Assembly (NCBI GenBank): GCA_964459725.1
Contig: CAYWNT010000002.1
Location: 83,719 to 147,718, forward strand
DNA: 64,000 nt
DNA from: an uncultured Gammaproteobacteria bacterium
GTDB taxonomy: Bacteria > Patescibacteriota > Patescibacteriia > Patescibacteriales > UBA12075
Reading direction: 5' to 3'
The translations under genes and the position numbers were made by a program. The notes below the pieces were generated by a model. It had not been told where the DNA came from and did not search any database. It worked only from the letters and a program-made list of their open reading frames with translations. This document shows positions 1 to 64,000 of the stretch, one piece after another. Each line of letters starts with the position of its first letter. Positions within the stretch are counted from its first letter, which is position 1.

Positions 1-70
1 GGCTCTCACCCTCCTGGGCGATCCTAATCATAGATCGCAAGCCATAAGTTGTTATTGTTGAAAATTTCAT
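1..70 (-). CDS. N-terminal fragment of an Rrf2-family-like transcriptional regulator (runs off left edge)
   Basis: The reverse complement of 1-70 reads ATG... = MKFSTITTYGLRSMIRIAQEGES, which resembles the Rrf2/IscR-type N-terminus. AGGAG lies just upstream with a short spacer, and a near-consensus promoter sits at 97-125. Only 23 codons are visible. Confidence 0.4.
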   Translation of the reverse strand, partial: MKFSTITTYGLRSMIRIAQEGES

Positions 71-96
71 ATCTCCTACTATTTTAGTATGCTTTT

Positions 97-125
97 ATAA
101 TATCAAATGATGAGAATAGTGTCAA
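97..125 (-). promoter_or_regulatory. sigma70-type promoter (TTGACA-17-TATTAT) for the Rrf2-like gene
   Basis: The minus strand reads TTGACA (125-120), a 17-nt spacer, then TATTAT (102-97), about 27 nt upstream of the ATG at 70. Confidence 0.5.
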
Positions 126-200
126 ACAACACAATCGAAAGCCTATAAAGCATGGCTGGTCGCATGGCTGGGTCCATAAAGTTCCAGGCGGAGAAATTAC

Positions 201-243
201 AAAAAAAAGAGGGCGGGCGATTTCTTATGAAATCGTCCGCCCT
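201..243 (-). terminator. intrinsic terminator
   Basis: A 15-bp stem pairs 210-224 with 229-243 (loop TTAT, one mismatch on the minus transcript). On the minus strand it is followed by a run of 8 U (A8 at 201-208 on plus). Confidence 0.6.
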
Positions 244-520
244 AGACATAGGTGCGTGCGAACTATTAACGGAAGTTATCTTCCGTCGTTCTTTGGCCGG
301 GGCAGTTTGTTACGCCCGGCACTAGGCACGCAGTTAACATTGAATCCGCCATGTCCACAGGAAAACCGGTGGAGGGCGGAAACGTGAAGGAGCTTGGGCT
401 TCAAGCAGGTCTGGAATGAAATTATTACTGACAAACAAATACTTAAAAATATATAAGCTATGTTTATTGCGCCAGACATATTAGAGATTTCCATTTTCAC
501 GTCCTCATAATGACAACACC

Positions 521-1696
521 CTATAAGTTGTTTTTCTTTGCCCAATCTATAAGATTGTTAGCAAAGAAATTTCTTTCAGGGAGTGCTTCTAATCCCTCTT
601 GCAAGCTCCTGTCTCTGTGCCTCAATGTAGTATATGCTACATTACAACACTCCTGCAAGATAGAATTAGGCCCTTGTGACAGTGAAAACTTCTTTCCACT
701 TAAATCGCTTGCCTGAATATGGGAAATATCACGAATAGTGGAAAATACTGTTCTATTCAGTGAAGACAGATGATCAGAAGCGAATGCCAGACTGAAAATT
801 CGCCTCTCCCTATTGCTGTTCAACTTAAGCGAATTCAGGTCCATGATGGTTTTGAATTGAACATCATGGACAGTCCACTTTGTTAGCACGCGATGTGGCT
901 GCTGAATTTTTACTGCCTTCTCTTTGCACAATCCCAGAATCGACGACAATGGTGCTACATTTTTTGCGCCAGGCCGTTTTGCAACCTCGTTAAAAAATAT
1001 AGTCCACAACTCTTCACCAACCATAGAACCAACCCAGGGTTGCTCAAGGTCCATTGGGACAACAATATAATCCCGAGGATCATCTGCCATCTTATCGAAC
1101 TCTTTCATGAGCGCCTGGAGATTATCCTGGCTAGGAATAGATGCGAATGCAAACCAGGCCTTTATAAATGACTTGAAGCCATCGATAAGGATCCCAATTT
1201 TTCCATTGTAATTAACCGACGTGACATCATCAGCTAACATGGAAAGATGTTTTTCTTCCAAATTTATTCCCGTAACATCCAGGGAATAACTGCAGGTCTG
1301 CTCTTTCAGAATAAAAAAATACTCCGTAGGAATAGCAGGACTCGCAGGGCTATAAAACTCTGAGAAAAACGTTACCGGTACATTACCTTCTGCGCCATGT
1401 TCATTTTCCCACCTGATCTGAGCGCTGGTTTCTTTTCTTGTTGAAAAGCGAATCAGCGGAAGCAGGCCATGACCATACAGAGCTCCAACAACTTCAAAAT
1501 TGTCATACTGAGCATGAACATCTTTCAAAAATGGAAACATGTCATAATCAATCCCTTGATGGCTTATCGCAATTGGAAAACCTGTTTTTCCTAAAGCGTT
1601 AATCCCGAGTTGTTCGTTGTACATTCTTTCGAATCGATCTTCGATCAGAAATGAATGCGTGCCATTACCAGGAAGATAAAAAATAATCTTCGCCAT
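521..1696 (-). CDS. hypothetical protein, GH57-like (glycoside hydrolase family 57-type fold suspected)
   Basis: This is a long ORF. The start is moved to the ATG at 1696, which has GGAGG 6 nt upstream (aaaggaggtttcacATG). The motif EVVGALYGHGLLPLI resembles the GH57 'YYHPILPLL' region and VVPMDLEQPW resembles the acidic catalytic region. The functional call is weak. The gene is visibly GC-richer than the rest of the window. Confidence 0.55.
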   Translation of the reverse strand: MAKIIFYLPGNGTHSFLIEDRFERMYNEQLGINALGKTGFPIAISHQGIDYDMFPFLKDVHAQYDNFEVVGALYGHGLLPLIRFSTRKETSAQIRWENEHGAEGNVPVTFFSEFYSPASPAIPTEYFFILKEQTCSYSLDVTGINLEEKHLSMLADDVTSVNYNGKIGILIDGFKSFIKAWFAFASIPSQDNLQALMKEFDKMADDPRDYIVVPMDLEQPWVGSMVGEELWTIFFNEVAKRPGAKNVAPLSSILGLCKEKAVKIQQPHRVLTKWTVHDVQFKTIMDLNSLKLNSNRERRIFSLAFASDHLSSLNRTVFSTIRDISHIQASDLSGKKFSLSQGPNSILQECCNVAYTTLRHRDRSLQEGLEALPERNFFANNLIDWAKKNNL

Positions 1697-1984
1697 GTGA
1701 AACCTCCTTTTCATCGCCCAGATTTCTCATAAACCTAAGCTCAAAGAAAATTTATTACTGTCAGGAACTCATTTCCTGACATAAAAAGAACTCTATCATG
1801 TTTAATATGACATTATAATATTATTACATATTTTTTTATAAATGTCAAGTTAAACGAACTAAGATTTTTTTTATTTACTTTTTCTGCTAAAATTAGCAAA
1901 AATAAAATAGCAAAATATTCCCACTATAAAAAACCTTCCTCAATAAAACTAGATTATATTACATTAATTTGATATAATAAATAC

Positions 1985-2710
1985 ATGAAAAAGAATTATA
2001 AACTAAATGAGAATAGCTTAATAATCGATAATGAGGATAAGAAATACATACTAAAAGTAAAGGATCTGGATGAACATGAAAAACCTCGTGAAAAATTATT
2101 AAAGTCAGGACTGTCATCACTATCCTCTCCTGAATTATTGGCCATACTCCTAAATGTCGGCACAAAAAAAGAGGAAGTTTTGGAAATGTCTCACAGAATC
2201 TTCAAGGAATACGGAGAAAAATCAATAGCAAATCAGAAAAATCCAGAAGATATAGCAAGAGACTTTGACATTCCAATAGTAAAAGCTTGTCAGATTGCAG
2301 CCTGCTTTGAGCTTGGAAGACGATTTTTCAGTAATTCAAAATACAGCAAAGTGAGTATCCGTACCGCTAAGCAAGCCTTCGAATATCTGAAAGACATGAG
2401 AGATCTACCAAAAGAAAACTTCCGAGGACTATACTTAAACAGCAGATACAAGATAATTCATGATGAAGTCATCTCCGTAGGAAGCCTAACAGCAAGCATA
2501 ATCCACCCTAGAGAAATATTTAAACCAGCCATTGAATATTCTGCTGCGGCAGTCATAGTGGCCCACAATCACCCATCAGGATCAATCAAACCTACAGAGT
2601 CAGATATTGAAATAACTGAACAACTTGTAGAGGCAAGTAGAATACTTGGGATAGATTTACTCGATCACATAATAATTGCTAAAAATAAGTTTTTTAGCAT
2701 TTTAAACTAA
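1985..2710 (+). CDS. radC: RadC-like JAB/MPN-domain protein (UPF0758)
   Basis: It carries the C-terminal JAMM motif AHNHPSGSIKPTESD, an N-terminal HhH-like LSSPELLAILL segment, and the typical ~240 aa length. Confidence 0.9.
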   Translation: MKKNYKLNENSLIIDNEDKKYILKVKDLDEHEKPREKLLKSGLSSLSSPELLAILLNVGTKKEEVLEMSHRIFKEYGEKSIANQKNPEDIARDFDIPIVKACQIAACFELGRRFFSNSKYSKVSIRTAKQAFEYLKDMRDLPKENFRGLYLNSRYKIIHDEVISVGSLTASIIHPREIFKPAIEYSAAAVIVAHNHPSGSIKPTESDIEITEQLVEASRILGIDLLDHIIIAKNKFFSILN

Positions 2711-2763
2711 GAGGCTGTCTAGAGACTTCCCAATAAGTCACTTCGACATCCTCAATTAAAAAT

Positions 2764-3024
2764 ATGCAAACGCAAACATACAAGATGCGGACCAATAATC
2801 TTGTATCTTTCTCAAACGCGATCATGCCAAAAATGGTCAATGACAAATTCGACCACCTCAAATTCCATATTGAGAAAGACAACTACTTTGGAACGCTGGC
2901 TTCTATCCTCTTTTTACTCCTGCAAGAGAAGAAAAAACAAGACAAACTGCACTACAAGGCGACTGAAAAAACAATTGAAAATCTAATGTATCTTCAAAAA
3001 AGGTATAAGATTACGAAAAAATAA
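2764..3024 (+). CDS. hypothetical small protein
   Basis: An 86-aa ORF from the track with no recognisable motif and no clear RBS. Confidence 0.3.
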   Translation: MQTQTYKMRTNNLVSFSNAIMPKMVNDKFDHLKFHIEKDNYFGTLASILFLLLQEKKKQDKLHYKATEKTIENLMYLQKRYKITKK

Positions 3025-3072
3025 CTCATTTTTTCCCTAAAAATTGACAAAAAGCAGAAAATCAGTCAGCTA

Positions 3073-3100
3073 TTGCAAAATAATAATTCTTTGCTATACT
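3073..3100 (+). promoter_or_regulatory. sigma70-type promoter (TTGCAA-16-TATACT) upstream of csp
   Basis: TTGCAA at 3073-3078 and TATACT at 3095-3100. This leaves a ~86-nt leader, as is common for cold-shock genes. Confidence 0.45.
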
Positions 3101-3192
3101 TACAATAAGGATTAATACTAATATCTTTACATAGAAATAGAGTCGGATTTCTATTTGTATTAGGAGTCCATTTTAATTTAATTACAAAAATC

Positions 3193-3387
3193 ATGACAGG
3201 AACAATCAAAAAGCTAACTGACAAGAATTTTGGCTTTATCGCACAAGAAGGTGGAAATGATCTATTTTTCCACGCTAACAACTTGGACGGTGTTGAGTTC
3301 GATGCTCTACAAGAAGGAGACAAAGTTGAATTCGAAATCATCGATACTCCAAGAGGTCAAGCAGCTGACAAAGTTAAAAATATTTAA
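3193..3387 (+). CDS. csp: cold-shock protein (CspA family, S1-like OB fold)
   Basis: MTGTIKKLTDKNFGFIAQEGGNDLFFHANNL contains the RNP1-like KGFGFI-type and RNP2-like VFVH-type motifs. The protein is 64 aa. Confidence 0.92.
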   Translation: MTGTIKKLTDKNFGFIAQEGGNDLFFHANNLDGVEFDALQEGDKVEFEIIDTPRGQAADKVKNI

Positions 3388-3403
3388 TATATTTTTATAG
3401 CAC

Positions 3404-3432
3404 AAAAATCCGCCATTTTGGCGGATTTTTTG
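3404..3432 (+). terminator. intrinsic terminator after csp
   Basis: Stem ATCCGCC (3408-3414) pairs with GGCGGAT (3420-3426), followed by a T-run at 3427-3432. Confidence 0.75.
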
Positions 3433-3508
3433 TTTTCCAAAAAATTTTATAATCAAAATTTAATTATTCTAATATATAATTTTAATATAATTAATTAAAT
3501 TCAAAAAT

Positions 3509-3721
3509 ATGAATTTATTTACATGGAGCGAACAAAAAATCCAAAAATTTAACATCTGGGATATCACCGCTTTCAAGACTTACCTATTCTTCCTGGGAGC
3601 AATCATCGGAGCATACTTCTCCGAATTCGTTCTGGGGTATATTTGGTATTTTGTTGTGATTGTAGTTTTCTCTCTTCTTTGGCTGCTCTATAAAATGTTT
3701 GGAAAACAAAAAAAGCCCTGA
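3509..3721 (+). CDS. small membrane protein (two predicted TM helices)
   Basis: A 70-aa ORF with hydrophobic stretches TYLFFLGAIIGAYF and IWYFVVIVVFSLLWLLY. A terminator follows. Confidence 0.55.
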   Translation: MNLFTWSEQKIQKFNIWDITAFKTYLFFLGAIIGAYFSEFVLGYIWYFVVIVVFSLLWLLYKMFGKQKKP

Positions 3722-3748
3722 CCAGTTTCAGTCAGGGCTTTGCTTTTC
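3712..3748. terminator. bidirectional stem-loop between convergent genes
   Basis: AGCCCTGAC (3714-3722) pairs with GTCAGGGCT (3731-3739), flanked by A-rich and T-rich runs. Confidence 0.6.
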
Positions 3749-3772
3749 TAGATTTTTTCTAGAAAAATGATT

Positions 3773-4036
3773 TTAGGCGGCGAGTTGAGCTTTGTCATTT
3801 GCGCCCATATCGCTCTCATCGTCTTCAGAAGAATCTTCAAGTTCTTTCATTATCTCCTCTTCCTGATCAAGCTCTTGCTTCAAGGGACATTCTGGAGATT
3901 TATAACCGGAACTCAAATAACAATAAGGTGATTCATCCGAATACGCACACTGTTCGAATTTTGAACAAGGCGATTTACCTCCATATTTTTTAATAGTTTC
4001 ATCAGAAAAATTTTTAGCATCTAGAAATGAAGACAT
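3773..4036 (-). CDS. small acidic 4-Cys protein with an ssrA-like C-terminus (..GANDKAQLAA)
   Basis: The start is set at the ATG at 4036 (GGAGG 5 nt upstream); the track start is a GTG inside the SD. The protein has four Cys (CSKFEQC...C...C), an acidic tail, and ends in LAA. The next gene downstream begins 12 nt later. Confidence 0.65.
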   Translation of the reverse strand: MSSFLDAKNFSDETIKKYGGKSPCSKFEQCAYSDESPYCYLSSGYKSPECPLKQELDQEEEIMKELEDSSEDDESDMGANDKAQLAA

Positions 4037-4048
4037 AAACACCTCCTA

Positions 4049-5323
4049 TTAAGCTCTTTTTGAGTCTTTAATAAATAATAAAAATATTTTAAATAAATCT
4101 TTTTCTGTATCCATCTTTTTTTTCATTTCTGAATTTTCAATAGTCTCCACTAAATGAAGCATACTCCTTAATGGTGAATAAGTCTTTTTATAAGATCTAC
4201 TGCTCCTGTACGCGTTGTATTGGTCAATAAATTCTATAATCAATGAATGATGTGGTATATTGATTTCGCTAAAATTCTTACCTAAGGCTTCTTCGCACCT
4301 ATCCTTATGCTCTTTTTTTCTAAAATGATGAAACAGAGCCATTTCGCCAAACTCTTTATCAAAACCGAAATCGTCCAATATTTCTTTCCCTCTACTTGAA
4401 TGGAACGTAACTTTTTTAAATTGACTATCACTTAATTTTTTACCCAACACTAAACTTAACGGAGTATTTATTTTTCCTATGTCGTGCAGCCTTGCTCCAG
4501 ATTTAAATTTCAAAAGCAATTCGAAAAAATTACTTGATTTCATATCGTTATAGACACTACCAACAAAATTACCAAATTTAATAGATTTTCCATCATCAAT
4601 AAATTTCATTATATCTTTAATCATCTCCCCCTCTTCTTCGGGCGTATCTTTACGAAATTTATCTTTTGGCAAATCTTTTTCTGTCCACCCTCTTAAATCT
4701 TCTAGCTTCTCTTTTATCGAATCTATGTCTAGGTCATATTCCTCATTCTCTCTTTGATCATAAATAAAACTTATTAAATCCTCTACCATCCCGCACATCT
4801 CTTTCGAGTGTTCCACGCCAGTATTGTAATCATATTTTTCCAACACATGGGCCAATAAAGTAGTCTTCCCCTCTAAATCAAGGTTCAAATCCTCATTATC
4901 ACATATTAAACGAGCTAGATCCAACACTTTTTCATCATAATAACCATTCTCACCTTCTGACATCTTAAGTTTTTCTAGCTTTATGAGTTCTTTGAGCTCT
5001 TTTTTGCGTTTATCTGTTGAATATTTAACATCTACAATTTTAATTGTCTCTCGAAAATTATTCAAATCAGAGATCAATGTTTTAATACGCTTTGCGCGCT
5101 TCACGTGATCTGCATTTGTCTTATTCTGACTATCTAGCTCTTCCTCAAGATCATTAAATAATTTCTCTATATCCGGCTCCCCTAGCAATTCCACCCTATC
5201 ATGCTCACCCATAAACAATCTCTCCATTTTATCGATCAGCAGACAGACTTCTTTTTTCTCTTGTTTTTCTTTGCATTCTTCTTTTACCGGAGGTGGAGTA
5301 GCAAAACTATTCTCTATAGACAT
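4049..5323 (-). CDS. HD-domain protein (HD-GYP-related, GYP motif absent) with a long acidic coiled-coil-like N-terminal region
   Basis: The C-terminal third contains ARLHDIGK..., HSSRGKEIL... and ALFHHF (an HD-superfamily metal-binding pattern). The N-terminal ~270 aa has no recognisable domain. Confidence 0.7.
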   Translation of the reverse strand: MSIENSFATPPPVKEECKEKQEKKEVCLLIDKMERLFMGEHDRVELLGEPDIEKLFNDLEEELDSQNKTNADHVKRAKRIKTLISDLNNFRETIKIVDVKYSTDKRKKELKELIKLEKLKMSEGENGYYDEKVLDLARLICDNEDLNLDLEGKTTLLAHVLEKYDYNTGVEHSKEMCGMVEDLISFIYDQRENEEYDLDIDSIKEKLEDLRGWTEKDLPKDKFRKDTPEEEGEMIKDIMKFIDDGKSIKFGNFVGSVYNDMKSSNFFELLLKFKSGARLHDIGKINTPLSLVLGKKLSDSQFKKVTFHSSRGKEILDDFGFDKEFGEMALFHHFRKKEHKDRCEEALGKNFSEINIPHHSLIIEFIDQYNAYRSSRSYKKTYSPLRSMLHLVETIENSEMKKKMDTEKDLFKIFLLFIKDSKRA

Positions 5324-5519
5324 AACTATATATCAATAACATTAACATTTAGTTAATAAACTATAACATTTAATTTAAAAAAAATCAATCCCAGACCCAA
5401 TTTTGCGCTAAATTTCAATAAAAAAGCTATTTTAAATAAAAAACTCGCTAAAACTTTAGCTTCATCCTCTTTTTATCTATTTTTAAATTACTTTTAATAA
5501 TTTATGCTATAATAACCGT

Positions 5520-6569
5520 ATGAAAAAGATATTTATTGCTATATTAATAATCTCTCTACTCTTCCCTGTATTTGGTGGTGTAAAAAATACACAGGCCGAA
5601 ATTAATCGTTCCGGCTATATTCTCTTACAAGTCGAGGATAATGGTGAGGCTTGGTATGTCTATCCTAAGACTCAAAAGAGATACTACATGGGAAGACCTC
5701 TTGATGCATTTAATTTAATGAGGCGAGTAGCCCTAGGGGCGAAGCATGACTTTATTGATTCGACCAAAATCTTCCCGAATAGACTATCCGGACAAATACT
5801 TCTAGATGTAGAAATGAATGGAGAGGCTTATTATATTTACCCAAATGACCAACGTAAGTACTACCTAGGCCGACCCGCAGACGCTTTCCGGATTATGCGA
5901 GAGCTGGGCCAGGGCATCAGCAATACTGGATTATCACAGATACCAATCGGAGATATTGATAACATCGAAGCAGACATCCCTGCAACAGGAAAAGTACTTC
6001 TCGATGCTCCCTTCGCCCCGCAAGCTCCTTTTGGCAATTGGAATGACCAACGACAACAAGACGGCTGCGAAGAGTCATCGGCTCTCATGGCTGTGAAGTG
6101 GGCTCACGGAGAGAGTCTGACTTACACAGAGGCTCTCGATGAAATAATTTCTATTTCTGACTTCGAGCTAGAAAAATATGGTGAATACAGAGATATTTCC
6201 ACGCTGGATACAGTCAACTGGATTTTCAAGGATTACCTAAACTACGACAAAGTAGAGCTAAAGACAAACATAAGCATCCAAGACATAATCAACGAACTTA
6301 GGGCTGGCAATCTAGTTGTTGTCCCAGCAGATGGACAAGTCTTGAATAATCCATACTTCACTCCCCCAGGCCCACCTCGTCACATGCTTGTCATTAAAGG
6401 CTATGATCCTGTAAATCAAACCTTCATCACCAACGACCCAGGCACCAGACACGGTGAATCATTTGAGTACGATACAGAAATCCTATATGACGCCATTCGC
6501 GACTACCCCACCGGTTATCACGAACCAATTGAGAAAATTGAAAAAATGATGATAGTAGTGCGGAAATAA
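5520..6569 (+). CDS. secreted protein: signal peptide + 2x ~45-aa 'GEAWYVxP...RYYLGRPxDAF' repeats + C39-like papain-fold cysteine peptidase domain
   Basis: It has the signal peptide MKKIFIAILIISLLFPVFG. The tandem repeats are GYILLQVEDNGEAWYVYPKTQKRYYMGRPLDAFNLM and GQILLDVEMNGEAYYIYPNDQRKYYLGRPADAFRIM. The C-terminal segment QAPFGNWNDQRQQDGCEESSALMAV is peptidase_C39_2-like. Confidence 0.75.
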   Translation: MKKIFIAILIISLLFPVFGGVKNTQAEINRSGYILLQVEDNGEAWYVYPKTQKRYYMGRPLDAFNLMRRVALGAKHDFIDSTKIFPNRLSGQILLDVEMNGEAYYIYPNDQRKYYLGRPADAFRIMRELGQGISNTGLSQIPIGDIDNIEADIPATGKVLLDAPFAPQAPFGNWNDQRQQDGCEESSALMAVKWAHGESLTYTEALDEIISISDFELEKYGEYRDISTLDTVNWIFKDYLNYDKVELKTNISIQDIINELRAGNLVVVPADGQVLNNPYFTPPGPPRHMLVIKGYDPVNQTFITNDPGTRHGESFEYDTEILYDAIRDYPTGYHEPIEKIEKMMIVVRK

Positions 6570-6587
6570 CTAAAAACTGTTTTAAAC

Positions 6588-6620
6588 AAAACCACCAACT
6601 CATTAAAGTTGGTGGTTTTT
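6588..6620 (+). terminator. intrinsic terminator (AAACCACCA... hairpin family)
   Basis: A 12-bp perfect stem, AAACCACCAACT / AGTTGGTGGTTT with loop CATTAA, followed by a T-run. Confidence 0.75.
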
Positions 6621-6651
6621 AAATAAATAAATACATACATAATTAAATAAG

Positions 6652-6987
6652 CTAGACAAGCTCAAATTTTATTCCCAATACACCATATTTATTCTCCTGA
6701 TCCTTTGAATAATATTTATAAACATTATCAAGTAGGTTTTTCTTATCACCCCCTCCAAACTCAGAAACATCACAACTGTCAAACAATTCCTCAAAGGTGT
6801 CATAAGGCAACAAACCAACAATCCCAACCTTAATTCTCTCATCTGTCTCTCTATTTACAAACTCTACAACATCGCCAACCTGCAATAATTTTCTTTTCTC
6901 ATCATTGAGCCTAGCTTCAATGGTTTTTTGTCCGTCTTTGATCAAATCAAAAGGCTCATTATGAAGTCTCATTTTTATCATAAACAT
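6652..6987 (-). CDS. ASCH (ASC-1 homology, PUA-like) domain protein
   Basis: MIKMRLHNEPFDLIKDGQKTIEARLNDEKRKLLQVGDVVEF is the typical ASCH N-terminal pattern. The start is placed at the ATG at 6987, 5 nt after the upstream gene's stop. Confidence 0.75.
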   Translation of the reverse strand: MFMIKMRLHNEPFDLIKDGQKTIEARLNDEKRKLLQVGDVVEFVNRETDERIKVGIVGLLPYDTFEELFDSCDVSEFGGGDKKNLLDNVYKYYSKDQENKYGVLGIKFELV

Positions 6988-6992
6988 ACTAA

Positions 6993-7163
6993 TTATTTCT
7001 CCCAATCACTAATCAAAATCCCTTTTCCACGTTTTTTAACGACAAGTTTTTGGGTTTCTTTCCAGCCTAGCTCCCTAATAATTTCCTTGGGCAAAGTTAA
7101 GGCATAGCTGGCGCTATGTTTGTATAATTTGCGGATATTTCTATCCTCAAGTTTACTTCTCAT
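6993..7163 (-). CDS. AbrB/MazE/SpoVT-type (swapped-hairpin) DNA-binding protein, antitoxin-like; not in the ORF track (56 aa)
   Basis: The reverse complement translates to MRSKLEDRNIRKLYKHSASYALTLPKEIIRELGWKETQKLVVKKRGKGILISDWEK*. The core YALTLPKEIIRELGW matches the AbrB/MazE 'xVTIPKEIRExLGI' signature. It is the first gene of a two-gene unit with the ASCH gene. Confidence 0.65.
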   Translation of the reverse strand: MRSKLEDRNIRKLYKHSASYALTLPKEIIRELGWKETQKLVVKKRGKGILISDWEK

Positions 7164-7171
7164 ATATTTAT

Positions 7172-7203
7172 GTGTACATTTTAATGTACATTAAAATGTA
7201 CAC
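7172..7203. promoter_or_regulatory. 32-bp perfect palindrome (candidate operator) immediately upstream of the AbrB-like gene
   Basis: GTGTACATTTTAATGTACATTAAAATGTACAC equals its own reverse complement and contains three TGTACA cores. It ends 8 nt from the ATG at 7163. Confidence 0.6.
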
Positions 7204-7233
7204 TTTTATTTTTTAAAAACTATATATTTAAAA

Positions 7234-7809
7234 TTAAATAAATGGATTTTCCATTTCAAATACTATCTTAGGCGTATTGTTATTTATCCTGTCTTCAGTA
7301 ATGCCATACTTTTTCGCATAAAGAGGGCCTACAGCACAGAACATTGCCTGACTATAATCAAATCCTATTTTTTCTGAAACATCCCTCACCGCTTTTTCTG
7401 ACTCCCCTTCCACCTCTACAAATGGCTCCAGGAACGGCCATTCGTCTATTGTCACTTCCACATCATCAAGTATCCACAATTCTCTTTTTGTTTCCTGGTA
7501 TGACTTCTCCCTGCACCCAAGAGTTTTAAGTAGCTTTCTCCCCTCTTCCAAGCTATCTATTCCTAGGCAAATCTCCTTTTGGTCTTCAATATTTTCTCCA
7601 TCAATAATCTTCAAGCTCATTGTTATCTTGTCGCCCTCATCTCTAACTCGTGCCCAACCCCCATTAATTTCATGACCATCAGGCAAATTAAAAACAACTC
7701 TTTTTTGCATAAACTCCGGCTTAACAAGTTTCGCACCAACCGTTTTTAATTTTTCTCGAACTTCATCCTTGTTTACATTTTTAAAAGTGGCTTCGTATTC
7801 AATATTCAT
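7234..7809 (-). CDS. CYTH-domain protein (triphosphate tunnel metalloenzyme, CyaB/ThTPase-like)
   Basis: The N-terminal NIEYEATFK is an ExExK-type start, and alternating charged beta-strand patterns follow (WARVRDEGDKITMSLK, ELWILDDVEVTIDEWPFLEPFVEVEGES). The track start at 7815 is a TTG; the ATG at 7809 is preferred. Confidence 0.8.
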   Translation of the reverse strand: MNIEYEATFKNVNKDEVREKLKTVGAKLVKPEFMQKRVVFNLPDGHEINGGWARVRDEGDKITMSLKIIDGENIEDQKEICLGIDSLEEGRKLLKTLGCREKSYQETKRELWILDDVEVTIDEWPFLEPFVEVEGESEKAVRDVSEKIGFDYSQAMFCAVGPLYAKKYGITEDRINNNTPKIVFEMENPFI

Positions 7810-7964
7810 ATTCAATGACTTAATTAGTTTAAATACTTAATGGAGTTTAATTTTACCATATTTTTAATAATAAAAAAAGCGCCTCCTCCTCCAAGGTCGT
7901 ACGCTTTTTAAATTGATAATTAATTTTTTCCAGTCAGACAATTTCCACCACTAAATAAAACAAT

Positions 7965-8129
7965 CTAAATATCATCAAGCTCTTTTGCTGCATCTTCTCC
8001 TATAAAACCGGCTATCTTGGCTCGACATTTCTCAACACATTCTTCCTCGGTCATAACATCCACCATCTTGGCGCTAGCTGGACCAAAGTATTTCAACATC
8101 AAATTTTTACATTTTTCTTTTTTTGACAT
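7965..8129 (-). CDS. hypothetical 54-aa protein (not in ORF track)
   Basis: The reverse complement gives MSKKEKCKNLMLKYFGPASAKMVDVMTEEECVEKCRAKIAGFIGEDAAKELDDI*. It starts 18 nt after the Cache-HAMP gene's stop and is followed by a terminator-like hairpin at 7873-7912. Confidence 0.4.
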   Translation of the reverse strand: MSKKEKCKNLMLKYFGPASAKMVDVMTEEECVEKCRAKIAGFIGEDAAKELDDI

Positions 8130-8146
8130 GTTTTTGTAAAAATCAC

Positions 8147-9310
8147 TTACTTCTTATTCTTATGAAATTTTATTGCTCCAACCAAAAGACTGGCACTGTC
8201 GCTCAGCTCACCGATTTCATCCTTGGTTTTTATCTCAGGAATTTCAGCATCCAGGTCACCTTCTGCCACCTTGTTTAAAGCAACTGTGAGTTTTTTAATT
8301 GGATTTGTGATCGCTCTTGATGCTACTACCCCAACTATAATTGCGACCACCAAGAATAACAATGAGACCATCAGTATATTGTTTCTAACACCGGCAATAG
8401 AGGCCTTGAAGTCTGTTAGGTTTTCTTCAGCAACTATTATCCACTCATAAGGCTCATAATAGACAAACGAAGCGGTTTTCTCTTCACCATTTTCAGTATA
8501 GTTTATATTGCCATTTTTCATTTCCAGCATCTTTTTTATATGCTCAACATCGCTAACATCTTCCCCTCTTTTTGTTTTGTGCGCTACGAGTTTTCCATAA
8601 TTTACGTCCTCCAAGACACTTACAACATATATTTGCCCCTCGTTTCCAAAAGACATGTCTTCAAACTTCTCAATAATATTATTTACTGCTTCTGTCTCCG
8701 GGATACCCACACAAAGAGCTCCAACGTTTTCGCCTTCTATATTCTTGATAGGGTCACAATTCTTGGTCTTGAAGACTCCTTTAATTTTAGAATACTTATT
8801 AAAGAACTGACCATTTTTTATCACCTTGTCATACATTGAACCTTCCATGATGTATCCATATTTATAGATGCCCTTTGTAACTGTTGTGGATATTTTCTTG
8901 GCTGACTTGTTGTCAATTTTTACAAAAATAGACGAAGGACCTTTTGCCAAATTCATCACCTCCTTAACAATATTGTTATCATTATCCTTGTCGTTAATTA
9001 CCAAGCCAGTTTCACAAACTAGATTTTCTCCATCAATTTCAGCTGTTTCACCACAAAGTTCAGTGAATTTTTTACGTGCCACATTCATGTTGGTAGAAAT
9101 ATTCTTTGCCACAAATTTATGTATAGTATCAGCAATATCCTTGCTAACCTGCGACTCAACATTAACCTCTTGGATTATCATATTGATGTTTGCAGTAGCT
9201 TGTTGCCCCAAACTTTTCTCAGCTTCTTTAAAAGCAATTAAACCAATTGATATTGAAGGTAATAGCACCAATATCAAAATTGTAACTATAAGTTTGTGTG
9301 TAATTTTCAT
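8147..9310 (-). CDS. membrane sensor with extracytoplasmic Cache-like domain and HAMP domain, no output domain
   Basis: The architecture is TM1 (LIVTILILVLLPSISIGLIAF), a ~270-aa periplasmic-type region, TM2 (ILMVSLLFLVVAIIVGVVA), then HAMP (SRAITNPIKKLTVALNKVAEGDLDAEIPEIKTKDEIGELSDS). The protein ends ~20 aa after HAMP. Confidence 0.8.
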   Translation of the reverse strand: MKITHKLIVTILILVLLPSISIGLIAFKEAEKSLGQQATANINMIIQEVNVESQVSKDIADTIHKFVAKNISTNMNVARKKFTELCGETAEIDGENLVCETGLVINDKDNDNNIVKEVMNLAKGPSSIFVKIDNKSAKKISTTVTKGIYKYGYIMEGSMYDKVIKNGQFFNKYSKIKGVFKTKNCDPIKNIEGENVGALCVGIPETEAVNNIIEKFEDMSFGNEGQIYVVSVLEDVNYGKLVAHKTKRGEDVSDVEHIKKMLEMKNGNINYTENGEEKTASFVYYEPYEWIIVAEENLTDFKASIAGVRNNILMVSLLFLVVAIIVGVVASRAITNPIKKLTVALNKVAEGDLDAEIPEIKTKDEIGELSDSASLLVGAIKFHKNKK

Positions 9311-9440
9311 AATAGAGTTTTGATAAATAAATATTATTATTTAAAATTATTTATATTATACCACATTTCCCAAAATAAAAAAAGCGCCGTTTCCTTGTTT
9401 TTCAAGGTCGTGCGCTTTTGTATTTGTGTTTTAAATTTTT

Positions 9441-10061
9441 TTATTTTTTTCTCATGGACATCAACCCAACGAATCCTGATCCAAGAAGCCAGATTGCTCC
9501 CGGAAGAGGTACTGTGGAAAGAGGTATGTCGGAATTATACCTTAACTGACCATAAAGTCCCTCATCAAAGTTTGGTATTTGGCCGGCATAAGTAGTCGTG
9601 TCATACTGAGCAAAGTCTACAGCTAGAACAAGTGGGTTGTTGTCTTGATCATATTCTACTTCCAGAATATCAAAATACCCCCAGCTTGTATTATTCCCTC
9701 TGCCCTCTCCTGTAAAAGAGAGTCCGGCACCGTCGTCAAGATTAAAAGGCCATCTCCATGCATCATGGTAATGCCCCACTTCAAGCAACTCGTCATTGGG
9801 TGCGGAAAGGTCAAGTGACCACCAATGATAATGGTTGGTTTCATCGCGCCAGTTCATCCGAAAATGAACGCTATTATAGGCGTTACTATATAATGATGAA
9901 TTTATATCCCCCACTATATCCTGAGACGAAAAACTTCTACCACCCCCAACCCAGTTTCCTGGATCAGAATCAAACTGCAGGATGAAATTACTTGCCTGAG
10001 CAAGTGTAGCCCCTACAAAAACGAAAGCCATCGCCAATACCACCAAAAAACTTTTTCGCAT
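9441..10061 (-). CDS. secreted protein with C-terminal VPLPA/PEP-CTERM-type sorting signal
   Basis: It has the signal peptide MRKSFLVVLAMAFVFVGATLAQA. The C-terminus is VPLPGAIWLLGSGFVGLMSMRKK, i.e. motif + TM helix + basic tail. GGAG lies upstream of the ATG at 10061. The gene is visibly GC-richer than its neighbours. Confidence 0.75.
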   Translation of the reverse strand: MRKSFLVVLAMAFVFVGATLAQASNFILQFDSDPGNWVGGGRSFSSQDIVGDINSSLYSNAYNSVHFRMNWRDETNHYHWWSLDLSAPNDELLEVGHYHDAWRWPFNLDDGAGLSFTGEGRGNNTSWGYFDILEVEYDQDNNPLVLAVDFAQYDTTTYAGQIPNFDEGLYGQLRYNSDIPLSTVPLPGAIWLLGSGFVGLMSMRKK

Positions 10062-10249
10062 TCCTTCTTCTCCTTTTTGAGAATTATTAAAACATATAAA
10101 TGTACAACGATAAAAAGTATAGCATTAAACCATAATTTTGTCAACCCCTGCAAAATTTTCCTCACCTAAAATCTTTGATTCTCCTCCAACATATCTAAAA
10201 ATCAATATAGATTGTTCCAACTTGTATTGATTACCCAATAGAGGCACAA

Positions 10250-10278
10250 TTGACGATAAGCAAGAAATGCTTTACAAT
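10250..10278 (+). promoter_or_regulatory. sigma70-type promoter (TTGACG-17-TACAAT)
   Basis: TTGACG at 10250-10255 and TACAAT at 10273-10278. It would give a ~160-nt leader before the ATG at 10440. Confidence 0.45.
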
Positions 10279-10439
10279 ATTTTATATCTAATTTTGATCT
10301 TTACAAAAGAGAATAAAATGTCAAAAGCATATTAATCAATACTGACAATGGAAGAGGGGGTAAGTTTAAAAATTGAATCAGTCAAGGAAGATAAAGCGTA
10401 TTTATTTTTTGCCTCTAGTAATTAAAATATGGAGATACA

Positions 10440-11294
10440 ATGAAAAAACATAATGTCCTACTTAGACGAGAAGCAGCTTATCGAATTATTTTTCAGCATG
10501 AGTTGTTAAAGAAGAAAAAAAAGAATGTTGAGATTATTTTGTTAGCGCTGGGAACAGTGCCAGAAGGGATGTTTGTAACAAAACGGTTTGTTTTAGATTT
10601 TGTTTCTGGTCTTCAAGACGGGCAAAATATGTCCGCCAAAAATTATAGTAGCTGTTTATCCAGATTATCGCAAAAGAAAAGGATAGTTAAAAAAACCATC
10701 AAACAAGAAGATGCGGATATTTATGGTCCCTATATCGAAGATGCGGATATTTATGGCCCTAATGTCAATAAGCCAATTTTTGTATATAGTCTTGGTGGAG
10801 AAAAAGCATCTTTACCTGCTTGCATTAAAACTGTTAACAAAGAGGTTTTAAATCAAACAGCTGGAATTACTTATCAAGATTACTTAGATGAGGTAGCTAT
10901 AACTCGTTTATACATGCAGGGTATAAGTGCTGAAAATTATGGAGAAAAATATATAGCGCTTGAGCGAAAATATAACGCTTTAGTTGTTATGAGGAATAAG
11001 TTAGTTGCTAAGTTACTAGAGATTAATTCATCTTTTAATAAACATGAATTTGATGACCTAATACAACCAGTACTTGATCAACCAGTTGGTGAGATTAACC
11101 TTTCTGCAAGAACACTAAATTGTTTTCGCGAAATGGATATCAAGACAGTGGGGCAGATTATTTCCTGTACAAGTAGTCAGCTTTTGATTTCTGGAAATTT
11201 TAAAAGGAAGGAATTAGAAGAAACTGATCTAATTCTTTCGGAAATGGGCTTGAGCCTAGGGGGCGGATCTTTAAAAGGAGAGGATACCAGATAA
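10440..11294 (+). CDS. hypothetical protein with C-terminal RNA polymerase alpha-subunit CTD-like (HhH) domain
   Basis: The C-terminus PVLDQPVGEINLSARTLNCFREMDIKTVGQIISCTSSQLLISGNFKRKELEETDLILSEMGLSLG aligns residue-for-residue with E. coli alpha-CTD (..[56 protein letters not shown]). GGAG lies 5 nt upstream of the ATG. Confidence 0.8.
   Translation: MKKHNVLLRREAAYRIIFQHELLKKKKKNVEIILLALGTVPEGMFVTKRFVLDFVSGLQDGQNMSAKNYSSCLSRLSQKKRIVKKTIKQEDADIYGPYIEDADIYGPNVNKPIFVYSLGGEKASLPACIKTVNKEVLNQTAGITYQDYLDEVAITRLYMQGISAENYGEKYIALERKYNALVVMRNKLVAKLLEINSSFNKHEFDDLIQPVLDQPVGEINLSARTLNCFREMDIKTVGQIISCTSSQLLISGNFKRKELEETDLILSEMGLSLGGGSLKGEDTR
10707..10766 (+). repeat. 30-bp x2 in-frame tandem duplication (EDADIYGPYI / EDADIYGPNV)
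   Basis: gaagatgcggatatttatggtccctatatc is followed by gaagatgcggatatttatggccctaatgtc, with 26/30 identical. Confidence 0.95.
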
Positions 11295-11377
11295 TTGTTT
11301 TAAGAAAAATAGCACGGTAGGAATATATTCTGCCGTGTTTTTAATTGAGAAATTATAAATCGAAAATTTTATAAACA

Positions 11378-11404
11378 AAACAACCCGCCAAAGACGGGTT
11401 GTTT
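11378..11404. terminator. bidirectional intrinsic terminator
   Basis: AAACAACCCG pairs with CGGGTTGTTT (10-bp perfect stem, loop CCAAAGA) between convergent genes. Confidence 0.7.
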
Positions 11405-11418
11405 AAAATGCTATAAAT

Positions 11419-11541
11419 CTATTTTTTCTTTTTTTTCTTAGCCCTTTCCTCAAGCATAAGTCGCTTGATCTCAAGACGTTTTGCGGTTTTGTGAGAATGT
11501 GTTTTTTTCTTCTTCCCAACCCCAGTGTCTCTTTTTGCCAT
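11419..11541 (-). CDS. very basic 40-aa protein (possibly ribosome-associated; unassigned); not in ORF track
   Basis: The reverse complement gives MAKRDTGVGKKKKTHSHKTAKRLEIKRLMLEERAKKKKKK*. It has its own near-consensus promoter (11586-11614) and a terminator (11378-11404). No SD was seen. Confidence 0.45.
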   Translation of the reverse strand: MAKRDTGVGKKKKTHSHKTAKRLEIKRLMLEERAKKKKKK

Positions 11542-11585
11542 ATAAATATTTTAATCAATAATAAAACTATACGTATGATAAAGAA

Positions 11586-11614
11586 AATATAGCATTTTGC
11601 CTTATCTTTGTCAA
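11586..11614 (-). promoter_or_regulatory. sigma70-type promoter (TTGACA-17-TATATT)
   Basis: The minus strand reads TTGACA (11614-11609), a 17-nt spacer, then TATATT (11591-11586). Confidence 0.5.
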
Positions 11615-11705
11615 TCAATTCACACAAAAAACAAAAACGATCCTCGAAGATTGGGTTATTAAAAATTCTGTAAACCTTATTTGTTTTTTTGATGCTCTAT
11701 ATCTC

Positions 11706-12947
11706 TTATTGTGTTAAAAGCTCCTCTCCCCTTTTCACCCAATAACCCTCTCCAAGCTGCTCCATCTCTAAAATATAATCGGAAATCAGACTCTCACGCT
11801 CTTCTTCGCCTGAAACAGTTTGAATATGTTTTTCCAAGAAATTATATTGAGTAGCCAGTCTTGTGTCCTTATCCTCAATTTGTAACCAAAGATTATTTTC
11901 AAAAACCCAACCAATAAAATCGGGGTCGTCTTTCTTGCTTTCTATTACCTCCAATAGCCTAGCTTGAGTTTCTTCGATTGAGGCGTCGGAATAATCATCA
12001 GTAGACAAGTATTTTTTTATCGGATCAAGCGTTGTATCTAAATATTCATCAAGATTTTCTGGAGCATACTCTATATCTCGTACGTCATAAGCAGGACGCA
12101 TAGTTAATCGAATTCGCTCTGGATTATTAGCAAGATTCATTGAGGATAATATTTCTACCAAGGCCTGAGTATCTGCAAAAGATAAATTAGTCTGGACCGT
12201 CTTATACATAATATATTGCCAAACTTTATTCATGCGTGAAGATTCAGAAGGAATATATTTCGTTAGTAAATATTTTAAAAAGGTTGAATGATCATGCGCT
12301 CTCTGCGGTTCACCAGCTGCATACGATTGTCGTTGTCGCAACCACCTGAGAGTGCTTATGGCAGGAAGTTTTAAATTTCTCAAAATTCCCAATACCTCAG
12401 AGAAACCTACAACTACCAGGTAATCGGCTTTCTTTCCAAGAATTTTTTCTATCTGATTAATGCCATATTCCAAACCACCCAAACCACAAGCATTTGATAT
12501 ATAATAATCAGAAGAAGTAGCACCTTTACCAGCTGGCAATGGCGAATATGTGCCGCGAGGAACAGCAGTTATAACCACGCTAGACGCTATCTTGTTGATA
12601 GTAATTAATTGAATAGCATCACAGTGCCCCATTGTCTCACCGACTCTTGCATCCAGACCGACCAGAAGAATATCCACCACTCCATCATCACCAAAAGGAT
12701 CAACTGTCTCATCATTTTTCACCACATCTGCCCGATGATCATTTTTTAACTTATCAACTACAGAAATATACTCTTTTTCTACCGTAGGAGGTACACGAAA
12801 AACAACATTGATCAATATTAAAACGCCAAGGCCGCAAAGAAACACTAAGAAGATTAAAATACGCCCCAAAAAAAATGCACCTGGGGTATAAATATATTTT
12901 TTCATGTATACATAGTTCAATTTAATACGTTTTAAGTATAACCCCAT
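11706..12947 (-). CDS. LytR-CpsA-Psr (LCP) family cell-envelope glycopolymer transferase with C-terminal extension
   Basis: It has an N-terminal TM anchor and the LCP core DILLVGLDARVGETMGHCDAIQLITINK...VVITAVPRGTY. An alternative start is MKKYIY at 12905. Confidence 0.8.
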   Translation of the reverse strand: MGLYLKRIKLNYVYMKKYIYTPGAFFLGRILIFLVFLCGLGVLILINVVFRVPPTVEKEYISVVDKLKNDHRADVVKNDETVDPFGDDGVVDILLVGLDARVGETMGHCDAIQLITINKIASSVVITAVPRGTYSPLPAGKGATSSDYYISNACGLGGLEYGINQIEKILGKKADYLVVVGFSEVLGILRNLKLPAISTLRWLRQRQSYAAGEPQRAHDHSTFLKYLLTKYIPSESSRMNKVWQYIMYKTVQTNLSFADTQALVEILSSMNLANNPERIRLTMRPAYDVRDIEYAPENLDEYLDTTLDPIKKYLSTDDYSDASIEETQARLLEVIESKKDDPDFIGWVFENNLWLQIEDKDTRLATQYNFLEKHIQTVSGEEERESLISDYILEMEQLGEGYWVKRGEELLTQ

Positions 12948-13124
12948 ATTTAATAAAGTTCAACAATAAATAAGCGAGACTATTTTGATTAATCTGACCA
13001 AAAATAACCAAGATCTATATTTTTTTTCCTTACTTAAATTATTAAATAAAAACTGGTCATAACACTAGTCAAAACTCAAAAATATGCTATTATCTACTTA
13101 TATTAGTAAATAATATCTTAATAA

Positions 13125-14936
13125 ATGTCAGCCTTGTTGCAGATAAAAAAAATTTCAAAATCCTTCGGGCCGCATAGCATCTTCAATGAGGCCAGTTTTA
13201 GTATTGATAAAAAACAAAAAATAGGTGTTGTTGGTAGAAATGGTGCCGGGAAAACAACCTTATTCAAAATGATGCTCGGAGAGGAAGATGTTGATAGTGG
13301 TGAAATTGCCATATTTGATAAAACCAGGATTGGCTACCTCGAACAACAAGAAAAATTTAATAAAACTGAAACTGTCATGGAATTTCTAATGCGCGATAGC
13401 GGAAAAGAAAATTGGGAATGCGCTAAAATTGCTGGAAATTTTCAATTAAAAAACGAGCTACTAGATACCAAAATTACCGATCTTTCTGGGGGCTACCAAA
13501 TGCGAATCAGGCTTTCAGCCATGATCCTTCGAGAACCAAACCTTCTACTCCTGGATGAGCCAACCAATCATCTCGACTTAAGCACCTTGTTACTCTTGGA
13601 AGAATTTTTGAGAACATACAACGGCTCCTACCTTGTCATTTCCCATGATAGAGAATTCTTGCGCAACACTTGCGACAAGACTCTTGAAGTTGATCAAGGC
13701 AAACTCTATTTCTATCCAGGCTCTCTAGATGAGTACTTAGACCATAAGGAGTTAAAAAAGAAAACCGATGAGAGATACAATAAAAAAATCAAACGACAGC
13801 GAGTGCATTTACAAAAATTCGTTGATCGCTTCAGATACAAGGCCTCCAAAGCTTCTCAGGCTCAATCAAAAATAAAACAAATAGAACGTCTAACAGAGGT
13901 CAGTATCATACAATCCCTCAAAACCGCTCAAATATTCATTCCTCCCATTGAAAGCAAAAAGGGACTTGCTCTCCGCATTGAGGACCTCAGCATTGGCTAT
14001 GACAAAAAACCAATCGCAGATAATATTTCAATTGACATCAGTCGTGGTGATCACATCGCCGTCCTCGGAGATAACGGACACGGAAAAACAACTTTCCTAA
14101 AAACACTCAATAAAGAGCTAGATAAAATCTCAGGTAATTTCCGCTGGATGCCAAATATCAAAATCGCCAACTATGACCAACACGTAACAGCAACATTGAA
14201 TCCAAAAGATCAAATTGGTTCATATCTCGAAAGGCAAGCCGGAGAGAACGTTACAACCGAAGATGTTCTTCGAATAGCCGGAAACTTCTTGTTCTATGGT
14301 GACGATATCAAAAAAAACGTCTTTATGCTATCTGGAGGAGAAAAAGCCAGACTATGTATTGCTGGCATGCTTTTGCAAGAATGTAATGTGCTACTCTTGG
14401 ACGAACCAACAAACCACCTCGACTTCGAAACAGTTGAGACGCTAAGCCAAGCTCTCAGCAAGAGCAATGCTACTATTTTGTTTATCAGCCATAACCGTGA
14501 CTTCTCACGAAACCTTGCAACCAAGATTATTGAAGTTGCTGATGGTGAGGTAAAAATGAGTAACTATAATTACGAAGAATATTTACACCACCTCTATTCA
14601 AAATCCGGCCTGGACAACACTCGTGCCTTTTTAGACAAGAGCGCCAGTTCCAAGACAAACAAAGAAAGAGAGAAAGAAGAAAAGAAAATTAAATTTGAAA
14701 AAAATAAAGAATTGAAAAAAGAATTAACAAAACTAAAAAATAGCATTCAATACAACAAGGCCATCGAACAAAAAATCCTTAAAGAGTACGAAAAAAATAA
14801 TTATAAGTACTCACGAGAAAGAAATGAAAAAATGAACGAGATAAAAAATATAATTTATGATGAAGAATTGAAGCTAATGGAGACAGAAGATAAAATTGAG
14901 AAACTTCGCCCCGAAGGAAGTACTCTTGGGGTATAA
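13125..14936 (+). CDS. ABC-F family ATPase (two ABC domains, no TMD), with lysine-rich C-terminal coiled coil
   Basis: Walker A motifs GRNGAGKTT and GDNGHGKTT; signature motifs LSGGYQMR and LSGGEKAR; an inter-domain linker is present. Confidence 0.9.
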   Translation: MSALLQIKKISKSFGPHSIFNEASFSIDKKQKIGVVGRNGAGKTTLFKMMLGEEDVDSGEIAIFDKTRIGYLEQQEKFNKTETVMEFLMRDSGKENWECAKIAGNFQLKNELLDTKITDLSGGYQMRIRLSAMILREPNLLLLDEPTNHLDLSTLLLLEEFLRTYNGSYLVISHDREFLRNTCDKTLEVDQGKLYFYPGSLDEYLDHKELKKKTDERYNKKIKRQRVHLQKFVDRFRYKASKASQAQSKIKQIERLTEVSIIQSLKTAQIFIPPIESKKGLALRIEDLSIGYDKKPIADNISIDISRGDHIAVLGDNGHGKTTFLKTLNKELDKISGNFRWMPNIKIANYDQHVTATLNPKDQIGSYLERQAGENVTTEDVLRIAGNFLFYGDDIKKNVFMLSGGEKARLCIAGMLLQECNVLLLDEPTNHLDFETVETLSQALSKSNATILFISHNRDFSRNLATKIIEVADGEVKMSNYNYEEYLHHLYSKSGLDNTRAFLDKSASSKTNKEREKEEKKIKFEKNKELKKELTKLKNSIQYNKAIEQKILKEYEKNNYKYSRERNEKMNEIKNIIYDEELKLMETEDKIEKLRPEGSTLGV

Positions 14937-14940
14937 ATGA

Positions 14941-14967
14941 AAACCACCAGTTGTAAACTGGTGGTTT
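14941..14967 (+). terminator. stem-loop after ABC-F gene (AAACCACCAG hairpin family)
   Basis: AAACCACCAGTT pairs with AACTGGTGGTTT (12-bp perfect stem, loop GTA). It may double as the terminal hairpin of the adjacent IS. Confidence 0.6.
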
Positions 14968-15028
14968 CTATCTTGCCCACTATCGTGGGTTAGTCGAATA
15001 GTGTAGGTAATTCTACTTTGTGCTTTTC

Positions 15029-15412
15029 CTAAGTTTTTATATAATTCCTTATTTGGTGTTCATTGATGCCTATTGTTGATACAAAATAACCACGACACCA
15101 TATTGAGCCTCTTGGTATTTTCTTTGTCTTCTTTTTTATCCAGCTTGATGATTTGCCCTTGAGTACTTGAACAGCGTAGGATATAGAGTATTTTGGTGGA
15201 ATTACTATATACAAATGCACATGATCTTCACCGACGTACCACTCTAATGGTGTAAAGCCCTTCCATTTGCATATCGTCTTGAATATCCTCTTCATCTCTG
15301 CTTTAATATAGTTATCAAATAGTTTACCTCTGTATTTGGTTGCCCAAACTATGTGATATTGGCAAATGTATGTGCAATGCTTTAAATTGTACAATCTGTA
15401 GTTTGTTGCCAT
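15029..15412 (-). CDS. tnpA: IS200/IS605 family transposase TnpA (HUH Y1)
   Basis: YHIVWATKYRGKLF, EDHVHLYIVIPPKYSISYAVQVLKGKSS (HUH motif) and WCRGYFVSTIG (catalytic Tyr region). The protein is 127 aa. Confidence 0.92.
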   Translation of the reverse strand: MATNYRLYNLKHCTYICQYHIVWATKYRGKLFDNYIKAEMKRIFKTICKWKGFTPLEWYVGEDHVHLYIVIPPKYSISYAVQVLKGKSSSWIKKKTKKIPRGSIWCRGYFVSTIGINEHQIRNYIKT

Positions 15413-15557
15413 AAAAAAACCACCTCCTTTCTAGACCAAAGTTGGTGGTTTTATTATACAAGGGCTTCGCCTTAAACGCACGCACCAGCTGAAGCTGGTG
15501 GTTTATGGATTAATAAAAAAATAGCTAAAATTAGCTACTATTAATCACTATCTTGTT

Positions 15558-16388
15558 CTAATCTATATTTATAAAAAACTGAGTAATAAAATATTTTCCA
15601 TCTACTGCCCTATCAACCCCCACTCCGGTCATGTCATAAAAATCATTTTCCAAACTCGCCTTATGACCCGGGCTGGTAAGCCACCAAGTTAGAGCTTGCT
15701 TGGCTGGATCTGAACTATAATTCCAGGCCAGATTTTCCGCACCACCATTATAATCTTCTATTTTACTCTTTATAACACTTACCCTATCCTGAAATCCATC
15801 ATGGCTTAGCTCTATTTTCCCACTGGCCATATTCTGGCTATGCTCTCTTACTGGAAGCATAATGTCATCGCTCCACTCCAACTCAGAAACTCCAATTGAT
15901 TTTCTGTGATCGTTTATGACCTCAAAAACTCTTTTTTCAATGCTGGCATATTCGTACTCTCCATATACTTTTATTTTAGTCAGATCCAAATTTGTTATGC
16001 CCAGTCCTTTCTCTCTCATGATCTGAAAAGCGTCACTGGGTCTCCCCAGGTAATACCCCTTGAGATCCTTTGGGTAGATATAATAGGCCTCGCCGTTTTC
16101 CTCTACATCGATCAAAATCTTACCTAATAATCTCTGGGGAAATGTACTGTCTAAATACTGACTTAGTTCAGAGTGCTTGATACCCAGTCCGAGATTGCGC
16201 ATTATTTCAAAGGCATCATCAGGTCGGCCCAAATAATAACGATTTAAGTCATCAGGATAAACATACCAGGCCTCCCCTTTCTCCTCGACTTGCAATAGAA
16301 TCATCCCGCTTAAGTTCTCAGACAAATCGGCGAAAGCAAAGTACGGCACTGCAAACAATATAAAAATTAATAAAAAATATTTCTTCAT
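15558..16388 (-). CDS. secreted protein: signal peptide + 2x 'GEAWYVxP...RYYLGRPxDAF' repeats + CAP/SCP (YkwD-like) domain
   Basis: The repeats are GMILLQVEEKGEAWYVYPDDLNRYYLGRPDDAFEIM and GKILIDVEENGEAYYIYPKDLKGYYLGRPSDAFQIM. The CAP-like C-terminus reads ...HSQNMA..., GAENLAW... and WLTSPGHKASLENDFYDMTGVG. Confidence 0.8.
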   Translation of the reverse strand: MKKYFLLIFILFAVPYFAFADLSENLSGMILLQVEEKGEAWYVYPDDLNRYYLGRPDDAFEIMRNLGLGIKHSELSQYLDSTFPQRLLGKILIDVEENGEAYYIYPKDLKGYYLGRPSDAFQIMREKGLGITNLDLTKIKVYGEYEYASIEKRVFEVINDHRKSIGVSELEWSDDIMLPVREHSQNMASGKIELSHDGFQDRVSVIKSKIEDYNGGAENLAWNYSSDPAKQALTWWLTSPGHKASLENDFYDMTGVGVDRAVDGKYFITQFFINID

Positions 16389-16545
16389 ATTATTTATAAT
16401 ATTATAATAATATTAATTTTTTATTAAGGTTATTTTTTATTAGAAGCCTATAATAAACTTGGAATATTACCAGGAAAAAATAATTATCCCATACAATGGG
16501 ATCAAATTTATAACCACAAGCCAAATTGTTGTAAAATTATTTTTT

Positions 16546-17340
16546 TCATTTATTTAAAAACTTTTTAAGTCCGTTTATATAAACTCCATAGCTCGTACCT
16601 ATATCTGAATTATGCCCTCCTTTTAATTTTACCATTTCTTTTTCTCCCTTATATTCATCATACAACTTCTGTCCCTCTGCAAAAGGAATTGTCTTATCTT
16701 CTGTGCTGTGAATTATTAGTAATGGGGCTTGAACGTTATTTATTTTATTTACTGAATCAAATTTATAACGAAGCAAAAATTTAACAGGCAAATACCAGTA
16801 ATAATGTTTTGCGACACTTTCTGTACCTGAAAAAGTTGACTCTATAATAAACGAATCGATATCTCTACCTTGAGCAGTATAAATTGCAATCGCGGCCCCT
16901 AACGACCTGCCCCAAATAATAATATTCTTTTCTTCTATACCAATGCTTACTAAATAATTATAAGCAGTTTGACCATCAATGTATAAATCATTTTCTCTTT
17001 TGATCTTCCCTGAACTTTTTCCATAACTCCTATAATCGAACATCAACGCATTAAGCCCAAGCTCTTTAAAAACATACACTCTATCCACTCTGTCTGTTAA
17101 ATTACCTGCATTGCCATGAAAAAATAAAACAGTCTTCTCTGCCTTGTTGTCCATCCACCAAGCATGCAATTTTTCTCCATCTTCTGTATCCATAAAAACC
17201 TCATCAACTCCAATTGGCGGAGGATTGTAAGTCTTAGTTGGGAAAAAAATATATGAAGTTTGTAAAAAGAAATAAAGCGCGCAAAGCCCCAAATACGACA
17301 AAATTATAGTTCTCAAAATTATTTTAAAATATTTTTTCAT
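16546..17340 (-). CDS. alpha/beta hydrolase (serine hydrolase, S33/BAAT-like), membrane-anchored
   Basis: FFHGNAGN, the nucleophile elbow GRSLGA, HSTEDKTIPF and GGHN. Confidence 0.8.
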   Translation of the reverse strand: MKKYFKIILRTIILSYLGLCALYFFLQTSYIFFPTKTYNPPPIGVDEVFMDTEDGEKLHAWWMDNKAEKTVLFFHGNAGNLTDRVDRVYVFKELGLNALMFDYRSYGKSSGKIKRENDLYIDGQTAYNYLVSIGIEEKNIIIWGRSLGAAIAIYTAQGRDIDSFIIESTFSGTESVAKHYYWYLPVKFLLRYKFDSVNKINNVQAPLLIIHSTEDKTIPFAEGQKLYDEYKGEKEMVKLKGGHNSDIGTSYGVYINGLKKFLNK

Positions 17341-18004
17341 TTTACTTATTCAAATAAACTTTCATTTTCCTACCAGTTCCCTTAATTACCATTTTTCCAG
17401 TAAATCTGATAACATTCTATTCAACATTAAAATTTAGTAAGAATTCTTTAATATCTATATTGTAACAAATTACAAGCAAAAATAACATAATTTTATATAC
17501 AAAACAAAAAACGCCCAAAAGCGCTTTTTTGACGTATCTAGGTTGCAAAACACCTAGCACATAATAGCTCGGCATGTTAGACGAAGTTCGAATCCATTTA
17601 ATAAAAAAAGTTAATAGTAAATATTAGCAAAAAAATATCCTCTTGATAATATACTTCTAATGCCTCCCAAGAACTTTGATTGAGGCACGGGGACATGCAA
17701 TGCCCAAAATCAGGAACTCCCGGGACCTGGGGGCGCATGACTCCCGGAATCTGTCTGGCTAGTAACGAAAGTGGAAATGTCGGCATATTCCAACCCCAAG
17801 GCAACTTGAGGCTTTTTTATTAATTCAAAAAAACCAGCAACAAGGCAATCGCTTATTATTACTCGAGTTGTTTGACCAAATTTGAATCTTTATAAATAAA
17901 AAAACTTTTTTAATATCGGTGTATTCATATTCCCCGTGTATTTTTATTTTAGTTAGAAATCTATAGAAATCAACACGGATAGCTTTTTAATTTTCTACAC
18001 GAGA

Positions 18005-18631
18005 CTAATTAATAAAATTTAATATGTCGTTAGGTTTATCAGCTATTTTAACATTACCGATCCTATTTTTATCAAGTCCCCAACCATAGGTTACTAAGAT
18101 AATATTATCATCGCCAATATCCACCTTTTTAGCAACATCATAATCAATAGCCCTATCTCCTATAGAAATAATTTCATCTGGAGAATAATTATTTTTATTT
18201 ATTAAGCCCTTAATCATATCACTTTTACGAATTCTCTCATCAGCACCGCAATAAATATTTTTGAAAAAATTAGTTAAGCCATTTTTCTCTATCTTGGGTA
18301 AAATTTCTTTACTAAGAGAAGCGGAAACCAGATAAAGATCATATTTCTTGCTTAATTCTTGAATCACATCTGAAATGCCAGCAAAAACTTTATGCTCCAT
18401 TTTAACGATTTCTTTACCGAAAATTTCATTCGCTTCTACGAAATCTTTTTCCAAAATACCTAAATTTTTACGACATTCAATAAAATTATAACCATAAACC
18501 ACCCTAAATTCATCAATAGTTTTAGGGCAGGCTACCTCAAAACGTTCACAGATCTTTTGATAAACCTTAAACACGCTTACAAAAGAATCAACTATCACAC
18601 CATCATAATCAAATATAATTGCTTTTATCAT
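18005..18631 (-). CDS. HAD-superfamily hydrolase (phosphatase-like)
   Basis: Motif I FDYDGVIVDS, plus a C-terminal GDRAIDYDVAKK (motif IV-like). Confidence 0.8.
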   Translation of the reverse strand: MIKAIIFDYDGVIVDSFVSVFKVYQKICERFEVACPKTIDEFRVVYGYNFIECRKNLGILEKDFVEANEIFGKEIVKMEHKVFAGISDVIQELSKKYDLYLVSASLSKEILPKIEKNGLTNFFKNIYCGADERIRKSDMIKGLINKNNYSPDEIISIGDRAIDYDVAKKVDIGDDNIILVTYGWGLDKNRIGNVKIADKPNDILNFIN

Positions 18632-18781
18632 AACTATTTAACTTAAAAAATTAATAATTGTTACACTTCTAGTTTATCATGTTAAAAAACATATGAAAAG
18701 TTTAATTTTCTGTAAACAAAAAACTCTAAAAATCAAAGAAAAAAGCAGCCTCCTTGGAGACCGCTTTGTCTTGTTTGTTAA

Positions 18782-19120
18782 TTATCGAAAAACAGCATGT
18801 AAATCCCGTGCGAGTTTCTCGTCATAATCTTCGCATTTTTTTTCTGCAAAAGCGTGTAGATTCTTTATTTTACCAAGGATAAAAAGTTCTCCTCTTTCTT
18901 TGAGCCTGTCTTCATATTGAGGCTTAACAGAAAGAACCCTTTCCACGATTTTACTTCCATCGTTCCATTTGGCATCATCACAAGTAATAAAATTAATTGA
19001 TTTCTCAATTTTTACTCTTTCGTCTGCTACCTCTTGTTTTAATTGACTAGCCAATAAATCATCCAAGTGTTTTTCTAGTTTGGTAACCCACTTTTCAATA
19101 AAATCATCCATTAAAATCAT
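18782..19120 (-). CDS. hypothetical protein
   Basis: A 112-aa ORF with GGAGG 8 nt upstream of the ATG at 19120. No recognisable motif. Confidence 0.5.
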   Translation of the reverse strand: MILMDDFIEKWVTKLEKHLDDLLASQLKQEVADERVKIEKSINFITCDDAKWNDGSKIVERVLSVKPQYEDRLKERGELFILGKIKNLHAFAEKKCEDYDEKLARDLHAVFR

Positions 19121-19412
19121 CTATATATCCTCCCGCGTTAAATCGGTTAATCTTCAAAGGTTATAGCAAATTGCATCCCAATCGCATCCTTTTAAAAAAT
19201 AAAAATTATGTAAATTTTAAATAAAATCTTCTTGATGATTTTAAAATATATCAGCAAAACTTCATTTTGTCAACTTTTTACCATTATCTATTTAAGTTCC
19301 TGCTTTTTATCTCAATACTCTAACATAAAAAAATGCTCAAAATAAGCATTTATCTATCTCTGTTTTGAACAAATCAGAATTAATATCTTCTCTGTCGTTG
19401 ACCTATACAAAA

Positions 19413-20573
19413 TTAAGCCTTAATAACCGCCAAAGGCTTTAGCTCTTCAATTATTTCTATTAAGTCTTCCTGATTTTTCATTACAGTTGAAATATCCTTA
19501 TATGCACTACTGGCTTCTTCCAAGTCTCTTTTTGACCGAAGTGAATGGATAATTCCCAATCTTTCAAGTTTTTTTGTTTCTCTGTGCAAATCAAGTTCTC
19601 GAATTGCCTGTCTCCTCCCCATAACCCTTCCAGCTCCGTGTGAACAGGATTCAAAGCTCTCCTTATTACCCAATCCTTTTACGATATAACTTTTAGATCC
19701 TTGTGAGCCTGGCACTATTCCCAGTTGGCCATTTCCTGCTCGAATTGCTCCCTTACGATGAACTACCACATTTTTTCCAAAGTGATTTTCAAAAGAAGCA
19801 TAATTATGCGCAACATTTATAAAGTTTCCCCATTTAATACCTGGTATATTATTTTCAAAGGCGGTTTTTATCCGCCCCATCATCAGCTTACGATTTGCCA
19901 AGGCGTATTCAACACAAAAATCCATCTCATGCAAATACCTCATCCCTTCCTGACTTTTAACTTCCAGAAAAGCAAGCTCCTGTTTGACTAGCTCGTCATA
20001 TCCTTTTTTTCGAGTTAGGTTGATTGCAATTTTGTTATAATGGTCGGCCACCTTTTTGCCTAAATTACGACTGCCAGAATGAAGCATTATCCATATATTC
20101 CCTTTAGCATCTTGCTGTATTTCTATAAAATGATTTCCGCCCCCCAAGGTTCCCAGAGATCTCAAAGCGTTGTTCCACTCTTTTCTGATGTAGGCTCCTT
20201 CTATATCCAGCTTTGGCATTAGTCTTTCATCCTGTTCAAGTTTATGTTTATTAAATCCAAGTGGAACCTCTCTTCTGATATCCTTCATAATATTTTTAAT
20301 AACTGCAACATCGATAGTTTTTAAAGATGTTTTTTGCGCGCACACTCCGCAGCCGATATCAACTCCAACTGCATGCGGAACAACCACCTCTCTGGTGGCC
20401 ATAACTCCGCCGATAGGCATACCATATCCCTCATGCGCATCAGGCATGATAGCAATATGGTGGAAGGCAAAAGGAAAATTTGCTATGTTCCCAACTTGTT
20501 TCATAGCGCCTTCTTCTATATCCTCTAACCACATCATGATAGGAATTTTTTCTGTTCTAATTATTTTTTTCAT
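19413..20573 (-). CDS. rtcB: RNA 3'-phosphate/5'-OH ligase RtcB
   Basis: MPDAHEGYGMPIGG, GVDIGCG, GGGNHFIE, HSGSRNLG and SCSHGAGR (RtcB metal and GMP-His motifs). Confidence 0.93.
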   Translation of the reverse strand: MKKIIRTEKIPIMMWLEDIEEGAMKQVGNIANFPFAFHHIAIMPDAHEGYGMPIGGVMATREVVVPHAVGVDIGCGVCAQKTSLKTIDVAVIKNIMKDIRREVPLGFNKHKLEQDERLMPKLDIEGAYIRKEWNNALRSLGTLGGGNHFIEIQQDAKGNIWIMLHSGSRNLGKKVADHYNKIAINLTRKKGYDELVKQELAFLEVKSQEGMRYLHEMDFCVEYALANRKLMMGRIKTAFENNIPGIKWGNFINVAHNYASFENHFGKNVVVHRKGAIRAGNGQLGIVPGSQGSKSYIVKGLGNKESFESCSHGAGRVMGRRQAIRELDLHRETKKLERLGIIHSLRSKRDLEEASSAYKDISTVMKNQEDLIEIIEELKPLAVIKA

Positions 20574-20595
20574 ATCTTATTTAATTGCAGAGAAA

Positions 20596-21558
20596 TTAAA
20601 ATTTTATCTTCTTCAGTGTTTGATAAACCGCCCCCTTGGGAAGTAGAATTGATTCCATCAACTCGATAGACTGCACTTTTTCTTCCCAATTAATATTCTC
20701 TTCTAGTTTTTTTATTTTTATTTTATTAAATTCTTCCGGCCTGAATCGCGCAATTGTTATATGATTTCTAGGTTTTCTATTATCCTTTTTTACTTTCAAT
20801 GCTTTTTCTATTACATTTTTTAAATCCAATAATTCTTTGGGCACTTGCCCTTCAATCCAAATGAGTCTTGGCGCTCTTTCTGTTGGGCCAAAAAGAATCT
20901 TCTCAAAACAAAGATTGAAAGGAATAATCTGATCTTTTATTTTGTTTATTTTTTCTACTATTTTATCAATATCTTCACACTTCCAAGGGGGTAAAATCGT
21001 AATATGCAGATTATCATTTGGTATCCAACGCACGTGCCCATCTCTATAATTCTCTTTCCATCTTTGTATTTTTTTTATAGTTTGTGCTGAAACTCTAATA
21101 CCTACAAATACCCTCCTTTCTTTTTCTTTTATCTTATTAAACACATGCCCAACCTCTCGAATAAATATTTCTGAAGTTGTAGGACCGATTCCCTTGAACT
21201 CCTCCAAACGCCCATCTAAGTCTTTCAAATCTTTTGATAGTTTAATTACATTTGTCACGCTTCCATATTTGTCTAAAAGCTCCTTGCAAATCTCCAGGAG
21301 CTTATCGGCGGTAGAAAAATCATAGCGTACATAATGCCCGTCATCCAATACTTTCACCAACTTGTCCCATCCTGCTTCTAAAATCTTCCTGGGGGTCAAT
21401 AATTTATTTTTTTCAAATTCAAAATACGTCCTCTCTGCAACCTCCTGCTGAATCGGCTTTCCAAAAAGGAGGCAGGCTAAAAACCACTGAAACAAATCTT
21501 TTTCATTTAGTGAATCAAGGTCTATTTTTAAATTTTTTGAATGTACTCTAGTCGCCAT
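20596..21558 (-). CDS. fusion protein: N-terminal HhH(-GPD)-like domain + C-terminal 2H phosphoesterase (LigT/ThpR-like)
   Basis: The N-terminus has ...EFKGIGPTTSEIFIREV (helix-hairpin-helix GIG motif). The C-terminus has two HxT motifs, NLHITILPPW and NHITIARF. Confidence 0.75.
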   Translation of the reverse strand: MATRVHSKNLKIDLDSLNEKDLFQWFLACLLFGKPIQQEVAERTYFEFEKNKLLTPRKILEAGWDKLVKVLDDGHYVRYDFSTADKLLEICKELLDKYGSVTNVIKLSKDLKDLDGRLEEFKGIGPTTSEIFIREVGHVFNKIKEKERRVFVGIRVSAQTIKKIQRWKENYRDGHVRWIPNDNLHITILPPWKCEDIDKIVEKINKIKDQIIPFNLCFEKILFGPTERAPRLIWIEGQVPKELLDLKNVIEKALKVKKDNRKPRNHITIARFRPEEFNKIKIKKLEENINWEEKVQSIELMESILLPKGAVYQTLKKIKF

Positions 21559-21570
21559 ATTGAATTTTGA

Positions 21571-22347
21571 TCACAATAAACGTGCTGTTAAATATCCGAC
21601 ACCAAAAGGTACCTCATGGCCAAGAAGTCGAAAATTATATCTACTTCCCAATATTCCTAATAAAATAATAAAAGAACGAAGTCCGCACTCGCCTGCTTCT
21701 TCAACTAAATTTCGATCAATATTTATAATCTCTTTTACCTTTCCCTGTCTCAACAAGTCAATAAGTTTTTTATCAAATACCTCTCCTTGCGGTGAATATC
21801 CGGCTGGAGCGCTCGGGATTAGTCGATGAGATAAATCACCACTGGCGATTATAGCTATCTTTTTCGAGCTCTCCAAACAAACACTCCTAATAATTTTTCC
21901 ATAATTATAATGAGTCTCAAAATCCATAAAAGAAAAAGAAAGATGGATCAGCTCTACTTTGATATTTTTTGTTAAATAATAAAGCGGAACCAAGGCGCTA
22001 TGATCAAGGATGTATTCATAAAAGTGAGTGTTGATTTCCGCTTTCGTGCACTCCTTATGGATCTTTCTAGCCAATTCTTGTTCATTTTTAAATTGGAAGT
22101 CTTTGTCTAAACCAAAATTATTTAGACTGCCTCTAAGAATATCTAAAAAATTTATTCCAAAAGATGAAAATTCAGCTGGGGCATGAGGACAAATAACCAA
22201 AACCACATCCACCTTTTCTTTTTCCAGTTCTTTCCCAAGTTCTTCCATCGCCTGAATGGTCTGAGAAACCAATTCTAAATCGCGTCCTTTGCCAATCCCG
22301 GGAATTATAATGGGAGGATGCGGAGTGATAGCGGCAAAATTGATCAT
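21571..22347 (-). CDS. LigB-superfamily protein (class III extradiol dioxygenase subunit B / MEMO-like fold)
   Basis: AAITPHPPIIIP, VLVICPHAP, DHSALVPLYY and ASGDLSHRL. The metal-binding His pattern is that of the LigB family. Confidence 0.7.
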   Translation of the reverse strand: MINFAAITPHPPIIIPGIGKGRDLELVSQTIQAMEELGKELEKEKVDVVLVICPHAPAEFSSFGINFLDILRGSLNNFGLDKDFQFKNEQELARKIHKECTKAEINTHFYEYILDHSALVPLYYLTKNIKVELIHLSFSFMDFETHYNYGKIIRSVCLESSKKIAIIASGDLSHRLIPSAPAGYSPQGEVFDKKLIDLLRQGKVKEIINIDRNLVEEAGECGLRSFIILLGILGSRYNFRLLGHEVPFGVGYLTARLL

Positions 22348-22859
22348 AGAAGTTTTTTTATTATTATTTGGCTGAATTTCTCAGCAGCAGCTGGTCCATT
22401 TGCTGTAATTATATCACCATCTATAACTACATCTTCATCAACAAAGTTCACTCCCAATTCCACAAAAACTCTCGCCTGGTCCCCATCCCCATTCCATACA
22501 GTAGCGTTCCTGTCTCTCAAAACTCCGGCATAGACAAGAATCATCGGTGCAATGCAGATTGCCGCCAATAGTTTGCCTTTTTCCAGAGACTCTCTGGCAA
22601 TTCTATGAGCCTCTTGGTCATTCTGATACAAGGCAGCGCCAGGTCCGCCGACAAAAATAAAGACATTAAAATCATCGACACTAACATCACGGAGCGCAAG
22701 CCCTGCTCGAGCAATTCCTCCCGATACACCAGCACACTCACCCTTGCTCAGACTGGCAGTTGTCACTATAAAGCCGGCACTCTCCAAATTTTTCTTAGGA
22801 ACAAAATATTCCTCATCTTTAAAATCCTTGGGGGCAATAATCATTAATACTCTCTTCAT
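22344..22859 (-). CDS. DJ-1/PfpI family protein
   Basis: The nucleophile-elbow Cys lies in LLAAICIAPMIL. The protein is ~170 aa with the typical layout. Its stop overlaps the next gene's start (ATGA). Confidence 0.85.
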   Translation of the reverse strand: MKRVLMIIAPKDFKDEEYFVPKKNLESAGFIVTTASLSKGECAGVSGGIARAGLALRDVSVDDFNVFIFVGGPGAALYQNDQEAHRIARESLEKGKLLAAICIAPMILVYAGVLRDRNATVWNGDGDQARVFVELGVNFVDEDVVIDGDIITANGPAAAEKFSQIIIKKLL

Positions 22860-23282
22860 AACATTTGGTTATTTTAATATTTTAAAATATTTTTTTATAT
22901 ATTAGTATTAAACCAAAATATTATTAATAAATTGTTAAATGCATGTAAAACAAAAATTATTTGTTGCAACACAAAAATATAGAAATTGTCACGTAAAGGA
23001 CGTAAAATCACTTCGTTCACACGTCCCACGTGACTCGCTCAAAATGGCCTGCCGCGAGATGGCGTCAGTCATTTTTCGCGGCTCGGAGACCAGCCTACGC
23101 CTAGGCTTCGGACTGGCAGGCAGGGATTTTTATCCTGTTGAATAACAGGACGAAGAGTTCAAGCCCCAACACCATCAGACAGCTAAGTATTATCTCGTTT
23201 TATATGTTTTATTATTTTATAAAATTTTATGTTATTTATTTCTATAATCAGAGGGGTTCTCATCATGTCCCACAAGAATAAC

Positions 23283-23305
23283 AAAAAACTGGCAAAAAGC
23301 CAGTT
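23283..23305 (-). terminator. intrinsic terminator after tRNA-Gln
   Basis: AACTGGC pairs with GCCAGTT (loop AAAAA), and a U-run follows on the minus strand. Confidence 0.65.
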
Positions 23306-23316
23306 ATTTGTTATTG

Positions 23317-23387
23317 CTCGGAGACAGGGATTCGAACCCCGATACTCAGGACCAGAACCTGATGTCCTACCATTAGACGATCTCCGA
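23317..23387 (-). tRNA. tRNA-Gln (anticodon CUG)
   Basis: Minus strand: TCGGAGA TC GTCT AATGGTA GGAC A TCAGG TTCTGGT CCTGA GTAT CGGGG TTCGAAT CCCTG TCTCCGA G. It has a 7-bp acceptor stem with U1:A72, GTTCGAATC in the T-arm, and CTG at positions 34-36. Confidence 0.9.
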
Positions 23388-23453
23388 TTTATTATTTCAT
23401 CATTAGATTTACCCTGGTGAATACCGGGGCGATCTCCGATTGGTTATATTTAA

Positions 23454-24257
23454 TTATTCCTGCAACAAACTCTTTATTTCCCCAATTTTTTCCTCTGCCG
23501 CCCTCTCGCCTGCTCTTATAAACTTTTGTGCATCGTGGAATTTGAAACTGTCGGTCAGACTTCTAAGTCTCGGCTTTATTATTACCAAGTCGTCAATCTG
23601 CTCTCTGAACTTCTCTTCAATTGCCTGTGTTCTAATAATTTCATACGACTGCATTAAAGTATTGATCATTCCTGGCTTTCTGTCAAATTTTATATTCTTG
23701 GTAGTCATTAAATCCACTGCTATTATTTTATCCATCCCGCTTTTCTTTGCAATATCTACCGGAGTTGGATTCACAACTCCTCCGTCTATATAATAACTTC
23801 CTCCAATTTCTACTGGAGGAAAAATACCAGGAACTGTAATGCTTGCCATGACAGCCTTGGTCACACTCCCCTTATCAAAAATAACTTCTCTGCCATTGCC
23901 TAGGTTGGTTGTGATAATTTTCAAAGGAATCTTAGCGTCTTTAAAATTGGAATTTTTTGTTTTTGTTTTTATATAATTAAAAATCTTCCTGCCCTTTATT
24001 ACTGAACTTTTCGGATTTCCCAAGTCTACAAAGTCTTTTAGTATTTCAGTCTTTTTTGTCTTCAAAATTTCCTCTTCCAGCTCCAACAAATCTACATCCA
24101 AAACAAATAGAGCCCCGGCAAGAGCCCCTATGCTTGTACCAACAACTAAATCAAATTTAATATTCTCCCTCATCAATACCTTGAGCACTCCCAAATGAGC
24201 AAGCCCTCTTGCTCCTCCACCGCCTAACACTAAACCAATTTTACTTCTTTTTTTCAT
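23454..24257 (-). CDS. patatin-like phospholipase (RssA-like)
   Basis: GGGGARG oxyanion loop, GTSIG nucleophile motif, and the DGG catalytic Asp motif. Confidence 0.88.
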   Translation of the reverse strand: MKKRSKIGLVLGGGGARGLAHLGVLKVLMRENIKFDLVVGTSIGALAGALFVLDVDLLELEEEILKTKKTEILKDFVDLGNPKSSVIKGRKIFNYIKTKTKNSNFKDAKIPLKIITTNLGNGREVIFDKGSVTKAVMASITVPGIFPPVEIGGSYYIDGGVVNPTPVDIAKKSGMDKIIAVDLMTTKNIKFDRKPGMINTLMQSYEIIRTQAIEEKFREQIDDLVIIKPRLRSLTDSFKFHDAQKFIRAGERAAEEKIGEIKSLLQE

Positions 24258-24258
24258 C

Positions 24259-25995
24259 TTAATTAACTATCTTTCCACCAAAAGTTTTGAGTAAATTATT
24301 CAGCATATCACTCTCATTTTCCTTTTGACCTTCCGTTTTAGATGCAGATTCCACCTCTTCTTTTACCTCCTCTTTTTTCTCTTCTGTTTCAGCTGGGTTA
24401 TTTTCAACTTCTACTACTTCACTTACACTTTCTGAACTGGCAGTCAATTCCTCTTTTGGCTGAGCTGTGTCAGCAATATCCAATCCCTCATCAACCGTTG
24501 CGCTAATTGATAAATTACTTCCATAAACCTCTTGTAAAACTTTTTCCACCATAGCCTTTATGCTCACTTCTTCTATTCTTTCTTTGTGAAATTTGTACTT
24601 AAACACCATTTTGATCTGACCATCTACTACTCCTACCGGCTTACAAGCTCTCAAGATAAATCCCAAAGAGTGATTATATTTTTTTATACCTGCTAAGACT
24701 TCGTGCCACTTTCCCATTATTGAATCTTCGTCCATGCTTACATTCGACGATGAGGCTCTGTTTTCTTGCGTTTCTTTTTTTACTGGAGGATTGGTCGGAG
24801 TTTTTACTACCGGCTTTATAGGTGTATTGTTTACCTGGGGAGGAGTTACTGGTGCTGGCGGACTTGTGGCCTCTACTGTTCCACCCCCGAGACATATCTC
24901 TGCTACAGCTATTTCAACAGGTAGCTGCATAATAAATGATTTGGAAATTTCATTATGGGCTTTCATGATTCTCTCCATGGCTCCCACCAGGAAAGGGACT
25001 TCAATTATCTTTGTGATCTCATTAATTTTTATCTCCAAACTCTCCCCTAGTTCTAAGCCAAACTTCTCCGCTAAAACCGGATTGATTTTAACCAAAACTA
25101 ATCTTCTCATTAATTCTACAACATCTGAAATGAATTTTTTCAAATCTATCCCCTCATCTATTATAGAATTAACAAGACCTATGGCACTCCCAGCGTCCTT
25201 TTTTGACAAGTGTTCAACAAATTTAATAGCCTCTGACAAGTCGCTTCTAGGAATCACCAAATCGGCGTCTTTTTCCGTTACCTCATTATCCTTCTTCGCA
25301 TCTCCTCCGGATATTGCCAAAATCTGACCGAAGATACTTTCTGCATCCCTCATGTACCCTTCGGAGTGTCTAGCTATGTTTTCTAGTATTTTTTCATCAA
25401 TTTTTACTTTTTCCTGATCAGCAATATAACGCAGCTTCTTTACCATGTCGGTTATATTTATTCTCTTGAAATCAAAACGTTGACATCTGGAGATTATAGT
25501 GGTCGGAATCTTATGCACCTCAGTTGTGGCTAAGATAAAAATCACATTTTGCGGCGGCTCTTCCAATATCTTGAGTAAGGCATTAAAAGCTGAAACTGAC
25601 AACATGTGAACCTCGTCTATTATAAAAACTTTGTACTTTAAGCTAGATGGGGCAACCTTGGAAACAGCAATGATATTCTCACGCACATTATCAACTCCAG
25701 TATGGCTAGCAGCATCAATCTCAATAACATCCAAGCTCTTTCCAAGTGTTATTTCCTCACAAGGCTGACAAGTACTGCAAGGCTCTGACTCCCCGCTCTT
25801 TCTGTTTGAGCAATTAACAGACTTGGCAAAAACTCTAGCCAAGGTAGTTTTTCCTACTGCTCGAGGTCCGCAAAAAAGATAAGCGTGGGCAATATTGCCT
25901 GTTGCTATTTCATTGGTTAAGGTTATTTTTATATGAGACTGTCCAACCACCTCTTCAAAATTCTGTGGTCTATATTTTCTATACAATGTCGCCAT
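24259..25995 (-). CDS. dnaX: DNA polymerase III subunit gamma/tau
   Basis: Walker A GPRAVGKTT, Zn module CSNRKSGESEPCSTCQPCEEI, DEVHML, SRCQRF, and a Pro/Thr-rich linker followed by an acidic C-terminus. Confidence 0.93.
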   Translation of the reverse strand: MATLYRKYRPQNFEEVVGQSHIKITLTNEIATGNIAHAYLFCGPRAVGKTTLARVFAKSVNCSNRKSGESEPCSTCQPCEEITLGKSLDVIEIDAASHTGVDNVRENIIAVSKVAPSSLKYKVFIIDEVHMLSVSAFNALLKILEEPPQNVIFILATTEVHKIPTTIISRCQRFDFKRINITDMVKKLRYIADQEKVKIDEKILENIARHSEGYMRDAESIFGQILAISGGDAKKDNEVTEKDADLVIPRSDLSEAIKFVEHLSKKDAGSAIGLVNSIIDEGIDLKKFISDVVELMRRLVLVKINPVLAEKFGLELGESLEIKINEITKIIEVPFLVGAMERIMKAHNEISKSFIMQLPVEIAVAEICLGGGTVEATSPPAPVTPPQVNNTPIKPVVKTPTNPPVKKETQENRASSSNVSMDEDSIMGKWHEVLAGIKKYNHSLGFILRACKPVGVVDGQIKMVFKYKFHKERIEEVSIKAMVEKVLQEVYGSNLSISATVDEGLDIADTAQPKEELTASSESVSEVVEVENNPAETEEKKEEVKEEVESASKTEGQKENESDMLNNLLKTFGGKIVN

Positions 25996-26078
25996 AAATA
26001 TTTATTAAGCACTAAACATGAATAAAATAATCAAAATCGCAACAAGAAAATCTCATTGCGACTCAAAATCTGTTTTTA

Positions 26079-26729
26079 CTAACCATTTCTTACTATATTA
26101 TCAACTGCCGCCCAATTGCAAGTTCCGGTTTTAGGAACTAGAACAACTACTTCATCTCCAGCCTGTCCTTTGAAATATGTAACGCTAGCTGTAAGAACCT
26201 TCAACTTTTTATTGTCCGTATTTACATAATAATCTCCCCCGCTACCTTGCTCGAGGACTCCAACCAATCTCCTTCTTTCTATAGGTCCGATTTGTTTATA
26301 AACAAAAGTCCCTGTAGCTGTTATTGTTAGTTTTAATATATCGCCTTCAATTAGCTTGGACTTTGAAGCATAATTTGCTGGTACGCTATATTGTTTTCCA
26401 TCAGGACCAATCATGTTTTCACCATCAAACACTCCTTCTATAATTCTTCCTGCCTCACTCATTTCCTCTTCTGATTCACTGGTGTAAAGATTATCTTCAG
26501 GGGGTCTATCACCCAACCCCAAATCCTCATCCGCCAATGGAATACCAGAGATCAATTCTAATAATTTTTCATTATCTTCCCTGATATTTATCAACAGTTT
26601 CTTTATTATTGCGAACTTTGCTTTATTTATCGTAATGTTACCATCTTCATCAGATCTGGCATTATTTTCCAACTCCAAATCATCAATCATTAATTCTTCA
26701 TTTTGAGAATCATTATTTGTTTCAGTCAT
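26079..26729 (-). CDS. hypothetical protein (acidic N-terminal half, beta-rich C-terminal half)
   Basis: A 216-aa ORF that is well delimited. I could not assign a domain. Confidence 0.6.
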   Translation of the reverse strand: MTETNNDSQNEELMIDDLELENNARSDEDGNITINKAKFAIIKKLLINIREDNEKLLELISGIPLADEDLGLGDRPPEDNLYTSESEEEMSEAGRIIEGVFDGENMIGPDGKQYSVPANYASKSKLIEGDILKLTITATGTFVYKQIGPIERRRLVGVLEQGSGGDYYVNTDNKKLKVLTASVTYFKGQAGDEVVVLVPKTGTCNWAAVDNIVRNG

Positions 26730-26921
26730 ATTTGTTTTTATCCAGTTATCAACTCCTCCAGTTTTTGTTAACCGGAAATATTTTATTTTAATTAATTTGT
26801 GTTTATATTTTATTTTCTAAATATTTGATTTGTTGTATTATGTTATAATATTTTTTACGCTTTGTAAATACTAAAAAACAAATGAAATACTCATTCTTTT
26901 TTATATATTTTATGAACATTT

Positions 26922-27275
26922 TTATTCAAGAATACTCTCTACCTCCAATTCAACATTTTGTCTTTTTTTATCCTGTCTTTTCTGCTTATATCTCCTAATA
27001 GATCTAGTTAGATGATCTTTTACGTTGTCTATTGATTTATATAAATCTTTCTCAACTTTCTCTACCCTAAGAAGATCGCCTGGAACCTGTAAATTAACCT
27101 CTGTTCGAAATATTTCCCCTTTTTGATGATGAACAGTAGTCATACCTACTTCAACATCACAGTTTACAACTTTTACACTACCCAGGTTCTTTTCAAGCAT
27201 GTCCATTTTTTCCTGGACATAATCCTTGATTGCTGGGGTTAATTTTATTTTTGTGGCTTTTATATTTACTTTCAT
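26922..27275 (-). CDS. hpf: ribosome hibernation promoting factor / RaiA family (S30AE)
   Basis: MKVNIKATKIKLTPAIKDYVQEKMDMLEKNL is the typical HPF N-terminus. The protein is 117 aa. Confidence 0.88.
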   Translation of the reverse strand: MKVNIKATKIKLTPAIKDYVQEKMDMLEKNLGSVKVVNCDVEVGMTTVHHQKGEIFRTEVNLQVPGDLLRVEKVEKDLYKSIDNVKDHLTRSIRRYKQKRQDKKRQNVELEVESILE

Positions 27276-27316
27276 GCTTTTATTGTATTACAAAATGATT
27301 AAATCTAAATTAAATT

Positions 27317-28474
27317 TTATCCAAATATTTTTTCTATTAACCCGCTTCCGTATTTTATGACATCCTTATAGGTGACAACAACGATTAGTAGCATGAGCAA
27401 CGCAAATCCGAAATAATGTATCGCTCCTTCAATCTCCTTTTTCACCGGACTTCCCTTCATCTTCTCAATTAATAAAAATAAAATTCTGCCGCCATCAAGA
27501 GCAGGAAACGGCAAAGCATTTATGATCGCTAAATTAATAGAAAGTACAGCTGTAAATTGAATAAGATATATTATTCCCATTCTGGCGACTTGTCCGGTCA
27601 GTACGGCAATTCCTACCGGACCGGCGATTTCGGCGCCAAAACCCTGACCAGTTACCAGACCTGCTATCAGTTTATAAAAAGCCACCAGTATTACCCAGGT
27701 CAGCAAAAATGTGTGCTTGATTCCATTCCAAATAGCCATGAAAAAAGAATACTTAACAATTCCAGTTTCTGCTATGGCTACTCCTACTCCGCCCTTATTA
27801 GTATCCTCTCTAAGTTCTGGTGTTATCTTCTTCTCAATTTCCGAGTCCTTTCTTTTTAGCTTATAGGTCAACTCCTCTCCAATCTTACTGTCTACATATT
27901 CTTGCAGCATAGAGAAAGATTCAAATTCGTTACCATCAATACTAAGAATAACATCCCCGATCTCCAGTTCTGCATCTTCGGCCGGCGAACTATCTATCAC
28001 GTTTACTATTTGAATTTGTCTATTCTCAACTTCAGCCTTTTCACTAACTCCTTCAAGCGCCTGAGGCAATCCAATCATGAAACCAGCTGACAATAGCACT
28101 GCGGCCAATATAATATTCATTGAAACACCAGCAAGTAAAATTGCAGCTCTTTGCCATGGTTTTTTGTTGGCAAAATGATTCATGTCTGTGCCTCCCTCCT
28201 CGTCTTCTAGCAAATTTACAAAACCACCAAGAGGTAGCCAATTCAATGAATAAACGGTATCTACGGCATCATCAATTTCTTTCACATCTTTATTGCCTAC
28301 AACTTTTTTCCATTTACCATCTTTTGTTTTGTAAAAACCTACAGCACGTGGAGGTATGCCAATGCCAAACTCAGAAGGTCTGAGTCCCAATCTTCGGGCA
28401 ACCCAAAAATGTCCAAGCTCATGAACAAAAACCAAAATGGATAAAACTATTATAAATATTATTAATGTAATCAT
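27317..28474 (-). CDS. rseP: RIP metalloprotease RseP (site-2 protease, M50) with PDZ domain
   Basis: HELGHFWVARRLG (HExxH), a central PDZ-like segment, and a C-terminal NLAIINALPFPALDGG motif. Confidence 0.92.
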   Translation of the reverse strand: MITLIIFIIVLSILVFVHELGHFWVARRLGLRPSEFGIGIPPRAVGFYKTKDGKWKKVVGNKDVKEIDDAVDTVYSLNWLPLGGFVNLLEDEEGGTDMNHFANKKPWQRAAILLAGVSMNIILAAVLLSAGFMIGLPQALEGVSEKAEVENRQIQIVNVIDSSPAEDAELEIGDVILSIDGNEFESFSMLQEYVDSKIGEELTYKLKRKDSEIEKKITPELREDTNKGGVGVAIAETGIVKYSFFMAIWNGIKHTFLLTWVILVAFYKLIAGLVTGQGFGAEIAGPVGIAVLTGQVARMGIIYLIQFTAVLSINLAIINALPFPALDGGRILFLLIEKMKGSPVKKEIEGAIHYFGFALLMLLIVVVTYKDVIKYGSGLIEKIFG

Positions 28475-28504
28475 TTTTTAAATTATAATTCTTGAATAAA
28501 TTTT

Positions 28505-29059
28505 CTACACAGTCATGATATCACTTTCCTTTTTGTCTCTAATCTCTTTTAGCTCATTATTTCTCTCTCTGATGTTGTCATCTATTTCCTTGATAAAATC
28601 ATACTTATCATCCTCTGTAAGCTCATTATTTTTTTCACCACTTTCAATAGCGCTTTTCATTTCATCTCTTATCTTTCTGTACTTGATTCTAACTTCCTCA
28701 GTCTTTTCATTTAGCTTTTTAACTAAATCTTTTCTATTTTCTTCTGTCATCTTAGGAACGGTAATCCTGATCTGATCACCCTCGTTTACAACACCAACTC
28801 CCAAATTTGCTTCCACCAAGGCCTTCTCTATTTCCTTGATCACGCCTTTATCCCAAGGTGCTAAGACAATACTTGACCCATCTGGCACGCTGATTGAAGC
28901 AACGCCGTTGATTGGTGTTTTAGTTCCATAAGCTTCAACCATTACGCCATCCAAAATGCTGGGATTGGCTCTACCGGTACGTATCCCGGCTATTTCTTTT
29001 TTGTAGAAATCAATCGCCTTTTGAAAATCGTCTTGTTTTTGCTCAATGTATGTGTTCAT
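28505..29059 (-). CDS. frr: ribosome recycling factor
   Basis: 184 aa. GIRTGRANPSILDGVMVEAYG and LGVGVVNEGDQIRITVPKMTEENRKDLVK are classic RRF sequence. Confidence 0.95.
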   Translation of the reverse strand: MNTYIEQKQDDFQKAIDFYKKEIAGIRTGRANPSILDGVMVEAYGTKTPINGVASISVPDGSSIVLAPWDKGVIKEIEKALVEANLGVGVVNEGDQIRITVPKMTEENRKDLVKKLNEKTEEVRIKYRKIRDEMKSAIESGEKNNELTEDDKYDFIKEIDDNIRERNNELKEIRDKKESDIMTV

Positions 29060-29063
29060 ATTA

Positions 29064-30134
29064 TTATTTTTTAATTTCTTTAACGCCTAAATACATAATA
29101 TTTGGCTCAAGGGGGTCGAGTAATAATTCTTGACCAGCCCTAGTAGTCGGCAGAGGTAAAGTTTTCCAATTTTCTCCACCGTCTACACTTTTATAAAATG
29201 TTGTATTAGTAACATATGATATTTCATTTGTGTTTTTTGGATTTACTGCTATAGCGTTTATGGTTGCCTTTTTTTCTGGTGGAATCAAACTAATCCTTTC
29301 CCAAGTCTTGCCATTATCAATTGACTTTAACAAGCCATAATAAGTTGCGATAAATATCGAGTGGCTGTCTCCACCTACCACCACCACATCCTGCAATCTC
29401 TTGTTAATCTTTTCTTTTTTCATTACATCTTCAAGTTCTTCCAGTTTTTCCCAATTCTCTCCACCATCTATTGTTCGCCACAGGCCTTTCTCTTTGGTAG
29501 CTACATAAACTATTCGACTATCATTCGGATCAATAACTATACTCCTAATCTTATCCTTGAAACGGCTAGAAGTATGCCAACTAACTCCGGAATCTGAACT
29601 TTTGATAACATCTCCACGTGAAACAGAAAAATACAATATGGCGGTATTGTAATAATCGATTTCAATATTATCAATAATTACTCCAGTATCGTTATCCTGA
29701 TAAATCTGCTCCCAATTCCTATTACAGTCAATCGACTTGTAAATCTTGTTACCCTTGGCAGCATAAATAATACACTTATTCTTTGGATCAATTGCTATGG
29801 CGTTAATGGTCTCCTCGCCAAGATTTTTAGCTATTTGCCAATTTTCACCGCTATCATAAGTGTATATCAGCCCCTCACCTACACTCCCAAAATAAATCGC
29901 CTTACTATCCCCGGGGTCGATTTCCATAGAGGCGACGTTTAGAAATGAAAAGCTTTTTGGCTTGCCAGTTAAAGTAGGAATCAAAGATTTACGAGCCCAG
30001 TTTTCACCACCATCTTTCGTTACAAAAACTCCACCCAAATTACCATCTGCCTTTTCTCCCTTTTTTATCTTTATACATCCAGTAGATGATAGTCCTATTA
30101 TTATTAAAATTGTTATCAATATTTTTGATCTCAT
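29064..30134 (-). CDS. BNR/Asp-box repeat beta-propeller lipoprotein (Ycf48/sialidase-like fold)
   Basis: It has a lipobox (LSSTGC) and at least 7 Asp-box-like motifs (DGGENW, SGENW, CNRNW, SGVSW, DGGENW, NGKTW, DGGENW). Confidence 0.8.
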   Translation of the reverse strand: MRSKILITILIIIGLSSTGCIKIKKGEKADGNLGGVFVTKDGGENWARKSLIPTLTGKPKSFSFLNVASMEIDPGDSKAIYFGSVGEGLIYTYDSGENWQIAKNLGEETINAIAIDPKNKCIIYAAKGNKIYKSIDCNRNWEQIYQDNDTGVIIDNIEIDYYNTAILYFSVSRGDVIKSSDSGVSWHTSSRFKDKIRSIVIDPNDSRIVYVATKEKGLWRTIDGGENWEKLEELEDVMKKEKINKRLQDVVVVGGDSHSIFIATYYGLLKSIDNGKTWERISLIPPEKKATINAIAVNPKNTNEISYVTNTTFYKSVDGGENWKTLPLPTTRAGQELLLDPLEPNIMYLGVKEIKK

Positions 30135-30149
30135 ATTAAATATTATAAA

Positions 30150-31166
30150 TTAAACACTAACGGCCACTTCTTCCAAAACGGTTCTAGGATTAACATTGGC
30201 CTCCAGGTACTCTCCTGCCGTATTGATAATTTTTGATAAATAAATCAGTTGTCCTAACTCAATCCTTTTTTGCATTTCCATAATCTCTCCCTCGAATATG
30301 CTATGCTGAACTAAATTATTGTGTGAATATTTACTCAGAATTAAATCACGCACCAAATTACTCCATATCTCTAAAATCCTTTTTACCACTCTTTCATTCT
30401 CCTGCGTCTTACTCTTGTCTTCGAAAAGGCTACTCAGTAAACTGATCCTGGTATTTATATCAGTTTTTAAAAAATCCAAGAATACTCTTGCCCGATTATA
30501 ATAAGTATCGTAAAAATCCTTATCTTCAAAAAATTTCACAGCTATAGCCGGCCTACCCATAGAAATTCGTGCAAATTTATTTGCCTCACTGCGCTTGGCT
30601 CCCAGGCTTTCAATTAAAAAATCGTAAATCACTTCGCTCTTCACTGGTAAAAAATTCAAAACTGTGGCCCTGGAAGGAATCGTGGCTGGTAATAAATCAA
30701 TATGACTTGTGACCAAGATGATTATGACGTTTTTCTGTGGCTCCTCCAAAATCTTCAATAATGCGTTAGCCGCTTTTTCACTCATCATCTCGGCATGTTT
30801 GATAATGCCAATTTTGTAAATCCCGGAAAACGAACTCATTTTTAGAGTTTTAGCAAAATCTCTGATCTGCTCAATGGAGATATTCTTTTTTTGCTTCTCA
30901 GGTTTAATGATATGAAAATCGTTATGCGAGAAATCACTTTCCTTGGAAAAAAAATTACACACCGAGCATTCTCCGCAAGGGTCTGCGCTTTCAGAGTCTA
31001 AACACAACATAATCTTGGAAAAATATTTTGCTACTGTGGTTTTTCCTAGATTGTCAGGACCATTAAAAATATATGACCCACCAACGTCCTTTTTGTTCTC
31101 CACTAGCTTTTCTAGGTATTCGACAATGTGATCATTGCCTATGTGTGGCCAATTATTTTTTTTCAT
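30150..31166 (-). CDS. holB: DNA polymerase III subunit delta'
   Basis: GPDNLGKTT, Zn-module CGECSVC, and LKILEEP..., SRATVLNF. The track start (31217) is a TTG that overlaps a TATAAT box; the ATG at 31166 (MKKNNWPH) is preferred. Confidence 0.85.
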   Translation of the reverse strand: MKKNNWPHIGNDHIVEYLEKLVENKKDVGGSYIFNGPDNLGKTTVAKYFSKIMLCLDSESADPCGECSVCNFFSKESDFSHNDFHIIKPEKQKKNISIEQIRDFAKTLKMSSFSGIYKIGIIKHAEMMSEKAANALLKILEEPQKNVIIILVTSHIDLLPATIPSRATVLNFLPVKSEVIYDFLIESLGAKRSEANKFARISMGRPAIAVKFFEDKDFYDTYYNRARVFLDFLKTDINTRISLLSSLFEDKSKTQENERVVKRILEIWSNLVRDLILSKYSHNNLVQHSIFEGEIMEMQKRIELGQLIYLSKIINTAGEYLEANVNPRTVLEEVAVSV

Positions 31167-31328
31167 ACAATGCAATATGCTCAAGTCTATTATAACACTA
31201 ATTACCAATAACAACAAACACTTATTATTACTGTAATTATAGCAAAATTGGACCCTATGTCAATGAATTGATTTCTTGATTTTTTATAATTATTTTGCTA
31301 AAATCAAATCAAATCCAATAATAAAAAT

Positions 31329-32654
31329 ATGCCACATAAATTTAAAAAAATATCCTTATTAACGGGCGATATTGCTATTCTCTACGCTTCTCTTTTTCTT
31401 GCCCTATTTATCCGCTACAAATCAGTATACCAAAATTGGAATGACCATTTTTGGCATTTTTCAATAATCTTTAGCATTTGGATTATTATTTTTTACATCT
31501 CCAATTTGTACAATCTGCATATTGCTATAAACAATTCAACATTTTTCAACAGAATCTTAAAAACAATCGGAATATCAGGTTTTGTTGCCGTGCTATATTT
31601 TTATACAAATCCGAATATTGGAATTTCTCCTAAAACCAACTTGATTATATTTCTTGTGCTATTTTCTATTCTTTTCATGACATGGCGGAGGCTATTTAAC
31701 TGGGTTCTGAGCTCATACATGCCCAAAGAAAATATTGGGATTATCGGGTACAACGAACAAACAAAAGAACTGATAAAAACAATTCAAGAAAGACCTCACC
31801 TAGGATACAGAATCTCCTTTGTAATAGATCATGACGAGGTAGATAAAATCTCTAATCTAAAAAAAATAATTTCTGAGAAAAAAATCTCTTCTATTATTCT
31901 CTCTTACTCTCTCCATCAATCCCCTAATTTACGCTCCACGCTCTTCTCTTGTCTCTCACTAAAAATCAATATTTTAAACCTTCCTGATTTTTATGAAAAA
32001 ATTACAGGAAAAATCCCTTTAGACGCTATTAATCAAATGTGGTTTTTGGAAAACTTAACCGAAGGAAGTAAAAAATTGTTTGATCTATTCAAGCGCTTCT
32101 ATGATATTGTCCTAGCTCTCTTAATACTGGCATTAACCAGTCTTTTCTGGCCGATTATCGGACTTATCATAAAGCGAGAGAGCAAGGGACCTGTATTTTT
32201 TACCCAAAAAAGAAAAACCAAGAATAATAAAAACTTTTCCATCATAAAGTTTAGAACCATGACTGTCTCCAGTAATAACTACTCCCCAACCACAGTCAAT
32301 GATAGCCGGATAACAAAATTTGGAAATTTACTGCGCAAAACCAGAATTGATGAAATACCACAAGTTTTAAACATCCTCGTGGGTGACATGAGTTTTGTCG
32401 GCCCTCGTCCTGAAAGACCTGAATATGCTGATGAGCTAAAAAAAGAAATACCATTTTACGAAGAAAGAATGCTGGTCAAACCTGGTCTTACTGGTTGGGA
32501 CCAGATTTCAGGCGAATATCACTCCCCCTCAAAAGAAGACACCATCAAGAAAATGCAATATGATCTCTTCTATATAAAAAACAGATCGATTTACCTCGAT
32601 CTGTCTATTATCCTTAAAACAGTTGCAACTATTTTAAGTAAAGGTGGTATGTAG
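31329..32654 (+). CDS. polyprenyl-phosphate glycosyl-1-phosphate transferase (bacterial sugar transferase, WbaP/EpsB-type)
   Basis: It has an N-terminal multi-TM region and a C-terminal catalytic domain: KRESKGPVFFTQKR..., RIDEIPQVLNILVGDMSFVGPRPERPEY and GWDQISG. Confidence 0.9.
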   Translation: MPHKFKKISLLTGDIAILYASLFLALFIRYKSVYQNWNDHFWHFSIIFSIWIIIFYISNLYNLHIAINNSTFFNRILKTIGISGFVAVLYFYTNPNIGISPKTNLIIFLVLFSILFMTWRRLFNWVLSSYMPKENIGIIGYNEQTKELIKTIQERPHLGYRISFVIDHDEVDKISNLKKIISEKKISSIILSYSLHQSPNLRSTLFSCLSLKINILNLPDFYEKITGKIPLDAINQMWFLENLTEGSKKLFDLFKRFYDIVLALLILALTSLFWPIIGLIIKRESKGPVFFTQKRKTKNNKNFSIIKFRTMTVSSNNYSPTTVNDSRITKFGNLLRKTRIDEIPQVLNILVGDMSFVGPRPERPEYADELKKEIPFYEERMLVKPGLTGWDQISGEYHSPSKEDTIKKMQYDLFYIKNRSIYLDLSIILKTVATILSKGGM

Positions 32655-32683
32655 AAACTAAAAATCTAAACACTGTCTTAATA

Positions 32684-33075
32684 AAATGAAAACCACCAGC
32701 TTGTAATTGATGGTTTTCATTTCTGCCGATTTAATTCTATTAGATGCGCCAGCCAGAATTTCACTGCTACTACAAAATGGATCTTTTATTTTATTTATTA
32801 AATTTTCTCAAATCACAATGGGGGTTTGGGGGTGGATGCTGAGCGCCATTGCTAGAGAGGTTAAACTAACAATCAACGTGATAGCGAATCAGGAATCCCC
32901 AAGAGTTTTGGTTACTTTTGATCACAAAAGTGACATAAGCGGTAGCGCGATAGGTTCGAGAGGTTGATGTTGATCATTGTATAAAGCTAAAATAGCAAGG
33001 ACAAAAACCATCAAACAGTTTATCCAGTCGAATAACTAGGACACACATCAACTGGAAGCTGGCGATTTTTTTACA
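32684..33075. mobile_element. possible tnpA-less derivative of the IS200-type element (PATE/MITE-like), non-coding
   Basis: The left end shares a 16-mer (AAATGAAAACCACCAG) plus TTGTAA with 14935-14960. The right end, GAAGCTGGCGATTT (33055-33068), matches GAAGCTGGTGGTTT (15491-15504) at 12/14. No credible ORF lies between them. Confidence 0.35.
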
Positions 33076-33133
33076 AAACAAAAATAATCCCAATCTAATC
33101 AGAGAGGGATTATTTTATATTTTATTATTCCAA

Positions 33134-35335
33134 CTATTTATCTAAATTTCCAAGAAACTCTTCGGCGTATTCTTTTATATTTGGATTAACTTTTACAGCA
33201 GCTTCGACTGCTTTTTTTGCATTTTCATTATCTCCTGATCCAGCGTAAAGCTTGGCCAAGTTTATCCAATGAGTTGCGACTTTTGGTTCTAGCTTTGTCA
33301 ATCTTTTGTATAGATTAATAACCTTAGGCCAATCTTCCTGCTCTGCGTATCTATTTACCAACCCCTTCACAAAGCCAGCTGGAGCGAGTAGATTTGCTCC
33401 CCCTACTGATCCAACACATTCATCTAAGTATTTATAACCCTCGTCTTCTTTCTGCAGAAAAATCAAAGTTTTTCCTAGATGACAAGCGCTATCCCAATAT
33501 TCAGGACTCAAATCATAAGCGTACTTCAGTGTTTCTAGGGCCTTATCTTTCTCATCTCTGGTTATAAGTATTTGAGATTTTTGATAGTAGATTGGTACTC
33601 TGCCCGGACTTGCTTCAATCGATTTATCAATAGCTTCTAAAGCTCTACCAGAATAATAGTTAAACTTATCAGGAGTTCCAATATAGGTGCTGGCAACGCT
33701 ATTTAAAACCTGAGCCAACATCATCTGGGCCATACTGTCTCCAGGATTATAAGCTACATTTTTCTCAGCTAACTCTATAATATAATCCTTTGTCTCCTCT
33801 CTTTTTTCCGGATTGATACCATTATAGGCTCTAGGATTTGAAAATGCCCTTATCAAGCTAGTTCTACTATCACGATCAAGTACAGTATCAAGACTCAGGG
33901 CCTTTTTGTACTCTTCAATCATCATCTCTTTATTGTTTGCCACCTTTTGTCCCTCAATGGTGCCGATAAGCATTCTCCATGGCTTTACATTGTATTGATA
34001 CGCAATCAAGAGCATAATAATAGCAGCCAGAACCAAAATTGATTTTTCCTTATTAATAAATCCCTCATCTTTGGGCAATTCTTCTTGTTCGAGCTCACCT
34101 CTTGTATTCATCCAATACACATAGCCCAAAGTTATCATTATGCCAATATATGTTGCTAAGGAATCGAAAACAGCCAGATTCTGCACAAAATAAGCAATTA
34201 TCAGAGAAGAAACTAGCACAAACTCGTGAATATTCTGTTTTCCTGCCCTATAGCCTGTAACAATATAATATCCAGCTGCTATAAATATTGATAAATAAGT
34301 TACCAATCCCAGTATGCCTGTTGTGGTGGCAATATCTATTAGGTTGTTATGTGCTCTATCAAAATATGTTTCTTGCCTTGTGTAGTTATAAAAATCAGGA
34401 TCAAAATGCTTATCAAATACAATGGCGAAATTACCATGACCGGTTCCAAGCAGTGGATGATTTTTTAGGTCAGTCAATCCTGCCCTCCAAGAAATAAGTC
34501 GAGTTTGGAAAGTATTTTTCTCTATATTTATTCCACGGGCATTTTTCAAAAATGGTGTATTTTTTACAAAATCACTATCTCTGTTACTTAAAACCAAAAA
34601 AGAAGACAAGATCAAAACAGCAAACAAGGATAGAGTTGTAATTTTTATTTTCTTATTTTTACTCAAAATTCCATACAAGAATGTCGCCACCATCAAACTA
34701 AATCCAAGACCCACCAAGGCTCCAGTTGTATTGGCCTTGTTGAAATGCATTAGCATTAATACTACCGGCAAAATATAGAGCCATCTATAGTCATTTTTCC
34801 TCTCCTTGAAAAACAAAAGAAAAGAAAAATACATATTAAATATCAAATAGCCACTTACGTATGCTGAATTTCCAATCGTGCTGTATGACTTTACACCTCC
34901 TAATCCCTTAAGGGCTACAATGATCGCCACAAAAACAGAGGACATCATTAATATCCTCCAATCCTTCCATTCTCGAAAGACGGTAATAATAATCAAATAA
35001 AGGATGAAAAAGTGCAAAATATGAAAAGCACCAAGCATCCTCTCAATATCTCCCCAGAAGCTCAAATTAAAATCAACTCCAGTAAAACAAGAAAGGACCA
35101 TCATCACAAAAAATGCTCCCAAACCAAAAGTAACATAAGACCACTTAGGTCTGTACACTGGATATTTTATGATAAATACAAGCCAGAGCACAAACAACGC
35201 CTCCATTAAAATGTTAAACGGAAGCTGCTTAGAAGTGATAAACGGAAATAAAAGATTCTTAAAAACAAATAATACGCTAAAAAGTGATAAATATACACCA
35301 ATTTGCAATATTCTTAAATACATTTTTTGACTCAT
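33134..35335 (-). CDS. O-antigen ligase/polymerase-like (Wzy_C) multi-pass membrane protein fused to C-terminal TPR domain
   Basis: It has more than 10 TM segments, the Wzy_C-like loop GTGHGNFAIVF...YFDRAHNNLIDIATTTGILGL, and a C-terminal ~280 aa of TPR-like repeats. The track start (35398) is a TTG overlapping TATATAAT; the ATG at 35335 is preferred. Confidence 0.8.
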   Translation of the reverse strand: MSQKMYLRILQIGVYLSLFSVLFVFKNLLFPFITSKQLPFNILMEALFVLWLVFIIKYPVYRPKWSYVTFGLGAFFVMMVLSCFTGVDFNLSFWGDIERMLGAFHILHFFILYLIIITVFREWKDWRILMMSSVFVAIIVALKGLGGVKSYSTIGNSAYVSGYLIFNMYFSFLLFFKERKNDYRWLYILPVVLMLMHFNKANTTGALVGLGFSLMVATFLYGILSKNKKIKITTLSLFAVLILSSFLVLSNRDSDFVKNTPFLKNARGINIEKNTFQTRLISWRAGLTDLKNHPLLGTGHGNFAIVFDKHFDPDFYNYTRQETYFDRAHNNLIDIATTTGILGLVTYLSIFIAAGYYIVTGYRAGKQNIHEFVLVSSLIIAYFVQNLAVFDSLATYIGIMITLGYVYWMNTRGELEQEELPKDEGFINKEKSILVLAAIIMLLIAYQYNVKPWRMLIGTIEGQKVANNKEMMIEEYKKALSLDTVLDRDSRTSLIRAFSNPRAYNGINPEKREETKDYIIELAEKNVAYNPGDSMAQMMLAQVLNSVASTYIGTPDKFNYYSGRALEAIDKSIEASPGRVPIYYQKSQILITRDEKDKALETLKYAYDLSPEYWDSACHLGKTLIFLQKEDEGYKYLDECVGSVGGANLLAPAGFVKGLVNRYAEQEDWPKVINLYKRLTKLEPKVATHWINLAKLYAGSGDNENAKKAVEAAVKVNPNIKEYAEEFLGNLDK

Positions 35336-35525
35336 AATTTTAGTGAAAAGCAGTCGAATACGACCGACAATTATATATAGAAAAAAGCGACCAAACAATC
35401 GCTTTTTTATTAATTATTCTTAATTTAGATTATATCAAATCCAAAACTAATGTCAATTTCTGTAGTAATACTATTATTTCCTCTAATCTGGTATAATAAA
35501 ATTAAATACACATCTAATAAATCAA

Positions 35526-36773
35526 ATGAAAAATATAAAACAAAAAATTTACAGCCTTGTTAAAAAATCAGAAAAATGGACAAAAACAGACATGGTCTAT
35601 CTGGCCAAAAATGGCTCATGGATAGCTCTTAGTAGGTCCATTGGTATTATTTCTGCTTTTTTGCTGTCGATTGCCTACGCCAATCTCCTGCCGAAAGAAA
35701 CATACGGGCTCTATAAATACACCCTCTCCATAGCGGGTCTTCTTGGTATTTTCTCTCTTCCTGGTATTAATACATCGCTAATTAGATCAATATCACTCGG
35801 ACACGAAGGATCATTCGGCAAAGCTCTCAAAACAAAGGTCAAATGGGGATTTTTAGGGCTTGTAGTCGGTCTATCTGTTTCTGGTTATTATTTCTTTAAT
35901 GGCAATCTCGTTATTGCATCTGGATTTTTGATAGCCTCTTTTTTTGTGCCGATCACAGAAGTTTTCAATATCTCCGGGTGCTATCTTCAAGGAAAAAAAT
36001 TATTCAAGACTTCCGCCATGGTCAATTCCATAAAAAGTATTCTTTTCGCAATCGCAATTGTTTCCACTATATTTTTTACAAAAAATATTGTTTTAATATT
36101 GCTTGCTTTTTATTTCTCAACCTTAATTTTTCAAATTGCTATATATTTATATATTTTCAAAAAATATAAGAGAAATAATAGTATCGACAACTCTACAATC
36201 TCCTTTGGCAAACACCTTAGCCTAATTAGTATCATAGAGAAACTGGCAATGCATATTGATAAAATTTTAATGTGGCACCTTTTGGGTCCTGCTAAATTGG
36301 CAGTTTATGCTTTTGCTACATTGCCTGTCATACAACTCAATTCGCTCTTAAAAATCATTCCCACTCTTTCCTTCCCCAAACTGACTGTCCAAAACAGAAA
36401 CGAACTAAAGAAAACCCTACCCCAAAAGACCATGAAGCTACTATTGCTCTTGATAATTCCTGTAATAATTTACTACACTCTAGCCCCACTGCTTTTCAAA
36501 CTTCTCTTCCCTGAATACCTTGAAGCAATTAAATATTCTCAAATATACTCATTATCAATCCTGACAATTCCTCTCGGCATGTTTGCCACAACAATAACTG
36601 CTAAAGCGCACAAGCGATATCTCTACATAATAAAAACTATAAATCCATCGATTAAAATTATTTTATACGCCATGCTAATACCAGCATTTGGAATCAACGG
36701 GGCCATAGCAAGCTTCATTCTGGCCAATGTTATTAATTCCCAAATATCATTTTTCTTTTTTAAAAAATTATAA
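35526..36773 (+). CDS. polysaccharide flippase (Wzx / MOP superfamily)
   Basis: 415 aa with ~12 TM segments and a typical 'polysaccharide biosynthesis protein' profile. It sits in the glycan locus. Confidence 0.75.
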   Translation: MKNIKQKIYSLVKKSEKWTKTDMVYLAKNGSWIALSRSIGIISAFLLSIAYANLLPKETYGLYKYTLSIAGLLGIFSLPGINTSLIRSISLGHEGSFGKALKTKVKWGFLGLVVGLSVSGYYFFNGNLVIASGFLIASFFVPITEVFNISGCYLQGKKLFKTSAMVNSIKSILFAIAIVSTIFFTKNIVLILLAFYFSTLIFQIAIYLYIFKKYKRNNSIDNSTISFGKHLSLISIIEKLAMHIDKILMWHLLGPAKLAVYAFATLPVIQLNSLLKIIPTLSFPKLTVQNRNELKKTLPQKTMKLLLLLIIPVIIYYTLAPLLFKLLFPEYLEAIKYSQIYSLSILTIPLGMFATTITAKAHKRYLYIIKTINPSIKIILYAMLIPAFGINGAIASFILANVINSQISFFFFKKL

Positions 36774-36776
36774 TTT

Positions 36777-37664
36777 ATGTCAAACAAAATAAAACCAGAT
36801 TTTATCGGTATTGGACCAGGGAGATCATCCTCGACCTGGATTTTTGATTGTATAAATGAGCATCCTGATTCATGTCTTTCAATCCCAAAAGAGACAAAGT
36901 TCTTCTGGGATGATGGTGAAGACATGACTAATTATGAAGCCTTCTACAAGCACTGTGGTCAGAATAAAATAATTGGCGAGTTTACTCCAGGCTACATATA
37001 TAGTAGAAAGGCTGCTGAAAGAATAAAAAAATATTATGGAAAAACCAAAATAATCACTTACTAGAGAAATCCTCTAACCAAGCTTTCCTCTGTTTATTAT
37101 TTCAATAAGCACCGAGGTATTATTAATTTCGACGACATCAACCAAAGAATTAATTTTGATCTAAAAAATAATGATCCAGATGGTTATCTTCAAAAAGGAT
37201 TTTATTATAAATATTTAAAAAACTATTACGATCTTTTTGATAAAAATCAGATACTGGTTTTAAAATACGAAGACATAGAAAGAGACCCAAAAGAATTTAT
37301 TAAAAAAATCTATCAATTCTTAAATCTAGACGATAATTTCGTGCCTGACCTACTTAATAAAAAAGTAAATATCACAGCCAAAAATACAAGACGATTCCCG
37401 GTTCTTAATAAAATTTATTTTTCGACCAAAAAGTATTTAAACGAAAATAAAAAATATAATATACTTAAAATTTTAAAAGTTATAAAGGTCCACAAGCTCG
37501 TCAGCTTTATACTGAAACATAATTTACGACAAAAAGGTATTGTGCCACTAAAAAAACAGGATATCAATCCTGAATTTAAAGAAAAACTAATAAAATACTA
37601 CAAAGAAGATACTTTACAACTAGAAAACTTAACTTCTGTAGATTTTAAAGAATGGCTCAGTTAA
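36777..37664 (+). pseudogene. sulfotransferase interrupted by a single in-frame TAG (37062-37064)
   Basis: The 5'-PSB-like loop is IGIGPGRSSSTWI. The TAG falls in ..KIITY*RNPLTKLSSVY.., exactly at the 3'-PB 'RxP..R..S' region. Both halves are in the same frame, and I translated no other stop between 37065 and 37664. Confidence 0.7.
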
Positions 37665-37819
37665 AACAAGGTATAAATAAGTGGCGCTACCACACTGCCC
37701 TCAGCAAAAATTAATAGCATACCCAAAAGTAGTAAAATAATAACTATTGGGATTAACCAGTATTTTTTTCTTTGTTTTAAAAAACTTAAAAATTGTAAAA
37801 AAATAGTAAATTTTGTCAT
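37661..37819 (-). CDS. DUF5989 (SxtK-like) small membrane protein; not in ORF track (52 aa)
   Basis: The reverse complement gives MTKFTIFLQFLSFLKQRKKYWLIPIVIILLLLGMLLIFAEGSVVAPLIYTLF*. The signature ...RKK(Y/W)WL.PI... and the C-terminal APxIYTLF match the family usually found after carbamoyltransferase/SxtJ. It starts 1 nt after the SxtJ stop. Confidence 0.7.
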   Translation of the reverse strand: MTKFTIFLQFLSFLKQRKKYWLIPIVIILLLLGMLLIFAEGSVVAPLIYTLF

Positions 37820-37820
37820 A

Positions 37821-38243
37821 TTAAAATAGATTTTCTAGATCCTGTTTGGATACAGGTTCTTTTTTTATCCAATAAGTATTTAAATCTTTGTTGATTTTTT
37901 TATTTAAGAAATCTCCTTTTATCACTCTAACACATAATCCGATTGGTAGCAAAAATAAATAATACAATATTATCAACAACAATCTCGAAACAAAATACCC
38001 AATAAACAAAGAAATTCCCATCCACAACAAATACAAATATGAAACCAGCTCAACCCTATAGAGAGAAACAATAAAATAAGCAAGGATTATATAAAAGATC
38101 AGACTAATTTCTTTACCACTCAAAAAAAAGAAGAACCCGATCAAAACTATTATCACCAAAAATAATATCGAAAACTTTCTCAGTTGTTTTTCGCTTCTAT
38201 CTATTTTTTTTAATTGTTTGTAAATATCTTTCAAAAAATTCAT
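37821..38243 (-). CDS. SxtJ-family small membrane protein
   Basis: 140 aa with three or four TM segments and a C-terminal ...RVIKGDFLNKKINKDLNTYWIKKEP (SxtJ-like 'GkDpL...d...sYW' tail). It lies downstream of a carbamoyltransferase. Confidence 0.65.
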   Translation of the reverse strand: MNFLKDIYKQLKKIDRSEKQLRKFSILFLVIIVLIGFFFFLSGKEISLIFYIILAYFIVSLYRVELVSYLYLLWMGISLFIGYFVSRLLLIILYYLFLLPIGLCVRVIKGDFLNKKINKDLNTYWIKKEPVSKQDLENLF

Positions 38244-38249
38244 ATATAT

Positions 38250-39452
38250 TTATTCTTCCCTTTTTAAAAGAAGCTCGTTATTAATCGCTTCGGCAATTCT
38301 TTTGTAGCCCTCGGGCAAAGGATGGCCGTCTAATGATTCAGGATATATCTTTTGTCCCTGACTCAAAGCCAGAGACATGTGCTCTGTCACGTCTATAAAA
38401 GGTAAATTATTTTCCAAGCAAAAACTCTTTGTCTCCTCTATTACATTTTTCTCCTTTTCTATAATATCATTCAAATATTCACCTATCTCTATTCCCTCTT
38501 TATTAAAATACTGACTGTAAACATATTCTTTGGTAGGAATGATAACAATCACAAATTCTGCCTCCTTCTCATTGGTATCATCTCTCATCTCTATCCATAA
38601 TTTTTTGGTAATAGCAAATCCTTCTTTGGTATCAGGATTACTGAGATCGACTGTGTTGTATCTATAAGTCGGGCTCATTATTGTCCCTAAATTATCATGT
38701 TCATAGTAGTAGCCTTTGTCTGGATTGTCTTGGAGCCATTTTTTTATTCTCTGATTTTTTTCTTCATTCGTTTCAGCTAGGCCCATTTTCTCTCTGGCCT
38801 TTCTCGTAACATTTCCAAGTAGTGAATAGAAATAGCTCTTACTTCTAATATAGTCCCTAGTTCTTCTGAGTTTGTATTTAAATGAACCAGAGTCCTGTCC
38901 GCTCTTTATCATCCTTCTCACATCCTCACTTCTTGTTGACTCAGTAGTATTTTCTTTCTTCTCCTCATTTCGTAAGTGCTTCCAGTTTTCATTATTGTAA
39001 ACAATATGATAAGCATCCAATAAATCATTGCCAAGATAAAATCCATGCAAAACATATTCCGGATTAAAGCTAAGAGCCTTATCTAGTAAATAATAATGCT
39101 GCACTATAGCTCTCTCAATGAAAGCCATTTGGTATACAGTCTTATCAGAAATCGAATCTAAAGCCTGTGGCCATGCTTCGTCCATCTCAGCATTTAACCC
39201 TTGGGTCTGAGAATCTCCCATGGCAACAATATCTACCTTTTCTGGAACAGATTTATTTCGAAAACCATTATCATCCCAGGCGCCTTTCTCTCCGGCTACG
39301 TGTCCCAATATTTCATGCTCCACTCTTTCGTATTCTGACTTGTCTACTTTGACAATACGTAAAACCACTTCAGCCAGCAATACTGAAAATAAAACACTCA
39401 CCAAAATTAAGGTTAAATTTATTAATAAATTTTTTTTATTAGTCCAACTCAT
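38250..39452 (-). CDS. SGNH/GDSL-type hydrolase or O-acyl/esterase, membrane-anchored
   Basis: Block I is VAMGDSQTQG and block V-like is LDGHPLPEGY. It has an N-terminal TM anchor. The start is set at the ATG at 39452 (GGAGAG upstream) rather than 39476. Confidence 0.7.
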   Translation of the reverse strand: MSWTNKKNLLINLTLILVSVLFSVLLAEVVLRIVKVDKSEYERVEHEILGHVAGEKGAWDDNGFRNKSVPEKVDIVAMGDSQTQGLNAEMDEAWPQALDSISDKTVYQMAFIERAIVQHYYLLDKALSFNPEYVLHGFYLGNDLLDAYHIVYNNENWKHLRNEEKKENTTESTRSEDVRRMIKSGQDSGSFKYKLRRTRDYIRSKSYFYSLLGNVTRKAREKMGLAETNEEKNQRIKKWLQDNPDKGYYYEHDNLGTIMSPTYRYNTVDLSNPDTKEGFAITKKLWIEMRDDTNEKEAEFVIVIIPTKEYVYSQYFNKEGIEIGEYLNDIIEKEKNVIEETKSFCLENNLPFIDVTEHMSLALSQGQKIYPESLDGHPLPEGYKRIAEAINNELLLKREE

Positions 39453-41262
39453 ATTTCTCTCTCCAATTTTCGTCATTTTCTAATTTTTTTTGATTTTCCT
39501 TATCAATAACAAAATTACCCATCACTAAATAATCCATTTCTGTCCTCATAAAGCACTTATAAGCGTCTTCAGGCGTGCAAACTATTGGCTCACCTCTTAC
39601 ATTGAAAGAGGTATTGACCACCAAGGGACAATCGGTTATCTCATAAAAAGAATTTATCAATTCATAATATCTCTCATTTCTCTCCTTGCTTACGGTTTGA
39701 AGTCTAGCCGAATAGTCAACATGCGTTATAGCAGGAACTACAGATCTCTTTGTTTTTAGCTTATCTAATCCGCTTACTACCTCTTTTTCGGTTGATATTT
39801 CAACTTTTTTATTATCCCTTATGTTTGTGGTGATCAGCATGTAAGGCGAAGGTCTATCTATGTTAAAAAAATCTGATGCCTTATCTTCCAAAACAGAAGG
39901 GGCAAAAGGACGAAAGCTTTCTCTGTATTTAATTTTCAAATTCATTTCCTTTTGCGTCTTTGATGATCTAGGATCCCCCAATATAGATCTGTTACCCAGA
40001 GCTCTCGGCCCAAATTCCATTCTACCCTGAAACCAGCCAATTATTTTTTGCTCAGAAATAAGCTCGGCAGTTTTTTTACATAAATCATTATCATTTTCTA
40101 TGTAATCATAACCAATACCCGACTTATCTAAATATTTTCTAATACTTTCATCTGAAAATTCCGGGCCGAAGTAAGAGCCATTCTGCTCTGACACATTTTT
40201 GTCGTCAACAAATCTTTTTCCGTCAAAATAATGATACCAGGCGTACAAGGCAGCCCCTAGAGCTCCACCAGCATCCCCTGAAGCTGGCTGAATCCAAATA
40301 TCCTTGAAAGGACCCTCTCGTAATATTCTGCCATTAGAAACACAATTCAAGGCAACACCTCCAGCTAGGCATAAGTATTTTTTTCCAGTTTTCTTATGAA
40401 CAAAGTTTACTATTCTGAGCATCAACTCCTCTGTAACAACCTGAATAGACCTGGCTATGTCCATTTCTTTTTGTGTAATCTCGGTTTCTGACTTTCTCGG
40501 ACTCCCTCCAAACAACTCATCAAACTTTTTATTAGTCATCTTGAGTCCAGCAGGATAATTAAAATAATCCATATTCAACCTGAAAGATCCATCTTCTTTT
40601 ATGTCAATCAAATTATCATAAATAACATCAACGTATTTTGGCTCACCGTAAGGAGCGAGTCCCATTAACTTGTACTCCCCCGAGTTAACTCTAAATCCTG
40701 TATAATAAGTAAACGCAGAATACAAAAGTCCCAAAGAATGAGGAAAATGAATCTCTAGGAGTGTATTTATCTTATTATCCTCTCCCACTCCAAATGAAGT
40801 TGTAGCCCACTCACCCACTCCATCAACAGTTAAAAAAGCCGCCTCCTGGAAAGGCGAAGAAAAAAAGGAAGACGCAGCGTGTGACAAGTGATGTTCGGCA
40901 AATAATATCTTACCCTTGTAGTCGGTTTCCCTCTGAACCACTTGAGGAATCCATAATTTCTTCTTTAGCCAAGCCTGCATGGCCTTGATAAATGATCTGA
41001 TTCCTTGTGGAGCATAAGCCAGATAAGTCTCTAGTATTCTTTCAAATTTTAAAAACGGCTTATCGTAAAAAACGATAGCCTCTATGTCATTTATATCCAC
41101 CCCTGCCTTATCTAAACAGTATTTGATAGACTGTGTTGGAAAACTTTGGTCATGCTTCACACGTGTAAATCTCTCCTCTTGGGTTGCGGCAATTATCTCT
41201 CCATCTCTCAAGAGACAAGCTGCACTATCATGATAGAAGCATGACAATCCTAGTATTATCAT
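39439..41262 (-). CDS. carbamoyltransferase (NodU/CmcH family)
   Basis: MIILGLSCFYHDSAACLLRDGEIIAATQEERFTRVKHD is a canonical N-terminus, followed by ...LAGGVALNCVSNG... and ...NTSFNVRGEPIV. The protein is 607 aa. Confidence 0.92.
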   Translation of the reverse strand: MIILGLSCFYHDSAACLLRDGEIIAATQEERFTRVKHDQSFPTQSIKYCLDKAGVDINDIEAIVFYDKPFLKFERILETYLAYAPQGIRSFIKAMQAWLKKKLWIPQVVQRETDYKGKILFAEHHLSHAASSFFSSPFQEAAFLTVDGVGEWATTSFGVGEDNKINTLLEIHFPHSLGLLYSAFTYYTGFRVNSGEYKLMGLAPYGEPKYVDVIYDNLIDIKEDGSFRLNMDYFNYPAGLKMTNKKFDELFGGSPRKSETEITQKEMDIARSIQVVTEELMLRIVNFVHKKTGKKYLCLAGGVALNCVSNGRILREGPFKDIWIQPASGDAGGALGAALYAWYHYFDGKRFVDDKNVSEQNGSYFGPEFSDESIRKYLDKSGIGYDYIENDNDLCKKTAELISEQKIIGWFQGRMEFGPRALGNRSILGDPRSSKTQKEMNLKIKYRESFRPFAPSVLEDKASDFFNIDRPSPYMLITTNIRDNKKVEISTEKEVVSGLDKLKTKRSVVPAITHVDYSARLQTVSKERNERYYELINSFYEITDCPLVVNTSFNVRGEPIVCTPEDAYKCFMRTEMDYLVMGNFVIDKENQKKLENDENWREKYELD

Positions 41263-41272
41263 ATTATATAAA

Positions 41273-42235
41273 TCAACTCCTTAAAATGGCCAGCATTTTC
41301 TCAGCGGCACTTTTCCAAGTAAACTTCAAAATATTATTATAAGCATTTTCTGCTAATTTTTTTCTTAAACCTTCGTCTTTCGCCAATCTCACAATTGCTT
41401 TAGCATATGCTTCCTCATCACGGACAGGCACAATAATAGAATTAACTCCGTCTACTGCAACCTCCTTGTTTTGCTCTATATCTCCGCATATTACCGGCAC
41501 CTTGCAGGCCATGGCCTCTGCAATTGGATTATTCCAACCAGCATAGTACTGGGCATCTACAAAAATATCAGCACTACTATATTCTCTAGCCATCTCAGAC
41601 TGTGGTAATCCTTTTCCTGTATACTCATCCATAAACAATGATGGTACTTCTTTCTTGGCAATTTCTACGGCCCTCCTAATAGTGGAAGTACCCTTCCATA
41701 ATCGATTACCACCAATACATAAAACCTTCATCTTGTTTTCTTCCTTTTCAAACTCAGCCGGGTAAAACATCTTCTGATCAACACCACCAAGTACCACCTC
41801 AGAAGAAATATCCATATTTTCTCTAAGCCAATTCTTACTATCAGTGCAATTTACAATTATCTTAACGTCCTTGTCTAGTAGCGCCTTCTTTAGCTGATAA
41901 GCTCTTTTATCTATAAAAAAAAGAAGAAAACAAGGCAAGAGTAGATTCTTTTTATTGTACAAATTGCAACAATAAAAATATTTCTTTCTCGCTTTTACTT
42001 GTTTGACGTTTTTATAGTCTATCTGATCATAATACACCAATACATCATGCTCCCTGTTTAAAAAATCTTCCAATGAAAAAATGTCAGCCTTCACATCGAG
42101 CCAACGACACTTACTACCATCACTGTGAAAAATACTTACATATATACCCATGGAAATTAAATGACTACTGAGTTCAATGACCCTTCTAATACCTCCTTTT
42201 AATTTTAAATGTGGAACTAAAAAACTAATTTTCAT
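41273..42235 (-). CDS. glycosyltransferase (GT-B, GT4-like)
   Basis: The C-terminal Glycos_transf_1-like region reads ...ADIFVDAQYYAGWNNPIAEAMACKVPVI. The start is set at the ATG at 42235 (MKISFLVPH), 4 nt after the upstream stop. Confidence 0.8.
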   Translation of the reverse strand: MKISFLVPHLKLKGGIRRVIELSSHLISMGIYVSIFHSDGSKCRWLDVKADIFSLEDFLNREHDVLVYYDQIDYKNVKQVKARKKYFYCCNLYNKKNLLLPCFLLFFIDKRAYQLKKALLDKDVKIIVNCTDSKNWLRENMDISSEVVLGGVDQKMFYPAEFEKEENKMKVLCIGGNRLWKGTSTIRRAVEIAKKEVPSLFMDEYTGKGLPQSEMAREYSSADIFVDAQYYAGWNNPIAEAMACKVPVICGDIEQNKEVAVDGVNSIIVPVRDEEAYAKAIVRLAKDEGLRKKLAENAYNNILKFTWKSAAEKMLAILRS

Positions 42236-42239
42236 AAAT

Positions 42240-43268
42240 TTATGCCATGCCATCATGTCTTGGACAAAAAACACACATTGGTGATGGAGTATCTGTATAG
42301 AGCATTCTTCTAAACTCTCGATAATCTTTATTATTCCAAATATTTTTCAAACTATCTTTGTATAAATTACCAAAATTTACATTTCGAGGATCCATTCCTT
42401 GCACACAACAAGGAGTAATATCCCCCTCTACTGAAATAAACGGCCTTTCCGAAGGCATTCTGCATTTGTAACCAGAAACTGGTGATAAGGGCGGATAAGA
42501 AAATATCACACCAATTTTCTCAGCATATTCTCTAGCCTCCTTCAAATATTTTTCAGACATCTCTCTATTTTCAGGATGATAAAGTGCGTTTATATCATAC
42601 TTATCATTTCTTCCTCGATGATCAACAAGCCCTCTTATCTTAACCTTTTTTACACCAGTCTCCTTGGCAAAATCCAATATTTTTTCAATCTCTTTTATTC
42701 TTGGAGGTATAACTACAGAGTATATTTCTACTCTAATATCACTTCCGCTCTCCCTGTGCTGATTCATGAAATTTTTTATATTCTCTTTTACTATTTGAAA
42801 ATTAGAGCCTATTCTAATCTTGTTATACTCTTCTTCGATCCCAGAATCAATAGAAAAAATAAGAGACTTTAAACCGCTATTAAGTATCCTTTCTGTATTC
42901 TGACTATTCAGCAATGTACAATTAGTAGAAAAAGAAGTGGAAATCCCTTTTTCAGAAGCATATTTCACCATCTTTAATAAGTCACCATTAAGTAGCGGCT
43001 CTCCATATCCTGTAAAATTAATAGATTTCAGTTTTTTAAATTGCTTAATAATTTTTATAAAATTATCAAAATCAATATCTTTTTTATCAACTCTCTGCTT
43101 CATCTCATCATCACACATCGTACATCTCAGGTTGCACCTAATGGTTGTTTCAATTTGGACTTCCTCCGGCTTTGAAAAATCATAGCCACCACCTATAAGT
43201 GCCTCTTTATACTTTGTTATTTTTCTGAGTATTGAATTTATTGATAATTTGCTAATGGAATTAATCAT
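42240..43268 (-). CDS. radical SAM enzyme with SPASM-type C-terminal Cys cluster
   Basis: CNLRCTMCD (CX3CX2C), with C-terminal CRMPSERPF..., ITPCCVQG... and CVFCPRHD. Confidence 0.85.
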   Translation of the reverse strand: MINSISKLSINSILRKITKYKEALIGGGYDFSKPEEVQIETTIRCNLRCTMCDDEMKQRVDKKDIDFDNFIKIIKQFKKLKSINFTGYGEPLLNGDLLKMVKYASEKGISTSFSTNCTLLNSQNTERILNSGLKSLIFSIDSGIEEEYNKIRIGSNFQIVKENIKNFMNQHRESGSDIRVEIYSVVIPPRIKEIEKILDFAKETGVKKVKIRGLVDHRGRNDKYDINALYHPENREMSEKYLKEAREYAEKIGVIFSYPPLSPVSGYKCRMPSERPFISVEGDITPCCVQGMDPRNVNFGNLYKDSLKNIWNNKDYREFRRMLYTDTPSPMCVFCPRHDGMA

Positions 43269-43971
43269 GCTTCTTACATTTTACAAAAAATATCCTTGGC
43301 TCCTGCCTTTCAGAATTAAATTCAGAAATTTCAGCCGAATAATAATCTGTATAAATTTTTTGAATATTTATAAGTCTGGATATTGTATTTATAATTTTTC
43401 TAATTATTCTATATGAATAAAATTTTGGAATTAATCTCTGGCCATAAAACTTATCTACCCCCAGATATGGGCTTAGCTCCTCTTTGAGTCCTTCATAATC
43501 ATATTCAAGAACGTGAAATTTATTTACTGGTTTTTTTGTGAAAGGAGAGGTAATTTTCTTATTAGGAGTTGATAGCAACAAAACGCCATCTTTTTTCAAC
43601 CACTTGTTTAGATTTTTTAAATACTTGATTCTGTCTTCTTTCTCTAGATGCTCAATAGTTTCAAAACTACATATGACGTCAAAGCTCTCATCCTCGAATA
43701 ATTCATCAGTTGCTGAGGCGCAAATAAACTCAATGTTGCTTTTTTGAAATCTGTCTTTAGCATACTCAATGCTCTCTCTGGATAAATCTACCCCCGTCAC
43801 CTTTCTCGCCTTTTGACTAAGCAAACTAGAGCCATAACCTGTTCCACTGGCAATATCCAACACAGCCCTTTTTTCTACATATTTTTTGGCAAAATTATAT
43901 CGTGCCATATGCTCATCAATCAATCTCTTTTTTGATAATTCTGGCACGAATTGTTCTCCGGTAAATTTCAT
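43261..43971 (-). CDS. class I SAM-dependent methyltransferase
   Basis: Motif I is VLDIASGTGYG and the post-I region is VTGVDLS. The FETIEHL motif is also present. Confidence 0.85.
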   Translation of the reverse strand: MKFTGEQFVPELSKKRLIDEHMARYNFAKKYVEKRAVLDIASGTGYGSSLLSQKARKVTGVDLSRESIEYAKDRFQKSNIEFICASATDELFEDESFDVICSFETIEHLEKEDRIKYLKNLNKWLKKDGVLLLSTPNKKITSPFTKKPVNKFHVLEYDYEGLKEELSPYLGVDKFYGQRLIPKFYSYRIIRKIINTISRLINIQKIYTDYYSAEISEFNSERQEPRIFFVKCKKHD

Positions 43972-45017
43972 AGTTGTTTTTTTATAGTCTCACTCAAACT
44001 TTCCTTACTGAAAAATTTCTCAATTTTTTTTCTTGCGTTTTTCTTAATATGCTTTAGCTCTTCATATTTTTTTTGAACATCTACTATTTTTCTGGCAAGA
44101 TCTTCTCCGTCAGCCATGTTACAATACACTAAATCCTCATTATTATTAAAGTAATTTTCCATTTCCTTATTTTTTCCTGTTATCACAATTTTACCACAGG
44201 CCATTGATTCCAGCAACTTATTAGGTATCACTCTTTTGGCCTTTTCGGTGCTACCAAATATACCGAGGCACACTTCTGCCGATTTTATCTCCCCTATTAA
44301 TTCCTCATAAGAAATCCTGTCTACAAATAAGACATTTTGGAGATTATGCTCCTTGCTCTTTTCAATTATCTCCTTCTTTGTCTGGCCAGATCCTATTATT
44401 TTAAACTTTATTTTTTCGTTTTTTAGAATCTTAGCAGCTTCAATAATGTATTCCACTCCCTGCAAGGGAATAAAGTATCCATAGAACAAAACAGTAAACT
44501 CCCTATTATCTTCCTGCCTTGATTCCACTCTATCAATAACATCCAAATCAATAGAAACTAGTAAAACTAATTTCTTTTTACTCTTACTTATTTTAAACTT
44601 CAGAGAAAAATAATTTTTATGGCCTTCTGTGTCAAATATAATCACATCAGACAATCTAACCATCAAAAAATCCAACAAATAGTAATAAACTGCCTTAAGT
44701 GAATATTTGGAAGTTAATTTTCTGTCATTAACATAAGTATCGTAAATAGATGTAAAAGCATCGAAAACTATTTTACTTCTATAAAACAATCTAGACAAAA
44801 CCAAGACAAATACAAATTTTTGAGCTGGCTGCATTAAGAAAATATAATCGTATTTTTTTCCATGAAAAAAGAAATATTTTAAAAAAGTCCAATATCTCTT
44901 ATATTTTCCAGAATTGCAATTAACTTTTGACACATCAAAACAATCTTCAAGCGCTGAAATTAACACCTTGTTTCTCTGGTATTCTTCATTGTATGATCCA
45001 ATTATCAAAAGCTTCAT
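43968..45017 (-). CDS. glycosyltransferase (GT-B, GT4-like)
   Basis: ...FKIIGSGQ..., and RVIPNKLLESMACGKIVITG (the E-x7-E-region analogue). Confidence 0.75.
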   Translation of the reverse strand: MKLLIIGSYNEEYQRNKVLISALEDCFDVSKVNCNSGKYKRYWTFLKYFFFHGKKYDYIFLMQPAQKFVFVLVLSRLFYRSKIVFDAFTSIYDTYVNDRKLTSKYSLKAVYYYLLDFLMVRLSDVIIFDTEGHKNYFSLKFKISKSKKKLVLLVSIDLDVIDRVESRQEDNREFTVLFYGYFIPLQGVEYIIEAAKILKNEKIKFKIIGSGQTKKEIIEKSKEHNLQNVLFVDRISYEELIGEIKSAEVCLGIFGSTEKAKRVIPNKLLESMACGKIVITGKNKEMENYFNNNEDLVYCNMADGEDLARKIVDVQKKYEELKHIKKNARKKIEKFFSKESLSETIKKQL

Positions 45018-45029
45018 TACGATGGGTTA

Positions 45030-45710
45030 TTAATATTCAGCTGCGTCGCTGCTTGTTATCAAGTCCACAATGTCTACGCCTGAAATATTTTTTAATTCGC
45101 CAATAAACTTCTCTCGATTTTCTTCCTCTCTAAATCTTACCGAATAATAATACTCCCTTTCTCCAGTTCCGATAGTTTTTATTTGCAACAATTTATGAGC
45201 CTTTAGGTAGCTATTAAAAATCTCTTTGTAAGACTCTGCGCTGAAACTATCACTAGAATTTATGGTTAGGAGATGACCCTCTCTCAAAACTGAACCAAAA
45301 TTAATCTTAAAAAGAAAAAAGTTAATAATAGACAACATCCCAGTACCAATAAAAGCTATCACATAATTACTCGTACCAACTGCCATTCCGATAGCTAGGG
45401 CAAAAAACAAGTAGGTTGCATCCTTGGTGTCCTTGATAATTGTTCTAAATCTGAGCAATGTAAAAACACCCAGGATTCCTAAGGCTCTAATCAGATTATT
45501 TCCCAAAATCATCATTGCCAGAGCAGACAAGATACTCATCATCACCAATGACAAGACAAAAGATTGTGAATAAGATATACCTTTGTGAGTTTTTTGGTAA
45601 ACTGAAGCGATCACCATGCTAAGTAAAAAAGCTGTTAAAATATTAACAACAATTATTGCTGAGCTGTACTCTATTAGCCCTAAATTTGAAAAATTTACTA
45701 AATCATTCAT
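45030..45710 (-). CDS. DUF4956-family multi-pass membrane protein
   Basis: Four or five TM segments, the LLRFRTIIKDTKDATYLFFALAIGMAVGTSNY signature, and a soluble C-terminal ~80 aa. Confidence 0.75.
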   Translation of the reverse strand: MNDLVNFSNLGLIEYSSAIIVVNILTAFLLSMVIASVYQKTHKGISYSQSFVLSLVMMSILSALAMMILGNNLIRALGILGVFTLLRFRTIIKDTKDATYLFFALAIGMAVGTSNYVIAFIGTGMLSIINFFLFKINFGSVLREGHLLTINSSDSFSAESYKEIFNSYLKAHKLLQIKTIGTGEREYYYSVRFREEENREKFIGELKNISGVDIVDLITSSDAAEY

Positions 45711-45718
45711 AGTTTTAT

Positions 45719-46438
45719 TTATCTTAATAATTGATTATATTTATTTATTTCCTCCAAACTTCTTTCGTATTTTGAAAAAGTATCCCTTTGTAATTTATAT
45801 TTTCTAATAACATCCTTCATCCAGAAAGGCAAATTGTAATTGAACTTAACTTCCATAACATACCCGCCCTTATTAACTCCGGCCATAAACTTATTTTCTT
45901 TAAAATTCCTTTGCCTCCCAGCTCTCAAGTTGTAATCAAAAGTTATTCTCAAGCTTTTATTATGATTCATGTAGGCCCTTCTCTGATATGTAACCAGCGT
46001 GGAGGGCTTGACTAGGTTATAATTTAAATATTCTAAAATTTTATTTTTACTTTTTTTGTCATCTGTTTGTTTTTTCAATATAACACTCTTTCCTAATTTT
46101 ATAAATTCTTCCGCTTCCGGTTTTGATAATGTCATCTTTGTCTTTCTGTTTGTCATATCATTCTTGTGTTTAATTTCAAACCGCACAAAGTCAGAGCGAT
46201 CAAGAAAGGGTTCATAAATTCTCAATCTTATTTTTTTTCTTTTTATATTTCCACTTGCCTTTTCCAAGTAATCAGTCAATCTAAAAGAGTCAAGGTAAAG
46301 ACTAGAAACAAAATAACTTCCGTCCGGCTCTGTTGCGTGTTCATCAATATTCATAGCAAACCTAGTAATATAATTTTCAATTGATCTTGCTGTGGAGGGC
46401 GACATTCTATATTTAAATTCAAATCTATAGCCTTTCAT
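45719..46438 (-). CDS. VTC-domain protein (polyphosphate polymerase-type triphosphate tunnel)
   Basis: MKGYRFEFKY..., SLYLDS..., IRLRIYE..., VRFEIKHK... and YVMEVKF are alternating charged beta-strands typical of VTC/TTM tunnels. Confidence 0.8.
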   Translation of the reverse strand: MKGYRFEFKYRMSPSTARSIENYITRFAMNIDEHATEPDGSYFVSSLYLDSFRLTDYLEKASGNIKRKKIRLRIYEPFLDRSDFVRFEIKHKNDMTNRKTKMTLSKPEAEEFIKLGKSVILKKQTDDKKSKNKILEYLNYNLVKPSTLVTYQRRAYMNHNKSLRITFDYNLRAGRQRNFKENKFMAGVNKGGYVMEVKFNYNLPFWMKDVIRKYKLQRDTFSKYERSLEEINKYNQLLR

Positions 46439-46440
46439 AT

Positions 46441-48753
46441 TTAATTATTAATTTTTGAAAAATCATCCAGAACAATATTCACTCCATTATTCTCAAAAAG
46501 CAAATTATTAACAATAGCCTCTCCACCCATAACAAACTCTGCCTTCTTTCTATAGAGAGAAATTCCCGCTTCTTTATTGTTTATTATCCGAGAATTATTT
46601 ATTTCAACAAAAGAATCGTCTTTCACCGCAACTCCAATATTGCAATTTTTAAATTCATTATCCTCGATAGTTAAAACTGATTTTTCTCCAATACTCAAGC
46701 ACTTATCACCAAAATTAGTAACTTTATTACCGCTTATAATCATATCAGAAACACCTGATACGTCAATTGCGTCCCCATTTGAGTCTTCTGTTTCTCTATT
46801 AGCAAAAACAGAATTTATAATCTTACTTGACTTTACATAGTCAACATCTATTCCATCAGCAAAATTGTCTTCAAATCTGCAATCTGCAATCTGCGTTGAC
46901 CCAAGAATGGCATGGAAGGTGTCGTCTGATTTACCATTTGCGAAAACTGAATCCTCTACTGTACTTAGAGCATTATGAAGTGAAAATTGAGAAGTAAAGA
47001 ATACGCCATTTAAAAACTCAGTTGATCCTCCGCTAACTTTGATATTTCTAAAAATATTTTTTTCTTTTCCCGTATTTACAACCGCAAACGTTCCCCATGG
47101 TCTATCTTTTTCGTTATAAGCCCTAACCACGATTGATAATAGCCTTGTTCCACTCGCCACAACAGGACTATAGGAGATAAAAGATGCGCCTTCCTTCATT
47201 GCCATCTCTGCCCCAGGATCAATTTTTAATTTTAGTCCTTCAGGGAAAATCACTTTGTCATAAAATACATGCCGACCTCGTGGAAGCACTATATTTTTCT
47301 CATCGATTTTTCTAAATTGCTTATTGTCACGCACGAACTCTTCTGCGGTTTTAAAGACATCATTAAATAAATAAAAACTGCCCGGCATTTTTAATAACCC
47401 TGCTTCATTCTCCTCCTTGGTGCTTATTTCGAATGGTGATACTTGAAGGCTTGAGATTTTTTTTGCGTTATCAAAATTTCCAGAGATATTTCTTCTTATT
47501 CTCTTAACTCTACTGTCAAACATTATATCATTGTGCAGCTTTGCTTGATCATTATAAAACTCACTCTTTAAATCCTTATACAATTCATCGTAGAAGGCCA
47601 AATCATCAGCTAAGTTTTCCTCATTTGATACATAATCTCGAACTACTTCTTGGAAACGTGAGAATAACTTCTCATTCCCAAATATTCTTTTGGTCAGAGT
47701 TAAATTTTTTGTAAAATCAAACTTCAAAGGATCGCCCAGGCCAACATCCCAAGGAACAAGCTGAAATTTTCCTGTCTCTTTTTTGAAAAGTAAAACAGTG
47801 TTTCCTAGATCAGTTTGGTGGCTTGATCCTTGTAAAATATTTAGTAAATTCCAACGATAAAAAGAATCAAGATCCAGTATTGCTGAAATCTTATCCGCAA
47901 ACTCTTCATCACTCTCAATGCTCATCACTCTAAATAACGCTTCTAGCTCCTCAAAATAACCTTCTTCAGAAATAGCTGTATAGCTCTTCCAGGAGTCTAA
48001 TCTGTCAACTGAAAAATTAGTCTTGAGTCCGGCAAGTGAAACATCTTTGTTGGAAAAAACATTATTTGTATCTATCATTTCGCTCCTTGCCAAAAGCTCC
48101 TTTGACCACGGCTCTGAAGCCAAGTAAACGCCCATATCTCTCCCATTTACATAAACTCTGACAAATTTAAATTTGGCACTAAAAAGCCCCAACTTCTCTG
48201 CCCTGTATGATGCCAATACCTCACCAAAATATGCCCTGTCATAAGGAAGAAAGAGATTTAATGCTCTTTGTCCCATAAACAAATTACTTTTTGAAAATTT
48301 AATTCTATATGCGTTTTTCTCTGCATCCCAATTATTATTATTCGTTCCTCTATATCTAATCTTTATTTCATCTGAGTACTCTAAACCTGGAGCCTCAAAC
48401 ATAGCATTGACATAGTGCTTATCCTCGTCGTTCATTCTACCATAAGAAACACCATCATCATTTAAGGGCTTGTGATTATTTAGCTCGTACAAATTATTTG
48501 ATTTTATTGTGATATGATATGTTTCAAGCTCTGACTGTCTAAACCAGTAAGGCAGATGGATTACATTTACAATCTTTCTTATAGAGTGCCAATTGGCTAA
48601 AATTCTATACCCAAAAGGATTCCTCACAAGCATACCTCTTTCGCCAATAGACAAAGTAAAAAACAAATAATAAAAAACTGCCCCACTAAACACGGCTAAA
48701 ATAAAAAAAACTAATAACATTTTTCTGATTTTTTTATTAATATTTTTAATCAT
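46441..48753 (-). CDS. CotH kinase-family protein with N-terminal TM anchor and C-terminal right-handed beta-helix domain
   Basis: The CotH core is IKIRYRGTNNNNWDAEKNAYRIKF..., ALNLFLPYDRAYFGEVLASYRAEKLG and VRVYVNGRDMGVY. The C-terminal ~230 aa has repetitive N/G/D-rich beta-helix turns. Confidence 0.8.
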   Translation of the reverse strand: MIKNINKKIRKMLLVFFILAVFSGAVFYYLFFTLSIGERGMLVRNPFGYRILANWHSIRKIVNVIHLPYWFRQSELETYHITIKSNNLYELNNHKPLNDDGVSYGRMNDEDKHYVNAMFEAPGLEYSDEIKIRYRGTNNNNWDAEKNAYRIKFSKSNLFMGQRALNLFLPYDRAYFGEVLASYRAEKLGLFSAKFKFVRVYVNGRDMGVYLASEPWSKELLARSEMIDTNNVFSNKDVSLAGLKTNFSVDRLDSWKSYTAISEEGYFEELEALFRVMSIESDEEFADKISAILDLDSFYRWNLLNILQGSSHQTDLGNTVLLFKKETGKFQLVPWDVGLGDPLKFDFTKNLTLTKRIFGNEKLFSRFQEVVRDYVSNEENLADDLAFYDELYKDLKSEFYNDQAKLHNDIMFDSRVKRIRRNISGNFDNAKKISSLQVSPFEISTKEENEAGLLKMPGSFYLFNDVFKTAEEFVRDNKQFRKIDEKNIVLPRGRHVFYDKVIFPEGLKLKIDPGAEMAMKEGASFISYSPVVASGTRLLSIVVRAYNEKDRPWGTFAVVNTGKEKNIFRNIKVSGGSTEFLNGVFFTSQFSLHNALSTVEDSVFANGKSDDTFHAILGSTQIADCRFEDNFADGIDVDYVKSSKIINSVFANRETEDSNGDAIDVSGVSDMIISGNKVTNFGDKCLSIGEKSVLTIEDNEFKNCNIGVAVKDDSFVEINNSRIINNKEAGISLYRKKAEFVMGGEAIVNNLLFENNGVNIVLDDFSKINN

Positions 48754-49915
48754 TTTTCATTTTTATAAATTTTAAAATATTCTTACCCCTTTCATCCCAG
48801 GTGAATCTAGCTACATCTCTGTAGGCCTTACTAGACAATTCTCTGCCCAGATCCGGAGACTGGATTAAATGCATTATCTTCTTTGATAAGTCATGAGCAT
48901 CTCCTGGGGCGCAAAAAATACAATTATCATCATTTAAGACCTCTCTTATACTTGGCAAATCTGAAGCAATAATAGGTCGCTTGCCTGCCATATACTCAAA
49001 CATCTTTAAGGGGGTCATAAAATATTCATAATGCGCGATTCTCGGAAAAGGCATGAGTAAGACATCACTCATTCTCTGGAAGAGAGCTAAGGCATCCTGG
49101 CTCTGTCTTTTGAAAAGATAAACATGACTATCTACTCCTTTTTCTTTTGCCATCACTTGGTAATACTCTACATCCTTCTCATCTCCCCCGGCAGCTATAA
49201 ATATTATATCTTTATTTTCTTTCAAAATTATTGCCAAAGCACTGAGGATATCAGAAATTCCTTTTTCCTCACCTTTTGTCTTGAAACTTCCAGTATAAAC
49301 CAATACTATCTTGTCTTTTATCTCTATATCCAGATTTAGCTTTCTGATTGCCTCATCTCTCTCAGTGTCAATATCAAATATTTTTAAATTAACTCCATTT
49401 GGAGCAACAAGTATTTCTTTGGTTTTAAAAAAATTGTCTTCTTGGAACTTTTTTCTAATAAAATTATTAGTAGTGATAATATGATTTGCTCTCCGTAGAA
49501 ATAATAATAAAAACTTTTTCCTTTCACTAAACCACTCATGTCTCTCATAAGCTGTTTTGTAGCCTCTCAAAGAAAAGAGCCATAAAACAAGACTATTTCT
49601 GGTATAAATAATGCTATCTTTATCAATTTTTAGAAACAATAATTTTGTAATAAGGTGGAGATACTCTAAGTATATCCCAAACCTCCCTAGAAACAAAAAG
49701 GCGCGAAAAAACTCAAATATTTTAACTCTCTTAATTTTGAAAGTTTTCTCTAATTTGTAATGCTCAAAGGTATCCCCTTGGGAGTCTTTCCTCTCGGGTA
49801 CGACCAAGGTCACATCAGCTTCTAATCTACCAAATACTTCGCACATCTTTAGGATTTGTCTGACATGGCCCTTATCACTCGGCACCCTGATATTGGCAAC
49901 ATAAGTTATCTTCAT
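48746..49915 (-). CDS. glycosyltransferase (GT4)
   Basis: GT-B layout with a C-terminal ...MPFPRIAHYEYFMTPLKMFEYMAGKRPIIASD. Confidence 0.8.
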   Translation of the reverse strand: MKITYVANIRVPSDKGHVRQILKMCEVFGRLEADVTLVVPERKDSQGDTFEHYKLEKTFKIKRVKIFEFFRAFLFLGRFGIYLEYLHLITKLLFLKIDKDSIIYTRNSLVLWLFSLRGYKTAYERHEWFSERKKFLLLFLRRANHIITTNNFIRKKFQEDNFFKTKEILVAPNGVNLKIFDIDTERDEAIRKLNLDIEIKDKIVLVYTGSFKTKGEEKGISDILSALAIILKENKDIIFIAAGGDEKDVEYYQVMAKEKGVDSHVYLFKRQSQDALALFQRMSDVLLMPFPRIAHYEYFMTPLKMFEYMAGKRPIIASDLPSIREVLNDDNCIFCAPGDAHDLSKKIMHLIQSPDLGRELSSKAYRDVARFTWDERGKNILKFIKMKND

Positions 49916-51063
49916 ACCTTCTTTTGATATATAGAATTAATATCCAAGTTTTTTTCCAGCTTATCTATTACAAAATCTTTTGCTTTTTGTTTTATGGTTT
50001 CATTGTTTAAGATATTGTTTATTTTTTGGTTAAAGCTTTCTGCTCCATCTTCCTCTTCCCAGAGGCATCCCCTTTCCTCATTTTCGCCAATATACTCTAT
50101 TATACTATCAATCTTACTTCCTATTACAGGAACATTCATATACATCGCCTCTCGAACCACGGTAGGACTCCCCTCTGAATAAGACAACAAGGAAAAAACA
50201 TCAGCATCTCTATAATAATTCCAAATCCCCTCCCTGTTCACAAAACCAGCCAATATAACCCCATCCTCCAGGCCCTCACTCGCGATCTTGTTTTCCAAAT
50301 CATTTTTTAAAACACCATCTCCAACTATGATCAGCGTCAAATCATCTCTTTTTATTTCTTGAAATACCTGGATCAATCTTTCAATTCCCTTCTCCGGCTC
50401 CAAACGACAAACTGTAAGTAGTATTTTTTTACTATCTGGAATATTAAATCTCTCCCTAATCTCACCCTTCCTGGATTTTTCAATATACTCCCTATCCCTC
50501 TCTATTACATCAGTGGTTATAGTTACAATCTTTTTTTCTTTGACACCCAGATCAAGAAGATATTTCTTGGTGGTCAGGGCATTAGCGATAAAAAAATCTG
50601 CCAGATATTTTCCAAAAAACTCTGAGAAAACTTGATAGCAGTAATCAATGACAGGAAATCTCTTGGTTTTTGAAAGCTCTCTCGGACTCGAACCCAGAAA
50701 CAACGTAACTTTTGTTTTCCAAAAAATCTTAACAAAAATTGCTGAAAAAAGCATTGGAAAATCTCTTACCCATAAAATATCAGGAACAAAACCTCTCTTT
50801 CTAAGAGACAAGGGCACTAAGATGGGTGACAAAAAATCATAAAGCAATCTATTCCCGATCCTTCTTTTCTTATGCTCTGTTTCAATATTGTCTCTTTTTT
50901 TATAATAATCCTTATTTGACCAACTAAAAAGAAAGATATTGTTTATACCCGGATTCAATCTATTTCTAATCAACTTATTTCTTAATTCCTGAAAATCATT
51001 TTCAAAGATATTTCTATCATCATAGCCGACAGCTAATATGTTAATTGGTTTTTTATTCTCCAT
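49912..51063 (-). CDS. glycosyltransferase (GT4)
   Basis: ...LTVCRLEPEKGI... and SYSEGSPTVVREAMYMNVPVIGS. Confidence 0.8.
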   Translation of the reverse strand: MENKKPINILAVGYDDRNIFENDFQELRNKLIRNRLNPGINNIFLFSWSNKDYYKKRDNIETEHKKRRIGNRLLYDFLSPILVPLSLRKRGFVPDILWVRDFPMLFSAIFVKIFWKTKVTLFLGSSPRELSKTKRFPVIDYCYQVFSEFFGKYLADFFIANALTTKKYLLDLGVKEKKIVTITTDVIERDREYIEKSRKGEIRERFNIPDSKKILLTVCRLEPEKGIERLIQVFQEIKRDDLTLIIVGDGVLKNDLENKIASEGLEDGVILAGFVNREGIWNYYRDADVFSLLSYSEGSPTVVREAMYMNVPVIGSKIDSIIEYIGENEERGCLWEEEDGAESFNQKINNILNNETIKQKAKDFVIDKLEKNLDINSIYQKKV

Positions 51064-51673
51064 TGGTAGATAATTTTTTAATTAAATTCTTAAAATCCTC
51101 GTTATTTCTAATATAATAAATTTTCATCTCTTGAGTTTTCAGATAATTTTTTAGTCTTGAATTATTCTTGCTACTCAACTTCCCCCATTCTTTCCTGTGT
51201 TTTTCATCAAAATCATCTCTAGCATAATAACCTCGTTTTTCAACATACTCCCTTTGCCTTTCTTCATCTAAATCAAAAAAAATCAAAACATCCGGAAATA
51301 AAACAAACTTTAAATACTTGGCTATCAACCCATCATCCAGTTCTTGTTCAAAAACTGATATAAAATTCTGGAAATAACCCTGATCTATGATCGCTCTTTG
51401 ACACTTTTTTGACTTCAGGTGTTTAGCATTATAATGCAAAAAAGTGTTATTGATCTTGTGCCAAATAATTTTTACATTACACGGAGAACTCTTGAATATA
51501 AAATATAAAAGCCCAAAAAACTTAACTGGGTATTTTGCCAAGAATAGTATATTGTAAATATACAAAGCAAACCTACTTCTTATCTTTATTATTTTATAAC
51601 CGGCTTCTGCCTGCAATCTTTTAGCAAATGTAGTTTTTCCCTGACCCGGAAGACCGTATAACTCTATTATCAT
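51053..51673 (-). CDS. P-loop NTPase/kinase-like protein of unknown specificity
   Basis: Walker A GLPGQGKTT sits at the extreme N-terminus, with a Walker B-like LIFFDLDEE. It is embedded in the glycan operon. Confidence 0.6.
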   Translation of the reverse strand: MIIELYGLPGQGKTTFAKRLQAEAGYKIIKIRSRFALYIYNILFLAKYPVKFFGLLYFIFKSSPCNVKIIWHKINNTFLHYNAKHLKSKKCQRAIIDQGYFQNFISVFEQELDDGLIAKYLKFVLFPDVLIFFDLDEERQREYVEKRGYYARDDFDEKHRKEWGKLSSKNNSRLKNYLKTQEMKIYYIRNNEDFKNLIKKLSTNGE

Positions 51674-52392
51674 TTTTTTGTAAATTTAACACAATAAGAC
51701 TCTGAAAACAATTGACTCAAACAATTTAACTTTAAATTACCCAAGGTTTTATACAAAATCTTATTAAGAAATGCTGATCTAAATATTGGAAAACTAAGAG
51801 TGGTTGGATAAATTTCAATATTCTCAAAATTATTATCTAATAAAATTTTTCTAAATTTACGAGGAGAGACCTGAGTGCTATGAAAATCAGAAATTTTCCT
51901 TCTCAAAATCTTACTTCTCAGATACTTAGGAGTCTTGGTTATAACAACTCCTGTGCCGTTTTGTTTCAGTATTTTATGAATTTTTTTCGCCACCTCCTCC
52001 TTGTTGGGTATGTACTCTATTGCTCTGGATGAAAAGAAAAAATCATATTCCCTCTTTGGCTCAAAATCTAAAAAATCGCTTTCAATATACTCTATTCTTT
52101 CATTCGTTTTAAACCTCTCTCTAACTAGCTTCAACATCTCAGCCGATATGTCCAATAGATTAAAAATTGAATCTGGATTTCTTTTGACTAGCTCCTTAGT
52201 CCAAGTTCCATGACCTGGACCCAGCTCAAAACAACTTGAAAAATTTTCATTTTGAATAGCTCTTTTTATTGTCGCTAGAGTCATATCATATCCAGCTTTT
52301 TGTATTTCATTTCGAAACCATCTCTTTTCTTCGTATTTCTGATTATTTTTTATTGAAGAATTATAATATTCTCTTACTTCTTTTGTGTCCAT
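51670..52392 (-). CDS. class I SAM-dependent methyltransferase
   Basis: Motif I is FELGPGHGTW. LLDISAEM is also present. Confidence 0.8.
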   Translation of the reverse strand: MDTKEVREYYNSSIKNNQKYEEKRWFRNEIQKAGYDMTLATIKRAIQNENFSSCFELGPGHGTWTKELVKRNPDSIFNLLDISAEMLKLVRERFKTNERIEYIESDFLDFEPKREYDFFFSSRAIEYIPNKEEVAKKIHKILKQNGTGVVITKTPKYLRSKILRRKISDFHSTQVSPRKFRKILLDNNFENIEIYPTTLSFPIFRSAFLNKILYKTLGNLKLNCLSQLFSESYCVKFTKK

Positions 52393-52393
52393 A

Positions 52394-53020
52394 TTATTTA
52401 TTTATTTTTAATATAAAAAAATGATGATAAGGAGAATCTATTGGAACAAAATCACCAACTATTTCTAATCCGACATCTTTTATTTTATTTTTAATCAATT
52501 TTAAGGGATACTCTCTCTTGCCTATTTCCCAATAATGCTCTCCGTTGAATTTGTGTTTTATAGGAAAAATACTGCCCTTGAATTGCCAATTTATTTTTTT
52601 AAAAAAAGGGAGTTTCACGCTAACTGAAAAATGTCTACCCCAATGAGGTAAGCTTATAATTACATTCTTCTTGGCCACCCTACTCAATTCATTTAATACT
52701 TTTTCTAACTTTTCAAAAGGCAAATGCTCCAATACCTCAAAGGCGCAAACCAAATCAAAAGAATTATCTTCTAATTTTATGTTCTCAATACTCCCCACAT
52801 AATCAGGCTTCAATTCTTCATCAATGTCAAAGCTCTTATAATCTATGTTTGTATTTTTTTTAATATAATTTGCAACAACTCCATCCCCAATTCCTATCTC
52901 CAGCACTCTTTGCGGACGTGGTTTAACAATCTCATCGATCTGATTCCAATAACTCGCCCACCGATCTTTAGTGCAATAATTATTAAAATCATAATGCTTG
53001 ATATCAACTTGCTTTTCCAT
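52394..53020 (-). CDS. class I SAM-dependent methyltransferase
   Basis: VLEIGIGDGV..., FDID..., and VCAFEVLEHL. Confidence 0.8.
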   Translation of the reverse strand: MEKQVDIKHYDFNNYCTKDRWASYWNQIDEIVKPRPQRVLEIGIGDGVVANYIKKNTNIDYKSFDIDEELKPDYVGSIENIKLEDNSFDLVCAFEVLEHLPFEKLEKVLNELSRVAKKNVIISLPHWGRHFSVSVKLPFFKKINWQFKGSIFPIKHKFNGEHYWEIGKREYPLKLIKNKIKDVGLEIVGDFVPIDSPYHHFFILKINK

Positions 53021-54065
53021 ATGTATCTCTAATTTTATTTATCAAATTTTTCAAACCATGATTGTCAACCACTATTTTTCTAAGCCCTCTCCCTATAACC
53101 TCTTTTTCTTCTACTGATTTTTTCTTTAAGCTAATTATTTTCTCTGCCAGTTGTTGACTATCTCCTATGTTAAAAAGTAAATCATCTCTATAACTAGACA
53201 ATAACTCCCTAGAAGAATCATTACTTGATAAAACCAATAACTCTGCTGACATTGCTTCAAGTATTGCCTTGTCCAAACTTCCGGTATTACTCATATGCAC
53301 GAACAAATCAGACTTATCCAAATAATCCTTTATCTCCATATTCGGCACAGAGCCAAAAAAGGAAACTATGTCATCTACACCTCTTTCTTTGGATATTTTT
53401 TTGAGTTTCAGAAAATAACTCTCTTGCTCCTCTGTGCCAGGGCCACCTATAATCGAAACTTTTATATTGTTAATTTTATATTCATTCCTGATAATATCGA
53501 TCGCCTCCAACAAAACCTCATACTTTTTAACCGGCGAAATTCTGCCAATCGTTACTATCTCAAAGCTTTCATTTTCCTCCTCGCTTTGTTTCTTGAATTT
53601 ATCAGTATCAATTCCATGTCCTATTATTTTAATTTTTCTACTTCTCAATCGAAAACTATCAGTCGATGCTGTAAAAATTATATTAGTCATCTTTTCGGCT
53701 AGCCATAGTTTCAAATGGACCGCCTTATGAGCATACCATAACGCCACTTCTTTACCAAGTAAACGCCAAAATAATCCGCCCAATATTACATACTCAGGAT
53801 TCATATGAACAAAAACCTTATCATAGCTATTTCTCTCTCTCCAGATGTGTTTATAAAAATTAAATATTCTGACAATAAAAGACGCCCCCTCTTCTTTTCC
53901 CAAACTTAAAACTCTTACATTTTCAGGCAGGTCAAAATCTCTTTTTTCTAGACATATGACTGTCACTTTTTCATTCTGGTTCGCAAATTCCCGGATCCAA
54001 TCATGAAAAAATCCCAATAAATCACCATTTTTATTTACTTGTTGTGTTAGTATAAGCAATCTCAT
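53004..54065 (-). CDS. glycosyltransferase (GT4)
   Basis: It starts MRLLILTQQ. The sequence also includes ...TIGRISPVKKYE... and MSNTGSLDKAILEAMSAELLVLSS. The start is uncertain (54083 in the track). Confidence 0.75.
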   Translation of the reverse strand: MRLLILTQQVNKNGDLLGFFHDWIREFANQNEKVTVICLEKRDFDLPENVRVLSLGKEEGASFIVRIFNFYKHIWRERNSYDKVFVHMNPEYVILGGLFWRLLGKEVALWYAHKAVHLKLWLAEKMTNIIFTASTDSFRLRSRKIKIIGHGIDTDKFKKQSEEENESFEIVTIGRISPVKKYEVLLEAIDIIRNEYKINNIKVSIIGGPGTEEQESYFLKLKKISKERGVDDIVSFFGSVPNMEIKDYLDKSDLFVHMSNTGSLDKAILEAMSAELLVLSSNDSSRELLSSYRDDLLFNIGDSQQLAEKIISLKKKSVEEKEVIGRGLRKIVVDNHGLKNLINKIRDTYGKAS

Positions 54066-54999
54066 TTTTATATAATTCATCATTTAATAATTTAGAAAAG
54101 TCGATAGCGCCAGTCTCGTTTAGGTGGTCAGCGTTAAAAAAATAGTGAGGCCGATCAAAATACATCTTCTGAAAATCTAAGATTCTTACATCTTTGTCTT
54201 TGAGTCTTTCCTCAAATTGACCATAAAAACTCTCTTCACTTCCCATCTCTTTGTCAAATTTAAAATAATAATCCTCTGTAATTGGATATTTCAATAAGAC
54301 AACCTTAATATTTTCTTCCTTGGCCAGATCGATAATACGCAAAAAATACTCAAACAAAAAATCATTTATGTAATTAGAATCCTTGAACTGCTCATCAAAT
54401 CTTTTCTTAACAATTACTTCCTTATTCTTGGCCAGAGAATAATCTCCAACCCCTCTCTGCCAACCCTTTTCTAGCTCAGCCAGCTCTGGCCTCTTTATAA
54501 AATATTTTATAAACTCTCCCCCATTATCAATTACTGGATATCTTGCTGCAGCTATTTTCCTCACAGTGTTTTTTACCCCCTTAAATTCCGGCCACTCATC
54601 AAATCCTTCAAAATCCTTCCAATACCATTCATTTAAAAATCTTTCGGCCCTATAAGAAGAAAATGAATGAAAATCGAGTGGAATAACCAGGGAATCTAAA
54701 TCCATCAATTCTTTATCTGTTATATTCTTGAACTTTAGAAAGGACTGAAAATAATTTTCTCCAGATGATGAATAATTAAATGAGTCCTGAATATACTTTG
54801 GATTTATAGCGTATTTAGGATGAGAATCCCCTAAAAACAATATCCTGGTATCCTCCCCGTGCTCTTGCATTTGCTCTTCTGTTCTCTGTAGCACTGTATT
54901 GGAAAGCATAATCTCTATATAGGCATAATTTATTCCTTCCAGGATTAATATAAAGAGTAGAATAAAAAAGGTAAATTTTATAAAAAATATTTTATGCAT
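54031..54999 (-). CDS. membrane-anchored SGNH-like protein, probable partner of the adjacent MBOAT (DltD/AlgJ/PatB-like role)
   Basis: It has an N-terminal TM anchor, ILFLGDSHP (block I-like), and C-terminal FNADHLNETG (D-x-x-H). It lies directly downstream of the MBOAT gene. Confidence 0.6.
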   Translation of the reverse strand: MHKIFFIKFTFFILLFILILEGINYAYIEIMLSNTVLQRTEEQMQEHGEDTRILFLGDSHPKYAINPKYIQDSFNYSSSGENYFQSFLKFKNITDKELMDLDSLVIPLDFHSFSSYRAERFLNEWYWKDFEGFDEWPEFKGVKNTVRKIAAARYPVIDNGGEFIKYFIKRPELAELEKGWQRGVGDYSLAKNKEVIVKKRFDEQFKDSNYINDFLFEYFLRIIDLAKEENIKVVLLKYPITEDYYFKFDKEMGSEESFYGQFEERLKDKDVRILDFQKMYFDRPHYFFNADHLNETGAIDFSKLLNDELYKNEIAYTNTTSK

Positions 55000-55002
55000 A
55001 AT

Positions 55003-56448
55003 TTAAAATTGGAAATAAATAAACTCTTGTCTTTCGAAAACACCAAATAATAAAATTAGGAATATAACCGCATAATAAAGAGCCCAGCGCAAAACTATAG
55101 GCTTGTTATTTAAAAACTTCCTCATACCTCTCCTCTCTTGAATAATATGGATAAATTCCATAAAAAATATCAGACCAACAGATAAAAGAAAATAATCATA
55201 ACTAAGAATAAAAGCCGACTCGATGCCCTGCTTTGTCAGACCTTCAAACATGTGCGTAATAACATAGATTGCATCACTTAGAGAATTCGCTCGGAAAAAT
55301 ATCCAACCGAGCAACACCAGATGAAAAGTCACCAAAACCTTTATTACTTTATGAACTCCAGGAAATCTATCAAACAAAAATATGTGACTAGTCTTTTCTC
55401 TTGTTCTCTTAGTCACAATCGATATAATCAAATACGAGCCATGCAATGCTCCCCAAATAACAAAAGTCCAACCAGCTCCATGCCACAAACCACTAACTAA
55501 AAAAACAAGAAAAAGATTAAAAAACCATTTTTGCCTCGTTGTCCTATTGCCGCCCAGCGCGATGTAGACATAATCTCTAAACCAAGTAGACAGAGATATA
55601 TGCCACCTCTTCCAGAACTCAGAAATCGATTTTGAAAAATATGGACGCTTAAAATTATCCATCAAGTTAAAGCCAAGCGCCTTTGCAGCCCCGATTGCAA
55701 TAAAAGAATAACCGGCAAAGTCACAATAGATCTGAAAAGCAAAGAAATATGAGGCAGTCAGGAGTGGGAGGCCGGTATATTCAAGGACGTTATTATAAAC
55801 CTCATTCACCCCCATCGCCAGTCTATCTGCAATAACAATTTTTAAAAAAAATCCCCAGAGCATTATTTTTAAACCATCTACCAATCTCTCACTATCAAAC
55901 TTATGCTTCTCCCAAAACTGAGGTAATAAATTCTTAGCCCTTTCAATAGGTCCGGCTACAAGCTGAGGGAAAAAAGAAACATATACTGCAAAAATTCCCA
56001 AATGCCTCTCTGGTTTTATTTTACCCTTATAGACATCAATAGAATAACTTAATGTCTGAAAGGTGTAAAAAGATATACCAACAGGCAAAAGTAATTTAAA
56101 ATATGGAATATTGAAGTTTATGGAGATTGCCTCGAGTGCCAACCTTGTAGAATCTGAGAAGAAGTTATAATACTTGAACAAAAACAGTAAACCTAAATTT
56201 ACAAAAAGACTCAAATATAAATACTTCTTCCGCTTAACCTTTTCCTCAATCTCTCCCATCTTAAGCCCGGCAAAATAATCAACTAGTGTTGATAGCATAA
56301 TCAAGATTACATACTCCGGTCTCCAGCTCATATAGAAATAATAACTAGCTATAAGCAACAAGATCCACCTCCACCTATGAGGCACAATAAAATACAAGAA
56401 CACTACTACAGGAAAAAATAATAAAAAATGTATTGAATTAAATAACAT
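55003..56448 (-). CDS. MBOAT-family membrane O-acyltransferase (AlgI/DltB-like)
   Basis: FWKRWHISLSTWFRDYVYIALGG contains the MBOAT catalytic His motif. About 11 TM segments. Confidence 0.9.
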   Translation of the reverse strand: MLFNSIHFLLFFPVVVFLYFIVPHRWRWILLLIASYYFYMSWRPEYVILIMLSTLVDYFAGLKMGEIEEKVKRKKYLYLSLFVNLGLLFLFKYYNFFSDSTRLALEAISINFNIPYFKLLLPVGISFYTFQTLSYSIDVYKGKIKPERHLGIFAVYVSFFPQLVAGPIERAKNLLPQFWEKHKFDSERLVDGLKIMLWGFFLKIVIADRLAMGVNEVYNNVLEYTGLPLLTASYFFAFQIYCDFAGYSFIAIGAAKALGFNLMDNFKRPYFSKSISEFWKRWHISLSTWFRDYVYIALGGNRTTRQKWFFNLFLVFLVSGLWHGAGWTFVIWGALHGSYLIISIVTKRTREKTSHIFLFDRFPGVHKVIKVLVTFHLVLLGWIFFRANSLSDAIYVITHMFEGLTKQGIESAFILSYDYFLLSVGLIFFMEFIHIIQERRGMRKFLNNKPIVLRWALYYAVIFLILLFGVFERQEFIYFQF

Positions 56449-56459
56449 AAATTAACCAC

Positions 56460-57572
56460 TCAAGAACTTAAAAAAGATATTATAGAATTTGTGATCCTTT
56501 TTTTTATAAACACAAAAGGCAAGATGCTATTAACTGTGCATCTACCACAATCTAACTCTCTAAAATCACCTTTTTCATGACAATCCAAATAATTAATTCG
56601 CTTGGAATTATTATAGACACTCAAGATTTCTTCATTGGTAATATTTCCGATAATTGCTTCCTTTACTGGATTATTGCAACAAATATAAACGTCGCCATTC
56701 CAATTTACATTTAAGCCATTCAAATACGTACAAGGTTTCTTCAGCTCGAATTTAGCTAGCAGTCTATTTACCCAGGACATCTTTTTTCTAAGGCCATCTC
56801 TGGCTCCTGCCCAATTATGAGGCTCATAGGAAAATGATGCGGCTTTGTTTAATCCCTCTAATTGTTTTTTCCAGTACTTTATATACTTAATCCTGTTTGC
56901 AAAACTAACATTCCCAACGTCAACAAAGTGGATATTAAAAAGTGTGTCTTTTTTTAACTCTTTGGCTCTTTTTAAAAGATAAAGAATATTGCTTTTAGCC
57001 TCGTCGAACTTATCTACCTGCTTTCCCTCTTTATATTCCTGACGATTAAAGCCATCCATAGACATTTCAACAGACAAGATCGGATACTCGAGCAATTGAT
57101 CTACTCTTTTCTTATTCAAAACTATAGCATTAGTTGAAACCTTTACTTTTATATTTGACTTAACGGCTAGGTCTATCATGTCAATCAATCTAGGGTGTAA
57201 GAAAGCCTCGCCAAAAAGACCGAAAGAAATAGTATCTACCTTGTTTTCTCTCGCCCATTTTACGATTCTTTCATAAAGCTCAAATTCCATATAGCCAGAT
57301 CCAGAGTCATGAATATGTTCCCTAGGACAATAGGAGCATCTAGCGGTACATCTATTGGTAGGACCAATTCTAATAACCCTTGGAGAATTTGCTTTTCTAC
57401 AATTATATCTCCCGGCTTTATCAAGAACAGCATTCACTCTTTTGACATGCTTAATTATAAATTTCTCCAACACATTATACTTCTTCTTTTTTGTACCAAC
57501 TGAGATATTTTCATTTTTTTTATCTACAGCGTCTACTATTCCGCCATAATTATCATACTTTGCTTCTTTCAT
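56460..57572 (-). CDS. radical SAM enzyme with SPASM-type C-terminal Cys cluster
   Basis: CTARCSYCPRE (CX3CX2C), with C-terminal CTYLNG..., DVYICCNNP... and CHEKGDFRELDCGRC. Confidence 0.85.
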   Translation of the reverse strand: MKEAKYDNYGGIVDAVDKKNENISVGTKKKKYNVLEKFIIKHVKRVNAVLDKAGRYNCRKANSPRVIRIGPTNRCTARCSYCPREHIHDSGSGYMEFELYERIVKWARENKVDTISFGLFGEAFLHPRLIDMIDLAVKSNIKVKVSTNAIVLNKKRVDQLLEYPILSVEMSMDGFNRQEYKEGKQVDKFDEAKSNILYLLKRAKELKKDTLFNIHFVDVGNVSFANRIKYIKYWKKQLEGLNKAASFSYEPHNWAGARDGLRKKMSWVNRLLAKFELKKPCTYLNGLNVNWNGDVYICCNNPVKEAIIGNITNEEILSVYNNSKRINYLDCHEKGDFRELDCGRCTVNSILPFVFIKKRITNSIISFLSS

Positions 57573-57586
57573 GAAATTTTAGAAAA

Positions 57587-58711
57587 CTAATTGCCCAAAG
57601 CGATCTCCCACGATTTTTTGTATAAACGAAGAGTTTCTTCTTTGTTTGGAAGGTTTATTACCTCCCTTTTTGCATTAATAGTTAAATTATTTCTTAATTG
57701 ATTATCATTTATCATTTTTCTCATTGCCTCCTCTAGAGCCTTTTGATCACCAATCGGCACAACCAATCCACTTTTATTATCTTTGATTACTTCTTCGGCG
57801 CAGCCAACAGTGGTCATAATAATAGGTAAATCTGAGTGAGCTGCTTCGATAATCACTCTTCCCCAACCCTCGTAATTTGATGGCAGCACGTAAGCGTCCG
57901 CCAGGGTATACTCTTTATAAATATCATCTACCCAGTCTTTTATATAAGCATTTCTCTCCAAATTATAATCTGCAATACATCTAACCAACTTGGCTCTCTC
58001 CGGCCCCTTTCCTATAATTCTCAAAACAGAATCTGGATTTGTCTTAACCACACCGCTAAAAGCCTTGATCAATAAAGTTAGATTTTTCTGCTTTACGAAT
58101 CTCCCCAACCACAAGAAGACAAAGGATTTATCATTCACACCCTTATCACTTCTTGTGATCACTTTTTCACTATCAGTAAAAACTGGGACTTCTACAATTC
58201 TCTCTTCCTGAATACCGATTGAAATGAGGGTTCTTCTAATTTTATCACTCACCACCCTAACACTATCCGCTTTTTTTATCAGATATTTACCAAGCCAATA
58301 TCTAGAGTAGTTTATTATATTTTCATTCCTCCAATACTTTTCACTAAAAAAATCTCCATGCTCCTGGATGTTCAATTTCAAATCAAACTTCTTAGCCAAT
58401 ATCCAACCCACCAAGGAAAGCTCGAAAGGATCCTGAACAGTTATCAGATCATACCTGTTTTTACCAATCAATTTCTTGGAAAAAAAATAAATCTTTACCA
58501 AGGAAATAATCCTTGATAAAGGCAGAAAATACTTAAACCCTGATACACTATAAGCTTTTACCTTTTCACTCAATACTTGTCCATGTCTCTTCTTAGAAAA
58601 AACCACAACATCGTATTTTTTTACCAAACCACCATACTCGATTATTCTTTTTGCTGTTTTTGAGCCTGGTTCTAAAACTTGATCATCAGACCCCAAACTT
58701 AAAATTTTCAT
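57587..58711 (-). CDS. glycosyltransferase (GT4)
   Basis: ...FLWLGRFVKQKN... and PSNYEGWGRVIIEAAHSDLPIIMT. Confidence 0.8.
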   Translation of the reverse strand: MKILSLGSDDQVLEPGSKTAKRIIEYGGLVKKYDVVVFSKKRHGQVLSEKVKAYSVSGFKYFLPLSRIISLVKIYFFSKKLIGKNRYDLITVQDPFELSLVGWILAKKFDLKLNIQEHGDFFSEKYWRNENIINYSRYWLGKYLIKKADSVRVVSDKIRRTLISIGIQEERIVEVPVFTDSEKVITRSDKGVNDKSFVFLWLGRFVKQKNLTLLIKAFSGVVKTNPDSVLRIIGKGPERAKLVRCIADYNLERNAYIKDWVDDIYKEYTLADAYVLPSNYEGWGRVIIEAAHSDLPIIMTTVGCAEEVIKDNKSGLVVPIGDQKALEEAMRKMINDNQLRNNLTINAKREVINLPNKEETLRLYKKSWEIALGN

Positions 58712-60258
58712 TTTATTTTCTTTAGTAGATCATTGCTCTCTCTGGAAACATCTTGCCAGCCCCTACTACTATCTATTGATTTAATTTTGTTTAAATACTT
58801 TTTATAGCCTTCCTCTTCAAACAGTGGTTTTATTTTTTGATACATATCCTCGCTACTTAGAGGGTCAAAAAATATCAGTCTATCTTTGTATTTTTCATAA
58901 AAACCACATTCCCTAGTCAGAACAACAGGGGTTCCTAGTTTTATCGCCTCTAGAACAATGTTTGGACTTACTTCTGAAATAGATGGCACTACAACCAGAT
59001 AGCTCTCTCTTATTTTTTTCAAGAGTTCATCATGCTCTATTCCCGGCTCAAAGCTAACTCTCTGCTTTATATTCATTTTCTCTGACATGCACTCCAGTCT
59101 TTCCTTGTCAGGCCCATCACCAATAATTTGCAACTTAAATTCAGGATCCTTTTTAAAACCAACCAACAACCTCTCTATATTTTTTAGTCGAATCAGGCGA
59201 CCAGCAAATACTATTTTCTTTTCTTTTTTTTCTTCTTCGCTCTTAATCTCTCCTGTGTCAGGAAAAGGATTTTCAATTACAATTGTTCTTTCTTTTTTTA
59301 ATTTAAATTGCTCGATATAAATATCTCTTTGCCATTTGGTAGAGAATATTATCCTCTTATTTCTCCTTAAAACAAATTTATGAATTCTAATGAGTATTTT
59401 TTCCGTGAAGTTTTTCTTTCCTTGATAGTAGCTAGAAAGAGGTCGATCGGTCCACTGATTATTAATAGCCTTCTCCCAGACAAAGTCTCCTCCAATCCTG
59501 GTTATAATCTTGGTTCTGGGGAGTGCTATCTTGGTAAGCACACATGGGATTCCAACGCTAACAAGATCAAAGGCATAAACAACGTCAGCCCACCACACTA
59601 TCTTTCTCAACCTATTGAAAAAAGCCAGATATCTAAAAAATATATTTTGCCCCCTGTTTACATAAAGCACATCATCGCTACTCTCACCTTCGCCGTATGT
59701 AATTATCTTTACCTCAAAATCATTTTTGACAAGTTCTTCTTTTAATTTTTTTACATATTTAGCAGGTCCTCCAATATCAGACCCATAAATTCCAGTCGCC
59801 AAGATCACCCTGGTTTTATTTGACTCGGCCAAAATCTTCTTTTTTTCTTCTTTTCTTTTTTTAAAAATTATAAATTTATAAACAATATAATTTCCAATAG
59901 ACAAGATAGATCCGATAATGGCTTGAGCCATTATATACCAAACACCCATTTCCTCAACTAGGTACTGTACTGAAAAAGCGTTGATACTTAAATTTAATAA
60001 ACCGACTGAAAAATAAATAACAACTTGCCTTTTTGTCCTTTTTCTAGATTCATCTCGAAATGTCCAAAACTTTTGTAAATAAAAACTAATAAAAAAAGCT
60101 GCCAGGAAACCCAAAGAAGCAGCTATGATTATATCAATACTTAATACCCCGTGCAGCAAAAAAAGAAGACTAAAATCAGCAACAGCGGCAGTAATACCTG
60201 ACAAAGCGAATTTTACAATCATTCTATTTTTATATACCTGGCTAATAAATCGTTCCAT
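58708..60258 (-). CDS. fusion: N-terminal GtrA-like 4-TM domain + GT4 glycosyltransferase
   Basis: MERFISQVYKNRMIVKFALSGITAAVADFSLLFLL... is GtrA-like and is followed by a GT-B domain (...FAGRLIRLKN..., PSISEVSPNIVLEAIKLGTPVV). The track start at 60318 would read through a tRNA-derived repeat, so the ATG at 60258 is preferred. Confidence 0.75.
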   Translation of the reverse strand: MERFISQVYKNRMIVKFALSGITAAVADFSLLFLLHGVLSIDIIIAASLGFLAAFFISFYLQKFWTFRDESRKRTKRQVVIYFSVGLLNLSINAFSVQYLVEEMGVWYIMAQAIIGSILSIGNYIVYKFIIFKKRKEEKKKILAESNKTRVILATGIYGSDIGGPAKYVKKLKEELVKNDFEVKIITYGEGESSDDVLYVNRGQNIFFRYLAFFNRLRKIVWWADVVYAFDLVSVGIPCVLTKIALPRTKIITRIGGDFVWEKAINNQWTDRPLSSYYQGKKNFTEKILIRIHKFVLRRNKRIIFSTKWQRDIYIEQFKLKKERTIVIENPFPDTGEIKSEEEKKEKKIVFAGRLIRLKNIERLLVGFKKDPEFKLQIIGDGPDKERLECMSEKMNIKQRVSFEPGIEHDELLKKIRESYLVVVPSISEVSPNIVLEAIKLGTPVVLTRECGFYEKYKDRLIFFDPLSSEDMYQKIKPLFEEEGYKKYLNKIKSIDSSRGWQDVSRESNDLLKKIK

Positions 60259-60291
60259 AAAGATATCGCTAAAAGGATAATAATTTTTCCA

Positions 60292-60418
60292 TTCGTGCGG
60301 AGAGGACGACCCCGTCATTCGACCGGGTAAAGATTCCCACTATTTCGGAGGATAAACCTGTCTGCCGAACAGGCAGGCTTCTCATCTCATCCTCTTGCAC
60401 TTCGTGCGGAGAGGACGA
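60292..60418. repeat. 18-bp direct repeat of the tRNA-Ser 3' end (60292-60309 and 60401-60418)
   Basis: TTCGTGCGGAGAGGACGA occurs twice. The distal copy is followed by a degenerate T-arm-like TCGAATGAC, i.e. a decayed tRNA 3' half. Confidence 0.85.
60354..60377 (-). terminator. stem-loop downstream of tRNA-Ser
   Basis: Plus-strand CCTGTCTG (60357-60364) pairs with CAGGCAGG (60370-60377), an 8-bp stem with one T:G position (an A:C mismatch in the minus-strand transcript). UUUA follows on the minus strand. Confidence 0.4.
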
Positions 60419-60493
60419 GATTCGAACTCGTGGTACACTTGCGCGCACACTTGCTTTCCAGGCAAGCCCGTTCAACCGCTCCGGCACCTCTCC
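60407..60493 (-). tRNA. tRNA-Ser (anticodon GGA), class II with long variable arm
   Basis: Minus strand: GGAGAGG TG CCG GAGCGGTTGAA CGG G CTTGC CTGGAAA GCAAG [17-nt variable arm] ACGAG TTCGAAT CTCGT CCTCTCC G. Confidence 0.92.
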
Positions 60494-60509
60494 ATTTTAT
60501 AAAACTTAG

Positions 60510-61247
60510 TTATTTCTTCAGATGACGCAAAATAATAGTTTTCATTCCTTCTCGCTCTCTTTTCTGACTATCTATGAAATCATCAAAAGGATAAGCTCCT
60601 GGAACTACTTCGCCATTTACGAAACTAGCCGGGGTACCACTCACTCCATTTCTCTTTCCTTCGGCCATGCTTGAAATAATTTTGTCTTTATATTTTTCCT
60701 CCCTTAGACAAGTATCAAATTGATCCAAGTCTAAATCTAGCCCTTCTGCATTTGTCCTGTACTGATCTAGATTTAACTCATGATTCTTGGCATTATCAAA
60801 TAACTTATCATGCATCTCCCAAAACTTTCCTTGTTCTCCGGCACACTCCGATGCGATCGCTGCTGGGATGGCATTTTTATGAGACTGGAGTGGGAAATGA
60901 CGAAAAGCAATTACCACCTTGTCTCCAAATTCTTCTTTCACTTTTGTCATTGTTTTACTAAAACTATAACAAAATGGACACTCAAAATCACTATATTCTA
61001 TTATGTGGACTGGAGCTGATAAATCTCCTACATAATGATCTGATTCATTGACTTTTCTTTCAATCACTACCGGTCTTTTTTCTTTGGCTTTTTTAACCAC
61101 GTTGTTATTATCAGCAATCAACTGCTGAGCCTCGTTATCTGACTCAACACTATCCTCAGGAAATAAAACGAAAGAAAGAGCCAGGGCAGAAACCATAACC
61201 ACGCATAAAATAATTACTATAGTTAATAAATTTATTTTCTTGATCAT
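60510..61247 (-). CDS. DsbA-family thiol:disulfide oxidoreductase, membrane-anchored
   Basis: It has an N-terminal TM anchor and the thioredoxin-fold CPFC active site within EYSDFECPFC. Confidence 0.85.
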   Translation of the reverse strand: MIKKINLLTIVIILCVVMVSALALSFVLFPEDSVESDNEAQQLIADNNNVVKKAKEKRPVVIERKVNESDHYVGDLSAPVHIIEYSDFECPFCYSFSKTMTKVKEEFGDKVVIAFRHFPLQSHKNAIPAAIASECAGEQGKFWEMHDKLFDNAKNHELNLDQYRTNAEGLDLDLDQFDTCLREEKYKDKIISSMAEGKRNGVSGTPASFVNGEVVPGAYPFDDFIDSQKREREGMKTIILRHLKK

Positions 61248-61255
61248 ATTTTCCG

Positions 61256-62209
61256 TTATTTTCTAAACCACTCAATAGTCTTCATAAGACCCTCATCTAT
61301 TTTTGTTTCAGGGTTATAGCCAAGATATTTTTTTGCCAAATTTATGTCAGCATACGAATCTTGTATGTCGCCCTTTCTTGGCTCACCAAACTTTAATTTT
61401 GAACTAGAATTTGTATTTTCGATAATACGATTAGCCAACGTTTTAATATCAATCTTGTCAGAGTAGCCAATATTATATCCTCTTCCAAATGCTTTTTCAT
61501 TTTCACATTCTAGGGCCTTGATGTTTGCCTGAACCACATCGTCAATATAAGTAAAATCTCTTGTCTGTTTTCCGTCACCATTAATCGGCAAATCCTCGTT
61601 ATTCATAGCTTTTGTAATCCATCTTGGAATCACTGCCGCATAATCACCATTTGGATCTTGTCTTCTGCCATAAACATTAAAATATCTCAAACCAATAGTT
61701 TTTAAACCATAAAGTTTATAAAATACAGAGCAATACATTTCTTTTTGAACTTTAGTAATCGCATACGGAGACAAAGGGCTATACGGCATAGTCTCAACTT
61801 TCGGCAAAGTAGGAGTATCTCCGTAAACAGAAGAAGAAATCGCCAACACCATTTTTTCAACCTTATTTGCAGCTGCAGCCCAGAAAACATTCAATGTTCC
61901 AGTTGAGTTTATTTCATGAGTAAGTATTGGATCTTCCACACTTTTTGGGACGCTCCCCCTGGCTGCCTGATGAGAGATATATTTAATATTGTATTTTTTT
62001 ATTATAAGATCTATTTCTTTATAATCACGGATATCAGCCCAAATAAATTCAAAATTTGACTTGGATTCTAGATGTTTAATATTTTCCCTGTAACCATTCA
62101 TCAAATTATCTATTCCGTAAACATTCCATCCCCTGCCAACTAGCTCTTCACAAAGATTGGAGCCAATAAACCCGGCACATCCTGTGACTAAAACATTTTT
62201 ATCTTTCAT
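61256..62209 (-). CDS. NAD-dependent nucleotide-sugar epimerase/dehydratase (extended SDR; WbpP/TviC-like 4-epimerase)
   Basis: Rossmann motif VTGCAGFIGSN and catalytic YAITKVQKE (YxxxK). The protein is 317 aa. Confidence 0.88.
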   Translation of the reverse strand: MKDKNVLVTGCAGFIGSNLCEELVGRGWNVYGIDNLMNGYRENIKHLESKSNFEFIWADIRDYKEIDLIIKKYNIKYISHQAARGSVPKSVEDPILTHEINSTGTLNVFWAAAANKVEKMVLAISSSVYGDTPTLPKVETMPYSPLSPYAITKVQKEMYCSVFYKLYGLKTIGLRYFNVYGRRQDPNGDYAAVIPRWITKAMNNEDLPINGDGKQTRDFTYIDDVVQANIKALECENEKAFGRGYNIGYSDKIDIKTLANRIIENTNSSSKLKFGEPRKGDIQDSYADINLAKKYLGYNPETKIDEGLMKTIEWFRK

Positions 62210-62241
62210 AATAATTATTTTTAAATTTTTAATTATAATAA

Positions 62242-63660
62242 TTAGTTGTTGTTTTGAAAGTTATTTGCAAACTTGAACAAAGATTCCTCGTCAAATCTCT
62301 TTCCAATTAACTGAATTCCAACAGGCATATTCTCTACCTTTCCTGCTGGAACAGAAATTGCAGGAAGTCCAGCTAGTGAGGCTGGAGAGAGAAAAACATC
62401 CTCTAGGTACATCTTTAATGGATCATCTGATTGCTCACCGATCTTGAAGGCAATGTCCGGCTGAGTAGGTGTAATGATGATATCGACACTCTCAAGTGCC
62501 TTATCAAGCTCTTCTTTTATCTTGGTTCTTACTTTCTGGGCCTTGAGATAATAAGCATCATAATATCCGGCTGACAAAACATAGGTGCCAAGCATGATCC
62601 TCCTTTTAACTTCAGGGCCAAATCCCTTACCACGACTCTCAGTATAAACCTCGAGAAGTCCCTTCGCCTCCTCACTTGAAAAACCGTAACGAATACCATC
62701 CAGACGAGCTAGATTAGAACTAATTTCTGAAGGTGTAATAATATAATAAACAGGGATGCCATACTTTGCACTAGGCAGTTTGATCGGAACGATTTCAGCG
62801 CCTTGCTTCTTGAACTTTTCAATCGCCTCATCAACAATCTTCAGTATCCCTTTGTCTGCATCTTTGAAAAACTCTTCTGGTACACCAATTTTCTTACCAT
62901 TTATTTCACCCTCACCCTTGTAATCTCCAACCGGAGTGTCCACTGTGGTCGCATCATTCTCATCTTTACCGGCTATTACTCCTAGCACGATCGCTGCGTC
63001 TTCGACTGTTTTTGTTATCGGACCTGGCACATCGGTAGAGCTGGTCATGGCAATAAGACCAAATCTGGAGCTCCTGCCATAGGTCGGCTTGAGACCTACT
63101 ACCCCACAAAATGAGGATGGACACCTGATAGAGCCACCAGTATCTGTCCCAAGAGAGAAAATACACATATCTGATGCCACAGCTGCAGCCGGCCCTGATG
63201 AAGATCCTCCGGCTACTCGAGTATTGTCTACTGGATTTTTTGTCGGCCCATAAGCACTGTTCTCTCCGCTTGCTCCATGTCCAAATTCGTCCATATTAGC
63301 TTTCCCAAGCAGAACTGCTCCAGCCTCTTTTAACTTCCTAATTATAGTAGCGTCGTAAGGTGCTATATAGTTATCCAAAATCTTTGAAGCGCCTGTCGTA
63401 CGAACCTCCTTAGTCATGATGTTATCCTTGGCTACATAAGGAATACCCAAGAGCGATCCTGTTTCTCCATTTTTCCTACGCTCATCTGCCATTTCCGCTT
63501 CTTCCAATGCCTCCACTTCGCAAACAGTCAAAATAGCATTCAAATCACCATTCACCTCTTCAATTTTTTCCAAACAAGCCTTGGTAAGCTCAACTGAAGT
63601 AATTTCTCCAGCTTCAAGCTTAGCTTGCGCTTCAACTATATTTAATTCATTATATCTCAT
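62242..63660 (-). CDS. gatA: Asp-tRNA(Asn)/Glu-tRNA(Gln) amidotransferase subunit A
   Basis: Amidase signature GGSSSGPAAAVA..., GTDTGGSIRCPSSFCG, and the typical GatA N-terminus (...LEAGEITSVELTKACLEKI). Confidence 0.93.
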   Translation of the reverse strand: MRYNELNIVEAQAKLEAGEITSVELTKACLEKIEEVNGDLNAILTVCEVEALEEAEMADERRKNGETGSLLGIPYVAKDNIMTKEVRTTGASKILDNYIAPYDATIIRKLKEAGAVLLGKANMDEFGHGASGENSAYGPTKNPVDNTRVAGGSSSGPAAAVASDMCIFSLGTDTGGSIRCPSSFCGVVGLKPTYGRSSRFGLIAMTSSTDVPGPITKTVEDAAIVLGVIAGKDENDATTVDTPVGDYKGEGEINGKKIGVPEEFFKDADKGILKIVDEAIEKFKKQGAEIVPIKLPSAKYGIPVYYIITPSEISSNLARLDGIRYGFSSEEAKGLLEVYTESRGKGFGPEVKRRIMLGTYVLSAGYYDAYYLKAQKVRTKIKEELDKALESVDIIITPTQPDIAFKIGEQSDDPLKMYLEDVFLSPASLAGLPAISVPAGKVENMPVGIQLIGKRFDEESLFKFANNFQNNN

Positions 63661-63678
63661 ATATGATAGATTTAAGAT

Positions 63679-64000
63679 TTATGATTTAAGATTTAAGAAT
63701 TCTTTAGATTTTTTTATTAATCCCTGCAATAAAGCATGTGTTGTATTAGCCTTATCAGCAATTTCATCAAAATTTTCTTTATTTAAATATTCGACATCTT
63801 TGGCTACCAATAATTGATTTTTCAATTCAGTTAATGACCCTTGTGCCAAATAATAAAACTGTATTTTTTCCTTATATCCCTGCCTTCCAAATCCTTCAGC
63901 AATATTTGATGTAACAGAAACACTACAACGTCTCATTTGACTAGCTAATCCAAACATCTCATCTTTTGGGAAATTTTTTGTCAGCTTATAAATTAATAAA
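63679..64000 (-). CDS. four-helix-bundle protein (23S rRNA IVS protein / Avd-like family), partial at right edge
   Basis: ...KLTKNFPKDEMFGLASQMRRCSVSVTSNIAEGFGRQ... and YYLAQGSLTELKNQL are family signatures. The ORF continues beyond position 64000. Confidence 0.8.
   Translation of the reverse strand, partial: LLIYKLTKNFPKDEMFGLASQMRRCSVSVTSNIAEGFGRQGYKEKIQFYYLAQGSLTELKNQLLVAKDVEYLNKENFDEIADKANTTHALLQGLIKKSKEFLNLKS

Follow-up and report, generated by a model that had tools for sequence, protein, structure and literature searches.

A PEP-CTERM-class tail on a small secreted Patescibacteria protein: a possible orphan membrane anchor

The closest described parallel to the locus reported here is the PEP-CTERM/exosortase system, whose substrates pair a signal peptide with a C-terminal signal made of a motif, a short helix, and a basic cluster. 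In a 2006 survey, the signal was confined to bacteria that have an outer membrane, and genomes with true systems carried a median of 8 PEP-CTERM proteins (Haft et al. 2006, PMC1569441). Where a genome held more than two copies, PEP-CTERM proteins predicted EpsH almost perfectly, and epsH was 'nearly always' located in an EPS locus (PMC1569441). Chlorobium tepidum, which encodes very few PEP-CTERM proteins and in which EpsH was undetected, was read as holding the remnant of a 'degenerate system' whose exosortase had been lost or was absent (PMC1569441). Among individual substrates, PepA of Aquincola and Zoogloea is a small secreted single-domain protein, and when it is overexpressed, EPS moves out of the soluble fraction and into the cell-bound one (PMC9850573). 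This shift suggests a glycan-tethering role for PepA.

The ultra-small CPR/Patescibacteria are regarded as lacking an outer membrane. Tripartite C-terminal signals are also used by cells of this kind, in the PGF-CTERM/archaeosortase A system of archaea and the Gram-positive LPXTG/sortase system, which show that a CPR envelope could, in principle, support an exosortase-like pathway. Here we describe a gene for a PEP-CTERM-type protein in a 64,000-nucleotide stretch of DNA (the window). The gene and its adjoining signals are laid out as follows:

9377-9419, minus strand: terminator-like hairpin AAAAGCGCACGACCTTG-AAAAA-CAAGGAAACGGCGC, then T7, 22 nt past the stop codon
9441-10061, minus strand: gene for the PEP-CTERM-type protein (signal peptide, beta cargo domain, and sorting tail), from the ORF listing
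9444-9512, minus strand: tripartite tail VPLP / GAIWLLGSGFVGLMSM / RKK (codons 184-206; motif, short hydrophobic helix, basic cluster)
9516-9992, minus strand: all-beta cargo domain of ~10 strands (codons 24-182; AF2 mean pLDDT 78.9)
9993-10061, minus strand: Sec-type signal peptide MRKSFLVVLAMAFVFVGATLAQA (codons 1-23; predicted cleavage after AQA)
10062-10076, minus strand: Shine-Dalgarno region AAAGGAGAAGAAGGA, directly 5′ of the ATG, read from the sequence
10116-10144, minus strand: sigma-70-like promoter TTGACA-17-TATACT with an extended -10 TG, 55 nt 5′ of the ATG (11/12 consensus)

The ORF listing gives a reading frame at exactly 9441-10061 on the minus strand, with an ATG start and 206 aa. 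Its translation ends in VPLPGAIWLLGSGFVGLMSMRKK, as a preliminary description of this DNA had reported, and is consistent with the Sec signal peptide given there. By inspection, the N-terminus MRKSFLVVLAMAFVFVGATLAQA, followed by SNF, reads like a Sec signal peptide that is cleaved at an AxA site, and an AF2 model places residues 2-19 in a separate helix off the beta domain. The identical 206-aa protein is found on seven contigs from independent assemblies, which match the window at 99.7-100% identity. The reading frame is intact, and all 21 invariant columns of a 14-member homologue alignment are kept. The conserved motifs of the cargo domain are GxGRGNNT, LAVDFxQ[YF]D, and GxLRxNSDIP. No Pfam or NCBIfam model covers the cargo domain, and a PDB fold search returned no significant match (best a lipocalin-like fold, E=0.025, TM 0.31). 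At E<=1e-3 the domain matches 2,119 representative clusters, in most of which 2-7 tandem copies lie in a protein of 500-2,600 aa; in these larger proteins it adjoins TSP_3 or Calx-beta repeats. On one CPR-like contig (L062), the cargo domain is fused to a GEAWY-type retention repeat, and the PEP-CTERM tail is replaced.

The gene forms a single-gene island with its own promoter-like site, Shine-Dalgarno region, and terminator-like hairpin, an arrangement that fits single-gene transfer. The promoter site is to be read as a consensus match only, because the regional count of such sites is not above that of shuffled sequence. The hairpin was missed by a simple terminator scan because its stem is bulged; RNAfold gives -19.3 kcal/mol for the 80 nt downstream of the stop codon. 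The sigma-54 type of promoter seen at PEP-CTERM genes of proteobacteria was considered and rejected, since the GG-N10-GC core is absent from the 378-nt region upstream of the gene.

The tail occupies the last 23 residues, at the extreme C-terminus, and the AF2 model predicts a helix at residues 189-204. Scanned alone, it scores 17.7 bits against PF07589 (cutoff 20.7; E=0.0039, residues 183-205) and 15.5 bits against TIGR03370 VPLPA-CTERM (cutoff 25.35; residues 184-201), and TIGR02595 does not match the 206-aa protein. The five best NCBIfam matches of the full protein, however, are without exception PEP-CTERM protein families. PF07589 detects just 22% of true PEP-CTERM instances (PMC1569441). 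Twelve of the 14 members of the homologue alignment conserve the tail, and PF07589 matches eight of the 14 homologues (best E=1.1e-5), TIGR03370 five (best E=1.1e-7), and TIGR02595 likewise five, while the tail of the 206-aa protein scores below those of most relatives. Because the homologues keep the tail and 8/14 match PEP-CTERM models, we take the signal to be real; judged from sequence at the family level, it belongs to the PEP-CTERM class and is VPLPA-like. The preliminary description had called it a 'textbook' PEP-CTERM/VPLPA signal. The family-level scans bear out the class, but 'textbook' overstates a tail whose every single-protein score falls below the curated cutoff.

Exosortases (EpsH/Xrt) have eight or more TM helices and conserved Cys, Arg, and His, and are usually encoded within an EPS locus. 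The search for one covered the window with ~8 kb of left flank and ~10 kb of right flank, ~82 kb in all. Scaffolds of 301-318 kb exist for this region, with at least 236 kb of sequence on the same scaffold outside the scanned segment, and by our estimate the complete genome is probably ~1 Mb. The window is contained in ENA ERZ23498639 SUTE22-1_SAMN10231914_METAG-scaffold_20 (318,313 bp; window position 1 falls near scaffold position 250,268), JGI 3300007511 Ga0105000_1000011 (301,085 bp), and JGI 3300009008 Ga0115649_1000811 (93,743 bp). Within the ~82 kb, an interval that takes in the glycan locus in full, no exosortase was found by precomputed Pfam annotation of all genes, NCBIfam scans that took in membrane and orphan proteins, Pfam at E<=1, or a scan for Cys..N..R, which we take to be the exosortase motif. 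The absence of an exosortase-like gene, first remarked for the window, thus extends to both flanks. Two candidates for a divergent exosortase were rejected: a 660-aa orphan with 14 TM helices, which has no family match and whose homologues lack Pfam domains, and a 140-aa protein with four TM helices, which is weakly SxtJ-like. The preliminary description had also proposed counting paralogous PEP-CTERM proteins; the count in ~82 kb is one, with no second tail by regular expression in six-frame ORFs of at least 50 aa.

The context of the gene includes the following loci:

5520-6569, plus strand: secreted C39-like peptidase with two 'GEAWY...RYYLGRP.DAF' repeats (regex matches at 5643 and 5820; Pfam Peptidase_C39_2)
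11706-12947, minus strand: LCP (LytR-CpsA-Psr)-like glycopolymer transferase, sub-threshold (TagU model E=4.6e-12, 45.8 bits vs cutoff 441)
15558-16388, minus strand: secreted CAP-domain protein with two GEAWY-type repeats (regex matches at 16277 and 16094; Pfam CAP)
31329-32654, plus strand: EPS priming glycosylphosphotransferase of generic type (TIGR03025, 364.7 vs cutoff 295.55)
33134-60318, minus strand: generic Wzx/Wzy-type glycan locus without an exosortase (precomputed Pfam, NCBIfam)

The glycan locus encodes Wzy_C-TPR, GT4s, methyltransferases, radical-SAM enzymes, a carbamoyltransferase, MBOAT, and CotH/VTC/DUF4956, with a flippase on the plus strand. The transferase at 31329-32654 scores 309.1 against TIGR03013 of the XrtA/PEP-CTERM system, below its cutoff of 393.35, and none of the marker families EpsB_2, PrsT, and stp1-3 reaches its cutoff. 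PrsT (TIGR02917) scores 32.4 against a cutoff of 312.2, in the TPR region only; in NCBIfam scans of the glycan locus, stp2 reaches at most 91.6 (cutoff 409.05) and stp3 at most 82.2 (cutoff 442.05). We therefore rejected an XrtA-type EPS locus. An EPS-like locus and an EpsB-type transferase had been noted before, and both are present in generic form; what is missing is a PEP-CTERM-system signature, and the locus is thus not tied to the 206-aa protein. The 'GEAWY...RYYLGRP.DAF' repeat is apparently the organism's own surface-retention module, and the plasmid and phage collections searched do not contain it.

The sequence relationships of the contig indicate a host of the CPR/Patescibacteria type. 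Contig L011, which is 100% identical to window positions 1-12710, encodes a 660-aa membrane protein, a flanking gene on the same contig, with 847 homologues. Among the 19 best organism-labelled homologues, 17 belong to the Patescibacteria group, Parcubacteria, or Falkowbacteria, and the labelled homologues align over the full length at 43-52% identity. No gene of the outer-membrane, LPS, secretin, or Wza type occurs in the ~82 kb, but LCP-like and TuaC/DltB-like genes are present, the Pfam LytR_cpsA_psr match at 11706-12947 (minus strand) being graded 'faint'. The earlier view of a reduced, LCP-containing, monoderm-type organism is supported in this form, with the LCP-like gene sub-threshold.

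The gene is indeed richer in GC than its surroundings, as previously remarked (0.435 vs 0.349 for the window). This excess falls mainly at codon positions 1 and 2 (GC2 ranks first of 56 genes) and is mostly an effect of amino-acid composition. GC3, at 0.383, ranks sixth of 56 (z=1.4) and lies within the host range, and we therefore rejected a recent transfer inferred from GC; codon usage is the fourth most atypical among the 56 genes. Family relatives of the protein are at most ~55% identical. In a 6-sequence alignment scan of GTDB species representatives, the named relatives (32-39% identity) all belong to diderm phyla, namely Gamma-, Beta-, and Deltaproteobacteria, Verrucomicrobiota, and Omnitrophota. 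The suggestion of horizontal acquisition accordingly gains from the phyletic distribution and loses from the composition; because GC3 is nearly host-like, any transfer would be old. A plasmid or phage route finds no close support, with distant cargo-domain matches only, on Simkania, Photobacterium, and Streptomyces plasmids. A neighbor-joining tree, which carries no support values, does not identify a donor.

We propose, with a probability of roughly 0.5, that this is a horizontally acquired, distantly PepA-like surface protein, which its tail keeps on the cytoplasmic membrane without processing by an exosortase. A Patescibacteria (CPR) lineage would long ago have acquired the gene from diderms that use PEP-CTERM signals. 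Its sequence features suggest that it is transcribed alone from a sigma-70-type promoter, and that the product is exported by Sec and cut by signal peptidase after AQA. In a cell of a lineage regarded as lacking an outer membrane, and with no matching sorting enzyme in ~82 kb, the tail is most likely a borrowed membrane anchor, acting as a stop-transfer segment only, in which GAIWLLGSGFVGLMSM would span the cytoplasmic membrane with RKK on the inside. The ~160-residue beta domain would then be displayed on the outer face of the cytoplasmic membrane where, by analogy with PepA, it probably binds or organizes extracellular glycan or mediates adhesion. The protein would thus represent a degenerate, one-substrate remnant of a PEP-CTERM/exosortase system, reused as a membrane tether. 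No exosortase was co-transferred adjacent to the gene, and the two other secreted window proteins described above carry a different retention repeat (GEAWY type), both of which favor an orphan anchor. The single tail in ~82 kb, set against the median of 8 in true systems, and the precedent of C. tepidum for PEP-CTERM proteins without EpsH favor it as well (PMC1569441). A hydropathy scan does not call the tail helix, which is short and Gly/Ser-rich and therefore marginal as a permanent anchor. Moreover, the VPLP motif and WLLGSG helix stay near consensus despite nearly complete GC3 amelioration, which points to selection still acting on the recognition motif, beyond hydrophobicity.

That near-consensus tail also lends weight to a canonical system whose partner lies out of view. 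An exosortase-family enzyme (e.g., XrtD-like and VPLPA-specific) encoded elsewhere in the Patescibacteria genome might cut at VPLP and move the protein to a surface or glycan acceptor, much as archaeosortase A does. Organisms that lack an outer membrane can have exosortase-family enzymes (archaeosortases; XrtG in Firmicutes), substrates are usually encoded at a distance from the exosortase, and the flanks of the diderm homologues likewise contain no exosortase-like polytopic ORF. At least 236 kb of scaffold extends beyond the scanned segment, and the near-perfect prediction of EpsH by PEP-CTERM proteins in genomes with more than two copies points the same way (PMC1569441). However, the ~82 kb holds a single PEP-CTERM tail and no exosortase although it includes the whole glycan locus, the usual site of epsH, and EpsB_2, PrsT, and stp1-3 all stay below their cutoffs. 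The gene resembles a single-gene acquisition, and we found no mention of exosortases in CPR in the literature searched; in the parts of the supplements of a CPR protein-family census that we consulted, the terms exosortase, EpsH, and PEP-CTERM are absent. We consider a canonical system, the main rival reading, possible but doubtful. The broader claim that Patescibacteria run working PEP-CTERM sorting, either with an exosortase elsewhere or with an unrelated enzyme that cuts VPLP and couples the protein to glycan or wall, strikes us as unlikely, by a small step more so.

The same tail could instead be a decaying relic, the leftover of an old transfer without a specific role, in which case a general membrane protease (e.g., an RseP homologue, 27317-28474) may release the protein, or it may be barely expressed. 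Its scores below all cutoffs and below those of most relatives, its standing as the sole such gene in ~82 kb, and its atypical codon usage would suit decay. The intact frame with every invariant column kept, the good promoter-like site, Shine-Dalgarno region, and terminator, and the sequence identity in every assembly of the population do not, and tail substitutions of the K-for-R kind are better explained by low-GC amelioration than by decay. We judge a relic improbable. An artefact, whether a chimeric or mis-binned contig or a true diderm with a conventional exosortase system, might be suspected from the GC of the gene, which exceeds the window mean, and from the uniformly diderm named homologues, but is highly improbable. 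The same gene and neighbors were assembled independently in JGI 3300009008 and 3300007510, ENA SUTE22-1, and Logan SRR8062320/1 at 99.7-100% identity to the window, and on this ground we rejected a chimeric assembly; host-range GC3, a Patescibacteria-type flanking gene, and ~82 kb devoid of outer-membrane, LPS, secretin, or Wza genes also speak against an artefact. There is just as slight a chance that the C-terminus is only a hydrophobic tail and resembles PEP-CTERM by accident. Every single-protein HMM score is under its curated cutoff, which would fit such a resemblance, but in each of its columns the tail is homologous to relatives' tails that do match PF07589 (8/14) and TIGR03370 (5/14), and the leading NCBIfam matches are all PEP-CTERM families.

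A real PEP-CTERM signal kept stably in Patescibacteria tests the rule by which such signals were defined as belonging to bacteria that have both an exosortase and an outer membrane. Should the genome lack an exosortase, the orphan anchor would be a clean case, provided by nature, in which a sorting signal persists as a plain anchor after transfer into another envelope type, and a caution against reading a sorting system out of its tags alone. Should it encode one, the system would reach CPR bacteria, in which surface biology and attachment to hosts are poorly understood. Working sorting, if true, would mark the first description of PEP-CTERM sorting in a bacterium whose envelope is of the monoderm type, and possibly an adhesion factor that an episymbiont derived from its host. 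Most likely, the case is an unusual placement of a known signal and not a new system.

The locus can be compared with several known systems. Its signal peptide and tripartite tail, its single-gene operon behind a large intergenic region (378 nt here), and the EPS-type locus in the region are shared with the PEP-CTERM/exosortase system (Haft et al. 2006, PMC1569441). It departs from that system in its Patescibacteria host, regarded as without an outer membrane, in having neither an exosortase nor a second substrate in ~82 kb, and in lacking a sigma-54 element, PrsK, PrsR, PrsT, and XrtA markers in the EPS locus. VPLPGA..WLLGSG aligns to positions 1-18 of the VPLPA-CTERM model (TIGR03370), but a short RKK stands in place of an Arg-rich run, the score is 15.5 bits against 25.35, and no gene resembling XrtD, presumably the cognate exosortase of TIGR03370, is seen.

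The best NCBIfam match is floc_PepA (NF033554, E=7.5e-8), which pairs residues 135-205 with model positions 192-258 and covers the last two beta strands and the tail; at 32.5 bits against a cutoff of 80, the protein is not a PepA equivalog. Like PepA (PMC9850573), it is small, secreted, and single-domain, but it has no RpoN-dependent promoter or adjacent prsT, and its host is not a floc-forming betaproteobacterium. Similarly, the Chlorobium tepidum orphans share its very low copy number and its lack of a detectable EpsH (here within ~82 kb), but C. tepidum is a diderm, and the missing partner applies here to ~82 kb. The PGF-CTERM and LPXTG systems differ in motif and enzyme, and neither enzyme is seen in ~82 kb; what they share with this locus is a tripartite tail in a cell that lacks, or is regarded as lacking, an outer membrane.

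The PEP-CTERM-type gene has exactly the coordinates of the preliminary description:

9441-10061, minus strand, PEP-CTERM-type gene, ORF of 206 aa

The N-terminus of its product, MRKSFLVVLAMAFVFVGATLAQA followed by SNF, can be read as a Sec signal peptide, its cleavage site being of the AxA type; the C-terminus is VPLPGAIWLLGSGFVGLMSMRKK, as reported earlier. To call this tail a textbook PEP-CTERM signal was an overstatement, because on its own it falls under the threshold of every PEP-CTERM model tried: 17.7 bits against Pfam PEP-CTERM (PF07589; gathering score 20.7, E = 0.0039), 15.5 bits against NCBIfam VPLPA-CTERM (TIGR03370; cutoff 25.35), and no match to TIGR02595. At the family level the models do respond. 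Homologues are 200–250 aa long with tails alignable column by column; motif, helix and basic cluster are kept in 12 of 14 aligned sequences, and matches occur to PF07589 in eight of the 14 (best E = 1.1e-5), to TIGR03370 in five (best 1.1e-7) and to TIGR02595 in five. All five NCBIfam matches of the window protein are PEP-CTERM families, and the sensitivity of PF07589 is put at 22% of true PEP-CTERM instances (PMC1569441). By tail homology, the protein belongs with PEP-CTERM proteins, which it would also resemble in its mode of action, and its signal is genuine despite the low single-protein scores.

The window is contained in JGI contig Ga0115649_1000811 (93.7 kb), a 301-kb JGI contig and a 318-kb ENA scaffold. 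Because it is reproduced at 99.7–100% identity (100% over the PEP-CTERM gene and its neighbours) in assemblies made independently from five or more data sets, a chimeric assembly is ruled out. About 50 of the 56 listed genes are encoded on the minus strand and nearly all 1-kb bins show negative GC skew, which places the window inside one replichore. Among ∼15 billion proteins, no relative of the conserved housekeeping proteins reaches 90% identity; GatA, RRF, DnaX and RtcB are singletons at 90% identity. Decisive taxonomic evidence comes from the left-flank locus L011, which matches the window at 100% identity for 12.7 kb:

L011 1095-3077, ∼5–7 kb left of the window start, 660-aa (called 641-aa) membrane protein with ∼14 TM segments and a soluble C-terminal domain

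This protein has at least 847 homologues, the best 120 of which are full-length at 43–52% identity (E 1e-170 to 1e-196). Nineteen of these 120 carry an organism label: 17 are Patescibacteria group, Candidatus Parcubacteria, Parcubacteria group or Candidatus Falkowbacteria, one is “bacterium” and one a Planctomycetes-labelled MAG. From these homologues we judge the context to be Patescibacteria. The protein, which adjoins a CDP-alcohol phosphatidyltransferase, represents an unnamed family of CPR membrane proteins that is both large and conserved; it has no Pfam or NCBIfam family match, and its homologues bear no Pfam domain. Gene content agrees with this placement (type IV pilus genes, an LCP-like transferase, TuaC/TuaH-like and DltB-like enzymes, YkuD, an RtcB/LigT cluster and bAvd), and no outer-membrane, LPS, secretin or Wza-type genes occur in the ∼82 kb formed by the window and both flanks. 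The earlier picture of a reduced, LCP-containing organism is upheld. To our knowledge, CPR cells have no outer membrane.

Two of these gene groups deserve separate mention. The RNA-repair-type cluster (19413-22859, minus strand) has RtcB, a LigT-like 2′-5′ RNA ligase, a Memo/LigB-like protein and DJ-1/PfpI in a row. Directly right of the window, beside gatA and gatC (L008 9599-9982), lies a 127-aa gene of the bAvd/23S-rRNA-IVP family; bAvd proteins are accessory to diversity-generating retroelements, and no reverse transcriptase was seen within 10 kb.

An exosortase is the expected partner of such a tail. The preliminary description saw none in the window, and a further ∼8 kb on its left and ∼10 kb on its right extend that absence: precomputed Pfam and NCBIfam matches, and Pfam at E ≤ 1, reveal no exosortase, archaeosortase or rhombosortase in ∼82 kb. 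Scanning the polytopic ORFs of these ∼82 kb for Cys..N..R, which we take to be the exosortase signature, likewise found no exosortase. The absence applies to this stretch, beyond which the scaffold continues for at least 236 kb, as does the paralogue count of one PEP-CTERM-like tail. The epsH gene lies “nearly always” within a glycan/EPS locus (PMC1569441), and the glycan locus here (33134-60318, minus strand) is covered in full. An EPS-like locus and an EpsB-type transferase are present, as described earlier, but both are generic: the locus is of Wzx/Wzy type, the priming transferase (31329-32654, plus strand) passes TIGR03025 and fails the XrtA-system model TIGR03013, the PrsT model is matched through TPR repeats only, and none of the locus's glycosyltransferases is near a PEP-CTERM-system cutoff. 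The locus is not an XrtA-type system and has no specific tie to the window protein. It contains, in addition:

45030-48753, minus strand, trio of CotH + Beta_helix protein (770 aa), VTC-domain protein and DUF4956 membrane protein
37661-41262, minus strand, cassette of NodU-like carbamoyltransferase (607 aa), weakly SGNH-like 408-aa protein, 4-TM protein of 140 aa with weak similarity to SxtJ, and 52-aa DUF5989 protein
42240-43268 and 56460-57572, minus strand, two radical-SAM/SPASM enzymes within the glycosyltransferase cluster, beside methyltransferases

The NodU-like cassette suggests glycan carbamoylation; the radical-SAM/SPASM enzymes and methyltransferases are an unusual tailoring-enzyme set for a glycan locus.

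The body of the window protein, hereafter the cargo domain, is of a widespread kind. An AlphaFold2 model (14-sequence alignment, mean pLDDT 78.9) gives an N-terminal helix (the signal peptide), ∼10 beta strands and a C-terminal helix (189–204); Foldseek found no significant fold match in the PDB (best lipocalins, E = 0.025, TM ∼0.3). An exhaustive HMMER search with residues 24–182 alone yielded 2,119 representative clusters at E ≤ 1e-3, of which 708 reach E ≤ 1e-10, mostly with 2–7 tandem copies within 500–2,600-aa proteins that additionally bear TSP_3 or Calx-beta repeats. Short single-domain forms end in PEP-CTERM-like tails and many long forms in a Gly-rich hydrophobic tail; other proteins have neither. 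The domain, for which Pfam has no model, is thus a widespread, unnamed extracellular module. It also travels on mobile elements: there is a copy (37.6% identity, annotated hypothetical protein) on the conjugative plasmid pSn of the chlamydia-like Simkania negevensis (NC_015710.1 31620-32105), and Photobacterium and Streptomyces replicons bear weaker ones. The best NCBIfam match, flocculation protein PepA (E = 7.5e-8), reaches 32.5 bits where the cutoff is 80 and spans the last two beta strands plus the tail, so the window protein is a distant relative of PepA, not a family member or equivalog. When PepA is overexpressed, exopolysaccharide shifts towards the cell-bound fraction at the expense of the soluble one (PMC9850573); by analogy, the cargo domain may serve in adhesion or in the binding or organisation of surface glycan.

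Relatives of the window protein point to diderms. Among GTDB species representatives, proteins of the single-domain PEP-CTERM form come from Gamma-, Beta- and Deltaproteobacteria, Verrucomicrobiota and Omnitrophota (32–39% identity, GC 0.39–0.68), and two homologues on long contigs are flanked by typical diderm genes (OEP/RND pump, LysR regulators, ECF sigma factor). The closest sequences overall (∼42–55% identity) carry no organism label, and a neighbor-joining tree (no support values) gives the window protein a long branch and identifies no donor. Another low-GC contig (L060 737-1291, JACCDZ011918962.1, GC 0.34) encodes, beside rplK and nusG, a family member of 184 aa whose PEP-CTERM tail is of PIPEP type; it may be a second case of such a protein in a low-GC lineage. 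The window gene is indeed GC-richer than its surroundings (0.435 vs 0.349 for the window). Its excess sits in codon positions 1 and 2 (GC2 rank 1 of 56), GC3 is 0.383 (rank 6 of 56, z = 1.4) and four further genes reach 0.41–0.43; composition is therefore no sign of recent transfer, which we reject on this ground.

The lineage appears, moreover, to own another surface-retention module, a ∼55-aa repeat (G.ILLQVE.NGEAWYVYP....RYYLGRP.DAF.IMR..GLGI....L..I) distinct from the PEP-CTERM tail:

5520-6569, plus strand, secreted C39-like peptidase, two copies of the repeat
15558-16388, minus strand, secreted CAP-domain protein, two copies of the repeat
L062 247-3114 (JGI Ga0265294_10035110), 955-aa secreted protein with cargo domain, trypsin-like protease region and two C-terminal repeats (2632-3114)

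The repeat has no Pfam, NCBIfam or PDB match, is absent from plasmid and phage collections, is presumably common in Parcubacteria, and may be a lineage-typical retention module. On the low-GC metagenome contig L062, where LemA and TPM genes follow, a cargo domain 32% identical to the window protein is joined to this repeat and not to a PEP-CTERM tail; the domain thus occurs in CPR-like genomes with a different anchor, and the PEP-CTERM tail appears to be the foreign one. Together, the diderm relatives and the lineage's own repeat indicate that a single gene was acquired horizontally, long ago, from a PEP-CTERM-using diderm, in line with the transfer considered possible earlier.

The gene stands alone behind a 378-nt intergenic region with a promoter-like TTGACA-17-TATACT and extended-10 TG (11/12 matches). 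The Shine-Dalgarno region AAAGGAGAAGAAGGA lies directly 5′ of the ATG, and a hairpin then T7 follows 22 nt past the stop codon. Proteobacterial PEP-CTERM genes have a sigma-54 GG-N10-GC core, whereas none lies upstream of this one. These signals look plausible and of the host's own type. Downstream (8147-9310, minus strand), a membrane protein of 387 aa carries Cache_3-Cache_2 and HAMP domains and ends directly after HAMP; it is a sensor without a recognisable output domain. The divergent gene (10440-11294, plus strand) encodes a stand-alone 284-aa protein whose sole Pfam match is the RNA polymerase alpha C-terminal domain and which has an exact internal duplication (EDADIYGP twice). The sole mobile-element gene seen, an IS200-type Y1 transposase (15029-15412, minus strand, 127 aa), is 5 kb away, not adjacent.

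It is established that the gene is intact, that its domain motifs and tripartite tail are conserved, that its context is Patescibacteria and that ∼82 kb contain no exosortase. The protein would be exported by Sec and cleaved after AQA, taking an N-out, C-in topology in which RKK lies in the cytoplasm while the beta domain is displayed at the membrane surface. We prefer, at a probability of about 0.5, the reading that the tail now acts as a stop-transfer anchor only. The main rival, a canonical exosortase encoded elsewhere in the genome, draws its best argument from the near-consensus VPLP...WLLGSG, kept despite amelioration; with none in the ∼82 kb read, we consider it unlikely, if a serious contender, and a working PEP-CTERM sorting pathway in Patescibacteria somewhat more doubtful still. 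That the tail is a relic is improbable. Chance resemblance, which the low individual scores might invite, hardly fits a tail conserved among homologues, and an artefact of context hardly fits the concordant assemblies; we give both very little credence.

What is unusual here is the host: a PEP-CTERM protein of known type in an unexpected lineage. The searched literature makes no mention of exosortases or PEP-CTERM proteins in CPR genomes, and when PEP-CTERM was defined in 2006, all bacteria found to have it possessed an outer membrane (PMC1569441). On the preferred anchor-only reading, the tail would be what is left of a degenerate system with one substrate. Chlorobium tepidum, with PEP-CTERM proteins and no EpsH (PMC1569441), offers a parallel; for the window's host, the absence of an exosortase covers ∼82 kb.

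Follow-up and report, generated by a model that had tools for sequence, protein, structure and literature searches.

Recruitment of RNA polymerase by UP elements and bacterial activators proceeds mainly through the alpha C-terminal domain (alpha-CTD) of the enzyme, whose copies outside RpoA are known by domain-based names only. A gene located within the window analyzed here (the whole stretch of 64,000 nucleotides) raises the question of what such a domain does at the end of a chromosomally encoded protein which is not an alpha subunit. The host genome, with a GC content of ~35%, is related to Candidatus Falkowbacteria (the nearest genome, assigned by NCBI to the Parcubacteria group).

The gene occupies positions 10440..11294 of the forward strand, stop codon included, and, in agreement with the initial annotation, represents a complete coding sequence of a stand-alone alpha-CTD protein of 284 aa with an ATG start. 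The ribosome-binding site GGAG, read from the sequence at 10431-10434 (+), lies 5 nt before the start codon, while the terminator scan detected an intrinsic-terminator-like hairpin with a T-run at 11311-11339 (+), 17 nt past the stop. Codon usage and GC content (CAI 0.73, GC 34.4%) are typical of the window, and identical protein and DNA sequences were found on at least 5 metagenome contigs from several independent samples. The gene is a monocistronic, intact and native-looking unit. Its neighbors encode a Cache-HAMP sensor, a PEP-CTERM-like protein, an LCP-family protein and an ABC-F protein, the PEP-CTERM-like gene (9441-10061) being divergent from it and sharing with it a 378-bp intergenic region with divergent promoter-like sites.

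The signals in this intergenic region are less conspicuous than initially described. The promoter presented as a good one does exist as a sigma-70-like candidate, TTGACG-17-TACAAT at 10250-10278 (+), matching 10 of 12 consensus positions in the consensus scan; such sites, however, are no commoner in the real DNA (8) than in its shuffled versions (6.4 ± 2.6). If this promoter is used, the leader is indeed long (about 155 nt), but it matched nothing in Rfam and its folding (z +0.63) is neither unusual nor stable, and a riboswitch or another structured leader was accordingly rejected. The repeat search additionally revealed an inverted repeat, AATCAATA-N17-TATTGATT, at 10200..10232 (no strand), situated between the divergent promoter-like sites; this candidate operator is close to chance level, as approximately 0.8 such pairs are expected, by our estimate, in 400 bp of AT-rich DNA.

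The C-terminal part of the protein was assigned by Pfam, by phmmer search against PDB and by AF2 modeling with Foldseek to the RNA polymerase alpha C-terminal domain (PF03118) with its double helix-hairpin-helix fold, residues 206-274 (11055..11261, +). The Pfam match scored 44.5 bits against a gathering cut-off of 23.8 (E 1.2e-11), well above what chance would give, and covered profile positions 5-65 of 67. Residues 219-274 align without gaps to residues 260-315 of E. coli/Salmonella RpoA, 19 of the 56 positions being identical by our own count, and phmmer matched 44 distinct RpoA sequences in PDB (best hit 6wmp_B, E 1.5e-10). The AF2 model of residues 190-284, built from a 53-sequence alignment, reached pLDDT of 87-90 in its core; the top 50 Foldseek matches of this model in PDB were all alpha-CTDs (target-normalised TM 0.8-0.92), and rmsd from 1z3e_B and 1lb2_E was about 1 Å over 65 residues. 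Residues 206-274 are a genuine alpha-CTD fold in a non-RpoA protein; the likeness pointed out in the initial annotation, which had named failure to recover this fold as a possible refutation, is real.

The remainder of the protein is not RpoA. Pfam found only PF03118, the assembly and dimerisation NTD of RpoA (PF01000 inserted in PF01193) being absent, and the NCBIfam rpoA models covered residues 198-274 only, with scores far below their cut-offs (54 bits vs 302 for NF003513, the best-scoring of them, and 46.9 vs 227.8 for TIGR02027). No open reading frame in the window was matched by phmmer with the NTD of Salmonella RpoA, and the 205 residues preceding the domain are, as was claimed, unrelated to this NTD. 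The rpoA genes reside in a ribosomal-protein operon (rpsM-rpsK-rpsD-rpoA-rplQ), whereas the alpha-CTD gene lies in a different context. The domain itself is 27-39% identical to the aligned RpoA CTDs and scores about 40-49 bits against viral and RpoA copies alike, being closer to neither, and a k-mer search with the CTD alone among 5.8 billion proteins revealed none sharing three 5-residue words with it, which means that the domain is no recent copy of any known sequence. Since the open reading frame is intact and has its own RBS and terminator, and since the NTD, k-mer kin and high identity to RpoA are all lacking, the gene is not rpoA itself and is no recent fragment of it, and the second refutation envisaged at the outset, a fragment left by rearrangement of rpoA, fails in this sense.

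A stand-alone alpha-CTD could nevertheless belong to the polymerase functionally, if the RpoA of this lineage had no CTD and the orphan protein supplied it in trans to RNA polymerase or to promoters. Host rpoA was found neither in the window nor within ~10 kb past its end or ~8 kb before its start. Loss of the alpha-CTD has been stated for Parcubacteria as well (PMC8321222), i.e., for the very group to which the nearest genome belongs; the statement could not be traced, however, as its source (PMC4508563) is silent on the matter in its text and accessible supplements. The distribution of the protein, a check proposed together with the original claim, argues against this explanation. The full-length k-mer search in the same 5.8 billion proteins returned only the protein itself, and the HMMER scan of residues 1-205 against 1.84 billion representative proteins returned the query and a single match to a 7135-aa repeat protein, which was dismissed as spurious. 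The synteny-guided hunt through GTDB genomes and JGI metagenomes via the ABC-F neighbor, conserved in relatives at 71-74% identity, revealed no homologue beside it. A housekeeping role predicts conservation, and in view of the lack of detectable orthologues even at the syntenic place the suggestion that the orphan substitutes for the polymerase's own CTD is disfavored. Furthermore, the N-terminal part has no similarity to alpha-NTD or to known RNA polymerase-binding modules in Pfam, NCBIfam and PDB. We therefore give the split-subunit explanation very little credence. If it were true, a minimal polymerase would gain UP-element or activator contacts only at the promoters picked by the unique N-terminal domain, and unless host RpoA proves to be devoid of CTD, what a single gene of this kind can teach is modest.

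Binding of UP-element-like DNA by the orphan domain, another suggestion of the initial annotation, is plausible as far as the sequence goes, as the four contact side chains are conserved; the second hairpin, however, is altered. R265, N268, N294 and K298 (E. coli numbering) are kept according to two alignments and the HMMER alignment to 9zum_A, and L262, C269, L300, E302 and L307 of the RpoA CTD are likewise conserved. In the crystal structure of the Caulobacter alpha-CTD with DNA (PDB 9ZUM) the key DNA contacts are R266, N269, N295 and K299 (PMC13004042). The second hairpin of the target reads N-F-K-R-K-E vs canonical N-h-G-[KR]-K-S, with the replacements G296K, S299E and P293G; G296K and S299E are unique among 172 aligned alpha-CTD domains, G296 being invariant in the other 170 domains and position 299 being occupied by Ser in 169 of them and by Gly in one. 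Both positions reportedly lie within the UP-element-binding surface of the E. coli domain. With Glu at position 299 possibly repelling phosphate, canonical DNA binding may be weakened.

The altered hairpin leads to an explanation in which the domain would not bind DNA at all but would mimic the alpha-CTD of the polymerase and capture activators, sigma region 4, NusA-like or Spx-like factors, acting thereby as an anti-activator or tethering the captured factors to whatever ligand the N-terminal region has. Phages often hijack host transcription, and many alpha-CTD domains outside RpoA are phage-encoded. The true alpha-CTD fold fits such a decoy or adaptor, as does the DriD-RNAP complex, in which N295, R298 and K299 of the alpha-CTD contact the regulator rather than DNA, i.e., the DNA-binding surface has a dual use (PMC13004042). 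On the other hand, pure protein docking would not obviously need all four DNA-contacting residues to be retained, and no partner can be identified. The '261' and '287' determinants by which the E. coli domain contacts proteins are, judging by the alignment, mostly changed as well (D258G, E261N, E286S, V287S, E288Q), but these determinants are lineage-specific, and their loss is thus weak evidence. On balance, we consider a DNA-independent decoy unlikely.

The part of the protein preceding the alpha-CTD is as featureless in database searches as the domain itself is recognizable. No match to residues 1-205 was found in Pfam, NCBIfam, PHROGs and PDB at E<=10, HTH profiles included, and the PADLOC and PHROGs scans gave no meaningful match. 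Residues 1-90 (10440..10709, +) are basic by composition, as noticed initially (pI 10.3, 20 K/R vs 7 D/E), and might constitute a nucleic-acid-binding or winged-helix domain. The full-length AF2 model from the single sequence was unusable (pLDDT 34, about 30 in residues 1-90). In residues ~25-120 the sequence pattern appeared by eye to suggest wHTH (three helices and a beta-hairpin wing), but the winged helix proposed in the initial annotation gained no support from the profile searches or from this model, and residues 1-205 have no homologues that could make up an alignment. The duplicated EDADIYGP segment is real and consists of two tandem in-frame 30-nt copies, 10707-10736 and 10737-10766 (+), 26 of 30 nt being identical, which encode EDADIYGPYI and EDADIYGPNV (residues 90-109; TRF repeat at 10707-10750); it is probably a tolerant loop. 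In the middle region, residues 131-205 (10830..11054, +), single-sequence AF2 predicted helices 145-159 and 169-195 with low confidence (pLDDT 33-41), which makes this region a candidate for oligomerisation or a linker.

A protein with such an N-terminal part might be merely a young chimeric open reading frame, in which an alpha-CTD segment was joined to sequence that is scrambled or arose de novo, and which does little or nothing in the cell. The protein is a singleton without orthologues, the in-frame 30-nt duplication is recent, and all copies of the gene are 100% identical and hence offer no polymorphism from which selection could be deduced. Nevertheless, an open frame of 284 codons has a chance probability of ~1e-8 in DNA of 35% GC (~2e-6 for 205 stop-free codons) and is here accompanied by the RBS and terminator, and its codon usage scores higher in frame (0.73) than in the two other frames (0.64 and 0.70). 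Moreover, the core residues and the fold of the CTD are intact at 27-39% identity, which indicates long divergence under constraint and not recent copying. Taking these facts into account, we regard the chimera without function as highly unlikely.

The rarity of orphan alpha-CTDs implied by the initial annotation was overstated, because 'alpha C-terminal domain-containing proteins' have already been catalogued on plasmids and in phages; the target is another example of these generically named non-RpoA proteins and no new kind of system. Like the target, WP_024542472.1 from the Ralstonia mannitolilytica plasmid pRMAN01 combines an unrelated N-terminus with C-terminal PF03118, and the BFVD entries from Rhodococcus phage Finch, Mycobacterium phage Mithril and uncultured Caudovirales are named for the alpha-CTD domain. 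The members of this class (PGAP/UniProt name 'DNA-directed RNA polymerase subunit alpha C-terminal domain-containing protein', about 110-300 aa) resemble the target in being non-RpoA proteins, but their N-termini are unrelated to its own, they retain canonical G296 and S299 or G299, and they are carried by plasmids or phages, the target by the chromosome of a Parcubacteria-group bacterium. No functional study of non-RpoA alpha-CTD proteins was found in the literature. 

A search of IMG/VR yielded 53 non-RpoA alpha-CTD proteins, many of them fused to HTH or sigma-region-4 domains. Among the 29 of these that were scanned, PF03118 was present in all 29, Sigma70_r4 in 10 and HTH_17 in 5, others carrying HTH_23/28. 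The contigs encode phage polymerase, exonuclease and terminase, and the RpoA-NTD scan of IMG/VR found nothing, which means that the viral matches are not contamination by host rpoA. Several of the proteins (L018, L034, L037, L040, L045, L064 and others, 250-340 aa) consist of a head, a long helical or coiled-coil spacer and a C-terminal alpha-CTD, and their layout is similar to that of the target; the heads of the IMG/VR fusions, however, are recognizable HTH or sigma-region-4 Pfam domains encoded beside phage genes, whereas the head of the target matches nothing. Some other candidates were rejected: the CTD matches labeled 'Bacteriophage sp.' in GenBank are really rpoA genes of the usual bacterial type, the contigs being unverified, and the short proteins with PF03118 only, returned by the profile search, are rpoA fragments and not orphans, one of them (P0024) being a frameshifted rpoA within an S13-S11-S4-rpoA-L17 operon.

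As the design with a head, a spacer and an alpha-CTD recurs in these uncharacterized phage proteins, they provide an analogy for the reading that we tentatively prefer, at somewhat less than an even chance, namely that the gene product is a modular regulator of the transcription or DNA-binding type, restricted to this lineage, in which the alpha-CTD serves as an AT-rich minor-groove-binding or docking module. The basic N-terminal part, maybe a winged helix, would supply specificity for DNA or a partner, the helical middle part may oligomerise, and the tethered alpha-CTD would bind UP-element-like DNA nearby in its AT-rich minor groove or, alternatively, dock on a factor which normally contacts the alpha-CTD of RNA polymerase. 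By either route initiation would be modulated at a few promoters, the divergent PEP-CTERM-like gene being an obvious candidate target. The identity of the domain, the conserved DNA contacts, the basic N-terminus, the gene's own RBS and terminator, native codon usage, the identical copies from multiple samples and the divergent promoter-like sites in the shared intergenic region were counted for this reading; the blank searches for a DNA-binding fold in the N-terminal part, the G296K and S299E replacements and the chance level of the operator and promoter candidates were counted against it, along with the singleton status of the protein, owing to which conservation gives no sign of selection on it. 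What distinguishes the target is its chromosomal location in a reduced Parcubacteria-group genome, the N-terminus without relatives and the uniquely altered DNA-binding hairpin. Taken together with the many phage fusions of HTH, sigma-4 and alpha-CTD domains, it hints at a class of regulators that no study has addressed, whose members may imitate the alpha-CTD of the polymerase, extend it or compete with it.

The mechanism would be the same if the protein were a regulator of a phage or another mobile element, now residing in the chromosome; its origin and targets would then be those of the element. The gene is located in a 13-kb stretch non-syntenic with Falkowbacteria UBA12426, and the stretch around it is absent from two relatives. 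The same 13 kb carry MazE, RadC, ASCH and CYTH genes, an IS200/Y1 transposase is found 4 kb downstream, and non-RpoA alpha-CTD proteins are, as described above, frequent on viral contigs, with one on a plasmid. At the same time, neither integrase, capsid, terminase nor other phage hallmark genes were found within ~10 kb on either side of the gene, PHROGs and PADLOC were blank, GC content and codon usage do not differ from those of core genes, and the CTD, as mentioned, is equally near to viral and RpoA copies. Considering both sides, descent from a mobile element appears distinctly unlikely, and the chromosomal, lineage-restricted regulator remains our preferred reading.

Among well-known proteins, RpoA itself (PDB 1LB2, 3K4G, 9ZUM, 6WMP chain B) shares the CTD fold with the target in gap-free alignment and differs from it by the NTD and by the canonical second hairpin. 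The best single match of the target CTD in PDB, 6WMP chain B, is alpha-2 of Francisella, which, according to PMC3294249, is a complete alpha subunit assembling into the polymerase core. Unlike the target, which is devoid of the assembly domain, it is a second full-length RpoA paralogue and thus represents alpha-CTD diversification within one genome.

The gene at 10440-11294 (+) is a single open frame of 284 codons starting at the first ATG past the upstream stop, with GGAG at 10431-10434 (+), 5 nt before this ATG, and a terminator-like hairpin followed by a T-run at 11311-11339 (+), as was detected by the terminator scan. The probability that such a frame would be open by chance in 35% GC DNA is about 1e-8, and the CAI (0.73, lower off-frame) and GC content (34.4%) are in line with those of the other genes of the window. 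The same DNA was found base-for-base identical in JGI 3300009008 and 3300007510 and in Logan SRR8062320 and SRR8062321; recurring identically in several independent samples, it is therefore no assembly artefact. The initial annotation had described here a stand-alone protein carrying a domain like the RNA polymerase alpha subunit's C-terminal domain (alpha-CTD), and proposed that it could bind DNA or compete with or substitute for the polymerase's own CTD; the gene is indeed real and well formed, and the interpretation is, on the whole, partly supported.

The Pfam model PF03118 (RNA_pol_A_CTD) matched residues 206-266 with 44.5 bits (E 1.2e-11; gathering threshold 23.8), and a phmmer search of PDB sequences aligned residues ~203-274 with 44 distinct RpoA sequences, the top matches being Francisella alpha-2 (6wmp_B, 1.5e-10) and the Caulobacter alpha-CTD (9zum_A, 3.8e-8). 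The NCBIfam rpoA equivalog models matched exclusively the CTD stretch, far under their cut-offs. The AlphaFold2 model of residues 190-284, built on a 53-sequence alignment, had a core pLDDT of 87-90, and its best 50 Foldseek PDB matches were all alpha-CTDs (target-normalised TM 0.8-0.92), with rmsd of about 1 Å over 65 residues to 1z3e_B and 1lb2_E. The alpha-CTD fold, on whose recovery the initial annotation had made its assignment depend, was recovered, and the assignment therefore stands.

No RpoA N-terminal domain was detected by Pfam, NCBIfam or phmmer either in the protein or elsewhere in the window, none of the genes around it encodes a ribosomal protein, and its CTD has no more than 27-39% identity with the RpoA CTDs of the alignment; we thus rejected its assignment as rpoA or a recent rpoA fragment. 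Among about 5.8 billion proteins none shared three 5-residue words with the CTD, and this, together with the low identity, shows that it did not arise recently from a contemporary rpoA by duplication or rearrangement. The protein is consequently a stand-alone, non-RpoA alpha-CTD protein, and a recent rearrangement of the kind initially considered as a possible origin is excluded. Its CTD is equidistant from the RpoA and the viral copies (about 40-49 bits to both), and the window contains no second alpha-CTD gene.

A tblastn search of plasmids with the CTD revealed a 234-aa protein of Ralstonia mannitolilytica pRMAN01, annotated as 'DNA-directed RNA polymerase subunit alpha C-terminal domain-containing protein', which shares the C-terminal PF03118 domain (E 4.4e-16), whereas the N-termini of the two proteins are unrelated. 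A profile scan of IMG/VR gave 53 viral contigs with an alpha-CTD (loci L017-L069, e.g., L018:3001-3240, L034, L037, L040, L045 and L064), all the matches lying in non-RpoA ORFs of 59-342 aa, a few of which end at a contig edge. No RpoA N-terminal domain was found in IMG/VR, so the viral matches are not host contamination, and the sampled neighbouring genes encode phage DNA polymerase, exonuclease, ferredoxin and small terminase. PF03118 was present in all 29 representative ORFs scanned, Sigma70_r4 in 10 and HTH_17 in five of them, others having HTH_23 or HTH_28; many of the long proteins consist of an excisionase/MerR-like HTH_17, sigma-70 region 4, a coiled coil and a C-terminal alpha-CTD. 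BFVD likewise contains proteins that take their name from the domain (uncultured Caudovirales, Rhodococcus phage Finch, Mycobacterium phage Mithril), and PHROGs v4 has no family covering it. Our literature search found no paper on non-RpoA alpha-CTD proteins, and the words 'stand-alone', 'standalone' and 'phage' are absent from a 2026 review of alpha-like subunits. Such proteins are thus a kind known to databases and functionally uncharacterised, and the one described here is a new member of this catalogued but unstudied class, unique in its N-terminus and in one hairpin (see below).

Many database proteins with PF03118 only were rejected as stand-alone, being pieces of frameshifted rpoA from error-rich assemblies; in GCA_015473145.1 (BNJS01003850.1) the entire S13-S11-S4-rpoA-L17 operon is fragmented, which calls for caution in any census of stand-alone alpha-CTDs. 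Two short metagenomic proteins, P0003 (161 aa) and P0004 (132 aa), carry two tandem alpha-CTD copies each; found on ~1-kb contigs, they are perhaps not true tandem-CTD proteins but products of misassembly or collapse.

When residues 1-205 were scanned with HMMER against the complete set of 1.84 billion cluster representatives, no relatives but the protein itself were returned, a match to a 7135-aa repeat protein being dismissed as spurious. Nothing meaningful was found in Pfam, where three sub-fragments were also scanned at E<=10, or in NCBIfam, PHROGs, PADLOC and PDB sequences, and AlphaFold2 run on the protein without homologues gave pLDDT 34. Residues 1-90 are strongly basic (pI 10.3). The duplicated EDADIYGP segment reported initially is real: residues 90-109 (EDADIYGPYI/EDADIYGPNV) are encoded by a near-perfect in-frame tandem duplication of 30 nt, 26 of which are identical. 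Judged by eye, the surrounding sequence might form a helix / recognition helix / strand / loop / strand arrangement. The winged-helix-like N-terminus and the helical middle region of the initial annotation are putative. That the gene is a young chimeric ORF of little function seems to us very unlikely.

The CTD was compared residue by residue with RpoA of Salmonella (identical to E. coli here), Francisella, Caulobacter, Bacteroidales and Clostridia and with the plasmid protein. In E. coli numbering, L262, R265, N268, C269, N294, K298, L300, E302 and L307 do not vary in any of these sequences, the protein under study included. The key DNA contacts in the 2.4-Å Caulobacter alpha-CTD-DNA structure are R266, N269, N295 and K299 (PMC13004042); they correspond to R265, N268, N294 and K298 of E. 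coli, and the protein retains all four. The second hairpin reads G-N-F-K-R-K-E versus the consensus P-N-[FL]-G-[KR]-K-S. The tabulation of 172 alpha-CTD instances includes the protein itself twice and otherwise consists of RpoA fragments, viral proteins and the plasmid protein; all these 170 others have G296, and position 299 is S in 169 of them and G in one. G296 and S299 form part of the E. coli '265 determinant', which was established through alanine scanning and the CAP-alpha-CTD-DNA structure; because of this, canonical DNA binding by the CTD, plausible from its residues, may be modified or weakened. In the DriD complex the DNA-contact surface of the alpha-CTD binds protein too (PMC13004042). 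A decoy or adaptor CTD that does not bind DNA is, in our estimation, somewhat unlikely.

With its alpha-CTD identified, the contact residues kept, the gene intact and analogous architectures existing elsewhere, the protein is best, if tentatively, regarded as a lineage-specific regulator. The basic N-terminal module would give specificity, and the tethered alpha-CTD would add AT-rich minor-groove binding or dock onto a transcription factor; DNA binding by either end, oligomerisation and the targets are what we infer for it. The layout proposed has its parallel in the phage proteins, in which an HTH head and a helical spacer are joined to an alpha-CTD.

The window (GC about 35%) is chromosomal, containing DnaX, a delta-prime-like clamp-loader subunit, tRNA-Gln, tRNA-Ser and a large polysaccharide-synthesis cluster. 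An ABC-F protein encoded 1.8 kb downstream of the gene is 74% identical to its counterpart in Candidatus Falkowbacteria bacterium UBA12426, with which the DnaX block is also syntenic (49-56% identity); NCBI taxonomy places Falkowbacteria within the Patescibacteria and Parcubacteria groups, and type IV pilus genes past the window's end are consistent with such an organism. The region of 1-13 kb, including the gene, is not shared with UBA12426; over 1-16400 (compared with L005/L073), the two have nothing in common but the ABC-F gene and the DnaX block. The surroundings encode RadC, an HD-domain protein, a C39-like peptidase, ASCH, MazE and CYTH, all within the unshared stretch, along with a cold-shock protein, a Cache-HAMP sensor, a PEP-CTERM-like secreted protein, an LCP-family protein and an IS200/Y1 transposase (15029-15412). 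Phage or plasmid hallmark genes are absent within about 10 kb. A relic regulator of a mobile element, the mechanism of which would be compatible with that of the lineage-specific regulator, is an unlikely origin.

No homologue was found near the ABC-F gene of UBA12426 or of a second relative (L072, 71% ABC-F identity), which argues against a core role and hence against the idea that the protein replaces a missing RpoA CTD in trans. Such a replacement is hinted at by the statement that Parcubacteria lack the alpha-CTD (PMC8321222); however, the statement was not found in its cited source (PMC4508563), which lists rpoA only as a core gene and whose text does not mention a missing CTD, and we consider this reading most improbable. 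The importance of this protein would be much greater only if the organism's own RpoA proves CTD-less, or if the class mimics or competes with the polymerase alpha-CTD.

The sigma-70-like site at 10250-10278 (+), initially proposed as a good promoter, is present with a 10/12 match, although in DNA this AT-rich such matches are as frequent as chance would give. No Rfam family matched the putative leader of ~155 nt, and its folding is no better than that of shuffled sequences. A stronger promoter-like site at 10144-10116 (-) faces the upstream gene; given these opposing sites, the two genes could be divergently transcribed from their common 378-bp region, in which an inverted repeat (AATCAATA-N17-TATTGATT) occurs at about chance expectation. 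The upstream gene (9441-10061, -) encodes a secreted protein of 206 aa with a PEP-CTERM-like tail (VPLPGAIWLLGSGFVGLMSMRKK), matched at its C-terminus by NCBIfam floc_PepA (E 7.5e-8, under the cut-off); a sorting signal of this kind is unusual in a Parcubacteria-group genome.

The Cache-HAMP sensor (8147-9310, -) ends about 10 residues past HAMP and lacks an output domain of the kinase, MCP or cyclase type. The gene at 46441-48753 (-) and the surrounding 30-60 kb form the large polysaccharide/cell-surface cluster, including a CotH-kinase/beta-helix protein, a carbamoyltransferase, a Wzy-like O-antigen ligase with TPR repeats and many glycosyltransferases and methyltransferases; a cluster of such extent is sizeable for a reduced genome. 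An extremely basic 40-aa ORF at 11419-11541 (-; MAKRDTGVGKKKKTHSHKTAKRLEIKRLMLEERAKKKKKK), which has no family match, was called as a gene by JGI and has both a strong promoter-like site (11614-11586, TTGACA-17-TATATT with TG) and a terminator (11404-11378) of its own.

Follow-up and report, generated by a model that had tools for sequence, protein, structure and literature searches.

A tightly packed 22-gene block that probably serves surface-glycan assembly and decoration in a small-genome Parcubacterium

In Bacillus subtilis, CotH phosphorylates proteins (PMC7821199), and in Streptococcus intermedius deletion of the CotH and DUF4956 homologues results in less Pel and less aggregation (PMC12345266). 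In the window, the 64,000-nucleotide stretch of DNA analyzed here, genes of both families lie within a long block of minus-strand genes that otherwise encodes mainly glycosyltransferases and tailoring enzymes. We consider it likely that the cluster assembles and decorates a surface glycan in a small-genome Parcubacteria (CPR) bacterium, most plausibly feeding a Wzx/Wzy-type lipid-linked pathway. The source is a Parcubacteria/Patescibacteria MAG, and relatives are recorded under that same affiliation. The ORF listing of the window gives 22 consecutive minus-strand ORFs spanning 37661-60258, the same 22 co-directional genes that the first-pass annotation had reported. From 5′ to 3′ they are:

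58708..60258, minus strand: gene 1, GtrA-like 4-TM domain fused to a GT4 glycosyltransferase, 516 aa, backbone (GtrA_DPMS_TM 68.5 bits, Glycos_transf_1 88.4 bits)
57587..58711, minus strand: gene 2, GT4 (GT_f), backbone (Glycos_transf_1 133 bits)
56460..57572, minus strand: gene 3, radical SAM/SPASM protein (rSAM_b), backbone in L018 (Radical_SAM 60.7 bits, SPASM 30.5 bits)
55003..56448, minus strand: gene 4, MBOAT O-acyltransferase, AlgI/DltB-like, insert (MBOAT 94.2 bits)
54031..54999, minus strand: gene 5, membrane-anchored MBOAT partner, DltD/DUF1574-like with a GDSH motif, insert
53004..54083, minus strand: gene 6, GT4 (GT_e), backbone (Glycos_transf_1 86.5 bits)
52394..53020, minus strand: gene 7, class-I SAM methyltransferase (MT_c), backbone (Methyltransf_11 48.1 bits)
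51670..52392, minus strand: gene 8, class-I SAM methyltransferase (MT_b), backbone (Methyltransf_25 51.7 bits)
51053..51673, minus strand: gene 9, P-loop kinase of nucleoside/NMP-kinase fold, backbone (Pfam matches to Walker A only)
49912..51063, minus strand: gene 10, GT4 (GT_d), insert (Glycos_transf_1 127.8 bits)
48746..49915, minus strand: gene 11, GT4 (GT_c), backbone (Glycos_transf_1 70.1 bits)
46441..48753, minus strand: gene 12, membrane-anchored CotH kinase domain with C-terminal right-handed beta-helix, 770 aa, trio insert (CotH 86.7 bits, Beta_helix 54 bits)
45719..46438, minus strand: gene 13, VTC-domain protein, polyphosphate-polymerase-like, trio insert (VTC 117.6 bits)
45030..45710, minus strand: gene 14, DUF4956 membrane protein, trio insert (DUF4956 43.1 bits)
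43968..45017, minus strand: gene 15, GT4 (GT_b), backbone (Glycos_transf_1 75.4 bits)
43261..43971, minus strand: gene 16, class-I SAM methyltransferase (MT_a), insert (Methyltransf_25 79.4 bits)
42240..43268, minus strand: gene 17, radical SAM/SPASM protein (rSAM_a), insert (Radical_SAM 64.1 bits, SPASM 54.1 bits)
41273..42274, minus strand: gene 18, GT4 (GT_a), weakly conserved backbone position (Glycos_transf_1 63.9 bits)
39439..41262, minus strand: gene 19, NodU/CmcH-type carbamoyltransferase, backbone cassette (Carbam_trans_N 364 bits, Carbam_trans_C 248 bits)
38250..39476, minus strand: gene 20, membrane-anchored SGNH/GDSL protein in SxtL-like position, cassette
37821..38243, minus strand: gene 21, small 3-4-TM protein, SxtJ-like, cassette
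37661..37819, minus strand: gene 22, DUF5989, 52-aa single-TM protein, SxtK-sized, cassette (DUF5989 74.5 bits)

With longest-ORF starts, 10 of the 21 junctions are gaps (1, 6, 10, 12, 8, 2, 1, 3, 11 and 14 nt) and 11 are overlaps (4 nt four times, 8 nt twice, and 11, 17, 35, 38 and 53 nt), so that all 21 agree with the earlier claim that every junction is an overlap or a gap of at most 14 nt. The overlap sizes of 4, 8, 11, 17 and 35 nt given there were recovered, but the 14-nt overlap exists only if the SGNH gene uses its second ATG. Same-strand junctions elsewhere in the window are at most 14 nt in 5 of 20 cases and exceed 80 nt in 9 of 20; the block is therefore packed far more tightly than the local norm. 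Gene callers disagree, which leaves the starts of several genes ambiguous (the longest ORF of gene 1 reaches 60318, and the JGI gene call of 516 aa agrees with a start at 60258), though no alternative choice of start creates a long gap between operon genes. An assembly artefact was rejected, as four other assemblies contain the same locus at 99.8-100% identity. Such tight spacing is consistent with cotranscription and translational coupling.

Pfam profile searches, the check on which the first-pass annotation had staked its assignments, confirmed the glycosyltransferases, three methyltransferases, two radical SAM/SPASM proteins and the MBOAT protein, and likewise the carbamoyltransferase, DUF5989, CotH, VTC and DUF4956; the overall reading as glycan biosynthesis and decoration was borne out. 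The searches found seven Glycos_transf_1/GT4 proteins rather than the eight counted earlier, in a content list that itself totals 23 genes. No protein reached an NCBIfam equivalog cut-off in the NCBIfam search; the top match of rSAM_a scored 137 bits (cut-off 380), and gene 4 scored 169 bits against the DltB model (cut-off 375). Both radical SAM translations retain the CxxxCxxC motif. Homologues of gene 9 bear Thymidylate_kin, AAA_33 and dNK domains, and its structure model (pLDDT 92) is closest to deoxyadenosine, adenylate and thymidylate kinases (TM about 0.5-0.57). Its invariant residues are G7, P9, G12, K13, D97, G99, R147 and R152, and the Walker A lysine and lid arginines are retained. 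The 408-aa SGNH protein has a weak direct match, but the assignment is upheld by a profile of its homologues and by a structure model. S89, G123, N150 and H385 form the SGNH tetrad and are invariant, or almost so, across 38 homologues; the profile search reaches GDSL structures (7.8e-8) and AlgJ (2e-4), and the best folds for the model (pLDDT 93) are SGNH hydrolases and carbohydrate esterases. Other earlier assignments fell short. The SxtJ match of gene 21 scores 18.9 bits, below the Pfam cut-off of 24.4, and for gene 5, the SGNH-like MBOAT partner of the first-pass annotation, all matches, the DltD-like one included, lie below threshold at 19-22 bits (DUF1574 21.6, DltD 19.1, TIGR04092 19); no PDB sequence match was found for gene 5. 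The possible sulfo decoration depends on a neighboring sulfotransferase with an in-frame TAG, which is most likely dead.

Comparison with loci of relatives shows a collinear backbone of 14 of the 22 genes, common to other low-GC, CPR-like loci, in the order GtrA-GT4 fusion, GT, radical SAM, GT, methyltransferase/P-loop kinase/methyltransferase, three GTs, and the carbamoyltransferase-SGNH-SxtJ-DUF5989 cassette. L015 contains GT_f, GT_e, MT_b, the P-loop protein, MT_c, GT_c, GT_b, the carbamoyltransferase, SGNH, SxtJ and DUF5989 in that order (26-66% identity for the collinear genes); L017 keeps the L015 order on a 742-kb chromosome. L018 has GtrA, GT4, GT_f, rSAM_b, GT_e, MT_b and the P-loop gene (28-50% identity), the two halves of gene 1 being separate neighboring genes. 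Among the glycosyltransferases, GT_f is 44% identical to its counterpart in L018 and 32% in L015; GT_e is 36-42% identical in L007, L015, L017 and L018; GT_c has full-length homologues (29-47%) in L007, L009, L011, L013, L015 and L017; GT_b is 38-40% identical in L015 and L017, where it lies directly after or near GT_c; and GT_a matches the L017 gene in the equivalent position over its full length at 20%. Identities are 47% (L015) and 42% (L013) for MT_c, 44% (L015, L017 and L018) for MT_b and 49% (L018) for rSAM_b. The carbamoyltransferase is 66-67% identical in L015, L017 and L019 and 56% in L016; across these four loci gene 21 keeps its position beside it and DUF5989 is 65-71% identical. 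The other eight genes, namely the MBOAT pair, one GT, a methyltransferase with a radical SAM gene, and CotH-VTC-DUF4956, are lineage-specific and make up four independently inserted modules. The MBOAT gene and its partner are missing from every relative examined, GT_d (at most 28% identity) and MT_a have partial matches only, and the trio's insertion point falls precisely between GT_c and GT_b, two genes that L015 and L009 have side by side. The comparison thus shows the block to be a mosaic of conserved backbone and plug-in modules. This structure, together with the occurrence of the trio away from glycan genes, weakens the earlier notion of one heavily decorated polymer.

The following features flank the block:

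61256..62209, minus strand: NAD-dependent sugar epimerase/dehydratase, upstream of the tRNA (Epimerase 207.8 bits)
60406..60493, minus strand: tRNA-Ser(GGA), 5′ boundary of the block (ARAGORN and Rfam, 57.9 bits)
60292..60309, minus strand: 18-nt exact repeat of the tRNA-Ser 3′ end, in the spacer ahead of gene 1
37557..37572, minus strand: candidate intrinsic terminator, 6-bp stem then U7 (pattern match only)

The minus-strand run goes on upstream of the tRNA to the window end with genes for a DsbA-like protein, the epimerase, which likely supplies nucleotide-sugar, GatA and a 23S-IVS protein. The 18-nt sequence occurs in two copies (0.02 expected), giving the locus an att-like repeat next to a tRNA. 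The candidate terminator lies ~90 nt past the last stop codon of the operon. It is quite possible, if not what we favor, that transcription of the block starts at several internal promoters or proceeds in overlapping sub-operons that match backbone and inserted modules. A mosaic of separately acquired modules would fit such an arrangement, as would a weak hairpin just after the tRNA and a 148-nt spacer following it in which a promoter pattern scan found no recognizable promoter; many sigma-70-like matches also occur within genes on the minus strand, but at chance level. Against it, the junctions leave no intergenic space for terminators, and the trio is joined to its flanking genes by an 8-nt overlap and a 12-nt gap. 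All seven terminator-like hairpins on the minus strand of the operon are intragenic, and totals are at chance level (7 versus 5.6 ± 2.5 and 4 versus 7.0 ± 2.6 in shuffles), in line with the earlier statement that there is no internal terminator hairpin.

The trio order is kept in seven Parcubacteria relatives (L005, L007 and L009-L013), with DUF4956 at 43-70% identity. The gene 12 profile matches Bacillus cereus CotH (5JD9, 3.8e-11), and D315 and D336, judged by spacing, retain the catalytic/metal aspartate positions of B. subtilis. Gene 13 weakly matches yeast Vtc3 and has invariant charged residues in alternation; gene 14 combines an MgtC-like TM region of 4-5 segments with a soluble C terminus. 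The trio might have landed in the operon while acting independently of the glycan, for example in polyphosphate/phosphate homeostasis or surface-protein phosphorylation, a reading that we judge unlikely. It draws on the protein phosphorylation by B. subtilis CotH (PMC7821199) and on one lineage in which the trio lies amid housekeeping genes (L005 and L008, between SpoU, Ogt, DnaG and RpoD, the surrounding 10 kb being free of GT genes), so that the tie to glycans is associative, not obligatory. However, in six independent Parcubacteria lineages, this window included, the trio is embedded in variable glycan loci of differing content; the gene 12 beta-helix is of the CASH type, typical of carbohydrate-binding and carbohydrate-active proteins; and the S. 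intermedius deletions affect Pel (PMC12345266). None of the trio loci examined in the Parcubacteria relatives is a Pel locus.

Single genes for the remaining pathway steps adjoin the block:

31329-32654, plus strand: phosphoglycosyl transferase, beyond the operon 3′ end (Bac_transf 205.9 bits)
33134-35398, minus strand: Wzy_C-TPR protein, beyond the operon 3′ end (Wzy_C 57.3 bits)
35526-36773, plus strand: Wzx, beyond the operon 3′ end (Polysacc_synt 63.8 bits)

They had been placed upstream, but lie past the 3′ end, with Wzx convergent. The L015 and L019 operons, too, have Wzx and the phosphoglycosyl transferase as convergent partners, conserved at 44-47% identity. Topology prediction gives one N-terminal anchor each to the CotH, SGNH and DltD-like proteins and makes the GTs, methyltransferases, radical SAM proteins, carbamoyltransferase, VTC and P-loop proteins soluble. 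From family membership, the phosphoglycosyl transferase would prime polyprenyl phosphate, and the seven GT-B/GT4 enzymes, the first tethered by its fused GtrA-like module, would extend the chain at the cytoplasmic face. Soluble tailoring would fall to the three SAM methyltransferases, the NMP-kinase-fold P-loop kinase, the two radical SAM/SPASM proteins and the NodU-type carbamoyltransferase. Wzx would then flip the unit and the Wzy_C-TPR protein polymerize or ligate it. Outward-facing, membrane-anchored enzymes could do the finishing: MBOAT and its partner by O-acylation, the SGNH protein together with a pair of small membrane proteins, and the CotH kinase, which bears the beta-helix domain and would be aided by VTC and DUF4956. 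Rather less probably, the product is no free polymer but an oligosaccharide put onto surface proteins (S-layer, pilin) by the Wzy_C-TPR protein acting as a PglL-type O-oligosaccharyltransferase. The Wzy_C domain is common to polymerases, ligases and O-oligosaccharyltransferases, which domain-level evidence cannot tell apart; the protein carries a C-terminal TPR protein-interaction domain; no chain-length regulator was found among the ORFs scanned; and a monoderm CPR cell has, to our knowledge, no lipid A core as ligation target. On the other side, neither an acceptor protein nor a glycosylation sequon was found, and the Wzy_C-TPR gene is a separate unit, not conserved beside the L015 or L019 operons.

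It is highly improbable that the block is instead a secondary-metabolite cluster (RiPP or saxitoxin-like) or an anti-phage defense island. Radical SAM/SPASM proteins are typical RiPP maturases, the carbamoyl cassette has a gene content like that of sxtI-J-K-L (PMC2679770), PADLOC matches the radical SAM cores to pVip models and, weakly, the P-loop protein to VakA, and an att-like repeat accompanies the adjoining tRNA. Yet gaps of at most 14 nt leave no space for a precursor-peptide gene, and the seven GTs, taken together with the phosphoglycosyl transferase, Wzx and Wzy_C, amount to a glycan pathway. The PADLOC matches span the generic radical SAM core only, the match to the viperin model, at 67.6 bits, stays below the cut-off of 180, viperins lack the SPASM domains present here, and the other seven proteins scanned, three of the seven GTs among them, have no PADLOC match. 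As a surface-glycan cluster, the locus is of an ordinary, already known kind, the Wzx/Wzy type. It carries a poorly understood kinase/polyphosphate module, CotH-VTC-DUF4956, and ends in a cassette (genes 19-22) alike in gene content to saxitoxin sxtI-L-J-K (PMC2679770).

Neighboring genes overlap or lie within 14 nt of one another at all 21 junctions among the 22 consecutive minus-strand ORFs between 37661 and 60258, bearing out the description in the first-pass annotation of 22 co-directional genes without wide gaps. When the longest ORFs are taken, 10 junctions are gaps of 1-14 nt and 11 are overlaps (4 nt at four junctions, 8 nt at two, and 11, 17, 35, 38, and 53 nt at one each). Start choices for five genes differ slightly between the gene callers used on other assemblies, and none of these alternatives opens a long gap. 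The GC content of the window is ~35%. In its remainder, 5 of the 20 same-strand junctions are of 14 nt or less and 9 of the 20 exceed 80 nt; because these junctions are mostly wider, the dense packing is a real property of the block. The absence of internal terminators between genes also holds, as a hairpin scan against shuffled sequence found no intergenic terminator in the block and the terminator-like hairpins on the coding strand all fall within genes, at chance-level totals (7 vs. 5.6 ± 2.5 and 4 vs. 7.0 ± 2.6). The co-directional genes, short or overlapping junctions, and lack of intergenic terminators are the features by which a single operon is recognized. We also considered that the block might be read as several transcripts; promoter-like matches did not exceed chance in a scan against shuffles, and the promoter and terminator scans are uninformative either way. 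For a single transcription unit, a 6-bp stem followed by U7 at 37572-37557, ~90 nt past the last stop codon, is a plausible end. Four other assemblies (JGI, ENA, and Logan) carry the locus with 99.8-100% identity; it is not chimeric. The copy on the ENA scaffold (L002) contains a 100-N gap at 6075-6174 in the methyltransferase gene MT_c, which accounts for a gene call missing there and is no true deletion.

Three features mark the borders of the block:

60406-60493, minus strand, tRNA-Ser(GGA), directly upstream of gene 1
60292-60309 and 60401-60418, minus strand, exact 18-nt repeat of the tRNA-Ser(GGA) 3′ end, copies 109 nt apart (0.02 expected)
36777-37664, plus strand, sulfotransferase (Sulfotransfer_1, 65.7 bits on read-through) with an in-frame TAG at 37062-37064

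The 5′ limit of the 22 genes is thus the tRNA and a 148-nt spacer rather than a demonstrated promoter. Upstream of the tRNA on the same strand lie genes for a DsbA-like protein, an NAD-dependent sugar epimerase/dehydratase, GatA, and a protein of the 23S rRNA-intervening-sequence family (63679-63957, minus strand, 93.5 bits), the last adjoining gatA. The 18-nt repeat in the spacer looks like an att-type scar of an old integration at the tRNA, and argues against a longer gene 1 starting at 60318. A genomic island set by this repeat does not account for the block as a whole and was rejected, since the copies are only 109 nt apart and a third copy is absent from the window and the fetched loci. 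A hairpin 3′ of the tRNA was likewise discarded as a terminator, having no clear U-run and a stability not above that of shuffles (z = -1.7). In L005, the closest relative, a tRNA-Ser(GGA) (3714-3804, plus strand) lies ~6 kb upstream of a CotH-VTC-DUF4956 trio, with intervening genes unlike those of the window; this linkage could be ancestral or coincidental. At the 3′ border the sulfotransferase gene is convergent, its stop overlapping that of the DUF5989 gene by 4 nt, and it is split by the TAG alike in four independent assemblies. Recoding of the TAG was rejected because TAG terminates 7 of 33 other window genes; since it acts as an ordinary stop elsewhere, the sulfotransferase is most likely a nonsense pseudogene. 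The whole glycan-related region extends from 31329 (a phosphoglycosyl transferase gene) to 62209 (the epimerase gene), flanked by holB and gatA. Outside it, a BNR/Sortilin-Vps10 repeat protein is encoded at 29064-30134 (minus strand), between the ribosome recycling factor gene and holB.

Profile searches had been named beforehand as a test that could refute the gene assignments, and Pfam upholds most of them. All three SAM methyltransferases are class I, the two radical SAM/SPASM proteins have intact CxxxCxxC motifs, and the CotH-VTC-DUF4956 trio stands, with CotH carrying a C-terminal β-helix. The count of eight GT4 glycosyltransferases has to be lowered: seven proteins match Glycos_transf_1/GT4 (63.9-133 bits), and the 22 genes had been listed as 23 items. 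Two groups were sustained in part. In the carbamoyl cassette, the carbamoyltransferase (Carbam_trans_N, 364 bits; Carbam_trans_C, 248 bits; NodU/CmcH type) and DUF5989 (74.5 bits) were recovered directly, the SGNH protein was secured by further work, and the SxtJ-like protein stayed below the cut-off (18.9 bits vs. 24.4). In the pair of an MBOAT protein and an SGNH-like partner, the former is clear (94.2 bits) and the latter gives subthreshold scores (19-22 bits). The P-loop protein is indeed that, and more closely a kinase of nucleoside/NMP-kinase fold: its model (pLDDT 92) best matches deoxyadenosine, adenylate, and thymidylate kinases, its Walker A lysine is invariant, and the lid arginines are kept. 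None of the 20 proteins scanned reached an NCBIfam equivalog cut-off; thus, substrates and linkages cannot be named.

The glycosyltransferases, methyltransferases, radical SAM enzymes, carbamoyltransferase, VTC protein, and kinase are predicted to be soluble. CotH, the SGNH protein, and the MBOAT partner each have one N-terminal anchor and presumably face outward. MBOAT, DUF4956, the SxtJ-like protein, DUF5989, and the GtrA half of gene 1 are polytopic or single-pass membrane proteins. In all, 15 of the 22 genes encode proteins other than glycosyltransferases.

Three further genes of the region lie outside the block:

31329-32654, phosphoglycosyl transferase (Bac_transf, 205.9 bits); orthologues 47% identical adjoin the operons of the related loci L015 and L019
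35526-36773, Wzx-type flippase (Polysacc_synt, 63.8 bits)
33134-35398, Wzy_C-TPR protein (Wzy_C, 57.3 bits, plus TPR)

The presence of a lone phosphoglycosyl transferase, Wzx, and Wzy_C favors one pathway. From family membership, the phosphoglycosyl transferase would prime polyprenyl phosphate and the seven GT4 enzymes would assemble the unit, while soluble enzymes would methylate, carbamoylate, and perhaps phosphorylate it and carry out radical chemistry of an unnamed kind. Wzx would then flip the unit, Wzy_C-TPR would polymerize or ligate it, and the outward-facing MBOAT and partner, SGNH protein, and CotH would complete its decoration. The Wzy_C domain is also found in ligases and O-oligosaccharyltransferases, and a protein O-glycosylation system was considered alongside the polymer pathway. 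The scanned ORFs from 23454 to 63957 include none with a chain-length regulator (Wzz/PCP) domain. A metabolite or defense cluster, which the radical SAM enzymes might bring to mind, was rejected. A RiPP precursor-peptide gene has no room, the viperin score is 67.6 bits against a cut-off of 180, and the PADLOC matches span the radical SAM core only; moreover, glycosyltransferases, phosphoglycosyl transferase, and Wzx together define a glycan pathway.

Relatives of the locus were found by anchoring either on CotH, which returns trio loci, or on the SGNH protein and the kinase, which return the true relatives of the operon. The comparison of conserved and variable blocks across genomes that had been proposed earlier reveals a backbone with inserted modules. 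In L015 the order is GT_f, GT_e, MT_b, kinase, MT_c, GT_c, GT_b, carbamoyltransferase, SGNH, SxtJ, and DUF5989 (GT, glycosyltransferase; MT, methyltransferase), past which lie convergent Wzx and phosphoglycosyl transferase genes; L017, on a 742-kb chromosome, has the gene order of L015. L018 contains separate GtrA and GT4 genes followed by GT_f, the radical SAM gene rSAM_b, GT_e, MT_b, and the kinase. Since the GtrA-like and GT4 halves are two adjacent genes in L018 (3990-5744, plus strand), a relative of higher GC (0.535), gene 1 of the window is a fusion. Collectively, 14 of the 22 genes belong to a common collinear backbone and eight are inserts: MBOAT and its partner between rSAM_b and GT_e, GT_d, the CotH-VTC-DUF4956 trio exactly between GT_c and GT_b (neighbors in L015 and L009), and MT_a with rSAM_a. 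Radical SAM enzymes (B12-binding or SPASM) and several SAM methyltransferases occur in nearly every related glycan locus (L009-L013 and L018), which suggests heavy methylation or radical modification of sugars as a common trait of these relatives.

The SGNH member of the cassette, a 408-aa protein, gives a weak direct match (18.7 bits). Its homologues, however, carry Lipase_GDSL_2 and ALGX domains, the signature Ser, Gly, Asn, and His show little or no variation across 38 sequences, its profile matches GDSL structures and AlgJ in the PDB, and SGNH hydrolases and carbohydrate esterases are the folds matched by its confident model (pLDDT 93). These alignments and the predicted fold settle its assignment as an SGNH protein. 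The top fold match is CgnD, a crocagin hydrolase whose cluster also has a carbamoyltransferase; with TM scores of 0.46-0.61 and 10% identity, a functional link was dropped and the likeness is treated as that of a shared SGNH fold. The carbamoyltransferase is not NodU itself (NodU equivalog, 148.8 bits vs. a cut-off of 1000). Positional equivalents of the SxtJ-like protein in L015, L017, and L019 carry SxtJ matches, and DUF5989 was likened by size to SxtK (165 bp; PMC2679770). The cassette also stands beside Wzx, Wzy_C, and glycosyltransferase genes in a 6.3-Mb genome (L016), and this recurrence makes it a general module of polysaccharide loci; it is frequent, not universal, because the Thermodesulfobacteriota locus L014 contains an SGNH homologue without an adjoining carbamoyltransferase.

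The MBOAT protein contains a WHISLS motif with the conserved histidine. Its partner combines a GDSH motif with an N-terminal anchor, has no PDB match, and scores below cut-off for DUF1574 (21.6 bits) and DltD (19.1 bits). Dlt D-alanylation was rejected, as DltA ligase and DltC carrier domains are absent from the block and DltB reaches 169 bits against a cut-off of 375.

Relatives anchored on CotH comprise seven diverged Parcubacteria loci (29-53% identity), the genome and metagenome scans with CotH contributing two loci each; a Planctomycetia CotH (L006) shows 26% identity. The genes common to all seven are CotH, VTC, and DUF4956 only, in invariant order. In six lineages, the window included, the trio sits inside glycan loci of widely differing content, which hold GT2/GT4 enzymes, DegT aminotransferases, epimerases, B12- or SPASM-type radical SAM enzymes, NeuB, cytidylyltransferases, and ABC transporters. 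Its flanking genes in L005 and L008 are SpoU, Ogt, DnaG, and RpoD, no glycosyltransferase being close by, and a trio functionally independent of the glycan was therefore considered beside one that decorates it. Because of the mosaic history of the operon and the stand-alone trio in L005, the single heavily decorated polymer proposed in the first-pass annotation is not established; the co-directional block is confirmed with small corrections, and the earlier interpretation is in part supported.

Single-sequence PDB searches with CotH, VTC, and the DltD-like protein returned nothing useful, and three-sequence profiles were required. With such a profile, CotH aligns with Bacillus cereus CotH (5JD9, 3.8e-11), including residues D315 and D336, which are invariant in three Parcubacteria sequences. 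In B. subtilis CotH, D228 and D251 are the catalytic and metal-binding aspartates (PMC7821199); carrying the B. subtilis numbering over to B. cereus by spacing, we infer that D315 and D336 match them, and the CotH of the window is probably an active kinase. The VTC gene (PF09359, 117.6 bits vs. a cut-off of 23), with alternating invariant charged residues of the VTC/TTM catalytic domain, encodes a predicted polyphosphate polymerase, and DUF4956 is its invariant membrane neighbor. One reading, which taken as a whole we consider unlikely, is that the trio may be a self-contained system that phosphorylates extracellular material. Soluble VTC and DUF4956 would be the bacterial equivalent, in two separate proteins, of the eukaryotic VTC complex, making polyphosphate from ATP and threading polyphosphate or a phosphoryl group across the membrane, and outward CotH would grip a surface glycan via its β-helix and phosphorylate it with the exported donor; the trio would be portable, plugging into Gram-positive Pel loci and unrelated Parcubacteria glycan operons. 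If true, the exported donor would get round the absence of ATP outside a monoderm cell.

The genomes of CPR/Patescibacteria are small, and their life is believed to be one of attachment to host cells, which makes surface chemistry central to their biology; to our knowledge, almost nothing is known of it. The lineage of the window spends ~31 kb (31329-62209) on one glycan locus, ~3-4% of the genome if its size is near the 0.74-0.84 Mb of relatives' contigs. The main value of the analysis is comparative: operons of this sort recur in CPR-like genomes, their backbone stable and the decoration modules that plug into it exchangeable, and provide a map of genes for comparison and expression. By its gene content, the cassette would also tie sxtJ, sxtK, and sxtL, saxitoxin genes that have lacked an explanation, to a widespread module of polysaccharide loci.

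Among known systems, saxitoxin sxtI-J-K-L encodes a carbamoyltransferase, a 134-aa protein, a 54-aa protein, and a GDSL lipase (PMC2679770, PMC2684587). As there, the cassette sets side by side a ~610-aa carbamoyltransferase, a ~135-140-aa membrane protein, a ~52-54-aa peptide, and a ~400-426-aa GDSL protein, and the L017 cassette runs in I-J-K-L order. Unlike its saxitoxin counterpart, the cassette lies within glycan operons, adjoining Wzx and glycosyltransferases, so that a sugar, rather than an alkaloid, is the presumed acceptor; its SGNH member is also membrane-anchored. The MBOAT pair resembles AlgI-AlgJ/AlgX, DltB-DltD, and PatA-PatB in that a WHISL histidine-motif protein is followed by a single-pass outward GDS(H) protein. 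It differs from Dlt-type systems in having no DltA or DltC genes in the block, and from known MBOAT-SGNH pairs in its subthreshold DltD/DUF1574 partner and its place as a lineage-specific insert.

The trio has been described as an accessory gene set of Gram-positive Pel loci (PMC7112168), and a 2025 paper, in which deletion of the Streptococcus intermedius CotH and DUF4956 homologues reduced Pel and aggregation, reports the three-gene synteny at Pel loci only (PMC12345266). As in these loci, the three families of the window stand together and directly adjoin an exopolysaccharide operon, CotH is a secreted or anchored protein, and the membrane protein DUF4956 has a TM region like that of MgtC. 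In contrast to them, the window contains no pel genes (PelF model, 38.7 and 36.9 bits vs. a cut-off of 100; PelA, PelD, PelE, and PelG domains absent), CotH has a β-helix rather than FN3, DUF4832 is absent, and the hosts are Parcubacteria, in which the trio occupies glycan loci other than Pel and, in one case, a housekeeping neighborhood. The synteny thus reaches non-Pel loci, another phylum-level group, and a stand-alone setting, which broadens where trio function can be studied.

The nearest relatives, L015 (GCA_054046425.1), L017 (GCA_965230995.1), and L018 (GCA_964435875.1), share 7-13 collinear backbone genes with the block at 26-67% identity; in the stretches examined, all three lack the CotH trio and MBOAT pair, and L015 and L017 lack radical SAM enzymes. 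Compared with usual Wzx/Wzy clusters, the host is a small-genome CPR bacterium, chain-length regulator and export parts are not seen at the block, the phosphoglycosyl transferase, Wzx, and Wzy_C lie outside it and are partly convergent, and the density of tailoring genes is unusual. Like the Wzx/Wzy clusters of O-antigen, capsule, and EPS, however, the block has a Bac_transf phosphoglycosyl transferase, a GT4 run, Wzx, Wzy_C, and tailoring enzymes, a GC content a little below that of housekeeping genes, and modular, rapidly changing content, and it is a further member of this well-known kind of locus.
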